Shown here: piece after piece, positions 1 to 64,000 of the stretch | How positions within the stretch are numbered: position 1 is the stretch's first letter | Layout of the letters: each line of letters begins with the position of its first letter | From: Candidatus Pyrohabitans jungbluthii | GTDB lineage: Archaea; Hydrothermarchaeota; Hydrothermarchaeia; Hydrothermarchaeales; BMS3B | DNA: 64,000 nt | NCBI GenBank assembly: GCA_002010065.2 | Contig: MTMD02000006.1 | Span: 1 to 64,000 of the forward strand | Direction: 5' to 3' | The notes under the pieces: model-generated | The model's input: only the letters and a program-made list of their open reading frames with translations | The model's database searches: none | Told to the model about the DNA's origin: nothing | Made by a program: the position numbers and the translations under genes

Positions 1-1130
1 TTTATCATCACGTTTAGGCCAAGCTTTACGTTGTCGCCTATAACAGCGCCCATCTTTCGCCTGCCAGTATCTACGAGCTCGCCCTTTATGCGCATCTTCA
101 CATTTGCATTGTCCAGGCGGAGGTTACCCACCTTTGCTCCAGCACCGAAGTTGCAGTTCCTTCCAATGATGGAGTCGCCCACGTAGCTTAAATGCGCTAT
201 GTGCGTGCCGTCCATAATTATTGAGTTCTTAACTTCCACCGCGTTGCCCAGCCTGCACCCATCGCCTATTGCAGTGAAGCTACGAAGGTAGGTGTTTGGG
301 CCGATGACGCTCCCTCTGCCTATGTAGGCCGGGCCTTCGATGTAGCTCCCTGACTTTATCACTGCGCCCTCGGCAAGGTAAACCCTGCCCTTAATGCTCA
401 CCCTCCCCTCCACTTCCCCAGCGATGCAATGAGGCATCTCCTCAAGCAGAGCCTTACTCGCCTCGAGGTAGTTCCAGGGCGTGCCTATATCCAGCCACCT
501 TCCATGTATCTCAACACCTCTTACCTCGCCCTTGCGGAGGAGCAGCTCCAGCGTAGACGTAATCTCGTACTCTCCGCGTGGCGAGAGAGGGGTTCTTTCA
601 ATAGCCTCAAAGACCTCTGGGGAGAATGCATAGATGCCCGCGTTAATCAGATTGCTCTCAGGTTTAGATGGCTTCTCCACTATCTTCTCAACTCTGCCAG
701 CTTTGCCAAGCGTTACCACGCCGTAGCCTCGAGCATCGCTTACACGGCGACATGCTATAGTGGCGGCGCCTTGATGCTCAGCAATAAGCTTAGCTATATC
801 TTCGCTGCTCACTAGGGTATCGCCATTGAGCACCAGAAAATCTTCATCAAAGCTTGCCTGGGCAATTGCATGAGCCGTACCGAGGCGTTCCTCTTGCACG
901 AGGTAATCGATGCTCACCCCCAGCGCAGAGCCATCGCCGAAGTGGCTACGTATGGCATCGCCCAGGTAGCCGATAACTATGGTAATCTCTTTAATTCCCG
1001 CCTCCTTCACCGCCTCCACCACATGCTGCAGCAGGGGTTTGCCCACCAGGGGTAGCATCGCCTTAGGTTGGGTCTCGGTCAGTGGCTCAAGGCGCTCCCC
1101 TTTGCCCGCCGCTAAAATTAAAGCACGCAT
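1..1130 (-). CDS. Bifunctional sugar-1-phosphate nucleotidylyltransferase/acetyltransferase (GlmU-like), runs off window start
   Basis: Manual translation from ATG at 1130: MRALILAAGKGERLEPLTETQPKAMLPLVGKPLLQH (LAAGxGxR...PK motif), GTAHA motif, C-terminal hexapeptide region with HIAHLSYVGDSIIG and NFGAG; absent from ORF track because it is truncated. Confidence 0.9.
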   Translation of the reverse strand, partial: MRALILAAGKGERLEPLTETQPKAMLPLVGKPLLQHVVEAVKEAGIKEITIVIGYLGDAIRSHFGDGSALGVSIDYLVQEERLGTAHAIAQASFDEDFLVLNGDTLVSSEDIAKLIAEHQGAATIACRRVSDARGYGVVTLGKAGRVEKIVEKPSKPESNLINAGIYAFSPEVFEAIERTPLSPRGEYEITSTLELLLRKGEVRGVEIHGRWLDIGTPWNYLEASKALLEEMPHCIAGEVEGRVSIKGRVYLAEGAVIKSGSYIEGPAYIGRGSVIGPNTYLRSFTAIGDGCRLGNAVEVKNSIIMDGTHIAHLSYVGDSIIGRNCNFGAGAKVGNLRLDNANVKMRIKGELVDTGRRKMGAVIGDNVKLGLNVMI

Positions 1131-1131
1131 T

Positions 1132-2328
1132 CTAAGCACCAAACTTCTCACTCTTATTCAGGAGGTCAAGCAGTATGGGCATTAAGTCCATGCCCCGGAT
1201 GCGATTTAGCCCGCCTTTTGCGCACGCTCGTTCGCTGAAGGCAGCGACCTCGTCAGTTCTCACCTCTGGGCCTGCGATTAGTATGGGCACAGTATCGCCG
1301 GTGTGGTCGCCCACGCTGCATGGTGTGGTGTGGTCTGACATCACCACAATGTAGTTCTCCTGCACAAAGTCTAAAAACTCGCCCACCATCGCATCGATCG
1401 CCTCAATAACCCTAACTTTCTTCTCTGGCGAGTGGTCGTGCCCCGCTTCATCCGCCTCCTTAATATTCATTAGCAGAAAGTCAACCTCTTCCAGAGCGAG
1501 AAGCGCCTGCTTTGCTCGAGCGATGTAATCTTTTTCCGCCTCTATCACCTTCATCCCGGCTAAGCGGGCAATGCCCTTAATAATAGCTGTCGTCGCTATG
1601 CAGGCGCCACTCAGGCGGTAGCGCTGGGAGAAGCTCTCCAGCTTTGGCACTACTCCAGCGCCTCGCGCGAGAAGGTAGTTTGCCGGTGGGAGGTTTTCAG
1701 CCCTGCGCCTTGCATTAACCTCATGCATCTCCAGAATCTCATGCGCACGCCTTGAAAACTCCTCCAGAAGCTGGGCAGTGCGTCTCGCCTCGGCGCTGTC
1801 ATCGAGAGGCTGCGCAGGGTGCACCTTTACCTCAGTGGCATGCGGGTCAGTGTCGCTCACCCTGTAGCTGAGTCCTTCGCCTCGAAACACCAGGGCACAG
1901 CGGTACGCCAGCGAGGCAAGCTTAATCTCTACCCCTGGCAGGCGGATGTTGCGTAGGGCATCGACAAGCGCAGAGGTATCTTCTATCCTCCCAGCGCGCC
2001 TGTCCTTGACCACAAGGTTCTCGTCGACGGTGGCGAAGTTGCACCTGAAAGCGACGTCACCCTCGCGTAGCTCAATTCCCATGCCCGCGGCCTCAAAAGG
2101 TCCACGTCCAGTGTAAACCTCACATGGGTCATAGCCAAGGATAGCCAGGTGCGATGTATCGCTTCCAGCTCTAATCCCTGGCGCAACTGGGTCAACTATG
2201 CCCGTTATTCCCATCGCTGCAAGCGCATCCAGGTTGGGTGTATCTGCAGCCTCCAGTGGAGTTTTTCCCCCAAACGCCTTCACAGGTCGATCCGCTAAAC
2301 CGTCGCACACAACAACAAGCGCCTTCAT
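1132..2328 (-). CDS. apgM: 2,3-bisphosphoglycerate-independent phosphoglycerate mutase, archaeal type
   Basis: DGLADRP, GSDTSHL, YTGRGPFEA, DEAGHD, SDHTTP, DHTGD motifs. Confidence 0.95.
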   Translation of the reverse strand: MKALVVVCDGLADRPVKAFGGKTPLEAADTPNLDALAAMGITGIVDPVAPGIRAGSDTSHLAILGYDPCEVYTGRGPFEAAGMGIELREGDVAFRCNFATVDENLVVKDRRAGRIEDTSALVDALRNIRLPGVEIKLASLAYRCALVFRGEGLSYRVSDTDPHATEVKVHPAQPLDDSAEARRTAQLLEEFSRRAHEILEMHEVNARRRAENLPPANYLLARGAGVVPKLESFSQRYRLSGACIATTAIIKGIARLAGMKVIEAEKDYIARAKQALLALEEVDFLLMNIKEADEAGHDHSPEKKVRVIEAIDAMVGEFLDFVQENYIVVMSDHTTPCSVGDHTGDTVPILIAGPEVRTDEVAAFSERACAKGGLNRIRGMDLMPILLDLLNKSEKFGA

Positions 2329-2413
2329 AGCACGCCCTCGCCATGCATTTGCTTAGCAAAGATTTAAAACTTTTGGAATGGTGGAAAATAAAAGAAGTAT
2401 AAGATTGAAGAGA

Positions 2414-2860
2414 CTAAACCTCCTTGAGCTTCTCAAGGATTATCGCTGGCCTTATGTGGGTTATTCCTTCGAGCTTTCCTATCTTCTCAGATATAAGAGA
2501 AGAAAGCTCTTTGCCATTCTTGGTCCAAACCTCAGCCATAATCATGTGGTCACCTGTTGAGGTTGCGACGAAGCGCACCTCCTCAAACTCAGTGAGCTTC
2601 TCAGCCACGCTGAGAAACATGTCCGGATTTGTGTTTATACCCACAAGGGCGACGGTAGAAAAGCCCATTTTGGCAGGGTCTACAACTATGGTATAACCCT
2701 TTATAACCCCCATCTTTTCAAGGGCGTCAACGCGCTTTCTCACCGTTGCCTCGCTTACATGAAGCTTCCTGGCTATCTCAGTAAAGGGCGTGCGAGCGTC
2801 TCTGCGCAGAATCTCTATTATTTTAAGGTCTTTTTCGTCGAGCATCATATCATCCACCAT
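2414..2860 (-). CDS. Lrp/AsnC family transcriptional regulator (LrpA/Ptr2-like)
   Basis: [39 protein letters not shown] plus RAM domain ([13 protein letters not shown]). Confidence 0.93.
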
Positions 2861-3055
2861 GTCAATTGTAACGATACGTATAATAATTATAACGAAATTA
2901 GATATTTTTAGACTGAATTAAGTTGTGCATATCTTATATAAGTAAGTTCGAAATTCGTATTATATTGTTATTATCGTTGCGAACTCCACACCAAAATTTT
3001 ATATACCTGGCACATATAATAACGAAATACATAATAAAAAGTGAGGTGATGTGTA

Positions 3056-3163
3056 TTGGCAGAGTGGAAATGTAGTGAGTGTGGATTTACCAAGTCTTCG
3101 AGGTGCAAACCTCGAAAGTGTCCGGAGTGTGGAGCCTCGGGCAAATTTGTAAAAGCTGAATAG
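3056..3163 (+). CDS. RCKP-type rubredoxin-like Zn/Fe-ribbon miniprotein (35 aa)
   Basis: TTG start after GAGGTGA RBS; MAEWKCSECGFTKSSRCKPRKCPECGASGKFVKAE with two CxxC pairs; below ORF-track cutoff. Confidence 0.8.
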   Translation: MAEWKCSECGFTKSSRCKPRKCPECGASGKFVKAE

Positions 3164-3176
3164 GGAGGTAGAAAAT

Positions 3177-3680
3177 ATGGGAAAGACAGAAGAAAATCTT
3201 GCAAAAGCGTTCGCGGGCGAGAGCCAGGCAAACCGCCGCTACCTCGCCTTTGCGAAGAAGGCAGAGGAAGACGGCTACCCCAACGTAGCCAGGCTTTTCA
3301 GGGCCGCCGCAGAAAGCGAGACCATACATGCTCTGAACCACCTCAAGGTCATGGGCGGCGTTAAATCCACTGTAGAAAACCTCAAGGCTGCCTATGAGGG
3401 TGAGACCTACGAGAAGACTGAGATGTACCCTGAGTTCATAAACACAGCCAAAGAAGAGGGCAACGCTGAGGCGGAGAGAACATTCACCTGGGCGATCAAG
3501 GCGGAGGAGGTTCACGCAGAGCTTTACACCAAGGCAATGGAGGCTGTGAAGGCAGGCAAAGATGCGGAGCTTGGTTCGCTTCAGGTTTGTCAGGGTTGTG
3601 GCTATACTGTTGAAGGAGATGCTCCTGAGCGGTGCCCGGTTTGCGGTGCCCCCAAAGAGAGGTTCAAGGAGGTAGCTTAG
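3177..3680 (+). CDS. rbr: Rubrerythrin
   Basis: AFAGESQA, EtiHA, GETYE, EEVH diiron ligands; C-terminal CxxCG...CPVC. Confidence 0.95.
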   Translation: MGKTEENLAKAFAGESQANRRYLAFAKKAEEDGYPNVARLFRAAAESETIHALNHLKVMGGVKSTVENLKAAYEGETYEKTEMYPEFINTAKEEGNAEAERTFTWAIKAEEVHAELYTKAMEAVKAGKDAELGSLQVCQGCGYTVEGDAPERCPVCGAPKERFKEVA

Positions 3681-3854
3681 GTGTGCGACCCCAGCAAGGG
3701 TCCCACCCTCCACATTTTAATCTGCGCTCAGTGTGGTACTGAGAACGAAGCCTTCAGCGATGAGGCGAGAATAAACTGCGAAAGCTGCGGCGTGGAGATA
3801 AGCAACCCCTACTACCATGTGCACACCCCTGTAAAGTGTGAAGCAGAAAACTGA
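3681..3854 (+). CDS. Small Zn-ribbon protein (57 aa)
   Basis: GTG directly after rbr stop; MCDPSKGPTLHILICAQCGTENEAFSDEARINCESCG...; two CxxC pairs. Confidence 0.6.
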   Translation: MCDPSKGPTLHILICAQCGTENEAFSDEARINCESCGVEISNPYYHVHTPVKCEAEN

Positions 3855-3959
3855 TTTAGTATTTTTTAATTTTTACAATGAAATGCTCCGTTCGGAGTGT
3901 AGCAACAGAAAATTATTAATCAGTGGATAAGCAATTAGTTTAATTTGGGAGGTGTTGAG

Positions 3960-4463
3960 ATGAGGAAGATGACTGAAGAGGACATCAAGGCAGCTTTTGC
4001 TGGCGAGAGCCAGGCGCATATGAGATACCTCATATTTGCGGAGGAGGCAGAGAAAGAGGGCTTCCCGAATATTGCGAAGCTCTTCAGAGCGATAGCGTAT
4101 GCGGAGCAGGTGCACGCGACAAACCACTTCAAGGCCCTTGGTATGCTGGGGAGTAGCAAGGAGAACCTCGAGGAAGCGACTGCTGGCGAGACATTTGAAG
4201 TTGAGGAGATGTACCCTGCCTACAACGCTGTGGCAGAGCTTCAGGGGGAGAATGAAGCGAAGGTGAGTATCCGCTACGCCCTTGAGGCTGAGAAGATTCA
4301 CTCTGAACTTTACGCTGAGGCGAAGAAGGTTGTGGAGGCGGGAAAAGACATAGAGGTGGAGAAGATCAGCATATGCCCCAAGTGTGGCCACACAGTTATA
4401 GGCGAGGCACCAGATTACTGCCCTGTTTGCGGGGCGAAGAAGGAAGAATTTAAGGTATTCTAG
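3960..4463 (+). CDS. rbr: Rubrerythrin (second paralog)
   Basis: AAFAGESQAHMRY, EQVHA, GETFE, EKIH, CPKCG...CPVC. Confidence 0.95.
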   Translation: MRKMTEEDIKAAFAGESQAHMRYLIFAEEAEKEGFPNIAKLFRAIAYAEQVHATNHFKALGMLGSSKENLEEATAGETFEVEEMYPAYNAVAELQGENEAKVSIRYALEAEKIHSELYAEAKKVVEAGKDIEVEKISICPKCGHTVIGEAPDYCPVCGAKKEEFKVF

Positions 4464-4475
4464 GAGGTGAAGGAA

Positions 4476-4838
4476 ATGGCAGATTTTTCCCTTAAAGGAG
4501 TGAACAAGCCCAAGGATCCAGAGAATCTTACTGATTTGGAGAAGAAGCACACCCCAGTAATACACGTGCCAGAGGAGATTAAGCCGGGCGAACCCTTCAG
4601 CGTCAAGGTCGTTGTAGGAGAGCTGCTCAAGCACCCCAATGAGCTCAGCCACTACATAAACTGGATTGCCCTCTATGACGAGCAATACACTTTCCTGGGA
4701 ATGGCGACCCTTGCTCCGGCGGTGAGCCACCCCAAAGTTAGGTTCACCATCTCCCTGGACGAGCCCACCACTTTGAGAGCTTTTGCATTCTGCAATCTCC
4801 ACGGGCTCTGGCAGGGGAAAAAGGAAGTCGAGTTCTAA
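4476..4838 (+). CDS. sor: Superoxide reductase (neelaredoxin-type, 1Fe-SOR)
   Basis: EKKHTP, HPNELSHYI and CNLHG iron ligands. Confidence 0.9.
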   Translation: MADFSLKGVNKPKDPENLTDLEKKHTPVIHVPEEIKPGEPFSVKVVVGELLKHPNELSHYINWIALYDEQYTFLGMATLAPAVSHPKVRFTISLDEPTTLRAFAFCNLHGLWQGKKEVEF

Positions 4839-4847
4839 GGTGAGCGC

Positions 4848-6053
4848 ATGAAGGCGAAGCAGATAAAGCCAGGCATCTACTGGGTTGGTGCCATAGACTG
4901 GAATGTCAGAGACTTCCACGGCTACGTCACACCAAGAGGCACAACCTACAACAACTTCCTCATCATGGACAAGAAGATTACACTGATAGACACGGTTAAG
5001 TCCGACTTCGCAGATGTGATGTTTGAGCGCATCCGCTGCCTCACCAACCCTGAGAAGATAACCGTAGCCGTGTGCAATCACATTGAGATGGATCACGCTG
5101 GCTCCTGGGACAAAGTCATGAAGGTGGCAAAGAAGGCAACGTTGTACACCACAGAGAGGGGGAAGCAGGGTCTTGAAAAGCACTTCGACACTACAGGCTG
5201 GGATATCCAGGTGGTTAAGACCGGTGATACGGTTAAAATAGGCGAGAAAACCCTCATGTTCATAGAGACACCTATGCTCCACTGGCCGGATAGCATGATG
5301 ACCTACATACCTGAGGACAAGCTTCTCATCTCCCAGGACGCCTTTGGTCAGCACTTGGCCCAGGCGGTGCTATTCGACGATCTCGTGCCTCAGGAAACCC
5401 TGGAAGATGCGGTCATAGACTACTACGCCAACATCTTAATGCCCTTCGGCAAGCTGATAAAGGCTAAGATTGCGGAGATTCAGAAGCTGAGATTGGAGAT
5501 AGACATGATTGCCCCCGACCACGGTGTAATCTGGAGGAAGAACCCGCAGAAAGTTATCAACATGTATTTAGACATGGCAAACGGGAAGGCAGAGGAAGGT
5601 ATTGTTATAGTCTATGACACAATGTGGCACTCCACGGAGAAGATGAGCAGGGCTGTGCTCGACGGCATACTCGATGAAGGTATGTATGCGGAGGTTATAA
5701 AGCTCAGGGAGACGCCCATGAGCGTGGCAATAAAGCAGTTCTGGAAGTATCGTGGACTTCTTGTTGGCACACCTACGCTGAATAATGCTATGTTCCCCTC
5801 TGTCGCGGAGTTTCTCCAGCATCTCCGTGGTTTGAGACCAGCCAACCGCATAGCCAGCGCCTTCGGTAGCTATGGTTGGGGCGGTGGGGGTGTGAGAGAA
5901 GCATTGCAGGTGCTCAAGTCCATGAAGCTGGAGGTGGTTGAGCCAGGGTATGAGGTGAACTACCGCCCGAATAAAGAGGACTACGACGCCGGCTATGATT
6001 TTGGCAGACTGTTTGCCCAGAATGTTAGGGAGTACCACAGGAAGTCTGAGTAG
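4848..6053 (+). CDS. fprA: Flavodiiron protein FprA (O2/NO reductase)
   Basis: [30 protein letters not shown] metallo-beta-lactamase domain plus flavodoxin domain (TMWHSTE, FGSYGW). Confidence 0.95.
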
Positions 6054-6064
6054 GAGGTGGTTCG

Positions 6065-6202
6065 GTGGCCAAATACAGGTGCACTGTTTGCGGATATGTA
6101 TATGATGAGGAGAGCGAAGGCAAGCCTTTCAATGACCTTCCCGACGATTGGCACTGTCCTGTGTGCAATGCTCCCAAGGATGCATTTGAGAAGGAGGAGT
6201 AA
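6065..6202 (+). CDS. Rubredoxin (45 aa)
   Basis: GTG start after GGAGGTGG; [45 protein letters not shown]. Confidence 0.92.
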
Positions 6203-6238
6203 AACCTCCTTTTTAGTTTATTAATGTTTGGGGTAAGG

Positions 6239-6480
6239 ATGCTGAAGCCGAGAGATGAGGTTCCTGGAATAACCTTGGGGAGCCTTGAGGGCAAGGTGAA
6301 CCTCAGGCAGGCTTCTGAGGGTATAGCGGTTTTCTATTTCTGTACCAAAGACACACCTCAGGCTGCATCAAGGAAGCTAAAAGCTTTAGGGATGCATGGA
6401 GGAGTTTGAAAAAGCTAGGAGTAAGGGTTTATAAGAGCTTTGCTGAGAAACACTCCCTCAACTTCCTTCTGCCGCAAAAT
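6239..6480 (+). pseudogene. bcp: Frameshifted, truncated Bcp-type peroxiredoxin
   Basis: Fragments in different frames: AVFYFCTKDTP / GCIKEAKSFRDAW / FAEKHSLNFLL match Bcp motifs YFYPKDxTPGCTxEA..FRD and FAEKxxLNFPLL. Confidence 0.7.
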
Positions 6481-6481
6481 C

Positions 6482-7153
6482 TTATAAAAACTCCTTCTCC
6501 AGATTCCACACAGTTTCGAGCACCTTGATGCCCTTTGGTGTAATTCTATAGGACCTGCTACCGTTCTGCATTACAAGCTCTTGCTCTTTAAGCTTTCTCA
6601 GGTGAAAGCTCACCTTTGTGTGGTCTCTTACGCCAAGCGCCTTAACCATCTCCATCAACTTCATGCTGTCCTTTTCAAAAAGTATCTCCAGTATATCTCT
6701 TCTCAGCGGGTTGGAGACAGATTTTAGCACTTCATTGGCACGTCTTCCAAACCTCTTCTTTAAGCGCTGCTGTTCAATGGCGTTTCTCACGGCATGCTGA
6801 ATCTCTCCCTTTTTAAAGGGTTTTTCAATGTAATCGAAGGCTCCTTTTTTAATTGCCTCAACGGTGTTTGGAATTGTGCCAAAGGCGGTCATGATAATAA
6901 CAGCGCAGTTGGGTTGGCGCCTCTTAATTTCCTGGATAATGTCGGTTCCCTTTACACCGGGTAGCATGAGGTCAAGAAGCACCACATCGTAATTCTCAGA
7001 TTCTATCTTTTTCAAAGCTTCCTCTGGAAGGGTGGCTACATTCACTTCGTAGCCCTCTTTGGTCAGCAGTTTGTGAAGCAGATTCTGAATTTCCTTTTCG
7101 TCATCCACCACAAGTATTCTACCTGTAATTTCCTGGCCCCCAGCTTTTTCCAT
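6482..7153 (-). CDS. Response regulator: REC domain fused to ArsR-like wHTH
   Basis: ILVVDDE, LLDLMLPG, IMTAFG, GAFDYIEKPF; C-terminal SNPLRRDILEIL...VSFHLRKL. Confidence 0.9.
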   Translation of the reverse strand: MEKAGGQEITGRILVVDDEKEIQNLLHKLLTKEGYEVNVATLPEEALKKIESENYDVVLLDLMLPGVKGTDIIQEIKRRQPNCAVIIMTAFGTIPNTVEAIKKGAFDYIEKPFKKGEIQHAVRNAIEQQRLKKRFGRRANEVLKSVSNPLRRDILEILFEKDSMKLMEMVKALGVRDHTKVSFHLRKLKEQELVMQNGSRSYRITPKGIKVLETVWNLEKEFL

Positions 7154-7307
7154 TATAATAATTTAGCTCCCTTTCAACTTTTATAGTTATCGTTGAACAT
7201 GCCCACTATCCTGGTTGATATTCATCAACGGGAAGACTGTTAGGTTTATATCTCCTTCTGCTGGAGGGTCTCTTCCATCCCATGTGTCAATTTTACCTAT
7301 ATTTGAG

Positions 7308-8159
7308 TTACATCACAACCTGCTTCAGCACCCTGCTCGGATCCTTCTTGTTCTCTCTTATACCCAACTTTTCTGGCTTAATACCCATCGCAAGACCGAG
7401 GAACTGGGTGATATACAAGCTTGGCACATCGTAGCTCTCCTTGAACTCCTGCTCCGCCTTCACCTGAAGTCCATCGAGGGAGACCTGACAGAAGGGGCAC
7501 ATGGTCACAGCCAGCTGGGCATCGCGCTCCTTCATGCTGAGCAGGCGCTGCCTTGCTAGGTTTATGCCAAGCTCTTCGCTAAGTGCAAGCAGCGGAGCAC
7601 CGCAGCACTTGTCCATGTCTCTGTACCTCACCACCTTCCCACCTGCGAGCTTGATAATCTTTTCAAGTTTCTCTCTTGCGCCAAAGTCCACGTACTCACT
7701 GGGTCGTGAGGAGTGGCAGCCTGCGAAGGGCGCAACCTTTGCGGAGATTTTCTTAACGATGTGTTCCGGCTTTATGCGCTCAGCGATTAACTCCAAGAGG
7801 TGGTATACCTCAATTGTGCCCTTCACCTCGCGCCCAATTATGCGAAGCCTCTCATTCACCTTCTCCCGGAGCTTCTCATCCTGCTTTAGTTTTGTATTCG
7901 CCACGCGCAGCGTTTTGTAACAGCCGTTGCACAGCGCAACCAGAGGTTTGCCCTCCTCCTCTGCGACAGCGATGTTGCGCGCAGAGAAGAGCAGAGCTGC
8001 AAACTCGTCCAGAGGCTCTGTGTTTAACCCGCAGCAGGTGAAGGGCTTGTCGTATAGCTTTATCCCCAGCTTCTCTGCCACAGCGCGAGCAGAAAGCTCA
8101 TACTGGTTCTCGCGGTAGGGGATGTTACATCCCGGAAAGTAAAGGTAACCATCGCTCAT
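7308..8159 (-). CDS. hdrB: Heterodisulfide reductase subunit B-like (CCG domains)
   Basis: YFPGC, TCCG, LCNGC, GCH, KCCG, CPFC. Confidence 0.9.
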   Translation of the reverse strand: MSDGYLYFPGCNIPYRENQYELSARAVAEKLGIKLYDKPFTCCGLNTEPLDEFAALLFSARNIAVAEEEGKPLVALCNGCYKTLRVANTKLKQDEKLREKVNERLRIIGREVKGTIEVYHLLELIAERIKPEHIVKKISAKVAPFAGCHSSRPSEYVDFGAREKLEKIIKLAGGKVVRYRDMDKCCGAPLLALSEELGINLARQRLLSMKERDAQLAVTMCPFCQVSLDGLQVKAEQEFKESYDVPSLYITQFLGLAMGIKPEKLGIRENKKDPSRVLKQVVM

Positions 8160-8674
8160 TTTTCGCTCTCCTCACCCTTCATAATCTTTTCAAACCTTGT
8201 GCCTGAGATGAGCTTCTTTACTTCTTCCTCGTCTATCGGCTCAATTGGAGGTAAGCCCATGTCCTCGCGCATGAAGTTGGTAAAGTCGTCAATCTCAAAA
8301 AGCCTGCCTATTCTCGCGATGTTCTCGTTTATGTTTTTAAATGCCGCAGGCACCTTGCCCTCCTTGGCTGCGACGTTCTTTATTGCCATGAGCACAGTAG
8401 CAGGCTTCACATCGCGGGGGCAGCGCTCAGTGCAGAGGTAACAGACTGCGCAGTACCATGGCTCAAGGCTCTCAAGTACCCTGTCTACCCCGAGAACCGC
8501 CATCCTTATAATCTTGCGGGGATTGAAATCGTCTCTAAATGGATTAACAACACAAGTCGCCGTGCACGTGCCACACTGATAGCATCGGGATATAAACTCT
8601 CCACCCGGTTCCTGCTTGATTTTCTTAACCAGATCAGAACTTACAACCCTGTACTTTGGCTGTATTTTTTCCAT
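8156..8674 (-). CDS. hdrC: Heterodisulfide reductase subunit C-like (2x4Fe-4S)
   Basis: CYQCGTCTATC and CAVCYLCTERCP; overlaps hdrB start. Confidence 0.9.
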   Translation of the reverse strand: MEKIQPKYRVVSSDLVKKIKQEPGGEFISRCYQCGTCTATCVVNPFRDDFNPRKIIRMAVLGVDRVLESLEPWYCAVCYLCTERCPRDVKPATVLMAIKNVAAKEGKVPAAFKNINENIARIGRLFEIDDFTNFMREDMGLPPIEPIDEEEVKKLISGTRFEKIMKGEESEK

Positions 8675-8749
8675 TCCAATCCATCCTGAGCAGGTGTGAT
8701 TATCAACTTAAGTGCGCTTCCTATTCTTAATAATTTATCATTTAAAAAT

Positions 8750-9430
8750 TTATCGAATCAGAGCGAGCACATGCTTCAGAGCCTCGACAGCGCCCATGCC
8801 AAAGCTGTGGTTTGTTACAAGGTTAGCAACATCGCGAAGCGAGGGCTCGCTCACAGCAATGGCGTAGCCAGCTTTGGCAAGCATATCCCGGTCGTTCTCA
8901 CTGTCACCTATGGCAACTATTTCCTTCATCGCAAAACCTCGAAGCTTCGCCACCTCTTCCAGCGCTCTGCCCTTGCTTACCCCAGGCGACTTTATGTGGA
9001 TGGCAAACTTTGTATCCACAACCTCCACGTTGAAGCCGGTTAGAAGTTCACGCACCTCAGCGGCGGTGATGCCTTCTCGAAGTATTGCTACCTCAGTCTT
9101 GCGTTGCTCTGAATTGGGCACAAGCTTAACCTCTCGCTTTGCAGCAAGGTGGTTAAAGGCTCTGTGCACCTCCAACACGTCCCCAAGGTAGCGCTCCACC
9201 CCCAGCAGGAGGTCTTTTATGACACCACCATTCTCTGCTATTATCGCTCCTGTAGTGCCAATGAATGTCTGCACAGTCTCGGTAACGCACAGTATGTTGC
9301 CCGTGGCGAGGATAACTGGCACGCCTCGACGCTCAAGCTCGCGAAGGAGCGCCACAGCTTCAAGCTCAAGCCTTCGCTTCGCATCGGTGAGGGTGCCATC
9401 TATATCTATTGCCACTGCCTTTATTCGCAT
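8750..9430 (-). CDS. Phosphoglycolate phosphatase, archaeal SPP-like HAD family
   Basis: DIDGTLT, ATGN, AENGG, SKG, GDSEND. Confidence 0.88.
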   Translation of the reverse strand: MRIKAVAIDIDGTLTDAKRRLELEAVALLRELERRGVPVILATGNILCVTETVQTFIGTTGAIIAENGGVIKDLLLGVERYLGDVLEVHRAFNHLAAKREVKLVPNSEQRKTEVAILREGITAAEVRELLTGFNVEVVDTKFAIHIKSPGVSKGRALEEVAKLRGFAMKEIVAIGDSENDRDMLAKAGYAIAVSEPSLRDVANLVTNHSFGMGAVEALKHVLALIR

Positions 9431-9464
9431 GGAATTTCTTTTAAAATCAACGTAGGCAATGTTT

Positions 9465-10394
9465 TCAGTCCCGGATACCATCTTTTGTTACTGTGAATAT
9501 GGCCTCTCCCTCGGGAAGATTGGGGGAATCTATTAAGCGTGCGACACGTTTACCTGCCTTGGATTTGCGCAGGTAAATCCTGAAGGTGGAGGAGTGCCCC
9601 ACAACGTGCCCGCCGATGGGCGCCGTTGGGTCGCCAAAGAAGAAATCTGGACGCATCATCACTTGGTTTGTGACAACAACAGCGAGGTTGTAGATGTCGC
9701 TCAACTTCTGCAAGGTGTGCATGTGGCGATTAAGCTTCTGCTGTCTGTCAGATAGCATTCCCCGCCCCGTATAGTCGCTCCTGAAGTGCGATGTTAGAGA
9801 GTCAACAACTATCAAACCAATGTTCTTCTCGCGTATTATATCCTCAGCCTTTTCGATTAGTAGCATCTGATGGTCGCTGTTGTATGCCCTTGCAACGATT
9901 ATGTTCTCCAGTATCTCGTGAGGATCTCTTCCTGTACCCTCTGCCATCTGGATTATCCTCTCTGGGCGGAAGGTGTTCTCTGTATCAAGATAAAAGGCGC
10001 TTTTGCCCAGACCGCCTTCATCTTCGGGAAGCTGAACGTTCACAGCAAGCTGATGACATACTTGGGTTTTTCCAGAGCCAAACTCACCAAAAAACTCGGT
10101 GATAGCCTGAGTTTCTATACCGCCACCAAGCAGTTCGTCAAGACTCTTACTGCCCGTGGTAATCTTGCGCATAGTTTTGCGCTTTTCAAGCACCTCTATG
10201 CCGGTCATAAAACCCATCTGAAGCGATTCGCGGGCAGCGTTTATTATCTTTAGCGCAGCGCTCTCGCCTATACCTGCGGCCTCCTTCAGTTCTGCCGGGT
10301 GCGCTACAGCAATCGCCTCGACGGTCTTAAATCCAGCTTCGCGAAGCTTTTCTGCAGTTGCAATACCCACTCCAGGAAGCTCCTCAAGCTCCAT
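9465..10394 (-). CDS. radA: DNA repair and recombination protein RadA
   Basis: LPGVG Hh[36 protein letters not shown]. Confidence 0.97.
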
Positions 10395-10398
10395 CTTC

Positions 10399-11688
10399 TT
10401 AGCCTCCCACAATTGATTTTGCCTCTTTCAATAACCTCTGCACCTCGCTTCTTGGATCAGGGTTGAGATTGAGGTCCTCTACCACAAGCTCCTCTTTGCC
10501 TGTGAAGTCATTGGTGCGAACACTCGCTACCACCACTATCTCCCTGCCGAGCAACTCCTCTTTCCTCTTACTTATTTCCTCCACCGCCTCCCCAGCGATT
10601 ATCCTCTCAAGGGGTACGTTTAAAAGCGTCTCTGCAAGCTTGTCGTAGAAGGCGGCGCGCATGTTCGCTGAGCCGTCGTCGATGACGACATTGAAGACAA
10701 CTCCCTTGCCACTCTTCCTGTCGAAAACTCTAACCTCCTCAGCCACATCGACTATTGCACCTCTAATCTCAGCCCGCTCTCCCGCCTTAAGCTCCTTCAT
10801 CTCCTTTCTGACTATCTTCTCTTCAGGCAACTCAGCGAGAGCTTCAGCGCCCTCTGGGTTGAGCACTACCTTTCCGAATCTACCCACATGTATCTCCGGC
10901 TCATTCATCCTGACCTTCACGTAGCCCTTAACCACCTTGAGCACGTCGCCTTCACTTATCTTGCCCTCCTCCACCAGGGAGACGTCATCGCCCCACAGCA
11001 CGAGCCTAGCTCTTCCCGTGTCATCTGCCACAACCAGGTTGACCACTCTGCCAGTGCTGCCGTCATCGCGGGTAAACTCCCGCACCTCGTAGATGCGCAT
11101 CACCTTGCACAGCACATCCACGCTCTGCATGCCATCCTCAAGCTCAGCTATTTTTCTAACCTGTGTCTCAACCTCTGGAAACTGCTCAGGCTTAATATCA
11201 GGAGGGTTGAGAATAACTCTGGTACGCGAGCCAATGTGAATCTCAGGCTCGCCGTTCAGGTCTTCCTTTGTGTACGCTTCCCTGATTCTTAGGATATCTC
11301 CTTCCTGTATCTTCTCCAGCTTTTCGGTGTCCTTGCCCCAGAAGACAACTCTAATGGTTGCGGTATCATCGCCGAGGATAAGCGAGGAAACCTTCCCCTT
11401 GCCGCCGTCGCTGCGGGTAAACTCGCGGGCTGGGAAAATGCGCCTCACCCTGCCAACAACATCGACGCTCTGCATCCCGGGTATTATATTCTCTATCTTA
11501 ATATCCTTGGTTTTTGAGGCGCCAGAAAATAGGTTGATTCCAAGCTCATTTGCTACAACATGAGCAGCACCCTCTGGCGTTATAAGACCGCCAAGCTCCT
11601 TCTGCTTCTCCTCTACCCTCCTGCGGACTTCCTCCTCAGCAAGCCCGCTCTCGGATGCTATCTTACCTATCAGCTCATCAAAGTTCAT
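10399..11688 (-). CDS. rpa: Replication protein A (multi-OB-fold ssDNA-binding protein)
   Basis: Repeated REFTRxDGxxGxV..lxDDTgxirlVxW OB folds; operon with radA. Confidence 0.88.
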
Positions 11689-11862
11689 CTATATCCCCAT
11701 CTCTCATTTGTCTTCAACTACTTAAAAAGGTTGGTGGAGTGCGCTGGAAAAGTGAAGAGTGGTCAGGTGCGAAGAATAGTCCTGAAGATATTTCGCAAAT
11801 CGAAAGATAGAAATTATGTTTTTCAATTCCAAAGTATCTGAAAGGCTCAGCTGGGGGTATAG

Positions 11863-12081
11863 ATGAAGTTTGAGGTTAAATCGCCCTTCGCAGCAGCAAT
11901 GGTGCTGGCGGTATTCAACTATCTCTGGTACCTAGGGCTGAGCAGGATTTACATCATCGTAGGGCATCCCTACGAAAGGGCGGTAATATTCTCCTTCCTC
12001 ACCTGGATACTTTGCCTGCCCTTTACCTTCTGGCTACCATACTACTTTGCGGTTAAACGTCTCTCTGCTAAAGGGGAATAA
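11863..12081 (+). CDS. Small two-TM membrane protein
   Basis: Two hydrophobic segments, GGGGG RBS-like upstream. Confidence 0.55.
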   Translation: MKFEVKSPFAAAMVLAVFNYLWYLGLSRIYIIVGHPYERAVIFSFLTWILCLPFTFWLPYYFAVKRLSAKGE

Positions 12082-13798
12082 TCTGTGCGAAGAACTTGGG
12101 AATAAGCACTGTTATTACTGTGCCTATCCACATCATGGTAACATAGTGAACCAGCGAGTTGTACATGTGCCCGCCGTCCACAATTTTTATTATCACTGAA
12201 GAAATGGCGGCGTGTATCAGCAGGAGAACCCACACCAGTATTATTATGAGCGACATGTCGAACTGCACCGCAGTAAATTTTACCGGCATGAATTCTATAC
12301 CCTCGATGGACACGCTTCCGCCGCCGAAGAGACCTCTGCCCAGAGAGTCCACCAGCGTTACGATGATGAAAATAGATATGGAGATCCCCACCATGGCGCT
12401 GTAAAGCATGCCCTTCAGGCTGCTCGCAAGCTGGCGCCTAAACTTGCGGAGCCCAATCATCCTGGCAAAGCTGTTGCCCAGAGTTTCGCCTATCTCTGCG
12501 GTGTCGCCGCCTGAGTACGCTGATTCTATGAAAATCCGGCTAAACTTATCTATCAGATTGCTCCCCGTCTCGCCCGCAAAGAAGCGCCAGGAGCGGTTCA
12601 CGTCGCCGAGGGTGAGCCTGCGGTACAGCGCCTTAATATCCTCCGTAAGAGCGCCGTAGTTGTGCAGCCTGAGCGCGCCTATCACAGGCGTCAGGCTGCC
12701 TCCCCTGACGCCTGCGGCTGCGCCCACGGTGCGTATGAAGGTTGGGAAGTTATCATCCTTGCGCATTACCCTTGCCTCCACCCGTCCTGCGAGCATTCCC
12801 AAGATTAGAAGAGGGGTCTGAGAGATCGCCACATTCACCGGTGTGGAGAAGGGGCGCGTGAAGAGGAGCACCATGAATATTATGAAGGACACGAGCACCG
12901 TCGGTATAAGGGCCTTCTCCAGCATGAGCATGTCCTTGGATTTAATCTTCAGGTTGTGCATCAGGTCGTCCTTGGGGGTTATCCTGCGAATAAACAGGAG
13001 CATAGCAACGTCTACGAGAAAGAAGAGGAGGAACATTCCGTATATTGCCCCCATGATGCTCATGTTGGTGAGCATTGGGAAGATGAGCGCAAAGGCGGCG
13101 ACGAAAGAGAGGGTGATTATCATGTTCAGATACATGTTGTTCGCCGCTTCGATGTAGTAGAGGGAGCGTTTGTACATGCGCTCGTACTCGTTCATCACCA
13201 CGTTTACTTCCTTGCGCAGGAACTCTTTGATATCTTCGCCCGCCTGGAAGGAGTGAGCCAGGCGCTCAAGAAAGTCCTGGAAGATTACGCTCGGCGTGGT
13301 CTTTGCAACTGCTCTGCACGCCTTGATGAAGCCCATGTTCCAGGCGTCGGCGATTTTGACAATCTTCTTCGCCTCCTCCGCAAGGGTCTCAAACTCCTCC
13401 TTCTCGGCCGCCATCTGGAAGAGAATCTTCCTGCTCGGCCCGGTCGTCGCGAGGGTGGCGAGGTAGGTTATGAAGAGCGGTATGTGGGTGTCTATATTTT
13501 TCGCCCGGGCGTAGATGTAGTAGAATGGATAAACCAGGGCAATAAAGATGCAGAGGAGCGGGAAGAAGTAGGGTATCAGCGCAACAACGCCTTCAACAGG
13601 AAAATAGCGGAATACAAACAGCTTGAGCACCAGCGAGACGAGGATGCCAAAAACCGCGATGGGAATAAAAACGCCGAACATGTAGCTGCGTATGGTTAGA
13701 CCTCGCCCCGCCTTGAGCAGAAAGTTGGAGAACTCTTCCCAGAGCTTCACAGCCTTCTCGCGCAGCTTCTCCCTGAAGTCCCCCTCAATCCCCCTCAT
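12068..13798 (-). CDS. arlJ: Archaellum membrane platform protein ArlJ (FlaJ)
   Basis: Polytopic, two T2SSF-like domains, FPTFIRTVG, SWRFFAGETGSNLI; downstream of arlH/arlI. Confidence 0.9.
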   Translation of the reverse strand: MRGIEGDFREKLREKAVKLWEEFSNFLLKAGRGLTIRSYMFGVFIPIAVFGILVSLVLKLFVFRYFPVEGVVALIPYFFPLLCIFIALVYPFYYIYARAKNIDTHIPLFITYLATLATTGPSRKILFQMAAEKEEFETLAEEAKKIVKIADAWNMGFIKACRAVAKTTPSVIFQDFLERLAHSFQAGEDIKEFLRKEVNVVMNEYERMYKRSLYYIEAANNMYLNMIITLSFVAAFALIFPMLTNMSIMGAIYGMFLLFFLVDVAMLLFIRRITPKDDLMHNLKIKSKDMLMLEKALIPTVLVSFIIFMVLLFTRPFSTPVNVAISQTPLLILGMLAGRVEARVMRKDDNFPTFIRTVGAAAGVRGGSLTPVIGALRLHNYGALTEDIKALYRRLTLGDVNRSWRFFAGETGSNLIDKFSRIFIESAYSGGDTAEIGETLGNSFARMIGLRKFRRQLASSLKGMLYSAMVGISISIFIIVTLVDSLGRGLFGGGSVSIEGIEFMPVKFTAVQFDMSLIIILVWVLLLIHAAISSVIIKIVDGGHMYNSLVHYVTMMWIGTVITVLIPKFFAQIIPL

Positions 13799-13807
13799 AC
13801 CACAACC

Positions 13808-15433
13808 TCACACAGAGAAGGGCAAACCCTCAACGCCGTACCGCCAGAAGCTCCTGATTATATCGTACACCTCGTAGTAGTCGAAGATTTTGCGCCTCAC
13901 CATCTCATCAATTATGCGCTTTCTCAGGGCAAGGTCATTGTAAATCTCACGCTTATCTTCATAGCCCAGCGTGGGCGCGATCTTGTTCTCTAAGATAAAG
14001 CTGTTGTACATCCCTTTGAAGATGTGCACATCTTTAACAGGGTCCCAGTCGAATATCCTCCGGGTAAGCACGCCCTGTGCCTCTGGGGAGTAGCCCTCAA
14101 TCTCTGAGATCTCCACCACCCTGCGAAGCAGCGCCCTGCCCCTGTAAACTGAGCGCATTATCACCCCTATATTAAGGTTGTCGATGAAGGTTATGGGCAC
14201 ATTTATGGGATTGCCGGTTAAGCGTTGAATCATCTTCTTGACCGACGACGCATGGAAGGTGCTCATCACCGGGTGCCCTGTCTGCATAGCCTGAAAAGCG
14301 ATAGCACCCTCGCTACCGCGTATCTCACCAACGATTATGTAGTTTGGTCTAGAGCGTAAGCTTGCGATGAGCAGGTCGTGCATACTAACGAGATAGTCGC
14401 CCTTCATGCCCCCGCTCACCGTGGTGAGCTGCTGCCAGCACTTGTGCGGCACAGTAACTTCGATGGTATCCTCGGCGGTGTACACCTTGGCTGTGGGCTC
14501 TATAAAGGCGCACGCTGCGTTTAGCAGAGAGGTTTTTCCGCAGGCGCTCTCGCCACAGAAGAAGATGTTCATCCCGTTCTCTATCGCCAGCCACAGGTAG
14601 GCGGCTATCTCCGAGTTTATGGTGCCATAGTCCACTATGCGGGTAATGCTCAGAGGCTCTGAGGTCTGCTTCCGCACGGAGAAGCTGGAGCCGCGCCTGC
14701 TTATGGCGCGAGAATAAACTATATTGACCCTGGAACCGTCGGGCATGGTTCCGTCCACGATAGGGGTGGCGTCGCTAATCGCTGCGTCCATGCGCTCGCC
14801 CATTCTGAAGCAGTACTCATCCACCTCCTGGTCGGATTTTAACACCACGTTGGTCTTGAGGTTGCCGAAGAACTTGTGTACAACGAATATTGGTCCCAAG
14901 CCCGAGACGAAGATGTCCTCTATGTACGGGTCTCTGCTGAAGGGCTCGAGCACGCCCATACCTATTATATCCCTGATTAGCTGGTACCTTATGGCGTGGT
15001 ATTCCTCCTCGCTTAGGGGCACCTTCTTTATGAGCGCCAGCTCAAAGCGCTTCTCCTCCTTAGCGCTGAGCTCCTTAAGCGCGCGGTCTATCAGCTCTTT
15101 GAGCTCCTCCTCGTCCTTGGGCATATCTGCGTGCTGGGCAAAGATGAGCAGGGAGTCGAGAATCTGCGTGTACTTTTCCTTTTCCTTACCTGTAAGCTGG
15201 GGCTCAATCGCATTGTACCTGGTCTCGCCTCCCTCCGGCGGACGGTAGATGTGTACAAACACCGGCACGCCCGCAAGGTAGATTAAGTTGGGGTACTCGT
15301 CGTCCGCAAGCTCCTTTGTAAGCTTGAGGTGGAAGCTGGGCATCTCATTTCCCTGGCTGACAAACTCCTGAACATAGCGCCTGAGGTGGGGATTTTCCCT
15401 CATGTATTTCTCCCATATTTGAAGCTCATTCAC
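13808..15433 (-). CDS. arlI: Archaellum motor ATPase ArlI (FlaI), copy 2
   Basis: NPHL N-terminus, DPYIEDI, Walker A GESACGKT, RPNYIIVGEIRG, GHPVMSTFHA. Confidence 0.9.
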   Translation of the reverse strand: MNELQIWEKYMRENPHLRRYVQEFVSQGNEMPSFHLKLTKELADDEYPNLIYLAGVPVFVHIYRPPEGGETRYNAIEPQLTGKEKEKYTQILDSLLIFAQHADMPKDEEELKELIDRALKELSAKEEKRFELALIKKVPLSEEEYHAIRYQLIRDIIGMGVLEPFSRDPYIEDIFVSGLGPIFVVHKFFGNLKTNVVLKSDQEVDEYCFRMGERMDAAISDATPIVDGTMPDGSRVNIVYSRAISRRGSSFSVRKQTSEPLSITRIVDYGTINSEIAAYLWLAIENGMNIFFCGESACGKTSLLNAACAFIEPTAKVYTAEDTIEVTVPHKCWQQLTTVSGGMKGDYLVSMHDLLIASLRSRPNYIIVGEIRGSEGAIAFQAMQTGHPVMSTFHASSVKKMIQRLTGNPINVPITFIDNLNIGVIMRSVYRGRALLRRVVEISEIEGYSPEAQGVLTRRIFDWDPVKDVHIFKGMYNSFILENKIAPTLGYEDKREIYNDLALRKRIIDEMVRRKIFDYYEVYDIIRSFWRYGVEGLPFSV

Positions 15434-17106
15434 CTCTCCTCACCACCCACAGGCACAGCAAAGGGCAGTGCTTCAAGCCCCTCCTCCGTGTACTTCTTTA
15501 TCAAGCTATAAACATCGAAGTAGTCAAAGATCTCCCGCTTTATCATCTCCTCAATGATGCGCGTCCTTATCTCAAGCTCACGGTAGATCTCCTTGGGGTT
15601 CTCGTAGCCCAGCTTCTTCGCCACCTCCTCCTCGAGGACATAGCTGTTGTAGTAACCCGAGAAGATGTGCTTGTCTGTGCGCGGAATCCACTCAAAGACC
15701 GCCCGCGTGAGTATGCCCTTGGCCTCGGGCGAGTAGCCTTCAATTTCCACTATTTCGAGAACGCGGCGTATGAACTTGCCGTGATAGTAGAGAGCCTGCT
15801 GGAAGACCGCTAAGTTCAGGTTGCCCATTACTATTTGAGGCACATTTATGGGGTCGCTGGTGAAGCGCTGAATCATCTTGCGCACCGACGAGGCGTGGAA
15901 GGTTGCCATCACTGGCCTGCCCGCTTGAATGGCCTGGAATGCAATCGCACCTTCCTGTCCGCGTATCTCACCAACGATTATGTAGTCCGGCCTAGAGCGC
16001 AGCGCCGCCTTAAGCAAATCCTGCATCTCCACCGTGGAGAGCGTCTTTCGCTTCGCCTTGGTCAGGCTGCCTCTGGTTATAAGCTGCTGCCAGTTCTCGT
16101 GAGGCACGTTTACCTCTGGCGTATCTTCAGCGCTCAGTATTTTTGCACTTGGTTTGATGAAGCTGGCAATAGCGTTAAGAAGCGTGGTCTTGCCGCTTGC
16201 AGTTTCGCCGCAGATGAGCACAGACATTCCATTTTCCAGCGCCAGCCAGAGGTAGGCTGCCATCTGCGCACTCAGCGAGCCCCAGGCGACGAGCTGGGTT
16301 ATACTTATGGGCACCGCCGTGAACTTTCGGATTGTGAAACTTGAGCCCTTCTTGCTCGCATCTCTGCCGAAGATTATGTTTATTCGTGAGCCGTCTGGCA
16401 GAGCGCCGTCCACAATGGGATTGTACTTGCTCACTGGCTTATCCAGATACTCGCTTAGCTTGTAGCAGTAGGCATCGAGGTCGCGATCGTAGAAGAACCC
16501 CACATTGGTCTCCAGAAGCTCAAACACCTTGTGAAAGATGTATATATTGCCTATGCCTATGCAGTGGATATCCTCTATGTAGGGGTCGCGGATAAAGGGC
16601 TCAAGCGCACCCAGGCCAGCCATCTCCTTCATTATCTTGTATCTCAGCTCATCAAATTCGCGAGGCTCGACGCGCACCTTCTTTTTGAGCTCCTCCCCCT
16701 TGAGCAGCCGCTTTTTAAGGGGGGGCTTCTCATCACCTAGGTCACAGATTTCCTCGAGCATGCGGTCTATCATGAGCTTGAACTCTCTTGGCCCTTGAGG
16801 TTCGAGCTGATAGGGCACAATTTCCAGCATCCTGTCCAAAATGCGATAGTACTTCTCCCTCAGCGCAGAGGTGAACACAGGCTCTATCGCAATGTAGCGC
16901 GCCTCCTTGGGCGTGCGCAGGATGTGCACAAATATGGGGTCGCCCACAGGGTAAATGAGGTTGACCTCTTCCATGTCCCGCATGTCCCTGCTCAGACTCA
17001 CGTGAAACTCTGGCTTGGGGTTGCCCTTCTTCACAAAATCCTGTATATACTCCCTGAGGTGGGGATTCCTCTCTAATGCACGGGCGTACGCTTTGGCGTC
17101 TTCCAT
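15430..17106 (-). CDS. arlI: Archaellum motor ATPase ArlI (FlaI), copy 1
   Basis: NPHL, YPVGDPIFVHI, GETASGKT, RPDYIIVGEIRG, ATFHA. Confidence 0.92.
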   Translation of the reverse strand: MEDAKAYARALERNPHLREYIQDFVKKGNPKPEFHVSLSRDMRDMEEVNLIYPVGDPIFVHILRTPKEARYIAIEPVFTSALREKYYRILDRMLEIVPYQLEPQGPREFKLMIDRMLEEICDLGDEKPPLKKRLLKGEELKKKVRVEPREFDELRYKIMKEMAGLGALEPFIRDPYIEDIHCIGIGNIYIFHKVFELLETNVGFFYDRDLDAYCYKLSEYLDKPVSKYNPIVDGALPDGSRINIIFGRDASKKGSSFTIRKFTAVPISITQLVAWGSLSAQMAAYLWLALENGMSVLICGETASGKTTLLNAIASFIKPSAKILSAEDTPEVNVPHENWQQLITRGSLTKAKRKTLSTVEMQDLLKAALRSRPDYIIVGEIRGQEGAIAFQAIQAGRPVMATFHASSVRKMIQRFTSDPINVPQIVMGNLNLAVFQQALYYHGKFIRRVLEIVEIEGYSPEAKGILTRAVFEWIPRTDKHIFSGYYNSYVLEEEVAKKLGYENPKEIYRELEIRTRIIEEMIKREIFDYFDVYSLIKKYTEEGLEALPFAVPVGGEER

Positions 17107-17116
17107 GGCTCTGCTC

Positions 17117-17818
17117 CTATGCAACCGAGGAGATTTCTATCACGAAGCCAACCTTTGGCTCCACCCTGAAGCCTATGGTATCGGCGACTGTCATCGACGC
17201 TCCGCGGAAGCGATACACATTTATTACCCGCTTTATGCTGCCCCCAACCTCCCTCATCTTGATGGTAAAGTAGATGTCTGAGATTGAGCGCAGTGTCTTG
17301 AGCACCTCCTCGTCCATATTGCTGGGCGAAACTGTGACGATTATGGTCTTGTTCATGTTGATTACCTTCTTTATGAAGGAAACTAGGCTGAATATGTCCT
17401 TCTTTGTGAGCTTGTCTATTATGAGCGAATCCAGGGTGTCTATAACAACCGCCTGGTTACGGAACAGAGCCTCTGCCCGCATGAGGCGGTATATGAAGTC
17501 CTTTCTCGGCACCACCCTACCTATCCTCGGGAAAACAGGCACGAAGAGCAGCTTCTTCTCAGTGAGGTAGCTCGCCACGTTGTAGCCCAGAGAAGCCATC
17601 TGCTCCAGAAAGTCCTGCGTTGTGAGCTCCGAGGAGATATACGTAACGCTGTTACCGTTTTTCAGGAATCCGTAGAGCAGTCTCTGGGCTAAAATACTCT
17701 TTCCAGAGGCGTTTTCGCCTTCTATCACCATGAAAGAGCCAGTTGGTATGCCTTTTCCTATTCTTCTGTGCAATTCGTCTGTTTTCAGACCTATCTCAAG
17801 ATATTTTGTCCCCTCCAT
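17117..17818 (-). CDS. arlH: Archaellum accessory ATPase ArlH (FlaH)
   Basis: DELHRRIGKGIP, GENASGKS, QRLLYGFL, FRVEPKVG. Confidence 0.92.
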   Translation of the reverse strand: MEGTKYLEIGLKTDELHRRIGKGIPTGSFMVIEGENASGKSILAQRLLYGFLKNGNSVTYISSELTTQDFLEQMASLGYNVASYLTEKKLLFVPVFPRIGRVVPRKDFIYRLMRAEALFRNQAVVIDTLDSLIIDKLTKKDIFSLVSFIKKVINMNKTIIVTVSPSNMDEEVLKTLRSISDIYFTIKMREVGGSIKRVINVYRFRGASMTVADTIGFRVEPKVGFVIEISSVA

Positions 17819-17947
17819 TACTACGGTATAACCCCTGCAGGGTTAATAAACATTTTTTTTCTGCAGTCGAAACGAGTACTGTATGCGACGTTAGAGTTTC
17901 GATTTATATTTCGAGAATCGAAAAATGATTCCCCGGAGGCAGAGAGA

Positions 17948-18235
17948 ATGAATACGCAGCGGCTTGCTTTAGCATCTTTTATACTTCTCGGCATAGTTGA
18001 TGGGGTGCTCACCTACCTTGGAGTTAATCTGTTTGGCTTAATTGAGGGCAACATCCTTATGAGAACCCTCATAGAGAGGGGCTGGTTTTACTTCTTTGCG
18101 TTTAAGATAGCTGTCTACGCAACCCTCGCGAGAGCCTCGCTGTACATCTATCCCAGAATAGCGCCTCCGGTGCTCACCGCCCTGGGCGCTGGAGTGGTGA
18201 TTTACAATAGCGTGCTAATAGCCTCCTCACTGTAG
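17948..18235 (+). CDS. Small membrane protein, DUF5658-like
   Basis: DGVLTYLGV...EGNILM...K motif with 3 TMs. Confidence 0.6.
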   Translation: MNTQRLALASFILLGIVDGVLTYLGVNLFGLIEGNILMRTLIERGWFYFFAFKIAVYATLARASLYIYPRIAPPVLTALGAGVVIYNSVLIASSL

Positions 18236-20362
18236 TGTGTACTTCCCAGACCTTTTTACCCTCTCAACAATCTCCTTCACGGTCTCTAAGTCTACGCCCA
18301 GCTTTTCCATCATGTCCCCATAGGTGGGTCTCTCGCCGCGCCTCTGGTATTCAATGTAAGCCTTTACGAATGCTTTTTCAAGCTGTTCTAGCTCCTCAGA
18401 GGGTATAGAGGAACCACTGCCTCTACCAGGGATTTTCGGCGAGATTTTTCCAGGAATTTTCAGATTTTTTGAGAGGGGTATTCTAACATTCAGCTTCCCC
18501 TTCCTGTGGAGTACAAACGCAAGCGGGAGGGGCAGCAATAAAAGAGGCAGGAACTTCAGCTTCCTCCTGAGCTTCTTCAACAAGCCCTCTTCGCTGATAT
18601 TAACAGGTATAATTAACTCTCCGGTTGATGTGGTGTAGGTGGCGCCGCTTTCATCGCGGTATATCACATCCATCGCTGGAAGCGCTATCTCCTTTACGCT
18701 GGATGTGAGGTTCCTCTCCAGAAGGGTGAAGCTGATGACCTTCACCTCCTCTTTTTTCACCTCACCCTCCCACATGCTTCTGTCCAGCTCCACACCCTCC
18801 GGCACAGCCATTTCAAAGCTGACAAATGCTGTGCTTCCGCCGATGTTGCGCAGGAGCACATTAATTGTCACGTTTCCACCCTTTGTGAAGTTGCCCTCAA
18901 AGTCCCTGTCAACTATCAGCACAGGCGGCGGGCTCTCCTCTGCGCTTGTTTTATTCTCCTCCTGCGGCTCCGCTTTTTTCTCAGGTATGCTCAGCTCCAC
19001 GCTGGAGCTGTTTACCCTGTAGCTTCTGCCGTACTTGTCATAGTAGCTTGCCTCCGCCCCCGGCAGGGTGTGGTTCCCGGGCAAGAGTGGCATGAGGAGG
19101 TAGGAGATTGCAACCTTTTTCCCAGGGCTAAGGTCACCCCGCCAGGAGGTTTTCCCTGCCAGCACCTCCCAGCCTTTGGGTATATAATCAAAAAGCTTCA
19201 CATCCCTTGCGATGCCGTCACCAGTGTTCTTCACCATCAGCGTTACGTTGACGCTCTCATTAACCACGCTTGCGCTTTTATTAATGATGAGCGCAGGCAG
19301 GTACAGCAATGCACGGTCGTACGCGAAGAGAGCATTGCCGGAGATAAGCGCCACATCCTCGCGAATGCCATCGCCGTCGAAATCCGCTAGGGTAAGTGCG
19401 TCTATCTCTACCGAGGTGTCAAACTCCCAGCTCAGTGCGCCCTCCTTAACAGCGTATATTTTTTTACCTGCTGCGACGAGGTGGTAGTCTATAACACCGT
19501 TGCCGTCCCTATCCACCGGCGCTATTGCTACAACCTCTTCGCCCAGGTCGAGGCGCCACACCTCCTGCTTATGGGAGTCCACACCTATAACTTCGCTTCC
19601 CGCCCCAATCACGAGGTCGTCCAGTGCTCCGTCGCCATCGAAGTCTGCCGGGGCAAGGGCATTAACCTGGGCACTGGCTTCATAACTCCACACCAGCGAG
19701 GCGTTGAAATCCAGCACATCCACGCGCTTGCCATAACCCACCGCCACATCGTTGCGCAGCATGTCTCCCATTAAATCAAGGGTGGTGATGCTCTTCACCT
19801 TGCTCGAGACAGCATACTTCCATGTATAATTGCTCGGATAGCTCTGCACCGGCAGGGCGTAGAGGTTGCCGAAGCTCTTATCGATGTGGCTGCCCGTACC
19901 AACGAGAAGCATGTCCTCGTAACCATCGCCGTCAAAGTCTGCGGTGGCAAGAGTATAGATGCGCTCACCTATGTAGAATTCCCACTTCTTGCCGTAGGAA
20001 TCTATCCTCTTCTCACCCTTGGGCATGAAAAAAGCATACACTTTGCCGTTCCATACGCCAGCGACGCCGCTGCAGCCCGTGATACCAGTCTTCAGGGCAG
20101 TTAATGAATGCACGGGCGCACTGAAGGTATAGCTTCCAAGCTCTTCGCCCTTTGAATCAAAGAACATTACCTTGGTTGTGGTACTCGCCATAAGCACCTT
20201 GTACCGCGAACCGCAGTCATAGTCCACTGCGTCGAGGGAAGTGAAGTCTGTGCCAAGAAGTACCGGAAAACCCTCCCTGAGTATAAACCCAGGCATGGCT
20301 GCGTGTAACGTTCCCACAGCTGCAATATAGGCTACCAAAATATAGATTACCCTCGACCCCAT
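18227..20362 (-). CDS. Secreted/surface protein: FG-GAP-like repeats, Ig-like (BatD/DUF11) domains, TM anchor and C-terminal HTH
   Basis: Signal peptide; repeated ADFDGDG motifs; VKNTGDGIARDV and LRNIGG Ig-like motifs; hydrophobic LPLLLLPLPLAFVL; tail RPTYGDMMEKLGVDLETVKEIVERV. Confidence 0.75.
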   Translation of the reverse strand: MGSRVIYILVAYIAAVGTLHAAMPGFILREGFPVLLGTDFTSLDAVDYDCGSRYKVLMASTTTKVMFFDSKGEELGSYTFSAPVHSLTALKTGITGCSGVAGVWNGKVYAFFMPKGEKRIDSYGKKWEFYIGERIYTLATADFDGDGYEDMLLVGTGSHIDKSFGNLYALPVQSYPSNYTWKYAVSSKVKSITTLDLMGDMLRNDVAVGYGKRVDVLDFNASLVWSYEASAQVNALAPADFDGDGALDDLVIGAGSEVIGVDSHKQEVWRLDLGEEVVAIAPVDRDGNGVIDYHLVAAGKKIYAVKEGALSWEFDTSVEIDALTLADFDGDGIREDVALISGNALFAYDRALLYLPALIINKSASVVNESVNVTLMVKNTGDGIARDVKLFDYIPKGWEVLAGKTSWRGDLSPGKKVAISYLLMPLLPGNHTLPGAEASYYDKYGRSYRVNSSSVELSIPEKKAEPQEENKTSAEESPPPVLIVDRDFEGNFTKGGNVTINVLLRNIGGSTAFVSFEMAVPEGVELDRSMWEGEVKKEEVKVISFTLLERNLTSSVKEIALPAMDVIYRDESGATYTTSTGELIIPVNISEEGLLKKLRRKLKFLPLLLLPLPLAFVLHRKGKLNVRIPLSKNLKIPGKISPKIPGRGSGSSIPSEELEQLEKAFVKAYIEYQRRGERPTYGDMMEKLGVDLETVKEIVERVKRSGKYTLQ

Positions 20363-20467
20363 TATATAAGGTAGCTAAAGAAGAAGCAATTATATAGTTT
20401 ATTTTCACAGATATGTTTCATATGCTGAAAGACAAGAAATAAATCCTGGAAGAAGTCCTTTCATACC

Positions 20468-20800
20468 ATGAAAGGCAGCGCCGTGCTTGTTCTGATTTTT
20501 ATCTACGCTCTTGCCTCGACGGTGATAATGTACGCCGTGGAGGAGGGAACAAAGACCAAACTTAAGACCACCCTCGAAGTGGTCTCTGCGAACAGCACCC
20601 ACGTGGTTGTGAAAAACACCGGGAATAACACTGCAAGCATGCTGACCTCAACGCCCAGCGCTACCTTCACACCGCCATCAATTGCACCGGGAGAGGTGGC
20701 GGTGGGAAAATTCGACTCCCCCATCTACAGCTACACCACAATCCGGATAGAGAGCAGAGAGGGTTCGAGCGTGGTCTACACCTACCGCGAAGAAGATTAA
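20468..20800 (+). CDS. Pilin-like/ArlF-G-like small beta-sandwich protein
   Basis: MKG followed by hydrophobic helix; VVVKNTG motif; near arl genes. Confidence 0.45.
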   Translation: MKGSAVLVLIFIYALASTVIMYAVEEGTKTKLKTTLEVVSANSTHVVVKNTGNNTASMLTSTPSATFTPPSIAPGEVAVGKFDSPIYSYTTIRIESREGSSVVYTYREED

Positions 20801-21096
20801 TCTTCTCCAGCATCGAGGTAGGCTTTAATCTGCTCCATAACTTCGCTGAAATCAACATCCTCAGCCAGCGAGAGTAGAGAGCTTAGCTCAACGTAGGACT
20901 CCTTAATTATGGGCTTAAGCTCCTCTGCGAGGTCAACGCAGGCTAAGACGTAGTCCAGCGCCCGGCTTAAGTCGTCAGCGTTCTGCGCCACCTTACGAAT
21001 AAGCCTCACAAGCGCCTCCCGCTCCTCCTCTTCAAGCGACGACAGAGCTTCATCCAGCACCGTAAGCGCCTCGAAGTTTGGTTCTTTCCTCTGCAT
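20797..21096 (-). CDS. Helical protein co-transcribed with sqr (DUF1641-like)
   Basis: Start overlaps sqr stop; acidic alpha-helical. Confidence 0.5.
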   Translation of the reverse strand: MQRKEPNFEALTVLDEALSSLEEEEREALVRLIRKVAQNADDLSRALDYVLACVDLAEELKPIIKESYVELSSLLSLAEDVDFSEVMEQIKAYLDAGED

Positions 21097-22298
21097 CACT
21101 CTGCACCTCCTGCATACGGAAAATCTTCTCCACGAAGCCACAGGTGCCAGTAGAACCACCTGGAGAGGAGCTTGGCAATGTGGTTCCCTTTTGTTACTTT
21201 GTTCAGAGAGAGGGGGCCGAGCAGTGGTAATGGTACTCTGCCATGGTAGAGCTTCCTCTCATAATCGAAGCCCACCACCATAGCCTCGCTGAAACCGGTG
21301 AGTATGAAGCAGAAAGCCTCACCGCCGTACTTTGTCTTTATACCGGAGCCTGCTATATCCTCAGCCAGGTTCTTCGCCACAACCCCCGCCTGGAAGTGCG
21401 TACTCGACGCCGCCTTCGAGGTTGGCAGGTTTGCAGCATCGCCCAGAGCATAGGTGTCCTCGAAATCTATAGCGTTGAGGTGGTGCTTATCTACGCCAAC
21501 ATAGCCCATGGCGTCGCCCATCCCCGAGCTTATTATTGCCTCTGAGCCCATGTGGGGAGGCACCACTACGAGCAGGTCATAGGGGATCTCCTCCCCTGTG
21601 GGGCTCCTTATTCGCTTTGAGGCAGAGTCCACCTCCGCTAGGGGAAAGTTGGGAACTATCTCAATTCCTCTCTCCTCTGCCAGCGCTTCCAGGGTTTTCG
21701 CCACCTCAGGCTTGGAAAAAGCCTCAGGCAAGCTGGTGGTGAGTATTATCTCCACCTCTTTGCGAAGGCCGCGGCGGCGGAAAAACTCATCCGCAAGAAA
21801 GGCGAAGCTGAGCGGCGCCCCGGGGCACTTTATGGGCATATCTGCAACGCTGATCACGAGCTTGCCCGAGGTGAAGCCGCGAAGCACCCGCCTGAGCCTC
21901 TTCGCACCCCTGAGGGTGTAGAACTCGTGCACATGCTCGTACAGCGCCCCGTGGAGACCCTCAACCTCCTCAAAGGCAGGTCTGCATCCAGTGGCAATCA
22001 CAAGCCAGTCGTAACTCAGAACTCTGCCTCCGGCGGTGACTTCCTTTTTATCAGGGTCGATTTTCTCCACCTCGCCCCGGAATAGCTCCACATCCTTTGG
22101 CAGGAAATTAGCCACGGGCTTGGTACAGCCCTGCACAGAGTATATTCCAAAGGGTATTAAGGTAAACCCAGGCTGGTACACGTGCTTCGTACTTCTGTCA
22201 ACCAGGGTTATCCTTACCTCCTCTCCCACTAACTTTGCCAGCTTATTTGCGAGGATTAATCCCCCTGTGCCCGCGCCAAGTATTAGAACTTCGTCCAT
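21096..22298 (-). CDS. sqr: Sulfide:quinone oxidoreductase (type III-like)
   Basis: ILGAGTGG, HVYQPG, IKCPGAP, LGDAANLPTSKA, AFCF cysteines. Confidence 0.85.
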   Translation of the reverse strand: MDEVLILGAGTGGLILANKLAKLVGEEVRITLVDRSTKHVYQPGFTLIPFGIYSVQGCTKPVANFLPKDVELFRGEVEKIDPDKKEVTAGGRVLSYDWLVIATGCRPAFEEVEGLHGALYEHVHEFYTLRGAKRLRRVLRGFTSGKLVISVADMPIKCPGAPLSFAFLADEFFRRRGLRKEVEIILTTSLPEAFSKPEVAKTLEALAEERGIEIVPNFPLAEVDSASKRIRSPTGEEIPYDLLVVVPPHMGSEAIISSGMGDAMGYVGVDKHHLNAIDFEDTYALGDAANLPTSKAASSTHFQAGVVAKNLAEDIAGSGIKTKYGGEAFCFILTGFSEAMVVGFDYERKLYHGRVPLPLLGPLSLNKVTKGNHIAKLLSRWFYWHLWLRGEDFPYAGGAE

Positions 22299-22462
22299 TC
22301 TTAATATCTTTCCACTTCAGAGAAGATAAACCTATCGCGACACCGCCAGACAAAAAGGTCATTCTAGTGCCAATCCTGAGCGCCTCAAAATTGCAGATTT
22401 TCAAAGAAAATGGAAATTGCATGAAAAAGATTTATGCTGTTATTTATTTTCGTTACTTATTG

Positions 22463-22508
22463 GGTGATGGGGTCCACTTAAACCGTCCCACGGAACTAAT
22501 GACTCTAG
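22463..22508 (+). ncRNA. Fluoride riboswitch (crcB motif)
   Basis: GGTGATGGGGTCCACTTAAACCGTCCCACGGAACTAATGACTCTAG fits the crcB consensus; P1 GGUG/CACU, P2 CCGU/ACGG, pseudoknot UGGGGUC/GACUCUA. Confidence 0.85.
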
Positions 22509-22519
22509 GAGGCTGAACC

Positions 22520-22624
22520 GTGAAACAATCCACTAATTGCAGAATATTATCTCTTGAGCTCCACCTTTTCGTTGCGTTGGGCGGTGTATTTCCAGTCTTT
22601 GAGGAGATAAAATGGAACCTTTGA
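22520..22624 (+). pseudogene. crcB: Truncated Fluc/CrcB-like remnant (34 aa)
   Basis: GTG after GGAGG; MKQSTNCRILSLELHLFVALGGVF.. resembles the Fluc TM1 motif (VALGGxxG), then breaks off into the next gene's RBS. Confidence 0.5.
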
Positions 22625-23652
22625 GAATTGTGCACATTTCTGACATCCACTTTGGAGATGAACTCAAGCCGGACAAATTTAAGAGGGCTGTGAAGCAGAT
22701 AAACGCCCTTGAGCCAGAGCTTGTGATTGTGAGTGGCGATATCACAACCTGGGGGATTCACAGGGAATTCAGAGATGCCTATGAGGCACTGGGCGATATT
22801 AAAGCGGAGCTTTTTGTGATACCCGGGAATCACGACGCAAGAAATGACGGGCTGAAATACTTCAGGCTTTACTTTGGCGATGTCAAGAAGTCCATAAAGC
22901 TGGACGACATGATTATCGTCGGGGTGAACTCCACCCTGCCCGACTCTGACGAGGGCTATATCGGCGAGGAGCAGATGCACTGGGTGGAGAAAAAGTTCAG
23001 AAATAGCTGCATAAACATGCTGGTGCTCCACCACCACGTCATACCGGTGCCCCATACAGGGAGAAATAGAAATGTGCTGATAGATGCAGGTGAGATTGTG
23101 GAGAGCCTGATGTTCCACTGTCACGGTGGAGTTGTCCTGTCAGGGCACAGGCATGTACCATACTCAACAAAGCTACTCAGAACCCACATAATCCACGCAG
23201 GCACTTTAAGCTCTTATAAGGTGCTCATGCCGGACAACAACTACAACATAATAGAGTTCAATGAGGAGTCCATCAGACTCAAGCTCAGGTTCATTGACCA
23301 CGGCGAGATAGACATAGGCAGATTCGCAATAAAGCACGGCATGCCCAGGGCAATCTCTGTATATCACAGTCTGAGTTCTACCAAGAGGGTGCTCTTTGTA
23401 GCCACAGATATAAAGCAGGCAAAAAATGCTGCCAGCATCTTTAATAAACTCTCTCCAGAGAACATGCACGCAAGTGTGGTCAGCACCCAGAACAGGAGAT
23501 TGGCAGAGCTGCTCGCCGGTGCAGACTATGTGGTTGGCTTTGATGAGTTTAAAAATGCGGATGAAATCTGGAAGACAGGTATTAGTGAGAAAGAAATTGA
23601 GAGAAAGGTCAGAGAGCTCGTAGAAAAGCTACTGAGGGAGGTTGAGACATAA
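22612..23652 (+). CDS. Calcineurin-like metallophosphoesterase with C-terminal degenerate LMW-PTP-like domain
   Basis: DIH, GD, GNHD, HH, GHRH motifs; C-terminal RVLFV...ADYVVGF. Confidence 0.85.
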   Translation: MEPLRIVHISDIHFGDELKPDKFKRAVKQINALEPELVIVSGDITTWGIHREFRDAYEALGDIKAELFVIPGNHDARNDGLKYFRLYFGDVKKSIKLDDMIIVGVNSTLPDSDEGYIGEEQMHWVEKKFRNSCINMLVLHHHVIPVPHTGRNRNVLIDAGEIVESLMFHCHGGVVLSGHRHVPYSTKLLRTHIIHAGTLSSYKVLMPDNNYNIIEFNEESIRLKLRFIDHGEIDIGRFAIKHGMPRAISVYHSLSSTKRVLFVATDIKQAKNAASIFNKLSPENMHASVVSTQNRRLAELLAGADYVVGFDEFKNADEIWKTGISEKEIERKVRELVEKLLREVET

Positions 23653-23670
23653 ATTGTCGCAAATCTGAAA

Positions 23671-24471
23671 CTATCTCCCAGCGCGCGGACACTGTGAGTA
23701 TTCACACTCGCTGCACTTTCCCCGTGCAGGCGTCACGGCACTCTCTCCCTTAATAGCCTTTACAGTCCTGAAGGCTTCTTCTACTTTATCATCCTTGCCC
23801 TTCAGCAGGAATGTTCTCGAGCCTTCACCACCCCCAAGTCCACCAGCCCCGAGCACGCAAGCCTCTACCCCAAAGAGCATCTTAAAAGCTTCTATCTCCG
23901 TAATAACCTCTCCGGCGACGGGAAATATGCCCACAGGTATGCCTGTGGAGCGGGAGATAACGCTAATTCCTGCCTCTTTTGAAACCTCATCCAGCGAACC
24001 CGGTACGAGCTTCTCCAGCGTAACTGGAATGATGATATCAATACCTCTCGCCTTGGCGATGCCGTAGATGCTTGCTATTGTACCGCCCACGTCGCTGGCG
24101 AGCATAACCCCTGCGATGCCTCTCGCATCCACTGCGTTGGCGCCCTTTATGAGCACATCCCCCGGCTTCATCCTCTTTACAACAGCGTCGATGCTCTCCT
24201 TCACCCTCCTTCCTCTCTCAAGGACCACCTCTTTAAGGCGCATAGCTTTGGGCACCACGCAGGTTCCGTGCGCATCCACAAAGCCCGCGAGGTAGCGCCC
24301 CTTTTCCACTCTCTCTCCCAGAAGTTCCTCGATAACATAGGCATTAGTCGTGCCAAGCCCTATTGCAACTATCCCTTCCTTGAGTGCCCTCTTCACCTTC
24401 GGATGCGCCGCCACCGCCCTTGCAACAAGCCGCTTAGCTTCCGCCGAGGTAAGAGTAACCTGGGCCTTCAT
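23671..24471 (-). CDS. Conserved hypothetical protein (possible NagB/RpiA-like fold)
   Basis: Long ORF with LGTTNAYV, IKGANA, GGT and LEKLVP conserved-looking motifs; C-terminal Cys cluster. Confidence 0.6.
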   Translation of the reverse strand: MKAQVTLTSAEAKRLVARAVAAHPKVKRALKEGIVAIGLGTTNAYVIEELLGERVEKGRYLAGFVDAHGTCVVPKAMRLKEVVLERGRRVKESIDAVVKRMKPGDVLIKGANAVDARGIAGVMLASDVGGTIASIYGIAKARGIDIIIPVTLEKLVPGSLDEVSKEAGISVISRSTGIPVGIFPVAGEVITEIEAFKMLFGVEACVLGAGGLGGGEGSRTFLLKGKDDKVEEAFRTVKAIKGESAVTPARGKCSECEYSQCPRAGR

Positions 24472-24491
24472 TAAAAGTGCAACCTCCCTTC

Positions 24492-24770
24492 TCATGTTCT
24501 CTCTGCAATGTGGTCTATTCTGCAACCTGTATCCTCTGCCAGCTTCTTAACAGTCTCCAGAGCTTTCTCGCGTTCTTCCTTCGGGCCAACGAGATAAAAC
24601 CGCATTATGGATGGCATCTTCTCCTCTATCCCCGCCTTAAGCGCAGCGAAACTAACCTCCACGTGCATTACTTCAACATCAACATCGCGAAGCGCCTTCT
24701 CCAGCTCAAAAATCACCCCTTTTTCTAGAATGTGCCCCACCATTCTAATCTCTGTCTTCGGCTCAAGCAA
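24492..24770 (-). CDS. Small ferredoxin-fold/ACT-like protein
   Basis: EIRMVGHILEKG pattern with beta-alpha-beta periodicity; co-oriented with downstream gene. Confidence 0.45.
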   Translation of the reverse strand: MLEPKTEIRMVGHILEKGVIFELEKALRDVDVEVMHVEVSFAALKAGIEEKMPSIMRFYLVGPKEEREKALETVKKLAEDTGCRIDHIAERT

Positions 24771-24830
24771 AATACCACCTCTAAAGTTTTATATCCCGCA
24801 GCTAAATATAATCCTTGCGCAGGTGTGAAC

Positions 24831-25208
24831 ATGAAGAAACTCACCGCTAGGGAGATAATGATTCCAGAGCCTGTAATAATCTCACCCAGTGATTCCGTAT
24901 CTAGAGCGCTGCTGGAGATGACAGTTCGCGGGATAGGCGGCTTGCCCGTGGTAAGCGATGAGGGCGAGCTTCTGGGCATGATAACCCACCGCGATTTAAT
25001 CCTCGCCGGCAACACCGCTGAACAACTTAGGGTTAGAGACATAATGAGTACTAGGGTGGTTGCAATTACACCTGATACGCCCGTAAAGAAAATTGCGGAG
25101 ATGATGCGAGACACGGGTTTGCAGCGCCTGCCAGTGGTGGAAGGAAAGAAACTCGTGGGCCTGGTTACTCAGAGCTGCCTTATAAGGGTGCTTGCCGAAA
25201 TTTTGTAA
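24831..25208 (+). CDS. CBS-domain pair protein
   Basis: GGLPVV...LLGMITHRDL and QRLPVVEGKKLVGLVT. Confidence 0.9.
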   Translation: MKKLTAREIMIPEPVIISPSDSVSRALLEMTVRGIGGLPVVSDEGELLGMITHRDLILAGNTAEQLRVRDIMSTRVVAITPDTPVKKIAEMMRDTGLQRLPVVEGKKLVGLVTQSCLIRVLAEIL

Positions 25209-25252
25209 TTTTTCAGCGATAAGTTTAATACCTGTCTTTATCTCCCATATTC

Positions 25253-25945
25253 ATGATGAAGCTTTCGGTAGTTGTTCCTGCGTACAACGAAGAGAAGTAC
25301 ATTGAAAGCTGCCTACGTGCGCTTCGCAACCAGAGCATAGACTTTGAACTTGTGGTTGTAGACAACGCGAGCAGCGATGCCACGGGGGAAATCGCTGAGA
25401 GGTACGCAGACATTGTTATTAGAGAGGAGAGGAAGGGTGTTGCCTTTGCACGGGAGCGCGGGTGGAGAGAAGCTTCCGGAGATGTTGTGGCCTTTACAGA
25501 CGCCGATACCATAGTGCCCTCCACCTGGGCTGAGACAATCACAAAGGCGCTGCAAAGCAAAGCGATAGCAGCCTACGGTCCAGTTTATTTAAGCGACGGT
25601 CTCCGTCATGAAAAGCTCCTCGCAAAATATGGCTTTACATCCTTCCTTCTGTTCAATCACTTCCTCGGAATGCCCCACTTCTCAGGGCAGAACTTCGCCG
25701 TAAAAAGAGATGCCCTCGAGAAGGTTGGGGGATTTAACCTAAGGCTCAAAAGCGCTGAGGATGTAGACCTCTCAAGGAGACTTAGCAAATTAGGAGAGAT
25801 AAAGTTTATAAGGGATATGGTGGTATACACCTCTTCGAGGAGGTTGAGAAAGGGTTACTTGAAATTCTTCTGGCATCATAGTGTTAATTATCTCTCCATG
25901 CTCCTCACAGGCACTACAAACAGAGATTTTGAGGATGTGAGATGA
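25253..25945 (+). CDS. Glycosyltransferase family 2
   Basis: SVVVPAYNEE, VVDNASSD, FTDAD, EDVDL. Confidence 0.92.
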   Translation: MMKLSVVVPAYNEEKYIESCLRALRNQSIDFELVVVDNASSDATGEIAERYADIVIREERKGVAFARERGWREASGDVVAFTDADTIVPSTWAETITKALQSKAIAAYGPVYLSDGLRHEKLLAKYGFTSFLLFNHFLGMPHFSGQNFAVKRDALEKVGGFNLRLKSAEDVDLSRRLSKLGEIKFIRDMVVYTSSRRLRKGYLKFFWHHSVNYLSMLLTGTTNRDFEDVR

Positions 25946-27212
25946 TGAAGAAGCGCCTGTGTGTTGTCGCAGACACCTACCCGCCGAAAAAGGATGGGGT
26001 TATTACTTTCCTTCGCAGCGTGCTGCCCATGCTTAAGGAGCACTATGATGTTACCCTCATAGCCCCCCACTTTTCAGATGATAAGAGCACCTTCCGCGAG
26101 GTAGAGGTGGTGCTCACCCCTTACATACCCCTCGAGCTGGCGAACTACTACCCCGCGCTGCCCAACGCTAAGCTGGCGACGGCGATAAGGCGCAGCGATG
26201 TTGTGCTGGTGAACGACCTCGCGCCTCTGGGAGCGGCGGCGATTACCATAGCAAGCGCCATGGGCAAGCCTATTGCGGTCTTCTGCCACCATGACGAGGC
26301 GACGATGCTCGCTAAGGCATTCAAGCTGGATAGTCGTCGCTTCGTGCCAGAGGGCAAGTTCAGGAGCATGATCGACATAATTGTGAAGAGGTACTACAGC
26401 AAAGTGGACCTCTTCTTTGTTGCAACCTCACGCTTCAAAAACAAGCTCCTTCGTTTAGGCATACCAGAGGAAAAGATAATCTTTGCCCCCTTTGCGATAG
26501 ATACCACGCGCTTCAAGCCGCTTAACGGCGAGGCTATGAGGAAGCGCTATGGCATACCTCGCGAAGCCAAAGTGGTGCTCTATCTTGGAAGGATGTCCCA
26601 TGAAAAGAATGTGGAGACTATAATTAAGGCGATACCCCATGTGGTTGAGGAAGAGCCAGATACCTACTTCGTGTTCGCTGGCGGGGGCGCGAGGCTGGAG
26701 GAGTACCAGAAGCTTGCGGCAAAGGTGGCACCTCATGCCAAGGTAATCTTCACCGGCTGGGTGGAGTGGGAAGATGCGCCGAGCTATTACGCCATGGGCG
26801 ACATATTTGTCTTCCCCTCGCTGCATGAGGCTCAGGCTTTCGTAGCCATGGAGGCGATGGCATGCGAGCTTGCGCTTGTGGTGTCCCGCGACCATGGGGA
26901 GGGCAGCTACTACCGCGAGGGTGAGAACTGCCTATTCGTGGGCAACCCGCTGAACGAGAGGGAGGTTGCAGAGAAGATACTCCTCCTGCTTAGCAATGAG
27001 ACGCTGAGGCGCAGGCTCGCGAAAAATGCCCGCCAGACTATGCTTACCTACTCGTGGGATACCCATGTTGCAAAGCTTCTTCAGGGGCTGGAGAGGATAG
27101 AGAACAAGCAGAGGCTTTCACGGAGGAAGCGGGTTAAGAGGCTTATAATGAACAAGTACTTCACCTCTGGCTTGGTGCTCCTCCTGTGGGCGAGCAGGGG
27201 AAAGATAGGGAT

Positions 27213-27216
<4 letters not shown>
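25942..27216 (+). CDS. Glycosyltransferase family 4
   Basis: DTYPPKKDGV, YLGRMSHEKN, FVFPSLHEAQAFVAMEAMAC. Confidence 0.92.
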
Positions 27217-28480
<1,264 letters not shown>

Positions 28481-28552
28481 GGGCGTGCCTCAGCGCTATT
28501 TTCCAAAAAACAAAAGCACATGCCAAATCTGCAATGCGCTCAAAATTGTCAC

Positions 28553-28864
28553 TTAAGCCTCCATTTCTTCGATTAGCTTCAACACCTTCGCCTTAATCCC
28601 ATCACACACCTTTCTGAACTCCTCTATGCTTTTGCCCTTCGGGTCGGGCAGCGCCCAATCTTCGACCTTCCCGCTGCTTAAGAGAAACGCTGGACAAGAC
28701 TCCCGCGATAAGCAGCCCATGGTTATTATTCGCCTTGCTGCTCACCTTTGCGCCGGCTCTGTGCCAGCGCTTTCCGCTCTGACGTTCTTAGTAAAAGTGT
28801 TGAAAAATCCCTTTGCCATTTACGACCTAGCGGAGTTGCCCACGCATACAAAGAGCACATCCAT
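28553..28864 (-). pseudogene. arsC: ArsC/LMW-PTP arsenate reductase pseudogene
   Basis: MDVLFVCVGNSARS*MAKGFFN...SAGTEPAQR*...ITMGC...CPA...DWALPDPKGK: CxxNxxRS loop followed by an in-frame stop and an internal deletion. Confidence 0.8.
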
Positions 28865-28865
28865 C

Positions 28866-29729
28866 TTACTCAAAATTCCTCACCAGCACAACGCTGCCCC
28901 CCTGAGGCACGCGAAGCTGTTCTGCAACGCTCTTACATTTAGCTTTGAGCAGGAAAACCACCGGTTTTTCTGTGTACTCATCCAACGTTTCAAAGTGCCC
29001 TTGCCCCTTGGCGATTATAAAGTCGGCCTTATCAAACTCTCTCAGAAGCTCTTCTGAGGCTTCTTTAAAATCTACGCCAACCACATCGCTGCCTGAGGTT
29101 ATAACCCTGCACGTGTGCGTAAGCTCAACCTGCTGCGCATCCTCAATGGTGGCGTCGTTGATTATCGGCGCAGACTTCACCACGGCTATGACCTCAAGCC
29201 CATGCCTCTTGAGCTCCTCTATGAGAAGCCTGTCCAGCGCAATCTCGCCGGCATTGTCGAGCAGATAGAGCACGCGTCTGCTGCTCTCAATAAGGCGCCT
29301 AAAGGCTTGGATGTGGTTGATGGCAAGCTTCTCTTCCAGCGCTCTGCTGAGCATTTCTGCACTCGCCTCTGCCCCATAAACACCAAAGTCAAGCAGATTC
29401 CCAGCTAGGGCTACCTTGACAGTAGCTTCGAGCCTGTCTTCAGCACTCTCTATAATCCTCCTTGCCATAGGTATTAGAGCCTGAGCAAGGGCATTGGAGC
29501 GTGCCTTTGCTTCCCGGAATGGGTCTGCGCAGCCTGTCAAGCTCTTTAGCAGTCTGTGAAGCCCAGTACCCAGAAGCGCAGGTATAGCGTTGCCTGTGTA
29601 GTTCTCAGCAAGGAACTCTTCCACCGCCCTCATTATCTCCTCTTCTTTCTCTTTGCTCAGCCTGCATTGCCTTAAAACACGCCTACTCTGCTCTACCAAG
29701 CAAGCGTAGCATGCCTCGCCTACGTGCAT
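28866..29729 (-). CDS. Damage-control phosphatase, DUF89/ARMT1-like
   Basis: CYAC, DPFREAK, GNLLDFG, LDNAGE, INDAT, AKGQGHFE, KC. Confidence 0.9.
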   Translation of the reverse strand: MHVGEACYACLVEQSRRVLRQCRLSKEKEEEIMRAVEEFLAENYTGNAIPALLGTGLHRLLKSLTGCADPFREAKARSNALAQALIPMARRIIESAEDRLEATVKVALAGNLLDFGVYGAEASAEMLSRALEEKLAINHIQAFRRLIESSRRVLYLLDNAGEIALDRLLIEELKRHGLEVIAVVKSAPIINDATIEDAQQVELTHTCRVITSGSDVVGVDFKEASEELLREFDKADFIIAKGQGHFETLDEYTEKPVVFLLKAKCKSVAEQLRVPQGGSVVLVRNFE

Positions 29730-29730
29730 G

Positions 29731-30984
29731 CTACTCCTCCATATCGTATATCACCAGCCCCGTAAGGAGCTTCGGGTAGAAGTAGGTCGCTTTGCCTGGC
29801 ATTTTTTCTCCGGCAAGAGCAACTTCGCGGATTTCTTCAACGCGCGTAGGGTTCAAAAAGAAGGCGGCCGTAAATTCCCCTCTCGTTACTCCTGCAATCG
29901 CTTCCTCTTCGTCGATGATGTAGGCTATGTTGCCCTCGCTGCTACGGAATCCCAGAATTCTCTCCAGAATGAGGGAATGGAGTACACTCACGCTTAGCCT
30001 GCGGAGCACCTGAGATTTGTGCTGAAGCAATCTATCCATAACCTCATAGTCTCTCAGAACAAGGCCGTAAAATTCGCCGCGGTAAAATCCAAAATTCCTG
30101 CTATTTCTATATAAAAAGCGGAAGAACACCTCCTTATCCTTACCAAAGCTCTGAATATCGAAGTACTCCCTCGCCTTATCCAGAAACTCTTCCATGGAAA
30201 ACTCATGTTTAATCGCACGGTGTGCGGGTAAGATGGTAACTCCCTCATCGTACATATTTGCCAGAAACATCATGGTATAATCAAAGGGCTCCTCGCCGGA
30301 GGTTTTGCCTGTAAGCCGGCGCATCTCATCGCGGTAGGCGAGAGCGGTCTCGTATCTGTGATGCCCATCTGCTATGTAAATCCTCTTTTCAAGAAAAGCC
30401 TGCGTAACAGCTTCTATCACCTTCTCATCGCATATTCGCCAGAGGCGGTGCCTTTTACCGGTGTCGTCGAAAAAGTCCACAAGTGGCTCTTCAAGCGCCT
30501 CTTCAACTATCTTAGTCACCTTCGCTTCCTTATCTTCATAGAGGCCATAAATCTGGCTGAAGTTCGCCTTTGTATGGCGCAGCAGAGCAAGGCGGTCTTC
30601 CTTGGGTGAACTGAGAGTCTCTTCGTGAGGCAGAACCTCCCCCTCGCTATACTCGCTTAACCTGACCAGCGCAATCAACCCTCGTAGAGCCTTTTTCTCC
30701 CCCTTCACCTTATAGTCCTGGCGACAGTAGTACAGTGAGGGCTCTTCGTCCTGGATGAGGATCTCCGATTCCTTCCAGCGCCTGTAAAGCCTCGCAGCCT
30801 CGCGGTATTTCTCCTCGCCCTCGGCTTTGTTGTAATCCAGGCGAATAATGTTGTACTCGTGGGCAGCGTAGTAGCGCTCTCGCTCTTCGTCGCTTATAAC
30901 GTCGTAGGGCGGGGTTACCACCCGTGAGATATCCTCCTTCGCAAGGTTATAGCGCACTCCTCTGAACGGCTTTACCAGTACCAT
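29731..30984 (-). CDS. DUF1015 family protein
   Basis: PPYDVI, PHEETL, IADGHHRYETA, KATYFYPK. Confidence 0.92.
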   Translation of the reverse strand: MVLVKPFRGVRYNLAKEDISRVVTPPYDVISDEERERYYAAHEYNIIRLDYNKAEGEEKYREAARLYRRWKESEILIQDEEPSLYYCRQDYKVKGEKKALRGLIALVRLSEYSEGEVLPHEETLSSPKEDRLALLRHTKANFSQIYGLYEDKEAKVTKIVEEALEEPLVDFFDDTGKRHRLWRICDEKVIEAVTQAFLEKRIYIADGHHRYETALAYRDEMRRLTGKTSGEEPFDYTMMFLANMYDEGVTILPAHRAIKHEFSMEEFLDKAREYFDIQSFGKDKEVFFRFLYRNSRNFGFYRGEFYGLVLRDYEVMDRLLQHKSQVLRRLSVSVLHSLILERILGFRSSEGNIAYIIDEEEAIAGVTRGEFTAAFFLNPTRVEEIREVALAGEKMPGKATYFYPKLLTGLVIYDMEE

Positions 30985-31036
30985 GGCTACACCTTTCTGC
31001 CTATTTATCTGCGTAAAATATAAACTTGCCCCTCCT

Positions 31037-31798
31037 TTAAATCAGCGCCTGAAGGTCTGGCAGAAAGGCGGCGCCACCAAAGAGGAAGACAGCTCCAAGC
31101 ACAATGCTGAAGATACCTATTACCAGCGCCACGCCCCTATAAAGCCTCGCCCTATTCGCAGAAGTAGCTATTCCATACGCCCCGAGAACACCCATCGCCG
31201 TATTTGTAATTATTAGTCCGGAAACGAAGAAGAGTATTAAAAGGGCGGCGGTATCCTTACCCGCGGCAGCGCCCGTGCCGAGGGTGAGGGCAAACAGGAT
31301 CACCTGCGTAGGCGTCTCAGCACCTATACCATGGATCATGCCTATAACGTAGGCCGAGGTATTACCGTATCCGCCTTTCCACATGCTGCGCTGCTTCATA
31401 GGTGCATTTCTCAGCTTAGCCATGCTCCAGTCATAAGCCCTGAGCACCGCGTTGGCAAGAATAGCCCATCGCGGCATAATTCGAAACTCTTCCCCTCTAT
31501 GCCTGTGAAAGGAATAGAGAACGTAGAAGCCCAGCAGGAGGAGGGTGATGCCCACCACCTTTTCCATAATGCTGTCTAGGCCCTCTGGAATTGAGAGTCC
31601 GATCATCAGCGCTCCAAGGGCAAGCGCAGCCACAACGCTCGCGTGCCCAACGGCATACAGGAAGCTCAGAAAAATCCCCTTTCGCCTGCTTTGCTGAGTG
31701 CTGGTTATGTCCATAATTGCAGCTATGTGGTCCCAGTCCACGCCATGTTTGATTCCAACCGTAAGAGCGATAAGGGGTAGCAGCATATCACCATTCAT
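31037..31798 (-). CDS. NiCoT-like nickel/cobalt permease
   Basis: GIKHGVDWDHIAAI, GHASVV, GMIHGIGAET motifs; multiple TMs. Confidence 0.8.
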   Translation of the reverse strand: MNGDMLLPLIALTVGIKHGVDWDHIAAIMDITSTQQSRRKGIFLSFLYAVGHASVVAALALGALMIGLSIPEGLDSIMEKVVGITLLLLGFYVLYSFHRHRGEEFRIMPRWAILANAVLRAYDWSMAKLRNAPMKQRSMWKGGYGNTSAYVIGMIHGIGAETPTQVILFALTLGTGAAAGKDTAALLILFFVSGLIITNTAMGVLGAYGIATSANRARLYRGVALVIGIFSIVLGAVFLFGGAAFLPDLQALI

Positions 31799-31812
31799 AA
31801 TTAAAACCTCAG

Positions 31813-31838
31813 TAATACATTTGCCTTAAATTGTATTA
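31813..31838. promoter_or_regulatory. Putative NikR-type operator (TAATACA-N12-TGTATTA)
   Basis: Perfect 7-bp inverted repeat just upstream of the nickel permease start. Confidence 0.45.
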
Positions 31839-31954
31839 ATATGTAACATATATAGTTTATCTTTTCATCCTCAGTTAATATTAAACTGTTCATATTTTCA
31901 TAATGATAAGAGAGGGATGAAAAGAATTTTAAGCGAGACAGGAGATGCACATCC

Positions 31955-33505
31955 ATGCAGGAGGTCGCTTTTGAGGTCTCGGAGTTAATTTCACTGCTTC
32001 TCATAGCAAGCGTTGTCGCTGTTGCTGTGAAGTACATTCGCCTACCCTACACAATCGCCCTTGTGCTTGTTGGTTTACTTGTGGGCAGCCTGAGGATATT
32101 TCCTGAAATTCCGCTCAGTGAGGAGATAATCTTCTACCTCGTGCTCCCTCCGCTTCTCTTTGAGGGCGCAGTAAACATGGACCTTGCCCACCTGCGCAGG
32201 AATCTTAAACCAATCGCGGCGCTCGCGGTTGCTGGCGTTGTAATTTCAGTAGCTCTGGTGGGCTACCTTCTTCATCTGCTGCTTGAACTCCCTCTGCCTC
32301 TTGCCCTTCTTTTCGGTGCAATGATTACGCCCACCGACCCTGTGTCTGTGCTCGCCACCTTCAAATCCCTCGGCGTGCCCAAGAGGCTATCTACCATAGT
32401 TGAAGGGGAGAGCATATTCAACGACGGCACGGGCGTGGTTATCTTCGCTATAATTCTTGAAATGCTACGAAGCGGTGAGCTTGAGGTAGCGCAGGGTGTG
32501 GCGAAGTTCCTCTTAGTGTGCGCCGGTGGGGCTGCTGTGGGCTTTCTCTTGGGCTATACAGCCTACAAGGTGCTTGCCTACATCGACGACCACCTCATAG
32601 AGGTCACAATAACGCTTATACTTGCCTTCTCCAGCTTCATCATCGCTGAGCATTTCCACACCTCCGGCGTAATAGCGGTGGTCGCCTCGGGTTTGGTAAT
32701 CGGCAATTATGGCAGGCTCTTTTCCATGTCGCCCTCTACGAGGCTTGCGCTAATAACCTTCTGGGACTTTGCAGTTTTCATTGTAAACTCGCTAATCTTC
32801 CTGCTCATTGGCTTAGACATCCACCCCGAGAAGCTTCTCAGCTACGCGAGAGAGGTAATCATCACCATAGCCGTGGTGCTCGTTGCCAGAGCCTTGGCGG
32901 TGTATCCCCTCCTCAATATCCTTAACTTAAAGCTGAGGTCGAAAATTCCCCTGCTCTGGCAGCACGTTATTTTCTGGGGTGGACTACACGGCACCATACC
33001 TGTAGCTCTGGCTCTGGGTCTGGAGAAGGACTTTCCAATGCGCGAGTTTTTAGCAAGCCTGACCTTTGGGGTGGTGCTCTTCTCCCTTGTGTTTCAGGGT
33101 CTGAGCATCGAATTCTTTGTACGTCGCTCGTCACTGGTGAGAAAGCACGAGAAGCGCCTTGTGTACGAGGAAAAGCTTGCGCGAGCTATTGCAGTTAAGG
33201 CAGCACGCAAAGAGATTGAGAGCATGCTGGAGAAGGGAGAGATTTCACAGAAAATCGCTGAGGAGCTGATTTCTGAGCTCGAGGACGCTTCCAAGAAGCT
33301 TTCGAGGGAGATAGCTGCGCTTGTGGATGAAGATGGGATTATTCAAAAAGAGGAGCGCTTCGCTGCGCTTCGCCGCAGCCTTGAAGCCAAAAAGAGCGCC
33401 GTGCGCGACGCGGTTGTGCGCGGGCTAATAGGCGAGGAAGTTGGGAGGAGGGTTATCGAAGAGATAGATGCAGAGCTTGACCTTCTATACCAGAAGCGCG
33501 GTTAG
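31955..33505 (+). CDS. Na+/H+ antiporter, CPA1 (NhaP/NhaG-like)
   Basis: LPPLLFE, TPTDPVSV, EGESIFNDG, SGVIAVV. Confidence 0.92.
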   Translation: MQEVAFEVSELISLLLIASVVAVAVKYIRLPYTIALVLVGLLVGSLRIFPEIPLSEEIIFYLVLPPLLFEGAVNMDLAHLRRNLKPIAALAVAGVVISVALVGYLLHLLLELPLPLALLFGAMITPTDPVSVLATFKSLGVPKRLSTIVEGESIFNDGTGVVIFAIILEMLRSGELEVAQGVAKFLLVCAGGAAVGFLLGYTAYKVLAYIDDHLIEVTITLILAFSSFIIAEHFHTSGVIAVVASGLVIGNYGRLFSMSPSTRLALITFWDFAVFIVNSLIFLLIGLDIHPEKLLSYAREVIITIAVVLVARALAVYPLLNILNLKLRSKIPLLWQHVIFWGGLHGTIPVALALGLEKDFPMREFLASLTFGVVLFSLVFQGLSIEFFVRRSSLVRKHEKRLVYEEKLARAIAVKAARKEIESMLEKGEISQKIAEELISELEDASKKLSREIAALVDEDGIIQKEERFAALRRSLEAKKSAVRDAVVRGLIGEEVGRRVIEEIDAELDLLYQKRG

Positions 33506-33822
33506 GGGCAGACACAGGAGGTTAGCTCTTCTATGGTCTGCGCAAGAAGCTCATCGCCCTCATCGAGGATTTTTGTCACCTTCTTGTTCTTCAGGCTGTA
33601 GTAGATTTCCCTGCCCTCTTTTCTAGTGGCGACAACCCCACACTCCTTAAGCATGCGCAGATGCTGGGAAACTGTGCTCTGCTTCAGTCCCAGCCTTTCC
33701 ATGATGGAGGAGACATTAAGCTCGCCCTCGCGAAGCACCTCAAGAATCCTGAGTCTTGTAGGGTCAGCGAAAACCTTGAATGTTTTGGCTTTGAGCTCAA
33801 GCCAGGTTTCGTTTGCCTGCAT
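33502..33822 (-). CDS. ArsR/SmtB family regulator
   Basis: FKVFADPTRLRIL, QSTVSQHLRML, REIYYSL; C-terminal SCVCP. Confidence 0.92.
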   Translation of the reverse strand: MQANETWLELKAKTFKVFADPTRLRILEVLREGELNVSSIMERLGLKQSTVSQHLRMLKECGVVATRKEGREIYYSLKNKKVTKILDEGDELLAQTIEELTSCVCP

Positions 33823-33886
33823 GGGTAAAAATGGTTCAAAATTCAATAAATACTTTTCCTGTCAGATTATGATATTACGATAAATT

Positions 33887-34540
33887 ATGCACGCTCCTAC
33901 TTACGACGCTTGGTATGCTACCCCCTTCGGGATGTATTCGCTTGAGCAAGAGAAGAGGCTACTCTCAAAGCTTGCCAGCTCGCTCAAGGGAAAGTTAACA
34001 CTTGATGTGGGTTGCGGCACAGGTGTCTTCACATCATGGCTCAGCGTGAAGGGTGCTCACGCTATAGGCATAGACATCTCGCTGGAGATGCTAACCTTTG
34101 CAAAAAGAAAGCATCCTGGAATTGCCTTTATTCTTGCAGATGCTTGTAGTTTGCCCTTCAAGAGCGAGAGCTTTGATTTAGTGATTTCAGTAACCTCCCT
34201 GAACTTCATTGAAAATCCTGAAAAAGCTGCTGGCGAGGCGAAAAGGGTTTTGAAAGAGGAAGGCAAGCTAGTAGTCGGAGTTCTGAATTCTCTCAGCGTT
34301 TACGCCATTTTAAAAAGATTAAGAGGCTGCTTCAGCCGAAGCAGTTACAGAGACGCTCGTTTTTTTACCCCTGGTCAGCTTATGAAGCTCATTGACAGCA
34401 GAGATTACCTGAGTGCAGTTCATGCTCCAGAGTTCCTTCCAGCACCACTGCTGAGGCTCGCTGCTCGGCTTGAACCTATGCTTTCAGTGTTTTTAAAACC
34501 TTTTGGAGCTTTCATCGCATCGGCATGGGAGAAATTCTAG
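33887..34540 (+). CDS. Class I SAM-dependent methyltransferase
   Basis: LDVGCGTG, GIDIS, ADACSLPF..ESFD. Confidence 0.88.
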   Translation: MHAPTYDAWYATPFGMYSLEQEKRLLSKLASSLKGKLTLDVGCGTGVFTSWLSVKGAHAIGIDISLEMLTFAKRKHPGIAFILADACSLPFKSESFDLVISVTSLNFIENPEKAAGEAKRVLKEEGKLVVGVLNSLSVYAILKRLRGCFSRSSYRDARFFTPGQLMKLIDSRDYLSAVHAPEFLPAPLLRLAARLEPMLSVFLKPFGAFIASAWEKF

Positions 34541-34579
34541 GAAAAGTTTATATATCATCATATCATAATATATTGTAGG

Positions 34580-35008
34580 GTGAGAATGATGGCTGAAAAG
34601 AAAAAGGTGACTGTGCTGCTTTTCCACGATGAATTGTGCCAGGTTTTCAATGGTCTTATGACTGCGCTGAGCCTGCTACGCTCTGGCGCTGAGGTGACTG
34701 TTTTCTTCGGTTCCCGGGGGATAAATGTGGTGCACAAGGAGAAGATTCGCGAGCTAAAGTGCCTGCCAGACCAGCCAGAGGAGATTCAGAAGGCGGTGAT
34801 GGCAAAGATGGAGGAGCTCGCGCTCCCAACGCCTGAGGACATGCTCACTATGCTGGAGATGGAAGGTGCTCTGCTTCTCGCTTGCCCACTGAACAAAGAC
34901 ATCTTCGAGTTCAAAGACGAAGATTTCATTGAAGGGGTGGGCATTGCCGACCCGGATACCTTCTATACCGACGTGGTGATGGTTAGCGACTTTGTGCTCA
35001 GCTTCTAA
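34580..35008 (+). CDS. DsrE/DsrF-like sulfur relay protein
   Basis: VTVFFGSRG, LLAC motif; operon with thioredoxin and TusA. Confidence 0.7.
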   Translation: MRMMAEKKKVTVLLFHDELCQVFNGLMTALSLLRSGAEVTVFFGSRGINVVHKEKIRELKCLPDQPEEIQKAVMAKMEELALPTPEDMLTMLEMEGALLLACPLNKDIFEFKDEDFIEGVGIADPDTFYTDVVMVSDFVLSF

Positions 35009-35021
35009 CACGGGAGAAGAA

Positions 35022-35354
35022 ATGACAATCGCGAAGGTGAGCAGCGGGAATTTCGAAGAAGAGGTGCTTGCTTCGGAGCTACCTGTGCTTGTGGACTTCT
35101 ATGCTGAGTGGTGCCCTCCTTGCTTTGTTATTGCCAAGACGCTTGGTGAGCTGGCGGAGGAGTACAGAGGCAGGGTGAAGTTTGTCAAGGTGGACATCGA
35201 TGAGAACGAGAAGCTTGCTGCACGCTACGAGGTGTTTTCGGTGCCCACCCTTGCATTCTTCCACAAAGGTGAGCTTGTAGACGGTGTGGTAGGTGCCATA
35301 CCAAAGGAGGTACTGAAGAAGAAGCTGGATAACCTGCTTGATGGGAGAGGCTGA
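35022..35354 (+). CDS. trxA: Thioredoxin
   Basis: VDFYAEWCPPC, SVPTL. Confidence 0.93.
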   Translation: MTIAKVSSGNFEEEVLASELPVLVDFYAEWCPPCFVIAKTLGELAEEYRGRVKFVKVDIDENEKLAARYEVFSVPTLAFFHKGELVDGVVGAIPKEVLKKKLDNLLDGRG

Positions 35355-35409
35355 GAACACGCTTTTGACGAAAGAATTTTCTATGCAGAGGTAGGTATTT
35401 TAAAGGCAG

Positions 35410-35664
35410 GTGCCACACATGAAGGAGCTTGACCTCCGCGGAGAACCATGCCCTGTGCCTCTTATTAAGACGCTTAAGGCTTTGGAGAAGCTGGATGAAG
35501 GAGAGATACTCCGCGTGCTTGTAGACATGCCCTGCGCCAGAGAGAACGTGCCAAAGCACATGGCTGAAGAGGGGCATGAGGTTGAGGTCAAAGATGATGA
35601 AAAGGAGATGGAGATTATTATTCGCAAGCGGAATGGGGATAATAATTTGGAAAAAGGCTCCTAA
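35410..35664 (+). CDS. tusA: Sulfurtransferase TusA/SirA
   Basis: LDLRGEPCPVP motif. Confidence 0.9.
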   Translation: MPHMKELDLRGEPCPVPLIKTLKALEKLDEGEILRVLVDMPCARENVPKHMAEEGHEVEVKDDEKEMEIIIRKRNGDNNLEKGS

Positions 35665-35697
35665 ATTATAATAGAATAAGGAAATTTTGAGGTAGTT

Positions 35698-36183
35698 TCA
35701 TCTGTAAATCTGTCCTTCTGATTCTTCCCTCCCCATTAGCTGTGCAACCCTCCACACTATGTAGAGCTTGCACTTGAATATCTCCCTTAGGGCGTTTATG
35801 AGCGCGCTTCTGTTAACATCTTCCACATAAAGAGCCTTTGTAAATTCCACACCCTTAAGCTCCTGAGCGCTTGGCACCATCCTGAACTCCGCGTCGCGGA
35901 ACAGGAGGTCGAATCTCCACTGCCAGAGAAGTGCATTCTTCTCCGCTTTTGGTAGCGAGTGCAAAGCCTTATAGTGCTCCTCCGCCAGCTGGATACTGCT
36001 CCCCACAATGATGTAGTCCCTATCCTTGGGTTTTATCACTTCACTTATGTACTTCGAACCCCTCGGGAACTGAGCAAGAAAGTGAAACTCAGCCTTCTCA
36101 TTTTCCACCTCATCTTTAAGTATGCCCTCTTTCTCCAGCCAGCCCTTTACCTTTTCTGCCAGTTCATTCTTGTTTTCTCCCAT
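35698..36183 (-). CDS. DUF2299-like archaeal protein
   Basis: VKGWLEKEG...AEFHF...IKPK pattern; last host gene before att site. Confidence 0.65.
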   Translation of the reverse strand: MGENKNELAEKVKGWLEKEGILKDEVENEKAEFHFLAQFPRGSKYISEVIKPKDRDYIIVGSSIQLAEEHYKALHSLPKAEKNALLWQWRFDLLFRDAEFRMVPSAQELKGVEFTKALYVEDVNRSALINALREIFKCKLYIVWRVAQLMGREESEGQIYR

Positions 36184-36253
36184 GATTATCACCTTGGGTA
36201 GAATAGACAGGGAGGGTATTTATACCTTTCATCCACGATGGTTAGTGGGAATC

Positions 36254-36269
36254 AAAAAAAAAACAAAAA
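36254..36269 (-). terminator. Oligo-T terminator of the original tRNA locus
   Basis: TTTTTGTTTTTTTTTT on the minus strand just downstream of the tRNA 3'-end fragment. Confidence 0.55.
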
Positions 36270-36303
36270 TGTTTGCAACAAAAGGCCGAGTTTTAGGAAA
36301 AGA

Positions 36304-36322
36304 GGGCCACGGCCGAGATTTG
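36304..36322 (-). other. Provirus attachment site: duplicated tRNA 3' end (His-type)
   Basis: Minus strand CAAATCTCGGCCGTGGCCC = end of T-loop, T-stem, acceptor strand CCGTGGC and C73 discriminator; no tRNA 5' half; located at host/virus boundary. Confidence 0.75.
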
Positions 36323-36465
36323 GCAGCATGTGCATCGTCAGCGTCCTTTCCAAGAGTGCAAACATTTGCGCAACAGGACACTTCACTTTTTCGCCGCTCT
36401 CGGGTTAGGTCTTTTTGTGTGGAATACTCCATATATCCTACCTTTGGACACTTGGGGGAATCGAG

Positions 36466-36822
36466 ATGCTTGCGAAGTTTGTTGATCGGGAAGGACATGA
36501 GCGCTGGGTGGATGTGCGCATCAAAGATTGCGTGGAAGTCAAAGAAGGGCAGCGAAAGGTAGTCTTCATCCACGAGCTGAAGTCTGCCACCGTCGAAGAA
36601 GTCGCAAACCCTGCAAAGCTGGAAGGTTGGCTCAGCATTGCCAAGCTCGAACTTGATGCCACTCTGTCGCGTGAGGGAAAGGCAAACTGGACCAGCATGG
36701 CTTACGAGCTGAAGTGGACGCTCGGGCTGAAAAGCAAAGAAGAGGCTGAGGACATTCTCAGGCAGCTCTGCGAAGTCACCGGGGAGTACATCGTGCGCGA
36801 TGGCTGGATCGTCAGGGTGTGA
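36466..36822 (+). CDS. Viral hypothetical protein (possible C-terminal wHTH)
   Basis: GGGGG RBS; clean ORF next to att. Confidence 0.6.
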   Translation: MLAKFVDREGHERWVDVRIKDCVEVKEGQRKVVFIHELKSATVEEVANPAKLEGWLSIAKLELDATLSREGKANWTSMAYELKWTLGLKSKEEAEDILRQLCEVTGEYIVRDGWIVRV

Positions 36823-36833
36823 GCTTATTTTTT

Positions 36834-37391
36834 CTACCTCCAACTTATTATTACTCCATCGTCTGCGCTATGACCCAACAACTCCCCGTAGCTCTTCAGC
36901 CTCGCCTCAAATGTTACCATGGCACCTTTGGGAATCTCCAGAGCCTTTTCCTTCTGGTCAGATCTAAGTTTAACACTCATATCTGACGTGAAAGTGTCTG
37001 GCTTGCATCTCAATGACATCATTAGAGACTCTGACACATCCACTAGTTCGCAGGTCCACCTGACATACTTCCCTTTATATTTCTCAAATTCTACCTTCTT
37101 CTGGGCATCCGTCAGAGAGCCTTCCATTCCAAAGAGGGAATCAAACTCATAGAAGCTTATATCTATGTACTCTTTTGGAGGAGGCGTTGCTGCAGATCCT
37201 GTTGATGTAGAGCCTTCTTCGCCGCCTCCGAACAATGCTGCTACGAACATCAAGCCAAAGAGCACTATGAAAGCTTTCGTCACAATGTGCCTTCTCCCCC
37301 ACCAGCTGCGGTTATCATGCCCGCAGTGAGGGCACTCTTTGGCTTTTGAAGATATCTCCGCTCCACATTCTTTGCATTTTACCAGCCCCAA
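36834..37391 (-). CDS. Zn-ribbon + TM + extracellular OB-fold protein
   Basis: CKECGAEISSKAKECPHCG, single TM, KYKGKYVRW...VTFEARL OB-like domain. Confidence 0.75.
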   Translation of the reverse strand: MGLVKCKECGAEISSKAKECPHCGHDNRSWWGRRHIVTKAFIVLFGLMFVAALFGGGEEGSTSTGSAATPPPKEYIDISFYEFDSLFGMEGSLTDAQKKVEFEKYKGKYVRWTCELVDVSESLMMSLRCKPDTFTSDMSVKLRSDQKEKALEIPKGAMVTFEARLKSYGELLGHSADDGVIISWR

Positions 37392-37434
37392 TTTCTCAAA
37401 CCCCCTATATTCTCTAATAAATTCCTTAATTTTA

Positions 37435-37617
37435 TTACTCCCTCACCCCCTCTTTTTTGTACGTGGTTTTTAGTTCCTGTTCCTTAAGCCACTCGATTAG
37501 AGCGGTCCGGACGACATCTGCTTTAGTAGGATACTTCCCTTTATCAACCAACTTCTGGACTTTTTCGTATGTCTCTTCTGAAACACCAATCTTTATGAAA
37601 TATGTTTTCTGCGGCAT
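37435..37617 (-). CDS. Ribbon-helix-helix (CopG-like) repressor candidate
   Basis: IKIGVSEETYEKVQKLVDKGKYPTKADVVRTAL. Confidence 0.85.
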   Translation of the reverse strand: MPQKTYFIKIGVSEETYEKVQKLVDKGKYPTKADVVRTALIEWLKEQELKTTYKKEGVRE

Positions 37618-37634
37618 TTTTTCACGCCCTTATT

Positions 37635-37856
37635 AGTAACTAAAAGGTTACTTATAAAGTTAACGTCACGGTTCCCGATTTTCTAAATATTTTTGCACAG
37701 TCCCGGAATCTCAAAAGTTAGAATTTCAAAGCCGCGAAATCTGGTTCGAATTATTCCCCATATACTACACTTTTTTGGAACTTAGTTAGAACTTCAAACC
37801 GTAAAGTATTTATACCATTCCCGTATTAGGAACTTATCAGGAACTTTATTAGAACT
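37635..37856. promoter_or_regulatory. Divergent switch promoter region with operators
   Basis: AGTAAC-N6-GTTACT at 37635-37652; RGAACT repeats at 37777, 37788, 37829, 37840, 37851 flanking TTTATA box at about 37809. Confidence 0.75.
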
Positions 37857-37871
37857 ACTGGAGGAGAAAGT

Positions 37872-38093
37872 ATGGCAGAGCGTGAGATTGTGAAACTGAC
37901 TCTCTCGAAGGGCTTTGCAAAAGCCGTTGACGCGCTCGTAGAAAAAGGGGACTATAAGTCCCGGCCGGACTTCTTCGAGAAGGCTGGGCATCTCCTTCTT
38001 GAGAAGCATGGCATGCTCGTACAGTCCGCTCAACCACCGCGCCACATCAGCGACGCCACCGGCAACAGGGTGCAGAAAGTGGAGGTGGACTGA
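37872..38093 (+). CDS. Ribbon-helix-helix protein (Cro-like role)
   Basis: VKLTLSKGFAKAVDALVEKGDYKSRPDFFEKA; first gene of rightward operon. Confidence 0.8.
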   Translation: MAEREIVKLTLSKGFAKAVDALVEKGDYKSRPDFFEKAGHLLLEKHGMLVQSAQPPRHISDATGNRVQKVEVD

Positions 38094-38096
38094 GCC

Positions 38097-38357
38097 ATGC
38101 CTGAGATTCTTGCCATCATCGATACAGGGGAAGAAATAGTTCCGGGACTCACACTGAAGCGTTGGGAGCACCTCTGCTACCTCACCAAGGACGAGATTTT
38201 CGAGCTCGGGAGGCGCGGTCTACGCGAGCTTTTCAAGAAGCTCGGCAAGCAGCATCCAGAGGCGAAGTGGCTGAAGCTGAAGATGCGCGGCATTCGAAGA
38301 CACTATGGTTTGCACGAGTTCGACCCCTGGCTGAATCCATACCGGAGGGACAGGTGA
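38097..38357 (+). CDS. Viral hypothetical protein
   Basis: GGAGGTGG RBS; tightly packed operon. Confidence 0.65.
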   Translation: MPEILAIIDTGEEIVPGLTLKRWEHLCYLTKDEIFELGRRGLRELFKKLGKQHPEAKWLKLKMRGIRRHYGLHEFDPWLNPYRRDR

Positions 38358-38487
38358 TGGCGCTGGAGCAGGTTCTCAGGCTCAGACTGAGCAGGGAGCA
38401 GGTCCAGAAGCTCACCAAGGGGCACAAGATCACCGAGATTCTGCCGAGCGGCGAGGTGCTGGAGATCACCGCGGAGGTGAGTGACAA

Positions 38488-38808
38488 TTGAACGAGGACG
38501 AGCTCTTCCGCAGGGTTGTGCGCGTGTTTTTGGAGAAGCATGGTGACGAGGTCAGGCGCGCGGTGAAGGGTGACTTGCTCCTCGAGGCAGGACTCAAGCG
38601 TCTCGAAGAAATCGCGGGCATCACTCACCATGGCAGCCCTAAAGTCTCTTTTTCTGGAGCTTTGCAGGCTCGGGCTGCCCATCCCCCCAAACCCCTCCCC
38701 ACTACCTCCGTGGGCGCTGGAGGTACCCCCCACGCCGACTTCGCTGTACGAGGCTTCTCGCCCTCTGGCGCCCACTCTTTTTTCTGCCAGGAGGTGAGTG
38801 AGCATTGA
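38488..38808 (+). CDS. Viral hypothetical protein
   Basis: TTG start after GGAGGTGA; Pro-rich C-terminus. Confidence 0.5.
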   Translation: MNEDELFRRVVRVFLEKHGDEVRRAVKGDLLLEAGLKRLEEIAGITHHGSPKVSFSGALQARAAHPPKPLPTTSVGAGGTPHADFAVRGFSPSGAHSFFCQEVSEH

Positions 38809-39500
38809 ACCTCAATGCTGCTGATGCGGGTGTTGGGGCGGGCTCCATCTCCCACATCGCCTCCTCTATACCCAGCGCCCCCACCCCCTCTCTCAAATTT
38901 AAAACGTGGAAAGACACCACTTGGTATTATACCCAGGTCCCTGACTGGCTTCTTGAGGATGCGCATAAGTACGCCCTGGAGAGGCGGGAGTTCAAGCGTT
39001 CCAGCACCGACAACGTGCCGATATTTCAGACCGATCCCGTTGAGAATGAAAAGGTAGGTATCATAGGCGAGCTCGTCTGCGGCTTCCTCTTCGCCAGGAA
39101 CATCAACATCAGGCTAATCGATAGGCCTACTGATATGATTGATGGTGGCGACGGCGGTGCAGACTTCTATCTGCAGCGCTCCGACGACGAAGACAACCTA
39201 GCTAAGATAGACGTGAAAACAGTAGCCAGGACAGTTGTCCCAAAGCCTCACTACAGCTGCGTGGTTGCACACAAGCAGCTCATCAGAAAGAGCGGCGAAG
39301 AAATCCTGGTTTTTGTCAGCTACACCAAGCCCTCGAGGCTCGCCTTTGTTCTCGGCTGGCTTACTGTTGCAGAATTCAATGAGAAAGCACGGTACAGGAG
39401 GAAGGGCTACCGCTACAACAGCTTTGTAGCTCCAACAGCGTTCCACGAGGTCTACGTGAGGGAGCTCAGGCCAATTTCTGAACTCCTCGAGTGGAGGTGA
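38805..39500 (+). CDS. PD-(D/E)XK-like nuclease-fold protein
   Basis: GIIGE helix, DGGADF, IDVKT motif spacing. Confidence 0.6.
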   Translation: MNLNAADAGVGAGSISHIASSIPSAPTPSLKFKTWKDTTWYYTQVPDWLLEDAHKYALERREFKRSSTDNVPIFQTDPVENEKVGIIGELVCGFLFARNINIRLIDRPTDMIDGGDGGADFYLQRSDDEDNLAKIDVKTVARTVVPKPHYSCVVAHKQLIRKSGEEILVFVSYTKPSRLAFVLGWLTVAEFNEKARYRRKGYRYNSFVAPTAFHEVYVRELRPISELLEWR

Positions 39501-39769
39501 GAAGGTTGGAGGAAGAAGCAAAGTATGATCTGCAGCTGGCTTTTCTGGAGAAGTTCAATCAGGAGCTCAGAGCAGCCGCCCAAATCGTAGCAGACAGGAT
39601 GCCCACGCATGGCATCCCTGAAAAAGACTTCGAATATCACACTGACTGGGCTAGGTTGAAAATCAAGCGGGCGAGGACGCTTCAGACCAGGAACAAGGAG
39701 AAAATCATCGACGACCTGCGCGATGCGATCAATTACTGCGTCTTTGCGATTCTCTCCCTGGAGGAATGA
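39491..39769 (+). CDS. DUF1599/Nmad1-like (nucleotide-modification-associated) protein
   Basis: KIKRA...EKIIDDLRDAINYCVFAI matches DUF1599 C-terminal signature. Confidence 0.6.
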   Translation: MEVRRLEEEAKYDLQLAFLEKFNQELRAAAQIVADRMPTHGIPEKDFEYHTDWARLKIKRARTLQTRNKEKIIDDLRDAINYCVFAILSLEE

Positions 39770-39772
39770 GGG

Positions 39773-40213
39773 ATGGAGGAAAAGACCCAATACGACCCAT
39801 CATCCCGTAGCTTCGACGACGCCCCTTCAACTGCAGCGCTTGAGGCGGAGATAGTTCCGCAATTGCTCAGCCTGCCCAAGCAGATTCGGGAGAAAATGCT
39901 CGATATCCTGCTCATGCAAAGCAGGATCAACGAGACAGAGTTCGAACTCAAACAATGGGAAGCGGAGCAAATCCAGGACATTGCCACAGCGGTTGACGAG
40001 AATGGCAGAAAGCTCTTCAGCAACGAGAAGCTGCGGCAGGCAGAACTCGAGCGCAGGAAGGCTGAGGATCAGAGGTACAAGCAGCTCAGCGAAGCGCTGC
40101 AGGAGTATAAAGAGCAACAAGAGAAGGACAGGATAGAGCTCGAGTACCTGCGCTATCAATTCCGTGCTTTAGAAATCTATACGCGATTTCTTGAAGCGAC
40201 GAGGGGGCTGTAG
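39773..40213 (+). CDS. Viral coiled-coil protein
   Basis: FSNEKLRQAEL, heptad-rich E/K/Q composition. Confidence 0.65.
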   Translation: MEEKTQYDPSSRSFDDAPSTAALEAEIVPQLLSLPKQIREKMLDILLMQSRINETEFELKQWEAEQIQDIATAVDENGRKLFSNEKLRQAELERRKAEDQRYKQLSEALQEYKEQQEKDRIELEYLRYQFRALEIYTRFLEATRGL

Positions 40214-40217
40214 CCAG

Positions 40218-40334
40218 ATGAAGCTGGAGAAAGACCCGTTTGCTGGAATACCAGTCACAGAAGACGAAATTTGCGAATATTTCATGAAAAAATATTATCC
40301 ACTTGAAAAGAAAGCCATGGAGGGAAAGAAATGA
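40218..40334 (+). CDS. Small viral protein (38 aa)
   Basis: MKLEKDPFAGIPVTEDEICEYFMKKYYPLEKKAMEGKK; ATGA overlap with next gene. Confidence 0.5.
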   Translation: MKLEKDPFAGIPVTEDEICEYFMKKYYPLEKKAMEGKK

Positions 40335-40774
40335 GTCTGGATGGTTGGATACAGAAGGCTGAAGAGGAAGCGGAAAAGCTCCCCGCGAGCGGCGGGGAGT
40401 TCTGGAAGCCAGGCGATGGAATGTACAAGATCTTGCTCGGAGAGCCGAAGTTCAGAGATCAGGAGTTCAACAAGAAGGACGGCACGGTGGAAAAGAGGCG
40501 CATGGCAGATTTTCCAATCCTACTCGTGGAGGATGGGCAAGTTGCCGGAAGAGCGACATGGAGCATGAGGGTGAGCAGACATGAGAAGTCAGTATACCAG
40601 AAGGTGCTCAGAGCTGCGAAAGAAGCTGTGAAAGCGGGGGATATCACAGAAGTGGACGGTGCAAAGCTCCTCGCTTTGATTGTAGAGGTGCGAGGCGAAG
40701 GGCTGAGTAGAGAGTGGTCTGTCTCAAACGTCAGCGAGTACAAGAAGAAGCTGGAGCAAGTCGCAAGCCTCTGA
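40331..40774 (+). CDS. Putative viral ssDNA-binding protein (OB fold)
   Basis: FWKPGDG N-terminal motif and VRGEGLSREWSV C-terminal motif typical of phage SSBs. Confidence 0.55.
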   Translation: MSLDGWIQKAEEEAEKLPASGGEFWKPGDGMYKILLGEPKFRDQEFNKKDGTVEKRRMADFPILLVEDGQVAGRATWSMRVSRHEKSVYQKVLRAAKEAVKAGDITEVDGAKLLALIVEVRGEGLSREWSVSNVSEYKKKLEQVASL

Positions 40775-40778
40775 GGCG

Positions 40779-41360
40779 GTGGCAATGTGCGACTACCCGG
40801 AATATGCGGCTCATAGTCTCCCCGGGCCTCTCCAGGAAGCTCACAAGCGCAGCATGCCCTTCCTCACTAAGTATGACGAGATGTTGAAAAAACACCTAGA
40901 CAACCTGCCAGAAGAGATAAAAGCCAAGGTCCTTGAACGCCTCTCCGAGCCACAACCCCGCAAAGGCATGCTCCTCGGTGGGCTGCACCTGGAGGACCTG
41001 CCGCGGGTAGTCAAAGAGATTGCTGACTTGATGGATGCTAGCATATACGCACCACATCAGCCCGATGTGAGGAGCGTGACCGTCAAGTTTGGCTGGGAGT
41101 GGCCGGAAGGCGATGACCACCACGTTTTCCTAGAAATCGTCGATGTGGACCGCGGGGAGAGTAGGAACACCGTAACACTGAGCAGAGTATTCTGCGAAAA
41201 CTGCGGTGGGGTCTTCTACATCCCGGTGCCTCCTGCATGCTTCCCGGGAAACCCTCCAGCATACTCTTGCCCATATTGTCTCGGCGAGTCGCTCCGCATC
41301 CTCGAGAGGGTAACAACGGTGGTACAGGCGGAAGTGCCAGCACCTCGTGGGCGGAGGTGA
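40779..41360 (+). CDS. Viral Zn-finger protein
   Basis: CENCG...CPYC near C-terminus. Confidence 0.6.
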   Translation: MAMCDYPEYAAHSLPGPLQEAHKRSMPFLTKYDEMLKKHLDNLPEEIKAKVLERLSEPQPRKGMLLGGLHLEDLPRVVKEIADLMDASIYAPHQPDVRSVTVKFGWEWPEGDDHHVFLEIVDVDRGESRNTVTLSRVFCENCGGVFYIPVPPACFPGNPPAYSCPYCLGESLRILERVTTVVQAEVPAPRGRR

Positions 41361-41366
41361 ACCACA

Positions 41367-42347
41367 ATGCCAGAGCTGTGGTTGAAAATCGAGGAAGGTG
41401 CAGTCACTGAGGTCAAGCTAGATGGGATATCCGCAGCTCTAAAGAAGCCTGTAGAGTCCACAGAGATTCCTTTCTTTCTTGAGGCAGTAGGGTTTCTCCA
41501 ACGTTGTGGTTTCGGATTCAAGGTTCCAGAGAACTCGAAAGCTGAGGTCCAGGATCCTGGGGCTGAGGTTCCTACCACACCGAAAGAGAGACACTCTGGT
41601 GAAGACGAAAAAAAGCCAAGCGCTTTCTTCTGTATCCCTCACGACGAAAGGGAGAAAAAGATTCTCACAATTCTCGAGGGTGGAGAAAAGCTCGGTGCAA
41701 AAGAAATTGCAGAGAAGCTTGGTGGCATCAGCTCACGTGGATTGTCAAAAATACTGCGAAGCATGTATGAGAAAGGGCTCATATTGCGGGAAATAGAGGA
41801 GGAGAAGGGAAGGCCCTCGCGCTATATCTACTTCATACCAACGGAGCTCAGGGAAGAAAACCTGCGTGAAGCAATAATAGCTGTCTTCAAAGAGAGCGGA
41901 CGCAATCGTCTCAAAGCAAGGCAGATCGCAAAACGGCTTGAAAAGAGAGGCATCAGCATTTCCATCCCCAAGCTTAGAGTCGTACTGAAAGACCTCGCAG
42001 ACGAGGGCATACTGGATGTAGAGAAGCAGAGCCGCCCTCGCTACTACTCCTCAACAACGCAGCAGCCGGAGAAAGTTGCCTCAGAGTCACCATGGGCTGC
42101 TCCTCCAAAGGTCGAAGAGGAGAAGGTAGAGCTTTCCAGCGAGGAGGAGACAACCCTACAGGAGATTTACGATAAAGGGCAGGTATGGGACGACGAGATC
42201 AGCAGGGAAACGAGAAAGCTCTACAGGCAGCTCGAGGACAAAGGACTACTCAGAGCTTCGGTTACCACCTGGGATGAGGGGAAGAAAAAGTTCCGCCGCG
42301 CATTCTGGACCCTCACAGAGAAAGGCATTGCGGCTCTTGGAGGGTGA
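41367..42347 (+). CDS. Multi-winged-helix DNA-binding protein
   Basis: Three wHTH-like units (AKEIAEKL...LRSMYEKGLI; ARQIAKRL...LKDLADEGIL; LEDKGLL...WTLTEKG). Confidence 0.75.
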   Translation: MPELWLKIEEGAVTEVKLDGISAALKKPVESTEIPFFLEAVGFLQRCGFGFKVPENSKAEVQDPGAEVPTTPKERHSGEDEKKPSAFFCIPHDEREKKILTILEGGEKLGAKEIAEKLGGISSRGLSKILRSMYEKGLILREIEEEKGRPSRYIYFIPTELREENLREAIIAVFKESGRNRLKARQIAKRLEKRGISISIPKLRVVLKDLADEGILDVEKQSRPRYYSSTTQQPEKVASESPWAAPPKVEEEKVELSSEEETTLQEIYDKGQVWDDEISRETRKLYRQLEDKGLLRASVTTWDEGKKKFRRAFWTLTEKGIAALGG

Positions 42348-42350
42348 TAG

Positions 42351-42530
42351 ATGCCCGGCTGGAGAGTTTTCAGGGAGAATATCCTGTGTGCCAGAGAGCT
42401 CTTCTTCTGCCCGGAATGCGGCAGCCACGACATCTACAAAAGAACCAGGAAGGGTGGGTACTACTGCAACCTCCACAAGGGGATCTTCGAAAAACCTCTC
42501 ATATTCAGGAGGGTGGAAAACAGTGGTTAA
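42351..42530 (+). CDS. Small Zn-ribbon protein (59 aa)
   Basis: MPGWRVFRENILCARELFFCPECGSHDIYKRTRKGGYYCNLHKG. Confidence 0.6.
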   Translation: MPGWRVFRENILCARELFFCPECGSHDIYKRTRKGGYYCNLHKGIFEKPLIFRRVENSG

Positions 42531-42684
42531 ACGCAGACGGCTCAGCAAGCAGGAGGAAAGGATACGCAAACTGCAGAGGCTCACCAGGCGCGACCTGGTC
42601 AAAAAGGAGCGCCCCATCTGCAACGTGTGCTTCCGCCCTGTAGGCTCATGCGATTACTGCAGGAAGGAAATGCAGAAGGCATGA
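42523..42684 (+). CDS. Small basic Cys4 protein
   Basis: GTG after GGAGGG; MVKRRRLSKQ...CNVCFRPVGSCDYC. Confidence 0.55.
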   Translation: MVKRRRLSKQEERIRKLQRLTRRDLVKKERPICNVCFRPVGSCDYCRKEMQKA

Positions 42685-42911
42685 GAAGGAGGTGAAAACC
42701 TGAAGATCAGGCTAACTATCGCGGACCTTTTCACCATCCTCGATGCTGCGCATGCCCTAGGGAAGAAAGGAGAAACCGCAAAGGTAGGAGAGCTGAGATG
42801 CCATAAGCATGCGCTGATGCAACGCCATGGCTTAGATGAGAGCAGCGTGGCGAAACTGAAGGAAGCACTGAGGAGAGGTAAGTACAGCATCATAGGAGGT
42901 GATGCCGCAAA

Positions 42912-43168
42912 GGGTAATACCCAATTTTTTGCAACAAAAAGGGGTAATACCCGAGGTATTACAAAAGCAAATTTTTCGCGTTGATTTATAAATAAACTCA
43001 AGAAAAAAATCAGGAGGAAGGAAAGAAAAATGATATGGATTAGTTTGGAGAAGGAGAAAAGAAAAAAAGCGTTTCTGGGACGAAATGTATACACGCTGAT
43101 GTATTCCCTCCGCTACAAAAAAAGCCTTTGGGTAATACCCGGGGTATTACCCCTGAGGGGTATTACCC
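42912..43168. repeat. Array of GGGTA(A/T)TACCC palindromic repeats around an A-rich spacer; putative viral origin
   Basis: Copies at 42912, 42942, (42955 partial), 43130, 43142, 43158. Confidence 0.8.
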
Positions 43169-43196
43169 TTACAATGTTCATTGGAGTGGTGCGATC

Positions 43197-43583
43197 ATGC
43201 CTTCGAAGGACAGCATTGTGGTCACTGCAAGGTTGCGAAAAGACGAGTATGAAGCTCTGCAAGAGGTCATGAAGATGCACAGACTCAGCGTTGCAGGCGT
43301 GCTCAGGTTCGCAGTGGCGAAGCTGAAGAAGGACAAGCCAAGCCCGCGCCTGAAGCTGCCAGAGCACCCAAAGCAGTGCAAGCTGTACAAAGCAATGCTT
43401 GACTGGATGCGGAAAAGCGGCACGCCAAAGTTACCGCCGTCAGAGCTCAGAAAGATCCAGTACTTCACAGGCATCATGACTAAACAGACCCTGGAGCGCT
43501 ACCTCGAGGCGCTAGAAGTACAGGGCTTCGTGAAGCGCAATCGCGGATATGTTACGGTGCTGAAGAAGTGGGAGGAGGATTAG
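43197..43583 (+). CDS. RHH + wHTH DNA-binding protein
   Basis: VVTARLRKDEYEAL...SVAGVLRFAV; TLERYLEALEVQGFVKR. Confidence 0.7.
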   Translation: MPSKDSIVVTARLRKDEYEALQEVMKMHRLSVAGVLRFAVAKLKKDKPSPRLKLPEHPKQCKLYKAMLDWMRKSGTPKLPPSELRKIQYFTGIMTKQTLERYLEALEVQGFVKRNRGYVTVLKKWEED

Positions 43584-43584
43584 G

Positions 43585-43791
43585 ATGCTATATGACCTGT
43601 ATGAGATCATTCTGGAGAATCCGGGCATAACGAGGAAGGAGATACTCAAGGAAGTTGACCTGCATCCGACGAACGTATCAAAGTACATCTCGCGCCTTGT
43701 GAAGAAAGGCAAAGTTGTTAGAGTCAGGGAGCGGGTGCCAGGAAACGTCACGCGCTACTATCCAGTTGAGATAGCTGGAAAGAGGAGATAA
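43585..43791 (+). CDS. MarR-like wHTH protein
   Basis: ENPGITRKEIL...VSKYISRLVKKGKV. Confidence 0.8.
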   Translation: MLYDLYEIILENPGITRKEILKEVDLHPTNVSKYISRLVKKGKVVRVRERVPGNVTRYYPVEIAGKRR

Positions 43792-43929
43792 AAATGCGTT
43801 GGAAAATCTTTTCTTGGCAAAGTTGAGAGGGGGGAGAGGCGTGAAGTGGAGATGCGTTGATGACTCAAAGCCACTTGGAAGGTGCATCTATAGCGCCTCG
43901 ACAATAACAGTGAGGTGGGAGTTGGTGCC

Positions 43930-45450
43930 ATGAGCCGAGACCGCGTCATGATTGAATTGCTAGATTACTCATTAAGCAATCTAAAGAGAGAGTTGGAGCG
44001 GCTAGACGAATACATACAAGAACTCCAGAGGGAGAGGGAAAGGATAAGCATAGAGATAGAGAAGAAGCTCGAGGAGCTGAAGGCACCACCCGACATAGAT
44101 GTAGAAGAGCTGAAGAACTTCCTCAGAAACAGGGAGAAGTACATCCTGCTCCACAAGAGGGCAGATCAGTGGTGGATAGTCGTACCGAGATTTGTGAACC
44201 TTTACCTTGGTTGGCTGGAGCACGAGACGCCCTCCTTCAGGGTGTTTGCGATCAACAAGTACTTCAACTGGATTCTCGACCTGCCGAAGGAGATCAGGGA
44301 GAAAATAAAAGCCCCCGAGCCAGAGCCCTTCACGGTCTCAGATGGATTTCTCATCACCCCACCGGAGTTGCAGGATAGAGCCTGGCAGAAGTACAGAAAG
44401 CACCTCACCAGGAGAGAAGGGAAAGACAAGATAAGGATAAAAGCCGGGCACGAGTTCCTGCTTATCGCCAAAATAATAGAGGAGGGCTCTCTGCCCTTCG
44501 TCCCAAAGCCTGTTTCTGAGAAAGATCTGAGAGACTGGAACAAAATAAAGCTGAGAAGCCACCAGGAGAAAGCTTGGCAGCAGCTTCTTAAGTGGGGCGC
44601 TATCGGCATATTCTGGCCCTACGGCGCTGGCAAAAGCTACTTCGGGATATACCTCCTTGCAAGGATAACAGGGAGAAAGCTCGTGGTGGTTCCAACGGTT
44701 CTACTCAAAGAGCAGTGGATAAAGAGGATAAGAAAGCACATACCTGAGTTCGAGCATGAAATTGATGTAATAACCTACGCAGGCTATGAGAAAGTGAGAG
44801 ACAGGGAGTATACCCTGACAATATACGACGAGTGCCATCGATTGCCCGCGAACACCTACATCAGGCTCTCCACCATCAGAACCAAATATAGAGTTGGCTT
44901 GAGCGGTAGCCCCTTTAGGGAGGACGGCAGAGAGAACTACATCTTTGCCCTGACCGGCTATCCCCTGGGCATGAACTGGAACGAGTTTATCCGCCAGGGC
45001 TACGTGAACGTGCCCACATTCAAAGTCTACATTGTTAAGGACGAAAGAGAGAAGCTGAAAAAGCTTGACGAGCTGCTTGGAATCCCGCTTAAAACAATAA
45101 TCTTCTGCGACTACCTTGAGCTAGGTAGGAAGATCAGCAGCAAATTTGGCATACCCTTCGTTCACGGTGGCACAAAGAACAGGCTGGAGGTAATCAGAAG
45201 CAGCAGTACCGTCGTAGTCTCAAGGGTGGGCGACGAAGGCATATCCATTCCCGACCTTGAGAGGGTGATAGAGGTTGCCTTCCTAGGGAGAAGCAGGAGG
45301 CAAGAGGCTCAGCGCTTCGGCAGACTTATGCACAGCCAGCAGCGTGAACCGCAGCACATCATCATAATGACAGAAAGGGAGTTCAAGGAGTACCAGAGGC
45401 GACTGTATGCAATAACCGAGAGGGGATTCAGGATAGATATAGTGAGATGA
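43930..45450 (+). CDS. SF2 helicase, XPB/Rad25-like
   Basis: LRSHQ, PYGAGKS, YDECH, GLSGSPFREDG, VGDEGISIPD, QRFGR. Confidence 0.88.
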   Translation: MSRDRVMIELLDYSLSNLKRELERLDEYIQELQRERERISIEIEKKLEELKAPPDIDVEELKNFLRNREKYILLHKRADQWWIVVPRFVNLYLGWLEHETPSFRVFAINKYFNWILDLPKEIREKIKAPEPEPFTVSDGFLITPPELQDRAWQKYRKHLTRREGKDKIRIKAGHEFLLIAKIIEEGSLPFVPKPVSEKDLRDWNKIKLRSHQEKAWQQLLKWGAIGIFWPYGAGKSYFGIYLLARITGRKLVVVPTVLLKEQWIKRIRKHIPEFEHEIDVITYAGYEKVRDREYTLTIYDECHRLPANTYIRLSTIRTKYRVGLSGSPFREDGRENYIFALTGYPLGMNWNEFIRQGYVNVPTFKVYIVKDEREKLKKLDELLGIPLKTIIFCDYLELGRKISSKFGIPFVHGGTKNRLEVIRSSSTVVVSRVGDEGISIPDLERVIEVAFLGRSRRQEAQRFGRLMHSQQREPQHIIIMTEREFKEYQRRLYAITERGFRIDIVR

Positions 45451-45466
45451 ATTGGAGGCCTAGTCC

Positions 45467-45613
45467 ATGCCGAGTCAGCTTGAAATTGAGACCGTGCTGA
45501 AGATCATCAAGCTCAGAATTGCAGAGGGCATGGGATACAGGAGTATTGCAAGAAAGGTCGGGGTGGATTGGAAAACAGTGCGAAAGTACGTGAAGTTATA
45601 TGAAAAATTATAA
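45467..45613 (+). CDS. Small HTH protein (48 aa)
   Basis: GGAGG RBS; EGMGYRSIARKVGVDWKTVRKYV. Confidence 0.75.
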   Translation: MPSQLEIETVLKIIKLRIAEGMGYRSIARKVGVDWKTVRKYVKLYEKL

Positions 45614-45652
45614 AAAAGAAAAAAGGATGCTGAGAACACAGCATTGTATTGA

Positions 45653-45865
45653 TTACACTATAGAAACCAAGTCATCGACTATATAGATGGGAACTCCTTG
45701 CGATATTAATAAAGCTCTTAGACCAAGTCTACCAAGACCATAGAGTTTTTCTTTAGGAACACTAAAAAATCTCTTTCTGCCTTTGTATACACTAAAGTCG
45801 TTCTTGTTTAGTTGTGCTCTCCAAGTAACTTTTCCGTGTCGAATCCGAATTCCTATCCTTTTCAC
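45653..45865 (-). CDS. Small basic viral protein, opposite strand
   Basis: GTG start overlapping AGGAGGTG; own TATA upstream; AT-rich. Confidence 0.45.
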   Translation of the reverse strand: MKRIGIRIRHGKVTWRAQLNKNDFSVYKGRKRFFSVPKEKLYGLGRLGLRALLISQGVPIYIVDDLVSIV

Positions 45866-46033
45866 CTCCTTTTAGTTTTACAAAATTAAAAAGGAATAGC
45901 ACACTTATAAATATGTCGATTAATTTATTCAACCACATGAGCAAACAATAGTTAGGATTGCAAACCTATTTTTTAAGGGTATACCATAAGTGAATCAGAT
46001 ATGGAAATATACTAACCATTTCAAGTTTTCTCC

Positions 46034-46234
46034 ATGGACATTTATCAGATTTGGGCCTATGTGGCCACGGTTGCAGCCGCAATCCTCGCGTGGCTCAACA
46101 CTCGCAAGCCGCAGATCTACGACCTTCTCATTGAAATTCTCCAGGCTGCCAAGGACGACGAGATAACAGAAGAGGAGTTCCAGGAGATAGTGGACAAAGC
46201 TATCGCTGTCCTTGGCATCGACCTCAGCAAGTAG
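46034..46234 (+). CDS. Small single-TM protein (holin-like candidate)
   Basis: N-terminal TM followed by acidic DDEITEEE helix. Confidence 0.5.
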   Translation: MDIYQIWAYVATVAAAILAWLNTRKPQIYDLLIEILQAAKDDEITEEEFQEIVDKAIAVLGIDLSK

Positions 46235-46262
46235 CGATCATTTCCCTGATGGCGGACGGGAA

Positions 46263-46745
46263 ATGATGCGCCGGCCCCAGGGCGCGGTACAAATACTGGG
46301 GCCTTCCTCTCCAGCGATGACGGCGAAAATCTATGATCTCCTGGCAAAGACAGGAGTCACTTCACTTGAAACAAAGATAGCCGCTTTTCTCGGGCGCTTC
46401 TGGCGGGACAGGGTTCTAAAGAGGCGTACGCTCGAAGGCGTTGTTGGCGAAGTTTTCATGACTCGGGGTAAAATCAGGGGACAGAGCAGAAACATCATCA
46501 AAAAGGGATACGTTCCGCCAGACGAGCTTGAATATCCAGACATCTACGAGATAGTTTACCAGGCATGGCTCCTTGCGGACAGCGGGAAGAAATACTTACT
46601 CAGCCTCTTCAAGCACCAACTCTGGATCCTTAACTCTCGCGTGAGAATCACAAAGTACAACTGCATAGTGCATCTCGGCCATCGTTTTGTGATAGGCAGC
46701 GACGTGGAAATCTACCCCGTGGAGGTGGAACTCGTTGGTATTTAA
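46263..46745 (+). CDS. Viral hypothetical protein
   Basis: Open ORF with viral codon usage in a packed operon. Confidence 0.55.
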   Translation: MMRRPQGAVQILGPSSPAMTAKIYDLLAKTGVTSLETKIAAFLGRFWRDRVLKRRTLEGVVGEVFMTRGKIRGQSRNIIKKGYVPPDELEYPDIYEIVYQAWLLADSGKKYLLSLFKHQLWILNSRVRITKYNCIVHLGHRFVIGSDVEIYPVEVELVGI

Positions 46746-46888
46746 GTTGCCGGTAGAAGTGGATTATCTCTCAGGAACATTCGCGGGATTGGGAAGGCTA
46801 TGGAAGCATCATGATACCACTGCTAGTGACTGCGTATGCCCTCACCCTGGTCACCTCTGCGAAGACTGCCATGGGAGGGAGATAGCAG

Positions 46889-47119
46889 GTGAAGCCACCA
46901 GGCTGCAAAGATGAGAGCCCACTTCAGGGCGCTTGCTGCACAAAATATTGTAAGCATCGCAACACCTGCAACCTGCCGCGGATACCTTTCCTTATCCACG
47001 CAGTTGTGATCAATCGCAAGCTCAGGAAAATCTTCACGGATGCTTACATCAACGACATTGTCCACCTTAAAGCGAAGTTATTGGGTGGTGGAAATAGAGC
47101 TGGAAGAACGCATAACTGA
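46889..47119 (+). CDS. Cys-rich viral protein
   Basis: CCTKYCKHRNTC cluster. Confidence 0.45.
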   Translation: MKPPGCKDESPLQGACCTKYCKHRNTCNLPRIPFLIHAVVINRKLRKIFTDAYINDIVHLKAKLLGGGNRAGRTHN

Positions 47120-47375
47120 AATAACGTGCTTCAATCCAGAATGCTCAAATAGAATAAAAACAACCATAGAGCAGAAGCGCGACTTCCTAATCTCGTTTGC
47201 ACTGAAGTATGACGCAACAGTGCTCCCCACTTGCTCTAAAGAATGCGCCCAGAAGCTGCTCAATATCCTCGGAGACTATAAGGAGATAGCAAGGAAGGCA
47301 GAAGAGGCACGGCAGAAGATGCGGAAGAAGAAAGCGTCATCCGACGACCCACGGAATCAACATAGACAAACTTAA
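47040..47375 (+). CDS. Viral Zn-finger protein (start probably near 47085-47088)
   Basis: CFNPEC...CSKEC. Confidence 0.55.
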   Translation: MLTSTTLSTLKRSYWVVEIELEERITEITCFNPECSNRIKTTIEQKRDFLISFALKYDATVLPTCSKECAQKLLNILGDYKEIARKAEEARQKMRKKKASSDDPRNQHRQT

Positions 47376-47464
47376 TTACTTTTCACTTTTCCCGTGGTCT
47401 AGGGAATGCTATATAAATAGGAAATAGGAAAGAAAATCTAGTAAAAAAGAGGGGTGATGTAAGG

Positions 47465-47923
47465 ATGGAGGATAAATTTAATTATACGGCATTTTTTGGT
47501 GGAGTTACATTCGTTCTTGCGCTTTATTTTATAGGGGAGTATATAAGCAATTCAATTGCACCAGTGAACCTTAGTCAATCAAATGCAATTTTGTGGGTGT
47601 CTATATTTATAGGATTATCAATGGGTCACTATATAGGGAAAGCTATAACAAAAGGAGGAGGAACACTGAATTCATTTCTTGTAGGTATTTTTGTAACATT
47701 AACTTTATTCACTATTGCATTTGTAACAGGTGTATCGAATCTCACAGGTGTTATGATTTTCCTCACTATTTCTGTGTTCTTAATGCATTATTCAGACTTG
47801 CTAGAAAAACATGAAAATGTAGAAATATTAATTGATATTTTCGCTCAAAAAATTTCGGGAGTGGTTTTAGTTATCTTCGCCATAATTAAATATCTCATAC
47901 CTGTTCTCCAAAAAATTATTTAG
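47465..47923 (+). CDS. AT-rich polytopic membrane protein (moron)
   Basis: About 5 TMs; own TATA (TATATAAATA) and GGGGTGA RBS. Confidence 0.7.
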   Translation: MEDKFNYTAFFGGVTFVLALYFIGEYISNSIAPVNLSQSNAILWVSIFIGLSMGHYIGKAITKGGGTLNSFLVGIFVTLTLFTIAFVTGVSNLTGVMIFLTISVFLMHYSDLLEKHENVEILIDIFAQKISGVVLVIFAIIKYLIPVLQKII

Positions 47924-47933
47924 CTAATAGGCA

Positions 47934-48146
47934 TTATTTTGTTCGGAGATATACGCCGAAAGCCATGAAAATGACACCGACTATAATAGTAGTAACTGTT
48001 GCACCCTTTATTCCAGTTCCAGTGAGTCCAATACCCCCTGGGCCTGCAAGTTCAAGAGCAGACAGTTTCGCTTCGACTCCGATTGATGATAATAATAGAA
48101 GAGACCCAATTCCAATTAGAACTGTCCCAAGGTCTTTGTTTTTCAT
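47934..48146 (-). CDS. AT-rich two-TM protein (moron)
   Basis: Two hydrophobic segments; convergent with previous gene. Confidence 0.6.
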   Translation of the reverse strand: MKNKDLGTVLIGIGSLLLLSSIGVEAKLSALELAGPGGIGLTGTGIKGATVTTIIVGVIFMAFGVYLRTK

Positions 48147-48301
48147 ACGAATTTATTGTGAACTTCTTTATATTTAAAAATTATTGATTTACAAATATTG
48201 TTTACTTCTTCTACCAAAACTTGGTACCAAATATTGTGCTAATTGCGGGACATTTCATGAAGTTTAAATGAATTCTACAAAGGTCCTAATACATTATCTG
48301 C

Positions 48302-48318
48302 CTGACTTTCCTTTTTAA
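48302..48318 (+). promoter_or_regulatory. Viral late promoter motif copy 1 (terS)
   Basis: CTGACTTTCCTTTTTAA, 32 nt from TATA start to ATG. Confidence 0.75.
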
Positions 48319-48343
48319 CCTAAACGAACCTTGACGAATCTAT

Positions 48344-48775
48344 ATGAACCTTTACAATCCTAAATGCAAGATCTGCCGTAGCGGGCATGCCGACAAAGTT
48401 AACCAGATGCTCATCGAAGGCAGACCCTACAGCGAGATCATCGCCAAGCTTGAGAAGCACATCCCGGGGCTCAGCAAGGCGAACATCACCAACCACAAGC
48501 GCCATTTCCCGGTAGTGCCCGAGGCAGTGAAAGAGTTTCAGAAGCAACTTGAGGAGGGGAAGCGCAAGGTCATTGACGACCTCGAGTTCCTTGAGAAGGT
48601 CAAGGCCAAAGCGGATGCTCTGCTTGACATCACCAGCGACCCGAGCGACCTTCAGAAGATAACCGCAGCCGCTGTCCAGGCAATGAAGCTCAAGTACGAG
48701 ATTTCCGGCGACGTCAACAACCCTGTGAAGGAGCTCCTGGAGGTCCTCTATGCTGAGGACGAAGAAGCTGGCTAA
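48344..48775 (+). CDS. Terminase small subunit (probable)
   Basis: CKIC...HKRH Zn-HTH N-terminus, helical; immediately upstream of TerL. Confidence 0.7.
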   Translation: MNLYNPKCKICRSGHADKVNQMLIEGRPYSEIIAKLEKHIPGLSKANITNHKRHFPVVPEAVKEFQKQLEEGKRKVIDDLEFLEKVKAKADALLDITSDPSDLQKITAAAVQAMKLKYEISGDVNNPVKELLEVLYAEDEEAG

Positions 48776-50084
48776 ACCTCTCAGGGATCCCGTCACCTTT
48801 GCAAAAAAGCTGCTTGGCTGGACACCTCACGAAGCGCAGGAGCAAATCCTCAGGGACAGGGCAAAGAACCTCACAGTCGCAGCAGGACGAAGATTCGGCA
48901 AGAGCGAGTGCATGGCAGTCTCCGCGATCCACTATGCCATAGCGCACCCTGGAAGCATTCAGTTCATCATCGCCCCAACCTACGACCAGGCACAGATTAT
49001 CTTTGACACCATCGTCAGGCTGCTTTCCAGGTCGCCGCTCATTCAGCTGGTGGATAAGGTGGTCTACACTCCCTTCCCGAAGCTCCGCTTTCTTACAGGC
49101 TCAATTATTCATGCCCGCTCCGCTGACAAGCCTCAGAACCTGCGAGGCCATAAGGCGCACCGCATAATCCTCGACGAAGCGGGCTACATTAAGGACGAGG
49201 CGGTCACCAACGTAATTGAGCCAATGCTCGCTGACTATGACGGAGACCTGATCAAGATTGGCACCCCTGCGGGAAGAAACCACTTCTATGACTCATTCAT
49301 CAGGGGGCTCGAGAGAAATGAGTACTACAGCAGCTACCAGTTCCCATCCTGGGTAAACCCGCACATCTCCAGGGAATACATAGAGCGCAAGAAGAAAGAA
49401 TACGGGGAGAACAGCATCCGCTTCCGCACCGAGTACATGGCGGAGTTCATAGACGACCAGAATGCTGTCTTCCCATGGCGCAGCATTCAGGCGTGCATCG
49501 AAGAAGATATAGAGCTCCTCGAGGGTAGGACCCATGCCAAGCAGCGCTTCGTCTTCGGCGTGGACGTGGCGAAGTACCTCGACTACACCGTAATCATCGG
49601 CATAGATATTGCCCAGGAGCCAGCGAAGCTCATATACTTTGACCGCTTCCAGCGCCTCCCCTGGGGAGAGATAGCCAGGAGAATCGAGGACATCCATGCA
49701 AGATTCTCGCCCCAGGCAATAGTTGTGGACAGCACTGGCGCCGGCGACCCCTTGCTGGAGATGGTCCAGCACATAGCACGAGGTATAACCATCACGGGTG
49801 GCACCGCAATAACTCAGCAGGGAAACATCACCAAGGTGCCAAAGACAATCCTGGTGGAGAGGTTAGCGGCTGCAATAGACAATCGCAAGGTCATCTTCCC
49901 CAACATCCCCGAGCTGATCAACGAGCTCAAGTACTTCGAGTACGTCCGCACGAGCTCGGGTAGCCTGAAAATGGAAGCTCACGAAGGCATGCACGACGAC
50001 TGCGTCATGGCCCTAGCTCTTGCTGTATTTGGAGCATTCCACGAGCCATCGCTTCCAGACATCGACGAATGGCCCTTCTTCTGA
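48750..50084 (+). CDS. Terminase large subunit
   Basis: Walker A AGRRFGKS, Walker B IILDEAG, IGTP, RNase H GVDVAKYLDYT and HDDCVMALAL. Confidence 0.95.
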   Translation: MLRTKKLAKPLRDPVTFAKKLLGWTPHEAQEQILRDRAKNLTVAAGRRFGKSECMAVSAIHYAIAHPGSIQFIIAPTYDQAQIIFDTIVRLLSRSPLIQLVDKVVYTPFPKLRFLTGSIIHARSADKPQNLRGHKAHRIILDEAGYIKDEAVTNVIEPMLADYDGDLIKIGTPAGRNHFYDSFIRGLERNEYYSSYQFPSWVNPHISREYIERKKKEYGENSIRFRTEYMAEFIDDQNAVFPWRSIQACIEEDIELLEGRTHAKQRFVFGVDVAKYLDYTVIIGIDIAQEPAKLIYFDRFQRLPWGEIARRIEDIHARFSPQAIVVDSTGAGDPLLEMVQHIARGITITGGTAITQQGNITKVPKTILVERLAAAIDNRKVIFPNIPELINELKYFEYVRTSSGSLKMEAHEGMHDDCVMALALAVFGAFHEPSLPDIDEWPFF

Positions 50085-50097
50085 CTTTGCTTTTTAT
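50081..50097 (+). promoter_or_regulatory. Viral late promoter motif copy 2 (portal)
   Basis: CTGACTTTGCTTTTTAT overlapping the TerL stop. Confidence 0.7.
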
Positions 50098-50131
50098 GCC
50101 TTTCCCGCAGAGGGAACTCTGGTGATGTTTC

Positions 50132-51523
50132 ATGAGCATCTTTGACCTGCTGAAGCCGAAATCTTCGAGAATGGACCTGGCTCTCGCGGAGCTTCTGAAA
50201 GGGGTTGCAAAGGCTGCGGATGATAAAATTTATAATCCCGACTTTGAGCCAGAGGGCGGCTGGGATAAGTGGTGCGCCTGGGCTGCGAAGCAGGGCAAAA
50301 TAGCGAGGATGATTAGAAGCTTAGCTAAGAATGCAATGGCTTTCGACTTCTCTGGCGATGACGACAAGGCGTTGGAATTGGTGCAGAAGATGCGCCGGCG
50401 CACCCACCTTGATCTAATTCTCGTGCTCGCCTTCAAGGACTGGCTTGAATATGGACGCTGCTTCCTGGAAGTGGTGTGGGAGAAGAAGCGCATCGGGAAC
50501 AATGTTGTAGAGGACATCATCAAAATCAAGCGCGTTAACCCGATGACAGTCCGCGTTTTCAGAGACAACGAGGACGATGTGCGTGAGCTCCGGGACTTCC
50601 TGAAGCGTCACTTCCCGAATGTGGACAGGAGCAACATCAAAGAGGGCAGCGGTGACAACATCATAGGCTTCGTGCAGCACTTCAAGAGGGCTGAGGAGGG
50701 CAAGGCGGTATTCTTCAAGCCTGAGGAGCTTATCTTCATCCCGCGCTATCCCGACTACGACGCCCCCGACGGTGTCAGTCTGCTCAGGGAGAACTACGCC
50801 AATATCATGAACAAGCTCGGCACGGAGAAGTACCAGGCGATCATGCTCAAGCGCTTCGTGGACCACAAGCACAAGTTTAAAGTTCCTGAACGTTGGTGGC
50901 ATCGCATTGAGGAACTCCAGAGCAAAATCAAAAACATGTTGAAAGCGGGCGGTGACCTCTGGATCCCCGAGGGCATGGAGGTTGAAATACTCGAGCCGAA
51001 AGGCAATCCCCTAGCGACGATCAAAGCTCAGGAGCATATAGAGGACCAGGTAATCGCCGGCATGGGCTTCAGCGACAGCTTCACCGAGAGCAAGAGCAGC
51101 AACCGCTCTGTTGGTGAGGTGCAGCTCCAGTTCTTTGAACGCGATATTAGACCAGAGCGCTACATCTTCAAGGTCGTCATCGAGGACAGGATCATAATCC
51201 CCTATGTCAGGAAGAAGCTCGGACCCAAAGCGAAGCCACCGGAGATGGTATTCGAAGACCTCACGCCACGCGATGAGGTGCGCTGGGCTGCGGTGATGGC
51301 TTCCTACCTGCCCTACATGACCAAGTCGCAGATCAAGCGCCTCTTCGACGAGCTCGGCTACCCAGTGCCAAAAGAGGAGGAAAAAGAGTTCAGCGCAAAG
51401 GTGGACCTCGCAACTCAGAAGGGCGTGCCAAAGCCCGTGCTGACCGGAAGCGTTGACGTCAGAGAAGAGTTCGCGGAAGAAATCCATCGCCTCCGGAAAG
51501 AGCTCCTGGAGGTCTTCGACTGA
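50132..51523 (+). CDS. Portal protein
   Basis: Position after TerL; YGRCFLEVV, PDGVSLL, IPEGMEVEIL motifs; 463 aa. Confidence 0.8.
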   Translation: MSIFDLLKPKSSRMDLALAELLKGVAKAADDKIYNPDFEPEGGWDKWCAWAAKQGKIARMIRSLAKNAMAFDFSGDDDKALELVQKMRRRTHLDLILVLAFKDWLEYGRCFLEVVWEKKRIGNNVVEDIIKIKRVNPMTVRVFRDNEDDVRELRDFLKRHFPNVDRSNIKEGSGDNIIGFVQHFKRAEEGKAVFFKPEELIFIPRYPDYDAPDGVSLLRENYANIMNKLGTEKYQAIMLKRFVDHKHKFKVPERWWHRIEELQSKIKNMLKAGGDLWIPEGMEVEILEPKGNPLATIKAQEHIEDQVIAGMGFSDSFTESKSSNRSVGEVQLQFFERDIRPERYIFKVVIEDRIIIPYVRKKLGPKAKPPEMVFEDLTPRDEVRWAAVMASYLPYMTKSQIKRLFDELGYPVPKEEEKEFSAKVDLATQKGVPKPVLTGSVDVREEFAEEIHRLRKELLEVFD

Positions 51524-52798
51524 ATGCAGCTCTACGATTTCCTCAGCAAGGATGAGGAAGATGCGATCCGTGCCATTGAGGAAGCGCTTCTCAGGAAGAC
51601 AGCAGAATCAAGGAAGCGCGCGGTTGAAAAGCTCGCCAAGCTTCTCACCGTCAGCTACTACATCGGCGCAGAGAGGGCGCTCAAAGAAGTTGGCGCTGAC
51701 GTGCGCATCACCAGCTTGGAGATCAGAGCGCTCGAGAAGCTCATAGAGCAGGATGTAGCGCCAGCAATAAAAGAGATGTACGAGTTCCTCGAGCGCGACA
51801 TTAAGAGCGTCATCGAGGAAGGCATCCGGGAGGGACTTACCTACGACGAAATCTCTGCAAGGCTAAAGGAAAGGCTAAGAACAACCTTCGGCGAGGAGAT
51901 TCACTTTGACAGGCGTGGAAAGCTAAGGGAAGAGATCTACATTGACCGCAGAGGCAGGCTCAGAGTCAGGCAGGTTAAAATCACCCGCACAAAGACGCTG
52001 AAGCTTGACGACTACGCCGATCTCCTCGCAAGGACCAACGTAAAGAAAGCCTACGCCCTGGGGCACCGCGAGGGCTACGTCGCCGCTGGCCTGCGAAAGT
52101 GGAGGTATCGCAGCGTAGCAGATGAACGCACCAGGCCGCACCACTTAGCTCTTCACGGCAGAGTATTTGAGGTTGGCACAGCAGAAGAAGAGCTCGCCCT
52201 CCGCGTAATGAGCGAGCCCAACTGTAGATGCAGGCCCTCGCCATACTTCGACGATCCCAAGCTTGACACGCCTCAAGAGGTTTTCGAGCAGGAGAAGAAA
52301 AAATGGGCCCAGGAATGGCAGAGAGAGAAGGGTCTCGATTCTCTTGGGAAGTATCTAGAACCATTCGACAGAAAAGGCTTAGCACCTCCTTCCTATGATG
52401 AGCAGCTTAACTACCTCATAGAGAGGTTTAAGAAAAGCGAAGACATGCGCACCCTCCTTTCCATTACCGGGGAAAGCCCGCAAGCAAAAGCTAAAGAGAT
52501 CCTTGGAATCTCTCTCAGGCACTCCACATTTCACGGTACCGCTTCATCATACAGGCACATGGTGCAGGATGGGAGGAGGTACTCCCTGTCAGATGTTTTC
52601 AGCATAAAAAAGAGCCCGGAATGGGTAAGACGCGATCCTGATACCGGAGAATTTTTATTGCATGGAAAATCTAAAATATATCAGCGCCCAGTTTATATAA
52701 TATTGACACCTGACAGAAAAATTAAAACTTCATTTGTCATTACAAAAAGGAAAGAAGTTGAGAAGCTTAAGATGAGATTTAAAGAGGAGTTGAAATGA
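51524..52798 (+). CDS. MuF/gp7 minor head protein with C-terminal toxin-like extension
   Basis: ARTN...WRYRSVADERTRPHHLALHG...EPNCRC MuF signature followed by about 190 further aa. Confidence 0.85.
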   Translation: MQLYDFLSKDEEDAIRAIEEALLRKTAESRKRAVEKLAKLLTVSYYIGAERALKEVGADVRITSLEIRALEKLIEQDVAPAIKEMYEFLERDIKSVIEEGIREGLTYDEISARLKERLRTTFGEEIHFDRRGKLREEIYIDRRGRLRVRQVKITRTKTLKLDDYADLLARTNVKKAYALGHREGYVAAGLRKWRYRSVADERTRPHHLALHGRVFEVGTAEEELALRVMSEPNCRCRPSPYFDDPKLDTPQEVFEQEKKKWAQEWQREKGLDSLGKYLEPFDRKGLAPPSYDEQLNYLIERFKKSEDMRTLLSITGESPQAKAKEILGISLRHSTFHGTASSYRHMVQDGRRYSLSDVFSIKKSPEWVRRDPDTGEFLLHGKSKIYQRPVYIILTPDRKIKTSFVITKRKEVEKLKMRFKEELK

Positions 52799-53067
52799 AG
52801 AGGCTCCGAATAAGCTACGGGGACGAGCTGCTCAAAAATCCAGAGAAACGACCTGCAGAAGGCAAAATTAGAGCAGCGTACGTAAACAACAGAACAGGGT
52901 TAGTCTTAGGGAGGGGCGACATTGAGGTGGAGATCATAAGGGAGAACGGCGCTGATTATATCACCCTTCCCGAGGAGGTATACAGAGAATTGAAACTCAC
53001 AGATTACGACATGGACTGGTGCTCTGTCTATCTGAGGGAGGATGGTATCTTAGTAGAGCTTTTCTAG
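52795..53067 (+). CDS. Small protein coupled to MuF; immunity candidate
   Basis: ATGA overlap with MuF stop; 90 aa. Confidence 0.55.
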   Translation: MKRLRISYGDELLKNPEKRPAEGKIRAAYVNNRTGLVLGRGDIEVEIIRENGADYITLPEEVYRELKLTDYDMDWCSVYLREDGILVELF

Positions 53068-53086
53068 GGTTGTAAGAGGGGGTAGT

Positions 53087-53479
53087 ATGGATATTAACAT
53101 AAAGGATTTGACTTCTCGTAATTTGGTCAATCATTTTGTAATTGGCTATTTCGCTCTTTATGTAATCCTTGGCGATCAGTTTATTAATTATAAATTATTG
53201 AAGCAGATAGTCTTGGCGATTGTTGCAAGCTACTTGTTGTTTATTCCCGCAAGATTAATCGTCCGCATTCGTTGGGGAAGATGGGAAGAAAATCAAGAGG
53301 CGTACACGTACTATCACTTTAGAATATTCGCGGTTCTTCTCTCTCTTACTATAATCAAATTTATTGATATCATGAGAGGACTATGGCCGTGGTACAAACT
53401 GATTTTAGTTTGGTTGTTATCTTTTACAGCAGACTGGTTAACATGGTGGCTTTACAGAAAAGATACCACCGACTGCTAA
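53087..53479 (+). CDS. AT-rich four-TM membrane protein (moron)
   Basis: Four hydrophobic segments; AT-rich relative to flanking structural genes. Confidence 0.65.
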   Translation: MDINIKDLTSRNLVNHFVIGYFALYVILGDQFINYKLLKQIVLAIVASYLLFIPARLIVRIRWGRWEENQEAYTYYHFRIFAVLLSLTIIKFIDIMRGLWPWYKLILVWLLSFTADWLTWWLYRKDTTDC

Positions 53480-53495
53480 ATTCTACAACCACTAT

Positions 53496-53512
53496 CTGAC
53501 TTTCCTTTTTAA
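53496..53512 (+). promoter_or_regulatory. Viral late promoter motif copy 3 (protease)
   Basis: CTGACTTTCCTTTTTAA, 31 nt TATA-to-ATG. Confidence 0.75.
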
Positions 53513-53536
53513 GCTACTTCTCCTCAGCCTTTATTC

Positions 53537-54895
53537 ATGAGCGACGAGGTTACAGTAGACTTCACTGTAAGGGTTGCCGATTGCTTGGGCTTTTGTGCAG
53601 AGAAAGGCGACTTCGTCCCAGTGGTTGACCTGAAGAACGAGGACACCTCGAGGGGACTAAAGCGCAGGATCATCGCTGTCACCGAAGGCACACACAACGG
53701 CATACAGTTCCGGGCTAATGAAATTGAGGCGATGGTCCGGCGTGCCATTGAGGTGAAAGAGCAGGAGAATAGGAAGTACTTCAAGGTGCCTCTTGTTCTG
53801 GACCACAGCGATAGCTTCCTGGACAAAGTCGGAGCCACCTACAACCTCGAGTTCGGCAAGGACCCTGAGAAGGGGCTGCAGGCGGCAATAGCAGACGTGG
53901 AGTTCTGGAACACCACGCCCATGCTCAGAGAGGTTGCAGAGCGCGTGAAGCTAGACCCTGAGAACACCTTCTTCTCCGTCAGGGTGAGGGGCAGAATAGA
54001 GCAGGACGCAGAAGGGGAGTACCTTGCTGACATGACCCTGGTGCACATCGCCGTGGTAAACGAGCCCGCTGATCCCAATGCCAGGCTGATCTCCAATTCC
54101 AGAGGTGCCGATATTTCCCGGGAAATATTCGACTTTGGCGTGGTGCCGAGCAACCCGCCAAACTACCGCAAGGCGAGCGAGGACACACCCTGGGAAAAGC
54201 CTCGCCTTGAGGACTTCACCAGCAAGCGTTGGGATGAGCTGAGCGATGCGGAGAAGCGCAGAATAGCCCAGCACTTCGCTTGGGCTCCGAAGATGCCGCC
54301 CAACGCATTCACAGACCTCAAGTTGCCGCATCACCGCCCTAGCGACGGCGCCGTGGTGTGGAACGGTGTTCGCGCAGCAATGGCAGCACTCATGGGCGCC
54401 CGTGGTGGCGTTGACATTCCCGCGGCAGATAAGCGCAAGGTGTACAACCATCTCGCAGCTCACTACAGAGAATTCGAAAAAGAGCCTCCAGAGGCAAACT
54501 TCGCCAAATCTGACTTTGCTTTAAATACAGAAGGCTCGGAACTCAACAACAAAGGAGGTCTAAGCATGGAAGAAATAGAGAAAATCAAGACAGACCTCAA
54601 GAAAGAGTACGAGCAGAAGCTCGAGGAGGTCAAGCAGGAGTTCGCAGCGAAGATCAAGAAAATCGAAGAGCTGACCGAGCTCCGCGCGGAGATCATCGCG
54701 ATTTACCCTGAGGTTGACAGGGATTTCCTGAAGTCGCTCAACAGGGAGCAGCTGGAGAAGTACAAGGCGGACCTCAAGAAGCGCATGGTGGAAACCCAGA
54801 GCACCGAGAAGAGCAGGGACAACGCAGCCAAAGCCGAGGACCCGTTTGAGCTTGCCGAGAAGTACTTCGGCCCGGTTGAAGTGGGGGTGAGCTAA
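53537..54895 (+). CDS. Prohead maturation protease fused to accessory domain and scaffold
   Basis: LVLDH, FFSV, HIAVVNEPAD protease motifs; LKLPHH...GGVDIP...HLAAHY domain; C-terminal coiled coil. Confidence 0.8.
   Translation: MSDEVTVDFTVRVADCLGFCAEKGDFVPVVDLKNEDTSRGLKRRIIAVTEGTHNGIQFRANEIEAMVRRAIEVKEQENRKYFKVPLVLDHSDSFLDKVGATYNLEFGKDPEKGLQAAIADVEFWNTTPMLREVAERVKLDPENTFFSVRVRGRIEQDAEGEYLADMTLVHIAVVNEPADPNARLISNSRGADISREIFDFGVVPSNPPNYRKASEDTPWEKPRLEDFTSKRWDELSDAEKRRIAQHFAWAPKMPPNAFTDLKLPHHRPSDGAVVWNGVRAAMAALMGARGGVDIPAADKRKVYNHLAAHYREFEKEPPEANFAKSDFALNTEGSELNNKGGLSMEEIEKIKTDLKKEYEQKLEEVKQEFAAKIKKIEELTELRAEIIAIYPEVDRDFLKSLNREQLEKYKADLKKRMVETQSTEKSRDNAAKAEDPFELAEKYFGPVEVGVS
54566..54895 (+). 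CDS. Nested in-frame scaffold protein
   Basis: Internal GGAGGT RBS + ATG in frame; own late-promoter motif at 54510-54526. Confidence 0.65.
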   Translation: MEEIEKIKTDLKKEYEQKLEEVKQEFAAKIKKIEELTELRAEIIAIYPEVDRDFLKSLNREQLEKYKADLKKRMVETQSTEKSRDNAAKAEDPFELAEKYFGPVEVGVS

Positions 54896-54896
54896 G

Positions 54897-55367
54897 ATGG
54901 TGGAGACTGCAGCTTCACCTGTAAGGGGGTACCTCCCTGAAGGTATCCTGAGCGCGAAGGTGGATACCACGCAGACCAAGGACGCCGACGGCTACTACTA
55001 CAAGGCTGGGGATCTCGTGGAGATCGTTGCCGACGAAACCGTGGGCAAGGCAACCACCTCTGGTAAGGCGATAGGCGTGCTCGTTTCGAGCATCCACGAG
55101 AGCTCTGCACCCGAAGGGCTTGACTCCAGGCACCGCGTTTCCGTGCTCACGAAGTTCAGGGCTATCGTTGAGTTCACCGCGGAGGGTGCGATCAACGCTG
55201 GAGACGCCGTTACCACGAGCACAACCAACCCAGGCAGAGTGAAGGCGCTGCCCCCAGAGACTATCGACGAAGGCGGCACCGCAACGCACACCATAGACTA
55301 CCGCGACCCCATCGGCATCTGCTGGAAGGGCGGAGCCGATGGTAGCAAGGTGCTCGTGCTGATATGA
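54897..55367 (+). CDS. Head decoration/cement protein
   Basis: KAGDLV, KAIGV, AINAGDAV, PIGI repeats typical of capsid cement proteins; precedes MCP. Confidence 0.65.
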   Translation: MVETAASPVRGYLPEGILSAKVDTTQTKDADGYYYKAGDLVEIVADETVGKATTSGKAIGVLVSSIHESSAPEGLDSRHRVSVLTKFRAIVEFTAEGAINAGDAVTTSTTNPGRVKALPPETIDEGGTATHTIDYRDPIGICWKGGADGSKVLVLI

Positions 55368-55377
55368 GGTGGTGGAG

Positions 55378-56256
55378 ATGACGACCGCAGCTTTCACACA
55401 GAAGGATTTAGCATACCAGGACAGCCCCGCCCTTAAGCCTGAAGTCATAAGGGCGAGGGTCAAGCAGGTCTACGAAAAGACGCTGATAGGCAGGCAGCTT
55501 CTGAGTGGACCCGAGCGCATCGAGGGTGATTCCGTCTCCTGGATAGAAGAGGGTGACATCGTAGGCAACGTGGACTGGATCAGCGAGCTGGGCGGTTTCC
55601 CAAAGCTGGACTTCAAGTATGGCAAGAAGGCCAAGCCTATCCGGCCCTACGGTGCGTATTTCGACGTTACGCTGATGGAGCGCAGATTCTCCCGCGTCCA
55701 GACTGTGGGCAGAAAGATCAATCGCAGCGTTTACAAGATGCGCCGCTTTGAGGACGATCTGATCTTCAACGCCATGCTCAATGCAACCGGTATAAACACA
55801 TTCGACGGTACCAACTGGACTGACACCACGGCAGGGGACCCCATCGCAGACCTCGAGCATGCCAAGACGCTCATCTACGACGCTACGGATGGGGGTGAGG
55901 CTACCGACGTCATCATGAGCCCCATAATGTACGAGCGCCTCACCAAGTTCGACGTGGTACGCAACAACAACTACCTCCAGGCCCAGGTGGTCAAGACCGG
56001 TGTAATCCCTGGCCTCGCAGGGCTCAACATAATCAAGGATAAGGCCGTTGATCCCAACGACGACGGCGTGGTGCTCGTGATCCGCAGAAAGGACATAGGC
56101 TTTATGGCTGAGAGCATACCCCTGACTACGGTCAATGTCTCCGGTGAGAACCTCGGCAACCCGATGATAGACAACCGCTACTTCAACTTCGCCATGGCAG
56201 AGCCAGTCATCGACAGCCCAGAGTACATCTGCAAGATCACCGGCTTGAAGGCGTAA
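55378..56256 (+). CDS. Major capsid protein (HK97 fold)
   Basis: Size and position; ELGGFP, EDDLIF, DPIADL, VIMSP, GLAGLNII motifs. Confidence 0.82.
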   Translation: MTTAAFTQKDLAYQDSPALKPEVIRARVKQVYEKTLIGRQLLSGPERIEGDSVSWIEEGDIVGNVDWISELGGFPKLDFKYGKKAKPIRPYGAYFDVTLMERRFSRVQTVGRKINRSVYKMRRFEDDLIFNAMLNATGINTFDGTNWTDTTAGDPIADLEHAKTLIYDATDGGEATDVIMSPIMYERLTKFDVVRNNNYLQAQVVKTGVIPGLAGLNIIKDKAVDPNDDGVVLVIRRKDIGFMAESIPLTTVNVSGENLGNPMIDNRYFNFAMAEPVIDSPEYICKITGLKA

Positions 56257-56303
56257 GCGCCTCTCTTTCCATTTTCCGGGAAATATGTTTTGAGGTGATG
56301 TAG

Positions 56304-56591
56304 ATGCCAAAGAATGAACTGCTTGTGGAAATCAGAGCCGCACACTTCGAGAGCAAGCACCTGCGAGGCAAGAGGGGCGACAGGGGCAAGATACCAGCGG
56401 ACGAGAAGCTTCAGACGCCTGCGGAGCGCGATGCATTGAAGAACGGCAACCTCGTCGTTATCGACCTCGAGCCGGTGGAGAGCAAGCCAGCACCTGAGGA
56501 GAAGCCCAAGAAAAAGGGAAAGGGCAAGAAGGCTGAGGAAAGCAAGCCAAAGGGACCAGAGAAAAGCGAACCTGAAGAAAACGCCGAGTAG
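56304..56591 (+). CDS. Small virion-associated protein with K/E/P-rich tail
   Basis: Follows MCP; GAGGTGA RBS. Confidence 0.6.
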   Translation: MPKNELLVEIRAAHFESKHLRGKRGDRGKIPADEKLQTPAERDALKNGNLVVIDLEPVESKPAPEEKPKKKGKGKKAEESKPKGPEKSEPEENAE

Positions 56592-56600
56592 GGAGGGGAA

Positions 56601-56921
56601 ATGGAAGAGTCCCTCCTCATGAAGTACCTCGACAGCAAGTTCGAGGACCAGCAGAGGCAGATTTCATCCATCTGCAAGAAGCTAGACAAGCTAATCGAAG
56701 ATAACAGAAATGACCACGTGCAGCTTTACAGCCGCATTGGGGTGCTCGAGCGCTCTATCACTGAGCTCAGTCAGACAACCACAGCAATCGAAGATCATGA
56801 ACAGAGGATCCGCGCTCTGGAAACATTCAAGAATAGAATAATCGGGGCTCTCGTGGTAATTCCCGCAGGCGTTAGCACAATGGTGGTGAAGCTTAAAGAC
56901 CTGTTCTCTGGGGGGAACTGA
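56601..56921 (+). CDS. Coiled-coil + C-terminal TM protein (XhlA-like)
   Basis: DHEQRIRALE followed by a hydrophobic segment. Confidence 0.55.
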   Translation: MEESLLMKYLDSKFEDQQRQISSICKKLDKLIEDNRNDHVQLYSRIGVLERSITELSQTTTAIEDHEQRIRALETFKNRIIGALVVIPAGVSTMVVKLKDLFSGGN

Positions 56922-56922
56922 C

Positions 56923-57291
56923 TTGGCAGCCACTATCGACGACGTGAGGGCACAGATTGGCGACACCGACCCAGACAACTACATCTTCGGCGACCCTGAG
57001 ATCCAGAGCGCTCTGGACGAAGCTCAAGCAATCATAGAGGCGGAAGGGGGAAATGTTAGCAGTATACTGGGCAAGAGGGCGCAGAAGCTGCTCGCCGCCG
57101 CCTTCCTGGTTGACATGAAGACCGGGAACATAAAAGAGCGCAACGTCAAAACAATCCGCGAGGGCGATGCCTCGCTGGACTTTGAAGACCTCTCTGCGAA
57201 GGCTAAGGAGTGGCGCGCCGAAGCTGAGAGGCTGATTGACAAGCTCAGACCTCTGCCCTTTGGTGTGACCAACGATTTCTTCAGTGAGTGA
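56923..57291 (+). CDS. Head-tail connector (adaptor)
   Basis: TIDDVRAQIGDTD...FGDPEI...IREGDASL pattern. Confidence 0.7.
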   Translation: MAATIDDVRAQIGDTDPDNYIFGDPEIQSALDEAQAIIEAEGGNVSSILGKRAQKLLAAAFLVDMKTGNIKERNVKTIREGDASLDFEDLSAKAKEWRAEAERLIDKLRPLPFGVTNDFFSE

Positions 57292-57653
57292 AAATGTTCT
57301 CGGCTTTAGACTGGCCCTATAAAATTGAGCTGGTAAGAATCACAGAGGGCTACACCGACCAGAGCACTGGTGACTATATCCCTCCCCAGGAGAGCGTGGT
57401 GGAGATAAAGGGACACATCAGCGATGTTACGGTCAAAGACCTGCAGCGTGCACCGGAAGGGCTCTATGAGCTGGGCGACAGAAGGCTCTACGTAGCTAAG
57501 AGCTACGGCATCGCCGAGGGAGATATAATCAAAATCACAGAGGCGGACGGCTCAGTGAGCGAGTGGAAAGTTGTGCGCAGGGAGAGAAGCTACGGCTTGC
57601 TTGAGAGGTACGCAGCCTCGAGAGAGGCGTTTCTGCTCAGGCGGAGACAATGA
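57288..57653 (+). CDS. Head closure protein
   Basis: GYTDQSTGDY, LQRAPEG, GDII...W beta-rich; position. Confidence 0.65.
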   Translation: MKMFSALDWPYKIELVRITEGYTDQSTGDYIPPQESVVEIKGHISDVTVKDLQRAPEGLYELGDRRLYVAKSYGIAEGDIIKITEADGSVSEWKVVRRERSYGLLERYAASREAFLLRRRQ

Positions 57654-58159
57654 GCAAAGTAGAAGACAAGAACAACATCCCCAAGCTTGTGGCTGATTTT
57701 GAGAAGATCCTCGATCGCGTCGCAGCGAAGATTGCGATGTACCTCGAGCAGAAGATCCTTGACAAGATGGAGTCTGGCGACGCCTCCTGGCCGGAGCTGC
57801 ATCCCTTCACCGTCTCAAGGAAAGGCAGCACAAAGGCGTGGATCGACACCGGAGAGCTGAGGAATCAGATCACGCACCGCATCACGGGCAAAAGCATGAG
57901 CAGGACCATAAAGGTCGGCATCTTCCAGAGCAAGAAGGCTTTCATAGCGCTAGTCCTCGAGGAAGGGGCAACGATAAGAGTGAGTGAGAGGATGCGGAAG
58001 TTCCTCCATGCCCAGGGGCTACACCTCAAGCAAAGTACGTCAGAACTCCACATCCCACCGAGACCTCTTTTCACGCTGGTTTTCGACATGGAGGAAGAGA
58101 AAATTCTTAAAATAGCGCGGCAGGCTCTCGAGGAAGAGCTGAATCGCTACACCCTCTGA
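57650..58159 (+). CDS. Tail completion/neck protein (Mu gpG-like)
   Basis: WPELHPFT..RK, IDTGELRNQI, EEG, IPPRP motifs. Confidence 0.75.
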   Translation: MSKVEDKNNIPKLVADFEKILDRVAAKIAMYLEQKILDKMESGDASWPELHPFTVSRKGSTKAWIDTGELRNQITHRITGKSMSRTIKVGIFQSKKAFIALVLEEGATIRVSERMRKFLHAQGLHLKQSTSELHIPPRPLFTLVFDMEEEKILKIARQALEEELNRYTL

Positions 58160-58172
58160 CTTTGCTTTTTAT
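58156..58172 (+). promoter_or_regulatory. Viral late promoter motif copy 5
   Basis: CTGACTTTGCTTTTTAT, 30 nt TATA-to-ATG (58196). Confidence 0.7.
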
Positions 58173-58195
58173 GTTCTGTGCTGTGAGTGCTTATC

Positions 58196-58738
58196 ATGCT
58201 CCCTTCGAGTCTAAAGAAAGAGATCTTCAAAAGCCTGCCCAAGCAGGTAACAATAGGCAACGACACCCTCAGCATATACGTTGACTACGCTGACAGAGTG
58301 AACGTCTCAGAGAAGCTTCGCAGCTATCCCGTGGTGCTCACTTTGCACTACTTCGGTGACAGGAGGAGCGATGTGGAGAGCCCCCTCAATGACATCCTGG
58401 AGATAACCAGCGACGGCGTGGATGTGATCTACACCAAGGGGGAGAGGGAGCGGATCACGCTGCGCATCAACATCCACGCAAAGGACCACAGGGGCGCAGA
58501 GTTCCACCACAGGAGCGATGTTGTAGACGCAGTGGTTGACGAGCTGCTTCTGTGGTACCTCAAGCTAAACATCCCCGGTATAGCCACGCGGGGGAGAAGC
58601 GAAGTTGCTGCACTTGACTTCCTCGCAGGCGACGGAATAGCGAGGCGGAGGATAGACTTCTACCTCGCCTATACGCTGAGCTACCAGGAGACGGTCACCA
58701 CCATTGAGACCATTAACTACGAGGTCCAGCAGGGCTGA
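58196..58738 (+). CDS. Tail terminator-like protein
   Basis: Position before sheath; alpha/beta with RRRIDFYL. Confidence 0.55.
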   Translation: MLPSSLKKEIFKSLPKQVTIGNDTLSIYVDYADRVNVSEKLRSYPVVLTLHYFGDRRSDVESPLNDILEITSDGVDVIYTKGERERITLRINIHAKDHRGAEFHHRSDVVDAVVDELLLWYLKLNIPGIATRGRSEVAALDFLAGDGIARRRIDFYLAYTLSYQETVTTIETINYEVQQG

Positions 58739-58742
58739 TTTT

Positions 58743-58759
58743 CTGACTTTCCTTTTTAA
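58743..58759 (+). promoter_or_regulatory. Viral late promoter motif copy 6 (sheath)
   Basis: CTGACTTTCCTTTTTAA. Confidence 0.75.
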
Positions 58760-58809
58760 ACCTCTGCATTCAGCTTAAGCTTAAAAGCCGAAACTGGAGG
58801 AAGTAAGAG

Positions 58810-59889
58810 ATGCCGACGTCGGATAGCGCAATCCAAATCAACGTAGCTGATGCAACTTCGGCTTCTAAGGCCGAAACCTACGGCGAGGTAATTGTGATCG
58901 GCGAGGACAGCGACAATCTCGCGGACTTCAACACTGTATACACCTACTATAGCCAGAGCGAGGTTGAGCAGAAGTTCGGCGCTACTTCACCGATATCGCA
59001 GGCTACATCGAAGATTTTCGCCCAGGGCGTGGACCACGTGAAGGTGGTTAACGCCCTAAAGGACGACGGAGCAGGCGGCTCCGTTGCGGATTATAACACG
59101 GTGCTCAACTCCCTGGTGAGCGAGCAAGTTGACTACGACATAATAGTCCCGACGATAGACGCCAGCGATGCCAACATGCCAACGCTTGTGAGCCACGCAG
59201 GCAGCGAGAAGAAGGTGCTCATCATACCGGACATAGGGGATAAAGCTACCGTGGAAGCCAACATCGGGGCTCTCACGGCAAACGAGTACTGCTTTGCTAT
59301 TGCTCACGATGATGCAACGCTTGCACCAGGAGAACTTGCGGGCGCTGCCGCTGGCGTGCTCGGCGTGCTCCGCCCTTGGGTGCCTCCGGAGTGGCATGAG
59401 GTGCAGGGCATAAGTGCTGCGAGCTACGCCCCCAGCGATGTCGATGCCCTCGAGGGCAGCAACATCAACACCGTCATAACTGTGGCGCAGCGCAGCGTGA
59501 TAAGCGGAGCCAAGAGCCTCACGGGCAGCTTTATAGACATCCCGCGCACTAAGATCTACCTCGCCAAGGAGATCAAAAACGCCCTGGTGAACCTGAAGAT
59601 CCGCCTCGCCAACATGGGGCGCAAGATACCTTACTCGCCGGCGGGGCTGGACATGATCAAGGCGACAATCGAGGGGGTCTGCAGAGCTGCTCAGACTCTG
59701 GGCGCGCTGAGAGCTGATTACGTGGACGGGAAAGGCAACCTCGTGAAGGGCTTCCTTGTGAGCGTGCCAAGCTATGACTCAATACCAGACAGCGACAAGA
59801 GCAACCGCGTGCTCAACAACGTTTCCGTGACTGCATACCTGAGCGGCAGCATCAGCAAGATCACGCTTGACCTGGTCATAACGCTATGA
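58810..59889 (+). CDS. Contractile tail sheath protein (DUF3383-like)
   Basis: FIDI...KIPYSPAG...SVP...DKSNRVL...YLSGSI C-terminal sheath signature. Confidence 0.82.
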   Translation: MPTSDSAIQINVADATSASKAETYGEVIVIGEDSDNLADFNTVYTYYSQSEVEQKFGATSPISQATSKIFAQGVDHVKVVNALKDDGAGGSVADYNTVLNSLVSEQVDYDIIVPTIDASDANMPTLVSHAGSEKKVLIIPDIGDKATVEANIGALTANEYCFAIAHDDATLAPGELAGAAAGVLGVLRPWVPPEWHEVQGISAASYAPSDVDALEGSNINTVITVAQRSVISGAKSLTGSFIDIPRTKIYLAKEIKNALVNLKIRLANMGRKIPYSPAGLDMIKATIEGVCRAAQTLGALRADYVDGKGNLVKGFLVSVPSYDSIPDSDKSNRVLNNVSVTAYLSGSISKITLDLVITL

Positions 59890-59899
59890 GGTGATTGAA

Positions 59900-60304
59900 G
59901 TGGCGCTTGTGGAGTATAGCGTTAAGGATGTAACCGTCTTTATCGACGGCGTTGAAGTGGAAGACATCGCAGAACTCACCATCACGCCCAAAGGAGAGGA
60001 CAACGTAACGCCAGTGAAGGACTGGAGCAATAGAACAATAGGCTGGAACGTGAAGGATGACACCGACGCAGAGGGCACCATCGGCTTAAAGGCGCAGAGC
60101 AAGACCAACCAGCTGCTCATGGACATCGTCAAAGCCAAGCGCGGCGTGCAGGTCGTTGTGAAGAGCAACAACAAAGAGGCAACGGGCTTCTCGAAGATGA
60201 GCATCGACGACTGCCACTTCTCCTGGCCGGAGTTCAAGCCCGAGGCAGAGGAGCCCACGTGGAGCTGGAAGTTCATAGGCACAAACTTCGATATCGAGTA
60301 CTGA
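59900..60304 (+). CDS. Tail tube protein
   Basis: YSVKDVTVFIDG, GTIGLKAQS, WKF; follows sheath. Confidence 0.75.
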   Translation: MALVEYSVKDVTVFIDGVEVEDIAELTITPKGEDNVTPVKDWSNRTIGWNVKDDTDAEGTIGLKAQSKTNQLLMDIVKAKRGVQVVVKSNNKEATGFSKMSIDDCHFSWPEFKPEAEEPTWSWKFIGTNFDIEY

Positions 60305-60314
60305 GGTGGTGTAG

Positions 60315-60626
60315 ATGGCAAAGAAGGGCATTGATTATTCTAAGATATATGTGGCAGACGATCCTATAACAATCGAAGTGAACGGAGTGGAATTCAAGCT
60401 AAAGGAACTGAGTTCCGGAGAGTACTATGATATCCTTGAATCCTGCAGCCGTGGAAGTGATTTTGACAGGAAAAAGTACAGCCATAAGCTCGTCCAAGCT
60501 GCTGTGATAGAGCCAGATATTAACGCAGCAAAATTAAAACCTGGTGTGTTAGCAGTATTGGTCAACGAAGTCGAAAATTCTCTGGGTCTCTCTGAGGAGG
60601 CATTGCGTCACATTAAAAAAAAGTAG
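60315..60626 (+). CDS. Tail assembly chaperone (gpG-like)
   Basis: FKLKELS...AVIEP...LKPG; ends in slippery A AAA AAG before TAG. Confidence 0.75.
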   Translation: MAKKGIDYSKIYVADDPITIEVNGVEFKLKELSSGEYYDILESCSRGSDFDRKKYSHKLVQAAVIEPDINAAKLKPGVLAVLVNEVENSLGLSEEALRHIKKK

Positions 60627-60805
60627 AATCTAAGTTTCATCTTTACTTTTTAGCTGAACAATTCGGCGACTTAGAATTGGAAAGGGTCAATAAGCTGCCC
60701 ATTCACCGTGTTTTAGAGTGGCTTGAATATTTCAAGCAGAAGCATGAAAAAGTTAAGGCAATTACTATTGATAGCTCAGAGGGACACACGTTCAGGTTTT
60801 CTTAG
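60623..60805 (+). CDS. -1 frameshift extension of tail chaperone (gpT-like)
   Basis: Open -1 frame with no ATG: VESKFHLYFLAEQFGDLELERVNKLPIHRVLEWLEYFKQKHEK... Confidence 0.75.
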   Translation, partial: VESKFHLYFLAEQFGDLELERVNKLPIHRVLEWLEYFKQKHEKVKAITIDSSEGHTFRFS

Positions 60806-61348
60806 CTATTCATTATTGTAAAATTGTGCTATTTTTTGTAAATGATATTCTGAAGGTTGTTTACATTCTGATTTGTCTTTCCAATTTTGAGAAATTTCAC
60901 GCCTACACACATCTTCCAAAATCAATTGAATTGCCTCGAATGCTGTCATACCTTCAGACATTATTATACGATCATCTTTCTTTAGGGTCCCATATTCCCC
61001 TCCTCTAGGTTCCCACTTGTAGGGTATGGTAGCCCCATTACCACACACTAAAACCATTGAAATACTTTCAAACATTTTTTCAGGTATATATTTTCTTGAT
61101 CGAGGCGATCTCCCCACTGGATGGAAGACTATTTCGAGTTTCGTATTGGTAAAAAATTTATTGACTATTTTATTTGATTCATAATCAAAAAACTCAAAGT
61201 TCTCAAGTACTATCTTTTTCTCGTCGTAAAAAAAACCTCTAATGGATAAATTCATATAGACTTCTTTCCATCGTGTTTCAATTTCGTTCCTTAATTTTTC
61301 AACTATCTTATCAATCTCTTTAATAACAAAACTTAAGTGTCTACTCAT
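60806..61348 (-). CDS. AT-rich moron protein, unknown function
   Basis: 180-aa ORF overlapping the upstream moron gene. Confidence 0.65.
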   Translation of the reverse strand: MSRHLSFVIKEIDKIVEKLRNEIETRWKEVYMNLSIRGFFYDEKKIVLENFEFFDYESNKIVNKFFTNTKLEIVFHPVGRSPRSRKYIPEKMFESISMVLVCGNGATIPYKWEPRGGEYGTLKKDDRIIMSEGMTAFEAIQLILEDVCRREISQNWKDKSECKQPSEYHLQKIAQFYNNE

Positions 61349-62096
61349 TAAACCTCCCCAATTCTACAGAATAGAAATATTCTACTAGTAACCCTGGACT
61401 CACATTTCTGTTTCTTCTCCAACTTGTAATAATTTTATTCTTAAGTCTATCTGTATTTGTTGAGGTAATCCTGGTTGGGGAGATAGGTAGATACCAACCA
61501 TTATTTATAGCAGTTTCTATAACTTTAGGAGCCTCCTCATAAAGCCAATCTATTGTTTTTATTACATAGTTTTTATCTCTTCTATGAATAAAGAACCTAT
61601 ATATCTTCTCCATAGCAAATACCCAATCAAAAATTTCGTCATATAATCCAGCAATTATTATCGACTTAAGTGTTGGGATTTTAGGCTTTATTTCTAATTC
61701 TGGAAAGAATCTTATAATGGAATCATCAATATATAATAAATGGGCAAATTTTATAACATACTCAAATCCATAAATATGAGCATAATCTTTGAATAAGTTT
61801 TCGTAATGCAATTTTGTAATATGGTCATACATGTTGTATTTAGATCCCATGGTCTTAACTGTGATCTCAATGTAATCAGAATATTTTATAATAAAAGGTT
61901 CCATCTCTTTTAACATTTTGTCTACTTTGTTTAAAGTCTCTTCTTCGAATATTTCAAGTTCATTGTATTTAAAGAATGGCAGTGCTTTCCATTCTCTAAT
62001 AAATTCCTCTTTACTGGGTCTGCCAAAAGATGGTCCAGAAGGGTGATACACACCAATTTTTGGATGATAAACAGAAACAACATTAACGGACGCCAT
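61341..62096 (-). CDS. AT-rich moron protein, unknown function
   Basis: 251-aa ORF with GGAGG RBS. Confidence 0.7.
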   Translation of the reverse strand: MASVNVVSVYHPKIGVYHPSGPSFGRPSKEEFIREWKALPFFKYNELEIFEEETLNKVDKMLKEMEPFIIKYSDYIEITVKTMGSKYNMYDHITKLHYENLFKDYAHIYGFEYVIKFAHLLYIDDSIIRFFPELEIKPKIPTLKSIIIAGLYDEIFDWVFAMEKIYRFFIHRRDKNYVIKTIDWLYEEAPKVIETAINNGWYLPISPTRITSTNTDRLKNKIITSWRRNRNVSPGLLVEYFYSVELGRFNE

Positions 62097-62343
62097 GTAT
62101 TAGCCTCCAACCTTACATCATTAATTACCTCACCTTTTTGCGCCCACCCAACTATATCATATACCTATATCTCTATCATCTATCATAACTTATACCCATA
62201 TCACCGTATATGTTTATTGTATATTGTATATACCTATACTTTCGTATAGTTACACCAACTCTTTGATATATAAAATTTATTGTTCGGTTGTCTGCAAAGC
62301 CTTGGCAATCACGTTGATGTTGCAGTCCTGGGCATCGGGGTTA

Positions 62344-62967
62344 TTACTGATATGCTTTATCCACATCTTCCTCTAGCTCTTTCAGTCTCTTTTTTAATCT
62401 CTCATATTCCTCCTTATCAATACTCCTAGCTTTTTTTAATTCTTGTATTTCTTGATATATCTCATCCAATTTCGCCTCAATATTCGCCAACCTGTCTGTG
62501 CGATAACTTGTATAATAAATTGGTAGTTTCTCATATTGTAGCTGTAATTTTTCTATTTTGGGTAAGACTTTGCTTAAATTCTGATGGACTTCTGCGAATT
62601 GCTGAGCGATTTTCAAAGTTTTTAGAACAGGAATTTGAAGCTCTCTATATAGAGATATTGTTTTAGAGATTGACGAAATAGCTGCCATAGTATTCGCCAA
62701 ACTTTTTTCTAATCTATCAAGCTCAGGGTATTTTTCATGATATTCACTCAAAATTTGTTTTGCTTTTTCTTTTATTGAAATGTCATCTGATTTTGAGAGT
62801 TCCTTTGCTATGAAGTAAGCTTCAATCGGGAGTGTATCTAAATGTCGCTTTATCAAGTCTAAGCATTCCAAATGTGTATCCTCATCTTTTGCTTTCTCCT
62901 TGATTTCTTCCATAATTTTTTGAGCATCTTTTGAAGAGACCAACTTTTCTGACATATTTTTCACCAC
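62344..62967 (-). CDS. Helical/coiled-coil moron protein
   Basis: HEAT-like LSKSDDISIKEKAKQIL segment and C-terminal coiled coil. Confidence 0.65.
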   Translation of the reverse strand: MVKNMSEKLVSSKDAQKIMEEIKEKAKDEDTHLECLDLIKRHLDTLPIEAYFIAKELSKSDDISIKEKAKQILSEYHEKYPELDRLEKSLANTMAAISSISKTISLYRELQIPVLKTLKIAQQFAEVHQNLSKVLPKIEKLQLQYEKLPIYYTSYRTDRLANIEAKLDEIYQEIQELKKARSIDKEEYERLKKRLKELEEDVDKAYQ

Positions 62968-63188
62968 ACTTTAAGTATAAGAGCCACAGTTAGAATGATT
63001 ATAAAAACTACACTTCCCGCAATCCCTGAACTTTTGCTAATTTTAAATAAACCCGCAAAATATACTCCAATTAATCCGTATGCCACCGCCCACAGTATTA
63101 GAGTATTTGATGTAAGTGCATCCACTATTGTGATTATTACCAACCATAGCAGAATAAAACCAACTGTGTATCCAGTAGCTACCCCCAT
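62961..63188 (-). CDS. Small three-TM moron protein
   Basis: 75 aa, hydrophobic; overlaps next gene. Confidence 0.6.
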   Translation of the reverse strand: MGVATGYTVGFILLWLVIITIVDALTSNTLILWAVAYGLIGVYFAGLFKISKSSGIAGSVVFIIILTVALILKVW

Positions 63189-63227
63189 GACTTTATTTTA
63201 TAAATAGGGCCTATAAAAAAGTTTTCT

Positions 63228-64000
63228 ATGCCTTCAGTAAGAGACCTCTTTCTTAGGATCGGACTTCATGACACCGCATCTGGGAAGATGTTGAAAATAA
63301 TGAAAAGTTCTGATGCAGTGCATAAACAATTCCAGAAAGTGGGTAGTAGCGCGGAAAAATTAGGCAAGCAAATGGGGAGTGTAGCTAAATTCTTTAGAGA
63401 AATGGATACAATTGAAAAAGACATTATTAGAGTATCTCAGCAACATAATAGGGCAGTCAAAAAGCTTGCCCAAGCTTATATAAATCTAAAATGGAAAGTT
63501 AAACAGTATAAAAGGGAGGTATTAGCACCAGAACTTAGAAAGGTAGGGCGGTTTGCAAGGGAACATGCGCAACAACTAAAAGCAATGGGAGTTGCAGCTA
63601 CCGCTACTATGAGTGGGCTACTCTGGAAGGCACAAACGTACGAGAAATCTTTAGCAACTCTGCGGGCGCTCACTGCTGATAATGCAGAAGAGTATGAATA
63701 TTATCTATCTTTGATTGAAAAAAATAAGGGAGGGCTTTTTTCGAAGTCTGATATCGCAGCAACTCTCGCCTATGCTAAGGCCAACCGTCTCACCAGAGAA
63801 GAACTTGAGACCCTTCTTCCCTATGCAAAATCTGCTGCAGCAATGTTTGGTGAGGACTTACAACTTGCCTTCATTGCCATGGTAAGGGCGATGAAATATG
63901 GAGAGGCGGAACTTGCAGAGAGAATCGGATTACAGCTAAGAGAGAACGCAGTCAACCACATCGCCCTTAAACTCTATGGCAAAAGGCTGTCACAACTTAA
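63228..64000 (+). CDS. Tape measure protein (N-terminal part)
   Basis: MPSVRDLFLRIGLHDTASGKM... Ala/Lys-rich helical open frame to window end; position after TAC. Confidence 0.8.
   Translation, partial: MPSVRDLFLRIGLHDTASGKMLKIMKSSDAVHKQFQKVGSSAEKLGKQMGSVAKFFREMDTIEKDIIRVSQQHNRAVKKLAQAYINLKWKVKQYKREVLAPELRKVGRFAREHAQQLKAMGVAATATMSGLLWKAQTYEKSLATLRALTADNAEEYEYYLSLIEKNKGGLFSKSDIAATLAYAKANRLTREELETLLPYAKSAAAMFGEDLQLAFIAMVRAMKYGEAELAERIGLQLRENAVNHIALKLYGKRLSQL

Follow-up and report, generated by a model that had tools for sequence, protein, structure and literature searches.

A putative contractile-tailed provirus at the tRNA-His gene of a Hydrothermarchaeota archaeon

Gene content of the provirus

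The 64,000-nt window analyzed here, the beginning of contig C6, ends inside a provirus that extends further on the same contig. The element occupies C6 36303-75086 (38.8 kb; 38,764 bp plus one additional copy of a 20-bp core), and its features are listed in Table 1. An earlier note on the window had set the left start at 36304, which falls inside the attL repeat, and the end at 64000, beyond which the element continues to 75086.

Table 1. Features of the provirus. Positions are those of contig C6; positions above 64,000 lie beyond the window.
Feature	Position	Strand	Evidence or remark
attL	36303-36322	.	Left copy of exact 20-bp direct repeat AGGGCCACGGCCGAGATTTG
Zinc-ribbon protein with hydrophobic segment, 185 aa	36834-37391	-	PF13240, 27.4 bits; phrog_14275, E 5e-11
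Ribbon-helix-helix protein, 60 aa	37435-37617	-	PF01402 RHH_1, 22.4 bits (cut-off 20.5)
Divergent intergenic region, 254 bp	37618-37871	.	Inverted repeat and several GGAACTT/AGAACTT repeats
Second small RHH-like protein, 73 aa	37872-38093	+	Weak PF17723 RHH_8 match, E 0.012
Early genes	38097-43791	+	Mostly without assigned function
DUF1599 protein	39491-39769	+	Early gene
326-aa protein	41367-42347	+	Early gene; three winged-helix domains
wHTH regulator, 68 aa	43585-43791	+	Early gene
SF2 helicase, XPB/Rad25 type, 511 aa	43915-45450	+	phrog_16, E 8e-30; PF16203; PF04851; NF045503
Small-gene region	45467-48177	.	Two low-GC patches
HTH_28 protein, 48 aa	45467-45613	+
70-aa ORF	45653-45865	-
Three small ORFs	46212-46745, 47465-47923, 47965-48177	+
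Cys-rich protein, 111 aa	47040-47375		Kept in all close relatives
Late promoter-like motif starts, n = 7	48304, 50083, 53498, 54512, 58158, 58745, 63189	+	In window
Late promoter-like motif starts, n = 2	64998, 66970	+
Candidate small terminase, 143 aa	48344-48775	+	By position; overlaps TerL start
Large terminase (TerL)	48750-50084	+	PF03237; PF17289; phrog_2, E 3e-47
Portal protein (Mu type)	50132-51523	+	PF06074, E 2e-11
Mu F-like minor head protein	51524-52798	+	PF04233, E 8.5e-16
Predicted prohead protease (N-terminal domain) fused to coiled-coil scaffold, 452 aa	53537-54895	+	Structure model
Putative nested in-frame scaffold ORF, 109 aa	54566-54895	+	Expression inferred
Capsid cement or decoration protein	54897-55367	+	PF22758, E 1.3e-5, 25.8 bits (under cut-off 27)
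Major capsid protein (HK97 type)	55369-56256	+	PF25209, 29.9 bits (cut-off 27); phrog_1650, E 1.2e-27
Six head-tail connector, neck and tail-completion genes	56304-58738	+
Tail sheath	58810-59889	+	phrog_205, E 6e-37; PF11863, 43.2 bits
Tail tube candidate, 137 aa	59891-60304	+	phrog_280 "virion structural protein", E 5e-9
Tail assembly chaperone, XkdN-like, 103 aa	60315-60626 (-1 frame to 60805)	+	PF08890/phrog_389
Low-GC island, 2.4 kb	60806-63188	-	32.6% GC; four ORFs; between chaperone and tape measure
Tape measure protein, 582 aa	63228-64976	+	phrog_1272, E 1.9e-8; phrog_167, E 6e-7
Baseplate genes	65039-69183	+
Dit-like	65039-65569	+
Plug-like	65553-65852	+
Hub	65845-66657	+
Baseplate-region ORF	66654-66971	+
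gp25-like	67010-67375	+
Baseplate J	67376-68584	+
Mu gp48-like	68581-69183	+
Fibre genes	69193-72904	+	183 aa; 258 aa; 683 aa with DUF2341; 107 aa with BppU_N
103-aa ORF	72896-73207	-
Staphylococcal-type nuclease	73302-73763	+	PF00565, E 3e-14
Tyrosine integrase	73764-74972	-	PF00589, E 3.6e-13; phrog_1, E 4e-21; 4a8e match, E 2e-12
attR	75067-75086		Overlaps 3' end of tRNA-His(GTG), 75068-75142 (-)

Pfam and PHROGs scans were run on 44 ORFs of the window. The left-most 500 bp of the provirus hold only overlapping, ambiguous ORFs, and the first clear gene inward of the border encodes the zinc-ribbon protein. Two divergent ribbon-helix-helix (RHH) genes flanking the repeat-rich 254-bp spacer would form the lysogeny switch, with the leftward RHH protein as candidate repressor and the spacer repeats, including a tandem repeat at 37824-37856, as candidate operators and promoters; the operator role is one that we infer. 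The second RHH-like gene, preceded by a GGAGG Shine-Dalgarno sequence, heads a rightward early operon, about half of whose genes match no family. This operon may supply DNA-binding proteins and the XPB-like helicase, with host replication used otherwise. The helicase, whose N-terminal ~200 aa have no family assignment, appears to be the only recognizable replication or repair enzyme of the element. Of the replication module described in the earlier note, the helicase and the winged-helix proteins stand; Pfam, PHROGs, and further family searches turned up no recognizable gene for a replication initiator, a polymerase, a primase, or lysis.

The reading frames are open in the packaging and head genes (terminase, portal, Mu F, protease-scaffold, cement, and capsid), in the connectors, in the tail genes (sheath, tube, chaperone, tape measure, baseplate, and fibres), and in the integrase gene. 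From TerL to the tape measure the set is ordered on the + strand and free of internal stops, as had been proposed, although four opposite-strand ORFs at 60806-63188, previously unmentioned, interrupt it. The candidate small terminase, a role suggested by position, is 37 to 40% identical to the same-place gene in related elements G041, L016, and L007, and its PHROG matches are families of unknown function only. For the protease-scaffold protein there was no sequence match in Pfam, PHROG, or PDB. Its N-terminal domain is predicted to be a prohead protease from an AF2 model of middling confidence (mean pLDDT, 61.8; N-domain blocks, 70 to 91) and a Foldseek match to the T4 gp21 protease (E 5e-5; TM, 0.60), and residues H90, S147, and H170 are invariant. 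Among the connector genes, head-closure and neck proteins are recognized at 56923-58159 (phrog_161 head closure, E 5.6e-5; phrog_222 Neck1/tail completion, E 5e-22), and the others are assigned from position and conservation in relatives. The tube candidate likewise owes its proposed role to its place between sheath and chaperone.

The window holds the first 257 of the 582 aa of the tape measure (63228-64000), and the right half of the element follows on the contig, with tape measure, baseplate, fibre, and nuclease genes present and undegraded. The baseplate set matches PF21821, phrog_196 (E 3.5e-41), PF10934/PF04965, PF04865 (E 8e-33), and phrog_1160 (E 7e-37). The sheath, baseplate gp25 and J, and hub agree with a myovirus-like particle, and the core genes align to relatives along most of their length, consistent with an apparently intact element.

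Integration at tRNA-His and the host

The attL site is the displaced 3' end of tRNA-His, and the tRNA-His at the right border is the sole one among the 46 tRNAs of the genome. Because the 20-bp core is the 3' end of this tRNA, the tRNA stays whole after insertion. The XerA-like integrase adjoins tRNA-His at the right end and would recombine the core on the virus with that in the tRNA. In contigs from runs X4, X5, and X6 (one contig per run), the match to the host flank ends exactly after 36322, past which they run into the sequence downstream of attR, i.e., an empty tRNA-His site. The X4 contig has 17 differing letters compared with the host over 31558-36322, the adjoining X5 flank contig has 19 in 6474, and depth across 36510-46000 was zero or near zero in all three runs, which represent three studies, one in common with the probable source. 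These contigs fix the provirus borders to the base and show that near-identical strains of the host lack the provirus. Integrase, att repeat, and empty site in sister strains all bear out the earlier description of a temperate provirus.

We assign the host, an uncultured archaeon of the subsurface, to the phylum Hydrothermarchaeota by the GTDB family that it shares with a metagenome-assembled genome (MAG) so titled. RadA and RPA are encoded within the window, and the genome carries two CdhC genes, with no mcrA found in it, in line with the anaerobic archaeon proposed earlier.

That the host contig was joined to the DNA of a free virus during assembly or binning is barely credible. Although the genome was assembled from a metagenome, in 15 contigs, an independent Logan contig of run X1 covers 34946-46000 through attL, and runs X2 and X3 hold 98 to 99% of the words of the junction stretch. 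Furthermore, the junction is a duplication of the tRNA core, the signature of integrase action, and the GC content of the provirus (49.6%) matches that of the host (51.2%). Domestication for host use, for example as a tailocin or a gene-transfer-agent-like particle, is very improbable as well. An element of this kind could account for a contractile tail set in a chromosome with no signs of replication beyond the host's, but capsid, portal, terminase, integrase, and att repeats are all carried. A domesticated element is also expected to be fixed and vertically conserved, whereas this one is absent from near-identical strains and, by capsid-profile search, from 36 of the 37 other species genomes of the phylum.

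Late motif, nested scaffold, and low-GC island

A late promoter-like motif, GACTTT-NN-TTTWTAW, recurs on the + strand at 48304-63203 in the window and twice beyond it. An ATG lies 23 to 26 nt after the motif in six of nine copies, and in the other three a Shine-Dalgarno-led start lies 34 to 50 nt on. A scan found 8 sites in the provirus; outside it, C6 has none, and the 14 remaining contigs together have 7 on their two strands. At up to two mismatches, the window holds 11 matches versus 2.8 expected, a count reached in 0 of 100 shuffles. The loci scanned in eight relatives also carry the motif on the coding strand. From this sequence conservation we read it as promoter-like and common to this virus group; at least nine copies (GACTTT, two bases, and a TATA box) may drive the late genes, most of them giving leaderless mRNAs. 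Shine-Dalgarno-like motifs stand upstream of 33 of 56 starts compared with 17% of 5000 random positions. Statistically, then, the promoter and ribosome-binding signals of the earlier note hold, in the enrichment at starts and in the TATA-containing motif recurring before late genes.

The copy at 54512-54526 lies within the protease-scaffold gene and is followed by a Shine-Dalgarno sequence (54551-54559) and by the nested ORF, whose start coincides with the first long helix (344-389) of the AF2 model. A separate 109-aa scaffold could be made from this copy, in which case the promoter would do for the nested scaffold what internal translation starts do in lambda and Mu. In the chaperone gene, an eight-A run (60615-60622) precedes a 60-codon -1 frame open to 60805; the site is intact, and the usual -1 frameshift would yield the predicted G/GT-type product. 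The G041 chaperone has an A7 site, and its -1 extension resembles that of the provirus by eye.

The four ORFs of the island encode proteins of 180 and 251 aa, a coiled coil of 207 aa, and a membrane protein of 75 aa. None of them matches a family in Pfam, PHROGs, NCBIfam, or PADLOC, and the model of the 251-aa protein (pLDDT, 86) had no fold match. The island, which would be foreign, has its own TATA-like box in the 39-bp spacer preceding the tape measure gene and is probably expressed in the lysogen. It falls precisely in the gap between two transcription units, and the island's two core genes are found at that position in another variant genome too.

From gene content and integration site, this is most likely a recently acquired, structurally complete temperate contractile-tailed Caudoviricetes virus integrated in a Hydrothermarchaeota chromosome. 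A cryptic, defective provirus, recently integrated, with genes still open and excision, replication, or lysis lost, is unlikely. In its favor are the missing initiator, polymerase, and lysis genes, the foreign island within the tail operon, and the related G006 element, a clear remnant in which the portal is down to 238 aa and TerL was not found. It would also suit the probable source run, where the host-plus-provirus contig has a depth of 641 versus 623 for a host contig, without the coverage increase that the earlier note had proposed as a check; the assembled contigs, examined at the left junction, gave neither an excision product nor a circular junction nor virion DNA. Against it, the morphogenetic ORFs lack internal stops, and the element retains its frameshift site, nested start, and all nine promoter-like motifs; the placement of the island, described above, also speaks against it. 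The absence of lysis and replication genes weighs little, since archaeal viruses rarely have recognizable ones.

Relatives and published surveys

The main text of Zhao et al. 2026 (PMC13573593) reports only lysogenic proviruses from Hydrothermarchaeota and does not describe these elements, among which the present provirus may or may not be. The archaeal provirus set of Xu et al. 2024 (PMC11705971), as its text presents it, spans four other phyla. Both concern the same kind of object, recognized via capsid gene, integrase, tRNA, and direct repeat. Because the 2026 survey counts proviruses of this phylum, novelty for the host lineage, proposed in the earlier note, is limited to a described, delimited virus and does not extend to bare existence. 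The details new here are the late motif, the nested scaffold copy, the intact frameshift site, and the opposite-strand low-GC island.

The core proteins are 31 to 77% identical to those of G041, a syntenic IMG/VR provirus (39,127 bp), and metagenome contig L043 has 92 to 94% DNA identity across head and tail genes. Identities to uncultured archaeal relatives are 74 to 77% for the capsid, 52 to 55% for TerL, and 62% for baseplate J. G041 and Archaeoglobales MAG contigs L003 and L016 keep the same order from small terminase to baseplate, and the uncultured relatives share the late motif, nested scaffold start, and chaperone frameshift site. The sources of further TerL homologues label them as a Methanospirareceae MAG, Geoglobus acetivorans, Archaeoglobus spp., and Archaeoglobus sulfaticallidus PM70-1, and a quick tree places the provirus TerL in a clade with these uncultured archaeal and Archaeoglobi sequences (SH-aLRT, 97). 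The host phylum of these relatives differs from that of the provirus host, and we found no individual descriptions of them in the literature. Unlike the provirus, G041 has ~40% GC, a 5-kb extra-gene block between connectors and neck, and no island; it encodes an archaeal-type PCNA, and its early/lysogeny region has no detectable similarity to that of the provirus.

The provirus appears to belong to no described virus family, and no close clustering with a described virus was found. In the phage collection, no record exceeds 31% identity to TerL, and capsid and portal have no match at E 1e-5. Among described viruses, TerL comes closest to those of Thermus phages P23-45 and P74-26 and Halorubrum virus Hardycor1 (Graaviviridae; 28 to 31% over 91%) and of HGTV-1 (Halomagnusviridae; 25% over 94%). 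These viruses have only TerL in common with the provirus and fall outside its TerL clade, on branches of 2.9 to 4.6 changes per site. The haloarchaeal myoviruses of the HRTV/HSTV/HJTV group, also represented in the phage collection, likewise have archaeal hosts and contractile tails, and their baseplate J-like protein is ~41% identical over 94% of its length, but their genomes are ~75 kb, and neither the capsid nor the portal of the provirus has a counterpart there at E 1e-5.

Phage Mu I/Z and lambda C/Nu3 are nested scaffolds, and the protease gene of the provirus similarly contains a putative one in frame. The portal, Mu F, and gp48-like baseplate families are further likenesses to Mu, from which the provirus differs in lacking a transposase and integrating at a tRNA by a tyrosine recombinase. 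Compared with both phages, the nested product is apparently launched by an internal promoter and not only by an internal ribosome site.

Borders and integration site

The window comprises the first 64,000 of the 79,132 bases of contig C6, in a host assembly of 1.99 Mb and 15 contigs that is 99.95% complete by marker genes; we examined the remaining 15 kb as locus L001, whose positions plus 60000 give those of C6. A repeat search between both flanks of the provirus found an exact 20-bp direct repeat, AGGGCCACGGCCGAGATTTG, at 36303-36322 and 75067-75086, the runner-up being of 13 bp only. The right copy forms the 3' end of a minus-strand gene for tRNA-His(GTG), at 75068-75142; of the 46 tRNA genes that the assembly yielded, no other is for tRNA-His. 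The start assigned to the element in the earlier note, 36304, lies within the left copy. A tyrosine recombinase adjoins the right end of the element, and integration would be the work of this enzyme, which is nearest to archaeal XerA/XerC-like recombinases. Past it lie host genes for thymidylate kinase, a cytidylyltransferase, lumazine synthase, and a HAMP/PAS sensor. Integrases of the same family (E ≤1e-10) were found in 16 of 38 Hydrothermarchaeota species genomes, at identities of at most 48%.

For the left junction only, we aligned assembled contigs from four public sequencing runs (X1, the probable source of the host assembly, and X4, X5, and X6, which come from three studies, one in common with X1) to 27000-46000. 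X1 yielded a single contig that runs from 34946 through the junction to 46000. One contig each from X4, X5, and X6 agrees with the host flank as far as 36322; differing letters number, for example, 17 over 31558-36322 in X4, and 19 in 6,474 in a neighboring flank contig of X5. Each of the three then runs on into the body of tRNA-His, the sequence found after the right repeat. Read depth over 36510-46000 was zero or near zero in these three runs. The same host population thus also occurs with an empty tRNA-His site, and the insert measures 38,764 bp plus the second core copy. The empty-site strains also carry a 3-base deletion at 36254, in an A-run just left of the attachment site, and scattered single-base differences; lysogen and nonlysogens are thus distinct strains. 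The recombinase, the repeat that duplicates the tRNA end, and the empty site in other strains uphold the claim of a temperate provirus. A rise in coverage over the element, which had been proposed as a check, was not apparent: in X1, the depth of a host contig was 623 versus 641 for the contig that spans host and provirus, contig depth being a poor measure.

Gene content and the low-GC island

We scanned 44 open reading frames (ORFs) from the right-hand part of the window and 20 ORFs from L001 against Pfam and PHROGs. A single co-directional series extends from terminase to tape measure, as the earlier reading of an ordered gene set had it, and the right half, which might have been missing or degraded, is present on L001 with open genes. 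Sheath, gp25-like and J-like wedge proteins, and hub agree with the description of the virus as myovirus-like, with a predicted contractile tail. With a capsid protein, a terminase and portal, and a modeled capsid protease all found, the element is a tailed double-stranded DNA virus of the class Caudoviricetes. We considered and rejected a transposable Mu-like phage: none of the 64 ORFs belongs to a transposase family, and the insertion is site-specific, at a 20-bp tRNA core. The sole transposase-type match was to a 48-aa helix-turn-helix (HTH) protein of a kind found in transposases.

Principal features of the provirus, in contig C6 coordinates
Feature	Position	Strand	Basis
Ribbon-helix-helix (RHH) protein, 60 aa, left end	37435-37617	-	RHH_1 above cutoff
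RHH-like protein, 73 aa	37872-38093	+	weak match
Cys-rich protein, 111 aa	47040-47375		
Large terminase TerL	48750-50084	+	PF03237 and PF17289 (ATPase, RNase H-like nuclease domains)
Mu-type portal	50132-51523	+	PF06074
Mu F-like head protein	51524-52798	+	Pfam/PHROGs scan
Cement protein	54897-55367	+	Pfam/PHROGs scan
HK97-type major capsid protein	55369-56256	+	PF25209, 29.9 bits (cutoff 27); phrog_1650, E 1.2e-27
Head-closure and neck proteins	56923-58159	+	Pfam/PHROGs scan
Sheath	58810-59889	+	phrog_205, E 6e-37, residues 5-358
Tube candidate	59891-60304	+	phrog_280 "virion structural protein," E 5e-9, plus position
XkdN-like tail chaperone	60315-60626	+	Pfam/PHROGs scan
Tape measure, 582 aa	63228, past window end	+	L001 scan
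Baseplate, after tape measure: Dit-like, hub, gp25-like, J, Mu gp48-like	on L001		PF10934/PF04965; PF04865, E 8e-33; phrog_196, E 3.5e-41
Fibre genes, after baseplate	on L001		DUF2341, BppU_N
Staphylococcal-type nuclease, between fibre genes and integrase	on L001		
Tyrosine integrase, 402 aa	73764-74972	-	PF00589, E 3.6e-13; archaeal XerC-like 4a8e, E 2e-12

At the left end, the two RHH genes face opposite ways across a 254-bp spacer that holds an inverted repeat and several GGAACTT-like repeats. This is the layout of a two-repressor switch, a role that we infer for the pair. Most genes between 38097 and 48177 have no family; those that can be recognized encode a DUF1599 protein, a protein with three winged-helix domains, a small winged HTH regulator, and an XPB-like SF2 helicase. 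With so few recognizable early genes, the helicase among them, the label "replication module" that this region had received is too strong. Two low-GC patches, at 45467-46000 (42% per kb) and 47400-48300 (37% per kb), hold a 48-aa HTH_28 protein (E 4e-7), a 70-aa minus-strand ORF, and small ORFs without a family, and may be further foreign insertions. The Cys-rich protein, which lies upstream of the small terminase, is 46 to 57% identical to genes that in relatives stand within the structural module, between connectors and neck; it is possibly a zinc-binding regulator or a structural protein. A paralogue search found a second copy elsewhere in the host genome for one provirus ORF, at 53087-53479 (host contig C2, 381327-381533; 48% identity over 69 aa), and for no other provirus gene. 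No Rfam RNA family matched in 36000-64000 at E 0.1.

The tail chaperone ORF ends in eight A residues (60615-60622) followed by G and a stop, and the -1 frame stays open for 60 further codons, to 60805. These features match tail assembly chaperones of the G/GT type, whose longer form would be a -1 frameshift product. In G041, a syntenic provirus record in IMG/VR, the chaperone gene carries a run of A7, and its open -1 extension resembles that of the provirus by eye.

Bounded by the end of this extension and, at 63189, by the promoter-like motif that precedes the tape measure gene, a low-GC island holds four minus-strand ORFs of 180, 251, 207, and 75 aa. Its GC content is 32.6%, against 49.6% for the provirus and 51.2% for the host. 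The 39-bp spacer ahead of the tape measure gene contains two divergent TATA-like boxes, so that, given its bounds, the island fits between transcription units with a signal of its own. G041 has just 747 bp at this place. L043, a metagenome contig that is 92 to 94% identical to the provirus in DNA over head, sheath, and tube, carries the 180-aa (82%) and 251-aa (94%) island genes in the same place. The chaperone and the tape measure (34%) of L043 are unlike those of the provirus, and the other two island genes are missing from it. For the 251-aa protein, we found one close relative (79%) and, at E ≤0.001, 14 representative relatives. A profile built from 14 divergent island homologues varied too much to be used in scanning loci. 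The structural model of the 251-aa protein is confident (pLDDT 86, pTM 0.82) and found no Foldseek match at E 0.001, with VIA-align Z scores never above 5.7. Atlas scores for the 180-aa protein were all ≤0.76. Beyond coiled-coil noise, the island proteins matched no Pfam, PHROG, NCBIfam, or PADLOC family, and they have no relatives in IMG/VR or in the other 37 Hydrothermarchaeota genomes. We would guess, with low confidence, that the island supplies a pair of accessory genes that the lysogen expresses for exclusion or defense.

Late promoter-like motif and a putative nested scaffold

Several late genes lack a Shine-Dalgarno sequence and share an upstream string, GACTTT, 2 bases, and TTTWTAA. 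With up to two mismatches, the window holds 11 matches, versus 2.8 ± 1.8 expected, and none of 100 shuffles reached 11. A limit of one mismatch leaves 8 provirus sites, every one on the coding strand, 7 sites on the other 14 contigs (both strands), and none in the rest of C6; relaxing the last base of the motif gives 9 provirus sites. At six of these nine, an ATG follows at 23 to 26 nt (48344, 53537, 58196, 63228, 65039, and 67010), a spacing that would be expected from the archaeal TATA-to-start distance if transcription starts at the ATG itself, giving a leaderless mRNA. At the other three (portal, sheath, and nested scaffold), a start led by a Shine-Dalgarno sequence comes 34 to 50 nt later. 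The motif recurs on the coding strand with equal spacing in G041 (13 sites), in G006 (another Hydrothermarchaeota genome, with a related remnant), and in six loci of relatives (L003, an Archaeoglobales contig, and L005, L007, L009, L010, and L012), and is thus conserved among viruses whose proteins are only 31 to 77% alike.

One copy of the motif, at 54512-54526, lies within a gene. The 452-aa protein encoded between the Mu F-like and cement proteins has no family, and no sequence match to solved structures beyond coiled coils. A model built from 10 sequences (pLDDT 61.8 overall, 70 to 91 in blocks of the N-terminal domain) matched the T4 gp21 prohead protease (5jbl) in Foldseek with E 5e-5, probability 1.0, and a TM score of 0.60 over 147 columns. 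His90, Ser147, and His170 are invariant, and the model points to a capsid maturation protease of the herpesvirus/T4 gp21 fold. The C-terminal third is modeled as a single long coiled coil. The motif copy encodes SDFALN, the sole near-invariant residues of a low-confidence linker. An in-frame ATG stands at 54566, with AAAGGAGGT ahead of it; the 109-aa product that it opens starts exactly where the model has its first long helix. All seven relatives' loci scanned that cover this gene have the internal motif, and in five of them, those included in the alignment, an in-frame Met is aligned about 8 codons downstream. Nested scaffolds are known in lambda and Mu. The 109-aa ORF is a putative nested scaffold gene with its own promoter, use of that promoter being what we infer from motif and start.

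A wider proposal, which we regard as doubtful when taken together, is that GACTTT-2 nt-TATA is a dedicated late promoter of a virus group spanning Hydrothermarchaeota and Archaeoglobi and is read by a virus-encoded factor, that its internal copy provides a new route to a nested scaffold, and that the 180-aa and 251-aa island genes are a new exclusion or defense pair. The 111-aa Cys-rich protein is one candidate for such a factor. If the proposal is true, a promoter within the gene, whose mRNA would have a short leader or none, would be a new way to make a nested scaffold protein, and the promoter would constrain the amino acids SDFALN within an otherwise variable linker.

Relatives, described viruses, and the host

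Against 50,697 phage and archaeal-virus records (INPHARED, August 2025), neither the capsid protein nor the portal had a match at E 1e-5. TerL was closest to Thermus phages of the P23-45 group (31%), followed by Halorubrum virus Hardycor1 (28.6%) and HGTV-1 (25%), and the sheath matched over its C-terminal half only, at about 27%. Baseplate J is about 41% identical to those of haloarchaeal myoviruses and of two Bacillus phages. Membership in any virus family of this set was rejected on the lack of capsid and portal matches and on TerL identities of at most 31%. In a quick maximum likelihood tree of 25 TerL sequences (20 chosen among the 120 matches listed, plus four references), the provirus falls with the relatives named below in a clade of 15 sequences (SH-aLRT 97), and the four described viruses stand outside it on branches of 2.9 to 4.6 changes per site. 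Close clustering with a described virus, which would have told against a new lineage, was thus not what the tree gave. The finding of the earlier note is right as a whole and better supported than the sequence alone could show: what separates the provirus from described viruses is a distance of about family level, and for its phylum our literature search found no described virus.

Relatives do exist, but these are uncultured. Capsid homologues form 31 clusters at 49 to 93% identity, and IMG/VR holds 11 related loci, including G041 (39,127 bp, classed as a provirus). The gene order of G041 equals that of the provirus from small terminase to baseplate, with protein identities of 31 to 77%; its GC content is about 40%, and it carries an archaeal PCNA gene. 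TerL relatives at 54 to 55% bear the source names Geoglobus acetivorans, Archaeoglobus sulfaticallidus PM70-1, and Archaeoglobus spp., and one at 49% that of a Methanospirareceae metagenome-assembled genome (MAG). A separate observation concerns a MAG titled Bacteroides sp., in which one contig encodes a capsid protein 51% identical to that of the provirus, termed "encapsulin" by one source, and another a TerL at 45% (L004/L017); these contigs either come from a phage of bacteria whose head module is closely related, or they were misbinned.

A capsid profile found the gene in 2 of 38 Hydrothermarchaeota species genomes. One of these, G006, is recorded as a Hydrothermarchaeota archaeon and is of the same family as the host, in a different genus; the host is hence a member of this phylum. 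In G006, the capsid gene (contig position 45757-46635) is 93% identical to that of the provirus. It lies in a portal-to-connector block (L029:6368-17623; G006 contig C2, ~41.4 to 52.6 kb) with 87 to 97% protein identity and 50 to 55% GC, amid flanking DNA of about 42% GC. Only the C-terminal 238 aa of the portal remain, the provirus query found no TerL in G006, and the tail genes are of another kind than those of the provirus, namely, siphovirus type with Phage_tube_2 (PF18906). The G006 element looks like a remnant with a swapped tail, its head module derived from a close relative of the provirus. Head modules would then pass between contractile and noncontractile tails inside the Hydrothermarchaeota.

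Our literature search combining Hydrothermarchaeota with provirus, Caudoviricetes, or prophage returned no individually described virus. A 2026 survey reports 770 archaeal proviruses in 12 phyla and places Hydrothermarchaeota among the phyla with few, with "exclusive lysogenic proviruses" (PMC13573593); a 2024 study gives a set of 38 head-tailed proviruses from four phyla other than Hydrothermarchaeota (PMC11705971). A search on proviruses of G. acetivorans or A. sulfaticallidus found no paper naming either species. The provirus adds a lineage of about family level to the archaeal tailed viruses and, for these uncultured archaea, a host-linked virus genome with exact borders; the lysogen and nonlysogen populations provide a natural pair. 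Its ties to proviruses in the cultured Archaeoglobi G. acetivorans and A. sulfaticallidus would bring what they share within reach of bench work in those organisms: the late promoter-like motif, the start of the nested scaffold, and induction.

Host genes in the left 36 kb of the window include archaeal RadA, an RPA-like protein, type IV pilus/archaellum-type ATPases, and ordinary metabolism genes. The host genome has no mcrA and two CdhC genes (acetyl-CoA synthase complex), which fits a nonmethanogenic anaerobe; together with RadA and the RPA-like protein, this agrees with the anaerobic archaeon named as host at the outset. In a simple scan, the only CRISPR-like array, on contig C15 (93977-94270), has five 30-nt repeats and four 36-nt spacers, and a degenerate copy of its repeat lies on contig C1. 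Spacer matches, another check that had been suggested, gave no link, as none of the four spacers matched the provirus or the fetched relatives beyond 12 to 13 nt. At 12068-20362, one T2SSF-like and two T2SSE-like genes stand beside a gene for a 711-aa FG-GAP repeat protein; the cluster may encode type IV pili or an adhesion apparatus, and hence a possible virus receptor.

What the first reader, a model, noticed from the sequence alone, without database searches (positions are those of the whole stretch)
48302..63203. Virus-specific late promoter: CTGACTTT-SC fused to the TATA box, seven copies
Seen: CTGACTTT(C/G)CTTTWWA at 48302, 50081, 53496, 54510, 58156, 58743 and a degenerate ATGACTTTATTTTATA at 63187, each on the plus strand before a morphogenesis gene; I did not see it in the host half or early genes. 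In four cases the ATG lies 30-32 nt after the TATA start (leaderless geometry). The pyrimidine-rich box occupies the place of the purine-rich BRE bound by TFB. Copies also re-start transcription after each moron. Inference: an undescribed late-gene switch in which a viral factor substitutes for, or redirects, TFB; candidates are the small HTH (45467-45613), wHTH (43585-43791) or Zn-finger proteins.
Basis: partly seen in the sequence, partly recalled or inferred. Interest (0 to 1): 0.8.

Follow-up and report, generated by a model that had tools for sequence, protein, structure and literature searches.

The report
Late-gene promoter cassette of an archaeal provirus
A short DNA box (CTGACTTT) joined to a TATA box sits in front of the head and tail genes of a virus integrated in an archaeal genome and in its uncultured relatives, and is most likely the virus's own late-gene promoter.

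Summary
CTGACTTTSCTTTWWA occurs six times in the window (0.48 expected). Its 12-base core occurs nowhere else in the 1.99 Mb genome. With the degenerate copy at 63187 and two variants just past the window, the provirus holds nine copies, all on the gene strand of the head/tail module.

A matrix built only from relatives ranks seven provirus copies as the seven best hits genome-wide. Twelve related virus records carry 65 copies on the gene strand against 1 on the other, and 55 of 65 have an ATG 29-33 nt after the TATA start. The host's own genes peak at the same spacing.

Copies at 30-33 nt lack a Shine-Dalgarno sequence; those at 41-57 nt have one. So this is a promoter, mostly for leaderless mRNAs. 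The box replaces the host's A-rich BRE.

That a viral factor reads the box or redirects TFB is not shown. A Zn-finger pair (46889-47375) is conserved but confounded with the shared module.

Precedents are the HF2 intergenic-repeat promoters and the SIRV GTC element. I rate this a new variant of a known kind.

The parts
48302..48317 (+). Late promoter copy 1, CTGACTTTCCTTTTTA. ATG of the TerS-like ORF (48344) lies 32 nt after the TATA start; no SD.
   Evidence: An X5 metagenome contig's homology to the window begins at 48299.
50081..50096 (+). Copy 2, CTGACTTTGCTTTTTA. The TGA inside the box is the TerL stop codon. Portal ATG 50132 lies 41 nt after the TATA start, with a GGTGA SD.
53496..53511 (+). 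Copy 3, CTGACTTTCCTTTTTA. ATG of the protease/scaffold ORF (53537) lies 31 nt after the TATA start; no SD.
   Evidence: The same site is kept in G009.
54510..54525 (+). Copy 4, CTGACTTTGCTTTAAA, inside the ORF 53537-54895. It is an internal promoter for the nested in-frame scaffold start at 54566 (46 nt, GGAGG SD). TATA is TTTAAA, with no T5 run.
   Evidence: 18 nt are identical at all synonymous sites in 5 viruses while flanking codons vary. Also.
58156..58171 (+). Copy 5, CTGACTTTGCTTTTTA. The TGA is the stop of ORF 57650-58159. ATG 58196 lies 30 nt after the TATA start; no SD.
58743..58758 (+). Copy 6, CTGACTTTCCTTTTTA. The sheath-like gene ATG 58810 lies 57 nt after the TATA start, with a GGAGG SD.
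63187..63202 (+). Copy 7, degenerate, ATGACTTTATTTTATA. ATG 63228 (582-aa ORF, probable tape measure) lies 31 nt after the TATA start; no SD. It restarts + strand genes after the minus-strand block.
48344..60626 (+). Head and proximal tail module served by copies 1-6: TerS-like, TerL, Mu-type portal, MuF, protease/scaffold, cement-like, major capsid, connectors, sheath-like, TAC-like. Genes without a copy mostly carry an SD (17 of 22).
60806..63188 (-). Low-GC (about 37%) block of four minus-strand ORFs inserted between the TAC-like gene and the 582-aa ORF (moron-like). No family assigned.
46889..47375 (+). Two overlapping small Cys-rich ORFs. A is 46889-47119 with C-x6-C-x3-C-x5-C. B is 47040-47375 with C-x4-C...C-x3-C. 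They are the only shared proteins whose sequence looks non-structural (Cys-rich, no family assigned). In the window they lie upstream of the late module and are shortened relative to relatives.
   Evidence: No Pfam/PHROG family (44, 45). Fold search inconclusive (72, 82).
43585..43791 (+).
   Evidence: Pfam HTH_24 1.9e-9. No homologue in motif-bearing relatives; a weak hit only to the motif-less G036 provirus.
45467..45613 (+).
   Evidence: Pfam HTH_28 4.2e-7. No homologue in relatives.

Best explanation
The element is the late (morphogenesis-gene) promoter of a tailed provirus of an archaeon, shared by a small clade of uncultured archaeal tailed viruses.

Each copy is a compact cassette:
- a box C-T-G-A-C-T-T-T-N-C in the 10 bases where host promoters carry their A-rich BRE positions;
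- fused to a TATA box TTTWWA(W);
- followed by about 22-24 variable, pyrimidine-rich bases;
- then a pyrimidine-ATG.

Host TBP and RNA polymerase would start transcription at or 1-2 nt before the ATG, giving leaderless mRNAs. Where the ATG lies further away, a 10-27 nt leader with a Shine-Dalgarno sequence results.

Nine cassettes cut the head/tail module into short units. One lies inside the protease gene and would give a separate transcript for the nested scaffold protein.

Shown: the sequence facts, the restriction to the virus, the conservation and the geometry.

Inferred: that transcription starts there.

Inferred more weakly: that the conserved box is the address read by a dedicated regulator. 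This is most likely an activator or recruitment factor that compensates for the missing BRE, in the manner of TFB-RF1 or Ptr2. That would keep these promoters quiet in the lysogen and switch them on together. The identity of the factor is open.
For: Restriction to the virus:
- 6 exact copies against 0.48 expected.
- The 12-mer core is found only in the provirus in 1.99 Mb.
- The 16-mer is found in 2 of 38 genomes of the phylum held: this one (6 copies) and G009 (2 copies), which has a remnant of the same provirus.

Independent matrix:
- Built from 25 copies in relatives only.
- The 7 best hits in the whole genome on both strands are provirus copies, and 8 of the best 13.

Conservation:
- A virus found through TerL (52% identity) has 11 strict or 13 loose copies on one strand, 0 or 1 on the other and 0 in the reversed-pattern control.
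- Over 12 records (264,541 bp) there are 65 copies on the gene strand, 1 on the opposite strand and 1 control hit.
- TATA-to-ATG is 29-33 nt in 55 of 65.

Host calibration:
- Among 2,674 host ORFs, the distance from TTTWWAWW to the ATG peaks at 29-32 nt, with counts 19, 36, 27 and 14 against mostly 1-10 elsewhere.

SD dichotomy, 31 late starts:
- 0 of 6 copies at 30-33 nt have an SD.
- 3 of 3 copies at 41-57 nt have one.
- 17 of 22 genes without a copy have one.

BRE place:
- Host leaderless promoters have A at -3 in 66 of 101, TTT at -5..-3 in 1 of 101 and GAC at -8..-6 in 0 of 101.
- The 9 viral copies have T at -4 and -5 in 9 of 9.

Internal copy 54510:
- 18 nt over six codons are identical in 5 viruses while neighbouring synonymous sites vary.
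- G062 keeps a variant with an ATG 31 nt on.

No viral TFB or TBP.

TFB-RF1 and Ptr2 as recruitment activators: PMC5569661, passage.
Against: - There is no transcript data. No RNA run holds the stretch, so no start site is shown.
- In HF2, virus-specific repeat promoters work without any viral protein, and BRE mutations did not lower activity (PMC8707807, sections 3.2-3.3 and 4). The box may therefore not need a reader.
- About a third of host leaderless promoters also lack A at -3, so a poor BRE need not silence a promoter.
- No DNA-binding protein is shared by all motif viruses outside the structural module.
- The Zn-finger pair A/B has no family or fold assignment.
- A/B is shortened in this provirus.
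- A/B is not found in the held part of G009, which keeps 4 copies.
- Seven of the 12 records, and G009, were found by searching for the motif. Their having at least one copy is by construction; the strand bias and the spacing are not.
Confidence: 0.6

Rival explanations
1. It is a promoter, but with no dedicated factor. Host TBP with one of the two host TFB paralogues uses the cassette directly. The CTGACTTT box is a lineage-specific variant BRE or flanking element that tunes strength. Late timing comes from elsewhere, such as genome copy number, a repressor at early promoters or read-through control.
For: - HF2 repeat promoters are active in cells without the virus, and BRE or alpha-motif mutations had no effect (PMC8707807).
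- The host has two TFB genes, on C15 and C2.
- 35 of 101 host leaderless promoters lack A at -3.
- No shared early regulator was found.
Against: - CTGAC is kept almost unchanged. In 65 copies C is 0.78 and T 0.88 at the two positions that my pattern did not fix.
- This holds across viruses with 35-60% protein identity and 41-57% GC.
- No host promoter has it (0 of 101).
- Such conservation of a box that basal factors do not need is hard to explain.
Confidence: 0.22
2. The box is an operator. A provirus repressor binds CTGACTTT next to the TATA box and blocks TBP/TFB at every late promoter during lysogeny, as F55 does at SSV1 promoters.
For: - The box overlaps the BRE place, where known archaeal and viral repressors act (PMC5569661, passages).
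- The element sits in an integrated provirus whose late genes must be silent.
Against: - No conserved repressor candidate was found.
- Temperate viruses usually repress early, not every late, promoter (recalled).
- The box is a single 8-mer without the repeats typical of operators. An inverted partner AAAGTC behind the TATA box is present in only 4 of 65 copies.
Confidence: 0.1
3. The T-rich element is only an intrinsic (oligo-T) terminator or insulator at gene ends, or an RNA-level processing signal, and not a promoter.
For: - 5 of 9 copies contain T5.
- Of the 8 copies examined, 3 contain the upstream gene's stop codon.
- The internal copy, where termination would hurt, has TTTAAA instead of T5 in every virus.
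Against: - A terminator would not fix the distance to the next ATG at 29-33 nt in 55 of 65 copies.
- It would not match the host's own TATA-to-ATG peak.
- It would not explain the absence of an SD exactly at those genes.
- 4 of 9 copies have no T5.
- A secondary terminator role for the T5 copies is not excluded.
Confidence: 0.04

Closest known systems
Intergenic repeat (IR) promoters of halovirus HF2 and other Haloferacalesvirus (Russ, Pfeiffer and Dyall-Smith 2021, PMC8707807; abstract, results part 1 and discussion read)
   Same: - Archaeal tailed virus.
- Short sequences found only in the virus, repeated between genes, containing the TATA box.
- Conserved in sequence and place among related viruses.
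- One class is assigned to morphogenesis genes.
- The authors also propose virus-encoded readers, naming CxxC zinc-finger proteins.
   Different: - HF2 repeats are 58 and 29 bp with a normal BRE place, and there are few of them (7 and 2).
- The HF2 late module is read as one 35 kb transcript.
- Here the cassette is 16 nt, the conserved box takes the BRE place, there are 9-13 copies per genome, most give leaderless genes and one lies inside a gene.
- The quoted HF2 9-mer CTTTAAGTC is absent from the window.
- HF2 activity is shown by experiment; this one is not.
GTC element next to the TATA box in SIRV1/SIRV2 promoters (Kessler et al. 2004, seen only as cited in PMC5569661, passage)
   Same: A virus-specific short element directly beside the TATA box in most promoters of a virus, thought to be a cis-regulatory mark.
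   Different: - In SIRV the GTC lies downstream of the TATA box; here the GAC lies upstream.
- The pattern TTTWWAWNGTC has 0 hits in the window.
- The related provirus G036 (TerL 51%) has the downstream form TTTTTAAAGTCT.
- 4 of 65 upstream-type copies carry both halves.
Activator-dependent archaeal promoters with weak basal elements (TFB-RF1 of Pyrococcus, Ptr2 of Methanocaldococcus; as summarised in PMC5569661, passage)
   Same: A non-consensus BRE beside a good TATA box, with a conserved site at the upstream edge where a recruitment factor could sit.
   Different: No protein is identified here, and the site overlaps rather than precedes the BRE place. The resemblance is of mechanism only.
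Nested protease/scaffold genes: HFTV1 gp17/gp17.5 (preprint 10.64898/2026.09.13.751334, passages), phage lambda C/Nu3 and HSV-1 UL26/UL26.5 as named there
   Same: An in-frame internal start inside the prohead protease gene gives the scaffold protein.
   Different: In HFTV1 the mechanism of internal start choice is stated to be unknown. Here a full promoter copy lies 46 nt (31 nt in relatives) before the internal ATG, predicting a separate transcript. That HSV-1 UL26.5 has its own promoter is recalled, not checked.

Membership tests
Archaeal TBP/TFB core promoter | A/T-rich TATA box about 26-30 nt before the start site | tested here: met
   TTTWWA is present in all 9 copies. The distance to a leaderless ATG is 30-33 nt in 6 of 9, matching the host's own peak at 29-32.
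Archaeal TBP/TFB core promoter | Purine-rich BRE directly upstream of the TATA box | tested here: not met
   Host: A at -3 in 66 of 101 and TTT at -5..-3 in 1 of 101. Viral copies: T at -4 and -5 in 9 of 9, and T at -3 in 8 of 9.
Archaeal TBP/TFB core promoter | Mapped transcription start downstream of the TATA box | not testable with these tools
   No RNA run holds the stretch. The start is inferred from ATG spacing and the lack of an SD.
Virus-specific repeated promoter cassettes of archaeal tailed viruses (HF2 IR type) | Sequence confined to the virus, repeated before genes, containing the TATA box | tested here: met
Virus-specific repeated promoter cassettes of archaeal tailed viruses (HF2 IR type) | Conserved in sequence and relative position in related viruses | tested here: met
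   The same sites stand before portal, protease, nested scaffold and tail genes in relatives.
Virus-specific repeated promoter cassettes of archaeal tailed viruses (HF2 IR type) | Sequence likeness to HF2 class I/II repeats | tested here: not met
   The quoted HF2 9-mer is absent from the window. Only the strings quoted in the paper were compared, not whole repeats.
Virus-specific repeated promoter cassettes of archaeal tailed viruses (HF2 IR type) | Promoter activity shown by reporter or primer extension | not testable with these tools
   This needs bench work.
SIRV-type TATA + GTC promoters | GTC immediately downstream of the TATA box | tested here: not met
   0 hits of TTTWWAWNGTC in the window. 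It is met in the related provirus G036 and in the copy at C6:66968 outside the window.
Activator-dependent promoter (TFB-RF1/Ptr2 paradigm) | Weak BRE or TATA that limits basal factor binding | tested here: inconclusive
   The BRE place departs from the host consensus, but no binding was measured. HF2 BRE mutants kept activity.
Activator-dependent promoter (TFB-RF1/Ptr2 paradigm) | A cognate DNA-binding activator | tested here: inconclusive
   The Zn-finger pair A/B is conserved with the motif but confounded with the shared module. The HTH candidates are not conserved.
Archaeal intrinsic terminator (oligo-T) | A run of five or more T at a gene end | tested here: inconclusive
   T5 is present in 5 of 9 copies and absent in 4 of 9. 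No 3'-end data.

The most novel reading that the evidence does not exclude
The hexamer GACTTT is a BRE surrogate read by a small virus-encoded zinc protein (the conserved B, perhaps with A), not by TFB. The protein clamps TBP on the TATA box from either side. This would explain three forms:
- most of the clade uses GACTTT-NN-TATA;
- a sister provirus uses TATA-AAGTC;
- a few promoters carry both halves as an inverted repeat around the TATA box.

This would be a viral late switch that rewires the archaeal pre-initiation complex at the step of TBP/TFB recruitment.
Probability: 0.12. Interest if true: 0.85.

Novelty: new variant of a known kind. Interest (0 to 1): 0.6.

Why it matters
How archaeal tailed viruses time their late genes is largely unknown. 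The HF2 paper states that the readers of its repeats are unidentified, and the HFTV1 preprint states that the mechanism giving the nested scaffold protein is undetermined.

This cassette gives three things:
- A sharply defined, conserved and compact late-promoter signature for a clade of uncultured archaeal viruses. It can be used to annotate late genes, transcription units and leaderless starts in metagenomic virus contigs.
- A natural set of promoters that keep the host's TATA box and spacing but discard its BRE. That is a clean substrate for asking what BRE recognition contributes in archaea.
- A concrete prediction that the scaffold protein is made from its own internal promoter.

It does not by itself show a new mechanism.

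Tried and rejected
- Transcript evidence: the look-up of sequencing runs listed no RNA holder, so no start site could be checked.
- Read laying on four DNA runs showed variants about 5% divergent. Its table of differences was cut (1,424 rows not shown), so I could not test whether motif positions are spared. I use only the loose end at 48299.
- Cultured relatives: the capsid protein gave two weak Rhodococcus phage hits (two records of one phage) and the portal gave none in the phage collection.
- The genome-contig scan with TerL gave only four distant bacterial MAG loci.
- Trans factor, proteins A and B:
  - No Pfam or PHROG family.
  - The AlphaFold model of B had mean pLDDT 76.
  - Foldseek against PDB found no match at E <= 0.001, best 0.27.
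  - VIA-align wide gave a best Z of 4.6, below the level the tool calls meaningful.
  - The ESM Atlas gave leads only, at 0.83-0.85, including zf-FCS and RTR1/YdaE clusters.
  - The profile search found 73 representative clusters.
  - Ten longer members scanned against Pfam showed no informative fusion. One sub-threshold Ogr_Delta hit lies outside the aligned part.
- A 66-aa protein shared with G036 and G061 (46034-46234) has a hydrophobic N-terminus and is not a DNA-binding candidate.
- wHTH proteins stand in the slot between head and tail genes of G009 and G036. They resemble each other only generically.
- Pfam on nine early ORFs of G062 and on 47934-48146(-) gave nothing useful.
- No mcrA in the genome. 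I did not try to name the organism or its sample.
- The metagenome scan for the 18-mer of the internal copy gave 49 stretches. Of these, 6 encode the protease. One more (L366) has 7 copies but no protease hit in the stretch held. The other 42 are single hits, mostly in AT-rich DNA, that I take as chance.
- Literature:
  - Searches listed no paper describing this motif in archaeal viruses.
  - For one search (138 papers holding 'tgacttt' and 'archaea') I saw only the listing of 15 and opened none.
  - Supplements were not consulted.

Full report
**What is in the sequence**

The pattern CTGACTTTSC occurs six times in the window, at 48302, 50081, 53496, 54510, 58156 and 58743. All six are on the + strand, against 0.48 expected, and none of 100 shuffles reached six. 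Each is followed by TTTWWA. The bare 8-mer has one more hit, at 350, with no TATA box behind it.

The degenerate site at 63187 (ATGACTTTATTTTATA) fits the looser pattern TGACTTTNNTTTWWA.

The window is contig C6:1-64000 of a 1.99 Mb, 15-contig genome. In the whole genome the 12-mer TGACTTTSCTTT occurs six times, all in this region.

Two more variant copies lie just beyond the window:
- C6:64996, CTGACTTCGATTTATAA.
- C6:66968, CTGACTTTGGTTTATAAA.

**Setting**

The region from about 38.8 kb to C6:75 kb is a tailed provirus. It ends at an integrase (C6:73764-74972, minus strand) beside a tRNA-His gene.

The + strand genes behind the copies are:
- a TerS-like ORF
- a Mu-type portal
- a protease/scaffold ORF with a nested in-frame start
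- an unnamed ORF
- a sheath-like DUF3383 protein
- a 582-aa ORF after a tail-chaperone-like gene
- a Dit-like protein
- a gp25-like sheath initiator

TerL, MuF, a cement-like protein and the major capsid protein follow without a copy of their own.

The host is an archaeon with one TBP gene, two TFB genes and no mcrA. Its phylum has only 38 genomes in the held set.

**Is it more than chance, and is it the virus's own?**

I built a weight matrix from 25 copies found only in related viruses, so that it is independent of the window. I scanned both strands of the whole genome with it. The seven best hits are all provirus copies on the + strand, and eight of the best thirteen are.

The 16-mer occurs in 2 of the 38 genomes of the phylum. 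These are this genome (6 copies) and G009 of the same family (2 copies).

G009 holds a remnant of a near-identical head module, at 90-97% protein identity, with the copies at the same two places plus two further loose copies.

**Related viruses**

TerL (444 aa) finds IMG/VR contigs at 52-53% identity. Their DNA carries the same box before equivalent genes.

The record behind L014 (G061, 39 kb) has 11 strict copies on one strand, none on the other and none for the reversed control pattern. Four other records have 2-6 strict copies and further variants such as CCGACTTT or CTGACCTT.

Over twelve records (264,541 bp) a loose pattern gives:
- 65 copies on the gene strand
- 1 on the opposite strand
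- 1 control hit
- an ATG that opens an ORF of at least 40 codons 29-33 nt after the TATA start in 55 of 65 copies, with 30 nt in 30 of them

Caveats on these counts:
- Seven of the twelve records, and G009, were found by pattern search, so they hold at least one copy by construction.
- G061 was found through TerL. L315 and L321 were found through protein B. They have 13, 3 and 4 copies.
- Some records may be pieces of one virus. L321 and G065 come from one metagenome.
- At the two positions before GAC that my pattern left free, C is 0.78 and T is 0.88.

**Why it is a promoter**

*Spacing.* For 2,674 host ORFs of at least 100 codons, I took the distance from any TTTWWAWW octamer to the ATG. It has a sharp peak at 29, 30, 31 and 32 nt, with counts 19, 36, 27 and 14 against mostly 1-10 at other distances. 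This is the host's own signature of leaderless mRNAs. Six of the nine viral copies stand at 30-33 nt.

*Ribosome-binding sites.* Among 31 start codons of the late module:
- none of the six copies at 30-33 nt has a Shine-Dalgarno-like sequence;
- all three copies at 41, 46 and 57 nt have one;
- 17 of 22 genes without a copy have one.

This is what a start site about 30 nt after the TATA start predicts. A terminator or an RNA signal would not predict it.

*Start-site context.* The base before the ATG of the leaderless cases is C or T, as at archaeal initiator sites (recalled).

**The BRE place**

In 101 host leaderless promoters:
- A stands at -3 in 66.
- TTT at -5..-3 occurs once.
- GAC at -8..-6 occurs never.

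A second tally of 156 sites gives A frequencies of 0.62 at -3 and 0.46 at -4. Upstream regions of tRNA genes show the same A-rich stretch before the TATA box.

The viral copies have T at -4 and -5 in nine of nine, and GAC at -8..-6.

**The copy inside a gene**

Copy 54510 lies in frame inside ORF 53537-54895, 46 nt before an in-frame ATG with a GGAGG.

In a codon alignment, the 18 nt TCTGACTTTGCTTTAAAT (S-D-F-A-L-N) are identical in the window, G009, G061, G064 and L321, while neighbouring codons differ at synonymous sites. These five are not five independent lineages. G062 has the variant TCAGACTTTTCTTTAAAA with an in-frame ATG 31 nt on.

This points to selection on the DNA and to a separate transcript for a nested scaffold protein. 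A preprint on HFTV1 shows such a nested protease/scaffold in an archaeal tailed virus and states that the mechanism is undetermined (10.64898/2026.09.13.751334, passages).

In every virus this internal copy has TTTAAA, not a T5 run. That would fit a side role of the T5 copies in termination. I regard this as a hint only.

**A sister form**

The provirus G036:C29 (TerL 51%) lacks the box. It has TTTTTAAAGTCT before its late genes, with the ATG 31 nt after the TATA start. Six of the nine hits in that 2.4 Mb genome lie in the provirus; the reversed control gave 7 hits. A similar TATA-AGTC stands at the homologous place inside its protease gene.

AAAGTC is the complement of GACTTT. Four of the 65 upstream-type copies, including C6:66968, also carry AAAGTC right behind the TATA box, making an inverted repeat around it.

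The window itself has no TATA+GTC site.

No TFB or TBP homologue is found in the provirus or in five related records.

The wHTH has only a weak hit, in the motif-less G036. Small HTH proteins diverge fast, so this does not exclude them.

Between 38.8 and 46.8 kb nothing is shared with the relatives at E < 1e-4.

The only shared proteins whose sequence looks non-structural (Cys-rich, no family assigned) are two small proteins: A (46889-47119) and B (47040-47375).
- They are present in every motif-bearing record that covers the slot between the homologues of 57288-57653 and 57650-58159. These are G061, G062, G063, G064, L120, L315, L321, L347 and L364.
- In the window they sit upstream of the late module.
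- The window's version lacks the C-terminus of A and the N-terminal beta domain of B.
- Their co-occurrence with the motif is confounded with the whole shared module.
- They have no family or fold assignment.
- They are not found in the held part of G009.

I therefore rank them only as the best available candidates. From memory, not checked here: phage P2's late activator Ogr is also a small zinc protein encoded among late genes.

**Comparison with what is known**

- Halovirus HF2 has 58-bp and 29-bp intergenic repeats that are confined to the virus, conserved in its genus and shown by reporter and primer extension to be promoters. They work without viral proteins, and BRE mutations did not reduce activity (PMC8707807).
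- SIRV1/2 promoters carry a virus-specific GTC behind the TATA box (PMC5569661, passage citing Kessler 2004).
- The same review names TFB-RF1 and Ptr2 as activators that recruit TFB and TBP.

The present cassette belongs to this kind of thing. It differs in several ways:
- it is compact;
- the box sits in the BRE place;
- there are many copies per genome;
- most copies give leaderless genes;
- one copy lies inside a gene;
- the sister form has its half-site on the other side of the TATA box.

My searches listed no paper with this motif (listings only for most hits).

**Verdict**

That it is the late promoter of this virus clade I hold at about 0.9. That the box is the target of a dedicated regulator I hold at about 0.5. 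That the regulator replaces or redirects TFB is not shown. It is a new variant of a known kind, of moderate to good interest.

Noticed in passing
G000 outside the window, e.g. C2:248592(-), C8:191621(-), C15:105216(+), C14:20330(-): A hairpin element GTT[AG]CCCGGAA[GC]-loop-[GC]TTCCGG followed by TGACG[AG]AG occurs 10 times in the genome. Several copies lie directly upstream of tRNA genes (Ser, Lys, Thr, Arg, Leu). It looks like a structured RNA leader, possibly kink-turn-like. Unexplained.
   Followed up: partly
G036:C29:51712-70955 (loci L007, L008): A provirus with 51% TerL identity uses another late motif, TTTTTAAAGTCT. Six of nine genome hits are in the provirus and the ATG lies 31 nt after the TATA start. 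The motif also stands at the homologous place inside its protease gene.
   Followed up: partly
window 48299: In run X5 a 10.4 kb metagenome contig matches the window from 48299 onward, with about 5% differences, and is unlike it before that point. A mosaic junction between early and late modules therefore falls exactly at the first promoter copy.
   Followed up: no
window 46889-47375: The Cys-rich ORF pair A/B overlaps by 80 nt. Compared with relatives it lacks the end of A and the first ~40 residues of B. This may be a deletion, so the locus may be decayed in this provirus.
   Followed up: partly
G009:C2:41490-50400 (loci L322, L323): A genome of the same family holds a remnant of a near-identical head module, at 90-97% protein identity and with the portal truncated. 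An ArsR-like winged-helix ORF (48620-49234) sits in the slot where other relatives carry A/B.
   Followed up: partly
window 60806-63188, minus strand: Four ORFs at about 37% GC (host about 51%) are inserted between the tail-chaperone-like gene and the probable tape measure gene. No family was assigned; one has a weak transmembrane-domain hit.
   Followed up: partly
window 46034-46234: A 66-aa protein with a hydrophobic N-terminus and an acidic helix is shared with G061, where it stands right after B, and with G036. It may be a small membrane protein.
   Followed up: partly
window 41367-42347: A 326-aa early protein gives weak hits to many winged-helix families in tandem (TrmB, PadR, MarR, MCM_C, TFIIE_alpha, all near or below cut-off). 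It may be a multi-wH replication or regulatory protein.
   Followed up: no

Follow-up and report, generated by a model that had tools for sequence, protein, structure and literature searches.

What does a virus head protein carry at its C-terminus in the genome of a hydrothermal archaeon, and what is the role of the small gene that begins at its stop codon? The window, the whole stretch of 64,000 nucleotides analysed here, contains a gene for a MuF protein whose conserved core is followed by a linker, a tail domain and, immediately downstream, a second ORF of 90 codons. The original prediction read the tail as an RNase toxin that is packaged in the virion and injected upon infection, and the downstream gene as its immunity determinant. 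Here, we describe the setting of this gene pair, its variation among relatives and the predicted structures of its products, and weigh the readings that these allow.

The MuF gene and its proviral setting

The 424-residue product P0001 is a minor head protein of the MuF type, encoded by a tailed provirus that is integrated in a Hydrothermarchaeota genome. In Pfam, residues 92-237 match Phage_Mu_F (PF04233) at E 8.5e-16, with 59.1 bits against a cut-off of 29.6, and the protein matches 20 PHROG families annotated for head morphogenesis or minor head proteins. A search of a phage collection matched the MuF core in 20 phage records, the 15 matches listed spanning residues 86-240; among those listed, matches were confined to the core, with none to the tail. 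The genes of the head module are ordered TerL, portal, MuF, protease/scaffold, cement and major capsid protein, with the portal gene directly upstream of the MuF gene (Table 1). Both this domain match and the position between the portal and protease/scaffold genes bear out the head-protein assignment of the original prediction. Its two plus-strand ORFs of 424 and 90 aa and its PNCRC motif are likewise present, and the stretches that it quoted from the tail, RHMVQDGRRYSLSDVFSIKKSP, FLLHGK and RPVYIILTPDRKIKTSF, are located within residues 344-415 of MuF. The ATG of the 90-aa ORF overlaps the MuF TGA as ATGA at 52795-52798, again as described.

The locus sits in a 1.99-Mb genome of 15 contigs, which is 99.95%-complete, and G009, a relative carrying the same family, is a Candidatus Hydrothermarchaeota; the element can therefore be assigned to an archaeal virus, as had been proposed. 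Since a tyrosine integrase is encoded on the same contig as the head module (C6:74022-74516), the element looks temperate, again in line with the initial claim. Among the 38 genomes searched in the phylum, three carry the tail, and in all three it is borne on MuF.

Table 1. Coordinates of the MuF gene, its tail cassette and the neighbouring head genes within the window.
Feature	Position	Strand	Basis or remark
TerL gene	48750-50084		head module, 5' of portal
Portal gene (Mu-type)	50132..51523	+	Portal_Mu E 2.1e-11 (Pfam); PHROG portal families
MuF minor head protein gene, 424 aa (P0001)	51524..52798	+	ORF; Pfam; PHROG
MuF core domain, residues 92-237, PNCRC at its end	51797..52234	+	Pfam
PNCRC motif, MuF residues 232-236	52217-52231
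Low-GC variable cassette (GC 0.419): MuF residues ~263-424, small ORF and membrane ORF	52309..53494	+
C-terminal domain as modelled, MuF residues 291-424	52394..52795	+	AF2, VIA-align, BFVD, Atlas
Predicted BECR-like core, about residues 337-415	52532-52768	+	model
Small ORF, 90 aa (P0002), candidate cognate inhibitor/immunity protein	52795..53067	+	start overlaps MuF stop
Membrane ORF, 130 aa, AT-rich, hydrophobic segments	53087..53479	+	hydropathy, GC 0.364
Protease/scaffold-type head gene	53537..54895	+	homologous ORFs after the pair in L002, L003, L007, L017, L018

Tail and small ORF form one exchangeable cassette

The tail and the small ORF are exchanged as a unit, with recombination at a fixed junction immediately behind the MuF core. 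In blastn comparisons with G009, the locus is 92.1% identical up to position 52308 and 90.6% identical from 53495, with no similarity between; the match to a contig of run X5 likewise ends at 52308. At the protein level, the MuF cores of this locus and G009 are 96% identical, whereas the last 95 residues share 26% and the small ORFs 27% identity, which agrees with the anticipated pattern of a variable C-terminus behind a conserved N-terminus. A milder form of the same divergence separates locus L017, the Archaeoglobus profundus provirus relative, from L018 (core 91%, tail 65% and small ORF 58% identical). The tail had also been described as AT-richer, and GC content indeed falls from 0.55 in MuF codons 1-262 to 0.473 in the linker and 0.396 in the last 95 codons. 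The small ORF has a GC content of 0.476 and the membrane ORF that follows it 0.364, lower than the 0.556 of the protease/scaffold gene and the 0.542 of the portal gene.

Coupling of the small gene to the tail, another element of the initial claim, is found throughout: a member of the same small-ORF family (88-98 aa) follows the tail in all seven distinct loci examined. Because the same two families recur together in 7/7 loci, the pair is no chance arrangement of ORFs; their co-variation is also what physical linkage alone would lead one to expect. The membrane ORF is absent from G009 (locus L002) at the same position and occurs as length variants in contigs of X4, X5 and X6; it has no family match in Pfam, PHROGs, NCBIfam or PADLOC. 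The claim of a polymorphic toxin survives in part. Alleles are exchanged inside one domain family found on MuF alone, but shuffling among unrelated toxin folds was not seen, save for one distant relative, L008, in which the MuF tail bears an HExxH motif and is followed by an unrelated ORF of 112 aa.

Predicted folds of the tail and its partner

The tail went unrecognised by the sequence libraries. In Pfam, searched at E up to 10, PBECR1-5, MuF_C, DUF4258 and Colicin_D remained unmatched by all 11 members of the tail alignment (A4); the tail was likewise unrecognised in PHROGs, searched with the whole MuF protein to E 0.1, and in NCBIfam, PADLOC and PDB sequences. A word-index search with residues 290-424 returned only the query itself among 187 candidates, and hhalign of the tail profile (A4) with phage Mu gp30 indicated no relationship (probability 2.8%). 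The MuFs of phiE255 and Pseudomonas phage Bise, considered as carriers of MuF_C, are both short and were discarded. HMMER against 1.84 billion representatives identified nine proteins at E <= 0.001, among them P0003, P0005 and P0011. Six long proteins among the HMMER matches (1,258-3,053 aa), each matched in 2-6 short stretches, probably reflect composition and were discounted. Some of the short tail matches begin within the MuF linker, on contigs of 622-3,660 bases, and probably represent fragments. P0011 and P0029 are possibly stand-alone proteins of the tail family; two metagenome loci from a scan with P0011 (L023 and L024) were rejected, their ORFs encoding unrelated low-complexity proteins.

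The AF2 model of residues 291-424 (134 residues; pLDDT 89.8, pTM 0.76) has three helices followed by a helix-helix-four strands-helix arrangement, with helices at 48-58 and 65-73 and strands at 77-80, 87-92, 99-104 and 110-115 in model numbering. VIA-align compared this model with 48,161 chains. In the 50 rows shown, the best 15 are without exception entries for colicin D, a sequence-specific ribonuclease, a CdiA-CT/CDI toxin or a ParE/RelE/YoeB/YafQ/BrnT toxin-antitoxin complex, aligned over 67-86 residues (model residues ~37-130) at Z 4.7-6.3, values to be read with VIA-align's own caution that Z under 8 may mean merely a common arrangement. The top row is the CdiA-CT chain 8ey4_A (Z 6.3, 80 residues aligned) and colicin D scores Z 6.0-6.1; the nearest solved structures, at modest Z, are colicin D/E5, CdiA-CT and RelE/ParE-type toxins. 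A Foldseek search, which the original prediction had suggested as a check, found nothing at E <= 0.001 in the PDB or BFVD; the best BFVD match (E 0.034, prob 0.96) is a phage protein that bears the name 'Colicin D', with a 'Phage MuF C-terminal domain' protein at rank 12. In the ESM Atlas, the nearest named clusters by features were PBECR3/PBECR2, followed by EndoU, Ntox35, Colicin_D and MuF_C, at scores of 0.79-0.83 that count as leads only (below 0.9), and by structure a DUF4258 cluster aligned with residues 332-424 of the Atlas's own model at TM 0.67/0.70. Together, these comparisons support a predicted fold of the BECR class (colicin D/DUF4258/RelE-type), at modest scores. The proposed BECR/DUF4258-like RNase tail is thus upheld as a fold class in the model, but not as a sequence family, with no match to DUF4258, PBECR, MuF_C or a toxin family.

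The tail combines a helix motif, [RK]H-x3-[DE], with a strand-4 Thr/Ser, an arrangement shared with colicin D-like RNases, and R344/H345, D349 and T402 are candidate active-site residues; H345 falls on model helix 48-58 and T402 on model strand 110-115. [quoted passage not shown] Among 21 aligned family sequences, Thr/Ser is present at position 402 in all 20 that reach the column, and an acidic residue at position 349 in 20. His345 is present in 10 of the 21, and [RK]H in four of five subfamilies. The fifth, an Archaeoglobus-type subfamily comprising the other 11 sequences, has Ala at 345 by hand alignment and a gap in the computed one; where P0001 has H337, this subfamily also has a His. Over the whole family in this alignment, not one polar residue is invariant.

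The small protein P0002 was modelled by AF2 at pLDDT 88.4. Its resemblances in VIA-align are all weak (the best rows include B3 domains, Z 4.3, 3.0 and 2.9; MraZ, 3.8; SpoVT, 2.4; PhS018, 2.4; AbrB-N, 2.2; MazE, 2.0), with only 60 chains at Z >= 2, as is its similarity to the Atlas MazE_antitoxin cluster (TM 0.45/0.54). The model hints at a possible swapped-hairpin barrel of the AbrB/MraZ/B3-like kind. Seven members of the small-ORF family gave no match to Pfam PF04014 or related models at E up to 1, P0002 returned nothing usable from Pfam, PHROGs, NCBIfam, PADLOC or PDB sequences, and Foldseek of its model against the PDB found nothing at E <= 0.001. A complex prediction for the tail (A4) and the small protein (A5) returned 'no answer' with a score of 0.00, which counts neither way.

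Readings of the cassette and comparison with known systems

We propose that the locus encodes a putative capsid-packaged RNase effector together with its putative cognate inhibitor, a reading that draws on analogy and that we regard as evenly balanced between right and wrong. The C-terminal ~95 residues of MuF would constitute a putative metal-independent endoRNase of BECR fold (colicin D/DUF4258/PBECR-like). By analogy with SPP1 gp7 and Mu F-type proteins, MuF would be built into the capsid at the portal and exit with the DNA, and the RNase would be delivered into the newly infected cell, where host or competing-element RNA could be cut. Its purpose might be the killing of rivals or, instead, host takeover or counter-defence. 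Within the producing cell, and possibly in lysogens too, the RNase would be bound and kept silent by the 90-aa product of the coupled gene. Through its ATGA coupling this gene belongs to the late head operon, so that protection of the producer during assembly is a better fit than the protection of lysogens envisaged in the original prediction.

Loci L009 and L010, which encode the same proteins, have a short MuF of 244 aa and lack both the tail and the small ORF in a head module that is otherwise collinear, which means that head assembly in this lineage requires neither. This weighs against a structural reading, which we consider unlikely: that the tail is a non-catalytic, lineage-specific C-terminal domain of MuF that binds RNA, DNA or the portal, that the small ORF encodes a head-assembly partner or chaperone, and that the exchange is ordinary mosaicism of co-adapted structural modules. 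Such a domain could be old and dedicated, as would fit its retention across MuF cores just 25% identical, and it is restricted to MuF in 13 of 13 'longer' matches, the query counted. In the L007-type subfamily, moreover, tail and core have diverged at equal rates (tails 69-83% identical, cores 71-84%), His345 is missing from 11 of the 21 family sequences, and translation of the small gene is coupled to that of MuF inside the late head operon; Iyer et al. 2017 also hold the equivalent PBECR domain of phage Mu F to be catalytically inactive (PMC5512222). The near-invariance of the strand-4 Thr/Ser and the helix acid, the occurrence of [RK]H in four of five subfamilies and the sharp outline of the cassette as a low-GC island nevertheless sit poorly with a purely structural role.

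Every full-length tail is fused to the virion protein MuF, the partner lies downstream and not upstream, both genes belong to the late head operon, and no second copy, stand-alone copy or orphan cassette of either family was found elsewhere in the source genome. These features make it improbable that the tail and small ORF act inside the cell as a toxin-antitoxin-like pair that maintains the provirus or excludes other viruses by an abortive route, with an RNase active in the lysogen or producer cell and no delivery by virions, even if the fold class is common to the RelE/ParE/YoeB/HigB type II toxins and the partner model is weakly AbrB/MazE/SpoVT-like (Z 2.0-2.4, besides its TM values to MazE_antitoxin). 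A merely coincidental likeness to the BECR fold, whereby a generic two-helix, four-strand meander would serve some unrelated function, could account for a best Z of 6.3, Foldseek E >= 0.03 and Atlas feature scores below 0.9, but we give it little credence, because VIA-align against the PDB, Foldseek against BFVD, and Atlas features and structure all converge on one class, and the motif positions suit that class.

Returning to the packaged RNase effector, we tentatively advance a wider scenario, in which tailed viruses of hydrothermal archaea would possess their own MuF RNase-effector family with a single-chain swapped-hairpin inhibitor, the two being exchanged together, allele for allele, at a fixed junction and used as a virion-borne weapon of kin discrimination or superinfection between archaeal lysogens. 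If true, this would be the first case of archaeal virions delivering a polymorphic toxin-immunity system. The carriers proposed for this family are viruses of Hydrothermarchaeota, Archaeoglobus and relatives. Little is known of the effectors that archaeal viruses inject, or of toxin systems acting between archaea, and an active RNase tail with a cognate inhibitor would provide a compact, testable case of warfare by virion-delivered proteins in archaea. Two sequence families that current domain libraries miss, the toxin-like tail and its partner, would be gained as well, along with naturally diverged alleles on which specificity could be studied.

Among known toxins, colicin D/ImmD and DUF4258 (equated with Ntox49 in the preprint 10.64898/2026.08.28.747851) resemble the tail in predicted fold class, in the basic-His...acid helix motif and in the alcoholic residue of strand 4. 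Unlike them, the tail has no detectable sequence homology and has the spacing Hxxx[DE] where theirs is Hxx[ED]; unlike ImmD/Imm22, the partner P0002 has no family match in the libraries searched. In CdiA-CT/CdiI systems, as in the cassette described here, a C-terminal toxin or toxin-like domain is exchanged modularly with a downstream immunity gene or candidate at a fixed junction; delivery would be by the virion here, in contrast to the surface filament of CDI. The CdiA-CT junction is marked by a VENN motif, whereas the junction in this locus is an '...EKKKWA' stretch after the MuF core, with no VENN. Type II RelE/ParE modules differ in that the toxin stands alone and the antitoxin usually lies upstream, whereas here the tail is fused to MuF and the partner lies downstream in a head operon.

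The closest parallels are found on MuF itself. The MuF-BECR (MuF-PBECR) fusions of bacteriophages treated in PMC5512222 lie among virion genes and are predicted there to be packaged and injected, and the BECR-like tail described here is likewise encoded among virion genes. In contrast to the fusions as described, it occurs in an archaeal host, has a three-helix extension before its core and is followed by a conserved small partner gene; it also lacks a Pfam match to PBECR1-5 or MuF_C, and similarity to Mu gp30 by hhalign. The MuF polymorphic toxins outlined in PMC5576092 and PMC3482391 share with this locus a long form of MuF whose C-terminal extension varies, a small ORF (<150 aa) next downstream, a prophage setting and short MuF relatives without the small ORF, such as those of L009 and L010; they differ in that variation here is mostly allelic within one domain family and that toxicity here is putative. 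For bacteriophages, MuF toxins followed by small ORFs are an established finding (PMC5576092); the survey in question, by Jamet et al. 2017, covers bacteriophages and bacterial genomes, and its main text does not use the word 'archaea' (0 occurrences). A table in Zhang et al. 2012 includes Euryarchaeota among the lineages with a MuF system (PMC3482391). Since the principle is established and an archaeal lineage already appears in that table, the cassette is best read as an archaeal member of the established MuF-BECR/MuF-toxin kind, an advance of extension and not of kind.

Provirus context and the MuF gene

The window comprises the opening 64 kb of contig C6 in a genome of 1.99 Mb on 15 contigs, and about 48.7–60.6 kb of it carries the late module of a tailed virus on the plus strand. 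The contig also encodes a tyrosine integrase, GC is ~0.51 on every contig of the genome, and the same-family relative G009 is recorded as Candidatus Hydrothermarchaeota; the late module therefore belongs to an archaeal provirus. Ahead of the late genes are two genes that probably belong to the early/replication region of this provirus, one for a protein with multiple winged-helix matches and one for an ERCC3/RAD25-type helicase. Near the end of the window, a low-GC island (about 0.37 vs about 0.51 for the genome) contains three minus-strand ORFs that break the tail module between the XkdN-like chaperone and an ORF starting at 63228; these gave weak coiled-coil-type matches alone (arcadin-4/SMC-like, E 5e-5, far below the cut-off).

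Features of the window and, where named, of other sequences
Feature	Position	Strand	Remark
Winged-helix-match protein	41367–42347	+	
ERCC3/RAD25-type helicase	43915–45450	+	511 aa
Large terminase	48750–50084	+	
Mu-type portal	50132–51523	+	
MuF gene with tail	51524–52798	+	Pfam Phage_Mu_F
Cassette breakpoint	52290–52308		
TTTATATAATA	52692–52702	+	3' part of MuF gene, ~96 bases 5' of small-ORF ATG
Small ORF	52795–53067	+	90 aa; ATGA overlap with MuF stop
Hydrophobic (membrane) ORF	53087–53479	+	130 aa
Protease/scaffold-type gene	53537–54895	+	
Cement-like protein, major capsid protein	after protease/scaffold-type gene	+	
Tail genes, including DUF3383 sheath-like protein and XkdN-like tail chaperone	end of late module (chaperone 60315–60626)	+	
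Low-GC island	GC taken over 60001–64000		
Three ORFs in low-GC island	60806–62967	-	180, 251, 207 aa
Tyrosine integrase	C6:74022–74516		beyond window
MuF gene of L008	2860–4395		511 aa
ORF after MuF of L008	4438–4776		112 aa

The original prediction had described a MuF protein with a PNCRC motif and an AT-richer C-terminal domain, overlapped by a small gene, and these elements are borne out. Pfam Phage_Mu_F matches residues 92–237 of the 424-aa protein (E 8.5e-16), PNCRC occupies residues 232–236, the C-terminal stretches it quoted are all present, and the 90-aa ORF does overlap the MuF gene at an ATGA. GC falls from 0.55 over codons 1–262 to 0.396 over the last 95 codons, is 0.476 in the small ORF and 0.364 in the membrane ORF, and returns to 0.556 in the following head gene. 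The match to PHROG phrog_115 ('minor head protein') spans residues 87–421 and extends through the tail (E 4.4e-13). Within the MuF gene, TTTATATAATA looks like an archaeal TATA box, and may be a chance product of an AT-rich coding stretch (VYIIL codons).

Sequence relatives and predicted fold of the tail

The tail went unrecognised by Pfam to E 10, both in the window protein and in all 11 members of the tail-family alignment, and PHROGs (to E 0.1, whole protein only), NCBIfam, PADLOC and PDB sequences gave no usable match to it. A word-index search with residues 290–424 recovered the query alone among 187 candidates. Nine proteins at E <= 0.001 came out of an exhaustive HMMER search against 1.84 billion representatives: a 31-aa fragment, six long proteins with several short stretches, and two short relatives, namely P0003 (109 aa, 40% identity) and P0011 (146 aa). 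A family-profile search found five short proteins and 13 longer ones (398–428 aa, one of 361 aa), with PF04233 in all 13, the query among them; one is annotated as a 'minor capsid protein' of Archaeoglobus profundus. Several short matches are probably fragments, because they start within the MuF linker on contigs of 622–3,660 bases; P0011 and P0029, on contigs of 8.3 and 11.4 kb, might be stand-alone members of the family. As far as seen among the proteins found, the tail domain family appears to reside on MuF proteins of archaeal viruses.

An AlphaFold2 model of residues 291–424, built with the 11-sequence alignment (pLDDT 89.8, pTM 0.76), comprises three N-terminal helices, helices at 48–58 and 65–73, four strands (77–80, 87–92, 99–104 and 110–115) and a final helix. 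When the model was compared by VIA-align with 48,161 PDB representatives, the best 15 of the 50 matches listed were all entries with toxin or RNase titles: colicin D (two), the C-terminal domain of a sequence-specific ribonuclease, CDI/CdiA-CT toxins (three), and PrpT/ParE, YoeB, RelE, YafQ and BrnT toxin–antitoxin complexes. These aligned 67–86 residues, roughly model residues 37–130, at rmsd 2.8–4.7 Å and Z 4.7–6.3, modest values given that Z below 8 can reflect a common arrangement alone; by count of titles, 26 of the 34 best matches were of this kind. Foldseek, the check proposed for the C-terminus, returned nothing at E <= 0.001 from the PDB (8ey4_A ranked fourth, colicin D 32nd and 48th) or from BFVD, although 'Colicin D' is the name of the phage protein that ranked first in BFVD (E 0.034), and a 'Phage MuF C-terminal domain' protein ranked twelfth. 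In the ESM Atlas, the nearest clusters by features, taken as leads only, were PBECR3/PBECR2, EndoU, Ntox35, Colicin_D and MuF_C (0.79–0.83), and by structure a DUF4258 cluster (TM 0.67/0.70, residues 332–424). These three partly independent comparisons, none of which proves homology, point to the BECR class of colicin D/DUF4258/PBECR-like RNase folds. Thus, of the predicted BECR/DUF4258-like tail, the fold class is found in the model, but a family match in sequence is not.

Across 21 tail-family sequences, 20 have Glu or Asp at position 349 of the first core helix; of the 20 sequences that reach position 402, a fourth-strand site, 18 have Thr and two have Ser there. Position 345 is His in 10 of the 21, preceded by Arg or Lys in most of those 10; the Archaeoglobus-type subfamily has no His here (Ala when aligned by hand, a gap in the computed alignment) and retains His at the position of H337. 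For BECR/PBECR domains, Iyer et al. (PMC5512222) describe a His of the N-terminal helix together with Ser or Thr in the fourth strand. The colicin D motifs are given as '[KH]K, Hxx[ED], [ST], [TS]xxK' (Zhang et al., PMC3482391). In the window protein, R344-H345-x3-D349 and T402, the latter followed by a basic run, form a pattern that would fit an active enzyme.

A small partner exchanged together with the tail

A homologous ORF of 88–98 aa overlaps or abuts the MuF stop in all seven distinct loci with the tail (the window, G009, G036, L017, L018, L019 and the L004–L007 group, whose four records with identical proteins were counted once). In L009 and L010, which share the same proteins, a 244-aa MuF protein without the tail is followed directly by the protease/scaffold gene. 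This is the same presence/absence pattern as that argued from by Jamet et al. for MuF toxins, who report an ORF under 150 aa after 89.4% of 191 toxin-type MuF genes and after 25.5% of 952 short ones (PMC5576092). The MuF protein of L008, a more distant one of an archaeal virus, has a different tail with a HELGHH (HExxH-type) motif, and the ORF that follows is unrelated to the small-ORF family; a Pfam search matched neither, and the two may be a metallopeptidase-type effector pair.

The small protein, modelled from a seven-sequence alignment (pLDDT 88.4), is mostly beta and matched no family model in the family-library searches. Its fold matches are weak, with only 60 chains at Z >= 2 and none at 5, and many share one theme: B3 DNA-binding domains (Z 4.3, 3.0 and 2.9), MraZ (3.8), SpoVT (2.4), PhS018 (2.4), AbrB-N (2.2) and MazE (2.0), which we take to be the swapped-hairpin/cradle-loop barrel group. 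Atlas comparisons gave a MazE_antitoxin cluster (TM 0.45/0.54) and an unnamed archaeal cluster (TM 0.62/0.57). Tentatively, the small protein may be such a barrel.

The suggested check for variable C-termini among MuF homologs bore this variability out. The 428-aa MuF protein of G009 is 96% identical to the window protein in its core up to the CRC motif, 41% in the linker and 26% in the last 95 residues; the 93-aa ORF downstream is 27–28% identical to the window's small ORF. High similarity returns in the following head gene, which lies in the stretch of 90.6% nucleotide identity. In nucleotides, blastn aligned 50696–52308 at 92.1% and 53495–57646 at 90.6%, with nothing between. The window's own cassette type also occurs, at roughly 95–97% identity, in contigs from runs X4 and X7, which come from other studies. 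Among Archaeoglobus-type proteins, P0022 and P0025 are 91% identical in the core and 65% in the tail, and P0025 and P0027 are 74% and 89% identical, respectively. Such discordance between core and tail indicates repeated exchange of the tail; in the L007-type group the two have diverged equally. The small ORF goes with the tail in both clearly discordant pairs, a co-transfer that adjacency alone could explain; over all pairs, however, its identity tracks that of the core no less closely (Spearman 0.74) than that of the tail (0.53).

The breakpoint falls directly past a conserved '...EQEKKKWA', ~25 residues after CRC, with the G009 alignment and a contig from run X5 both ending at exactly 52308; L002 and L007 have that junction as well. 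The stretch could serve as the motif at which cassettes are exchanged. The membrane ORF is missing from this position in G009, has no family match and varies in length in contigs from X4, X5 and X6, where joints skip 110–144 bases; it may be a moron, e.g. a superinfection-exclusion or second immunity protein.

Proposed function and known systems

The locus thus pairs a BECR-class tail on a MuF head protein with a strictly co-occurring partner; tail and partner are swapped together as one low-GC cassette whose junction is fixed. By analogy with MuF/SPP1 gp7-type proteins, the MuF protein would be built into the capsid and exit with the DNA, and MuF fusions have been proposed as delivered effectors (PMC5512222, PMC5576092, PMC3482391). 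The tail would then cut RNA in the entered cell, while the partner, produced by coupled translation of a shared late transcript, would keep the RNase silent in the producer; the purpose might be harm to non-immune rivals (Jamet) or early host takeover or counter-defence (Iyer). Nothing in the ATGA coupling favours separate expression of the partner in lysogens. We give this reading, a capsid-delivered RNase tail with a silencing partner, about an even chance. A non-catalytic, structural tail with a partner acting in assembly is given about half that chance; other explanations together share the remaining probability.

Our literature searches turned up no paper on such a pair in an archaeal virus; a 2026 archaeal-provirus paper (PMC13573593), or supplements, could already mention such genes. 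The word 'archaea' is absent from the main text of Jamet et al. (PMC5576092), and the Hardycor1 paper does no more than record a long-type MuF in a halovirus. Zhang et al. (2012; PMC3482391), however, count Euryarchaeota among the lineages in which the MuF system occurs, and name the BECR families colicin D and Ntox49 as MuF-delivered. By sequence, the window tail falls outside the defined PBECR, MuF_C and DUF4258 families; the closest known systems, which the locus resembles in architecture, are bacteriophage MuF-PBECR fusions and MuF polymorphic toxins.
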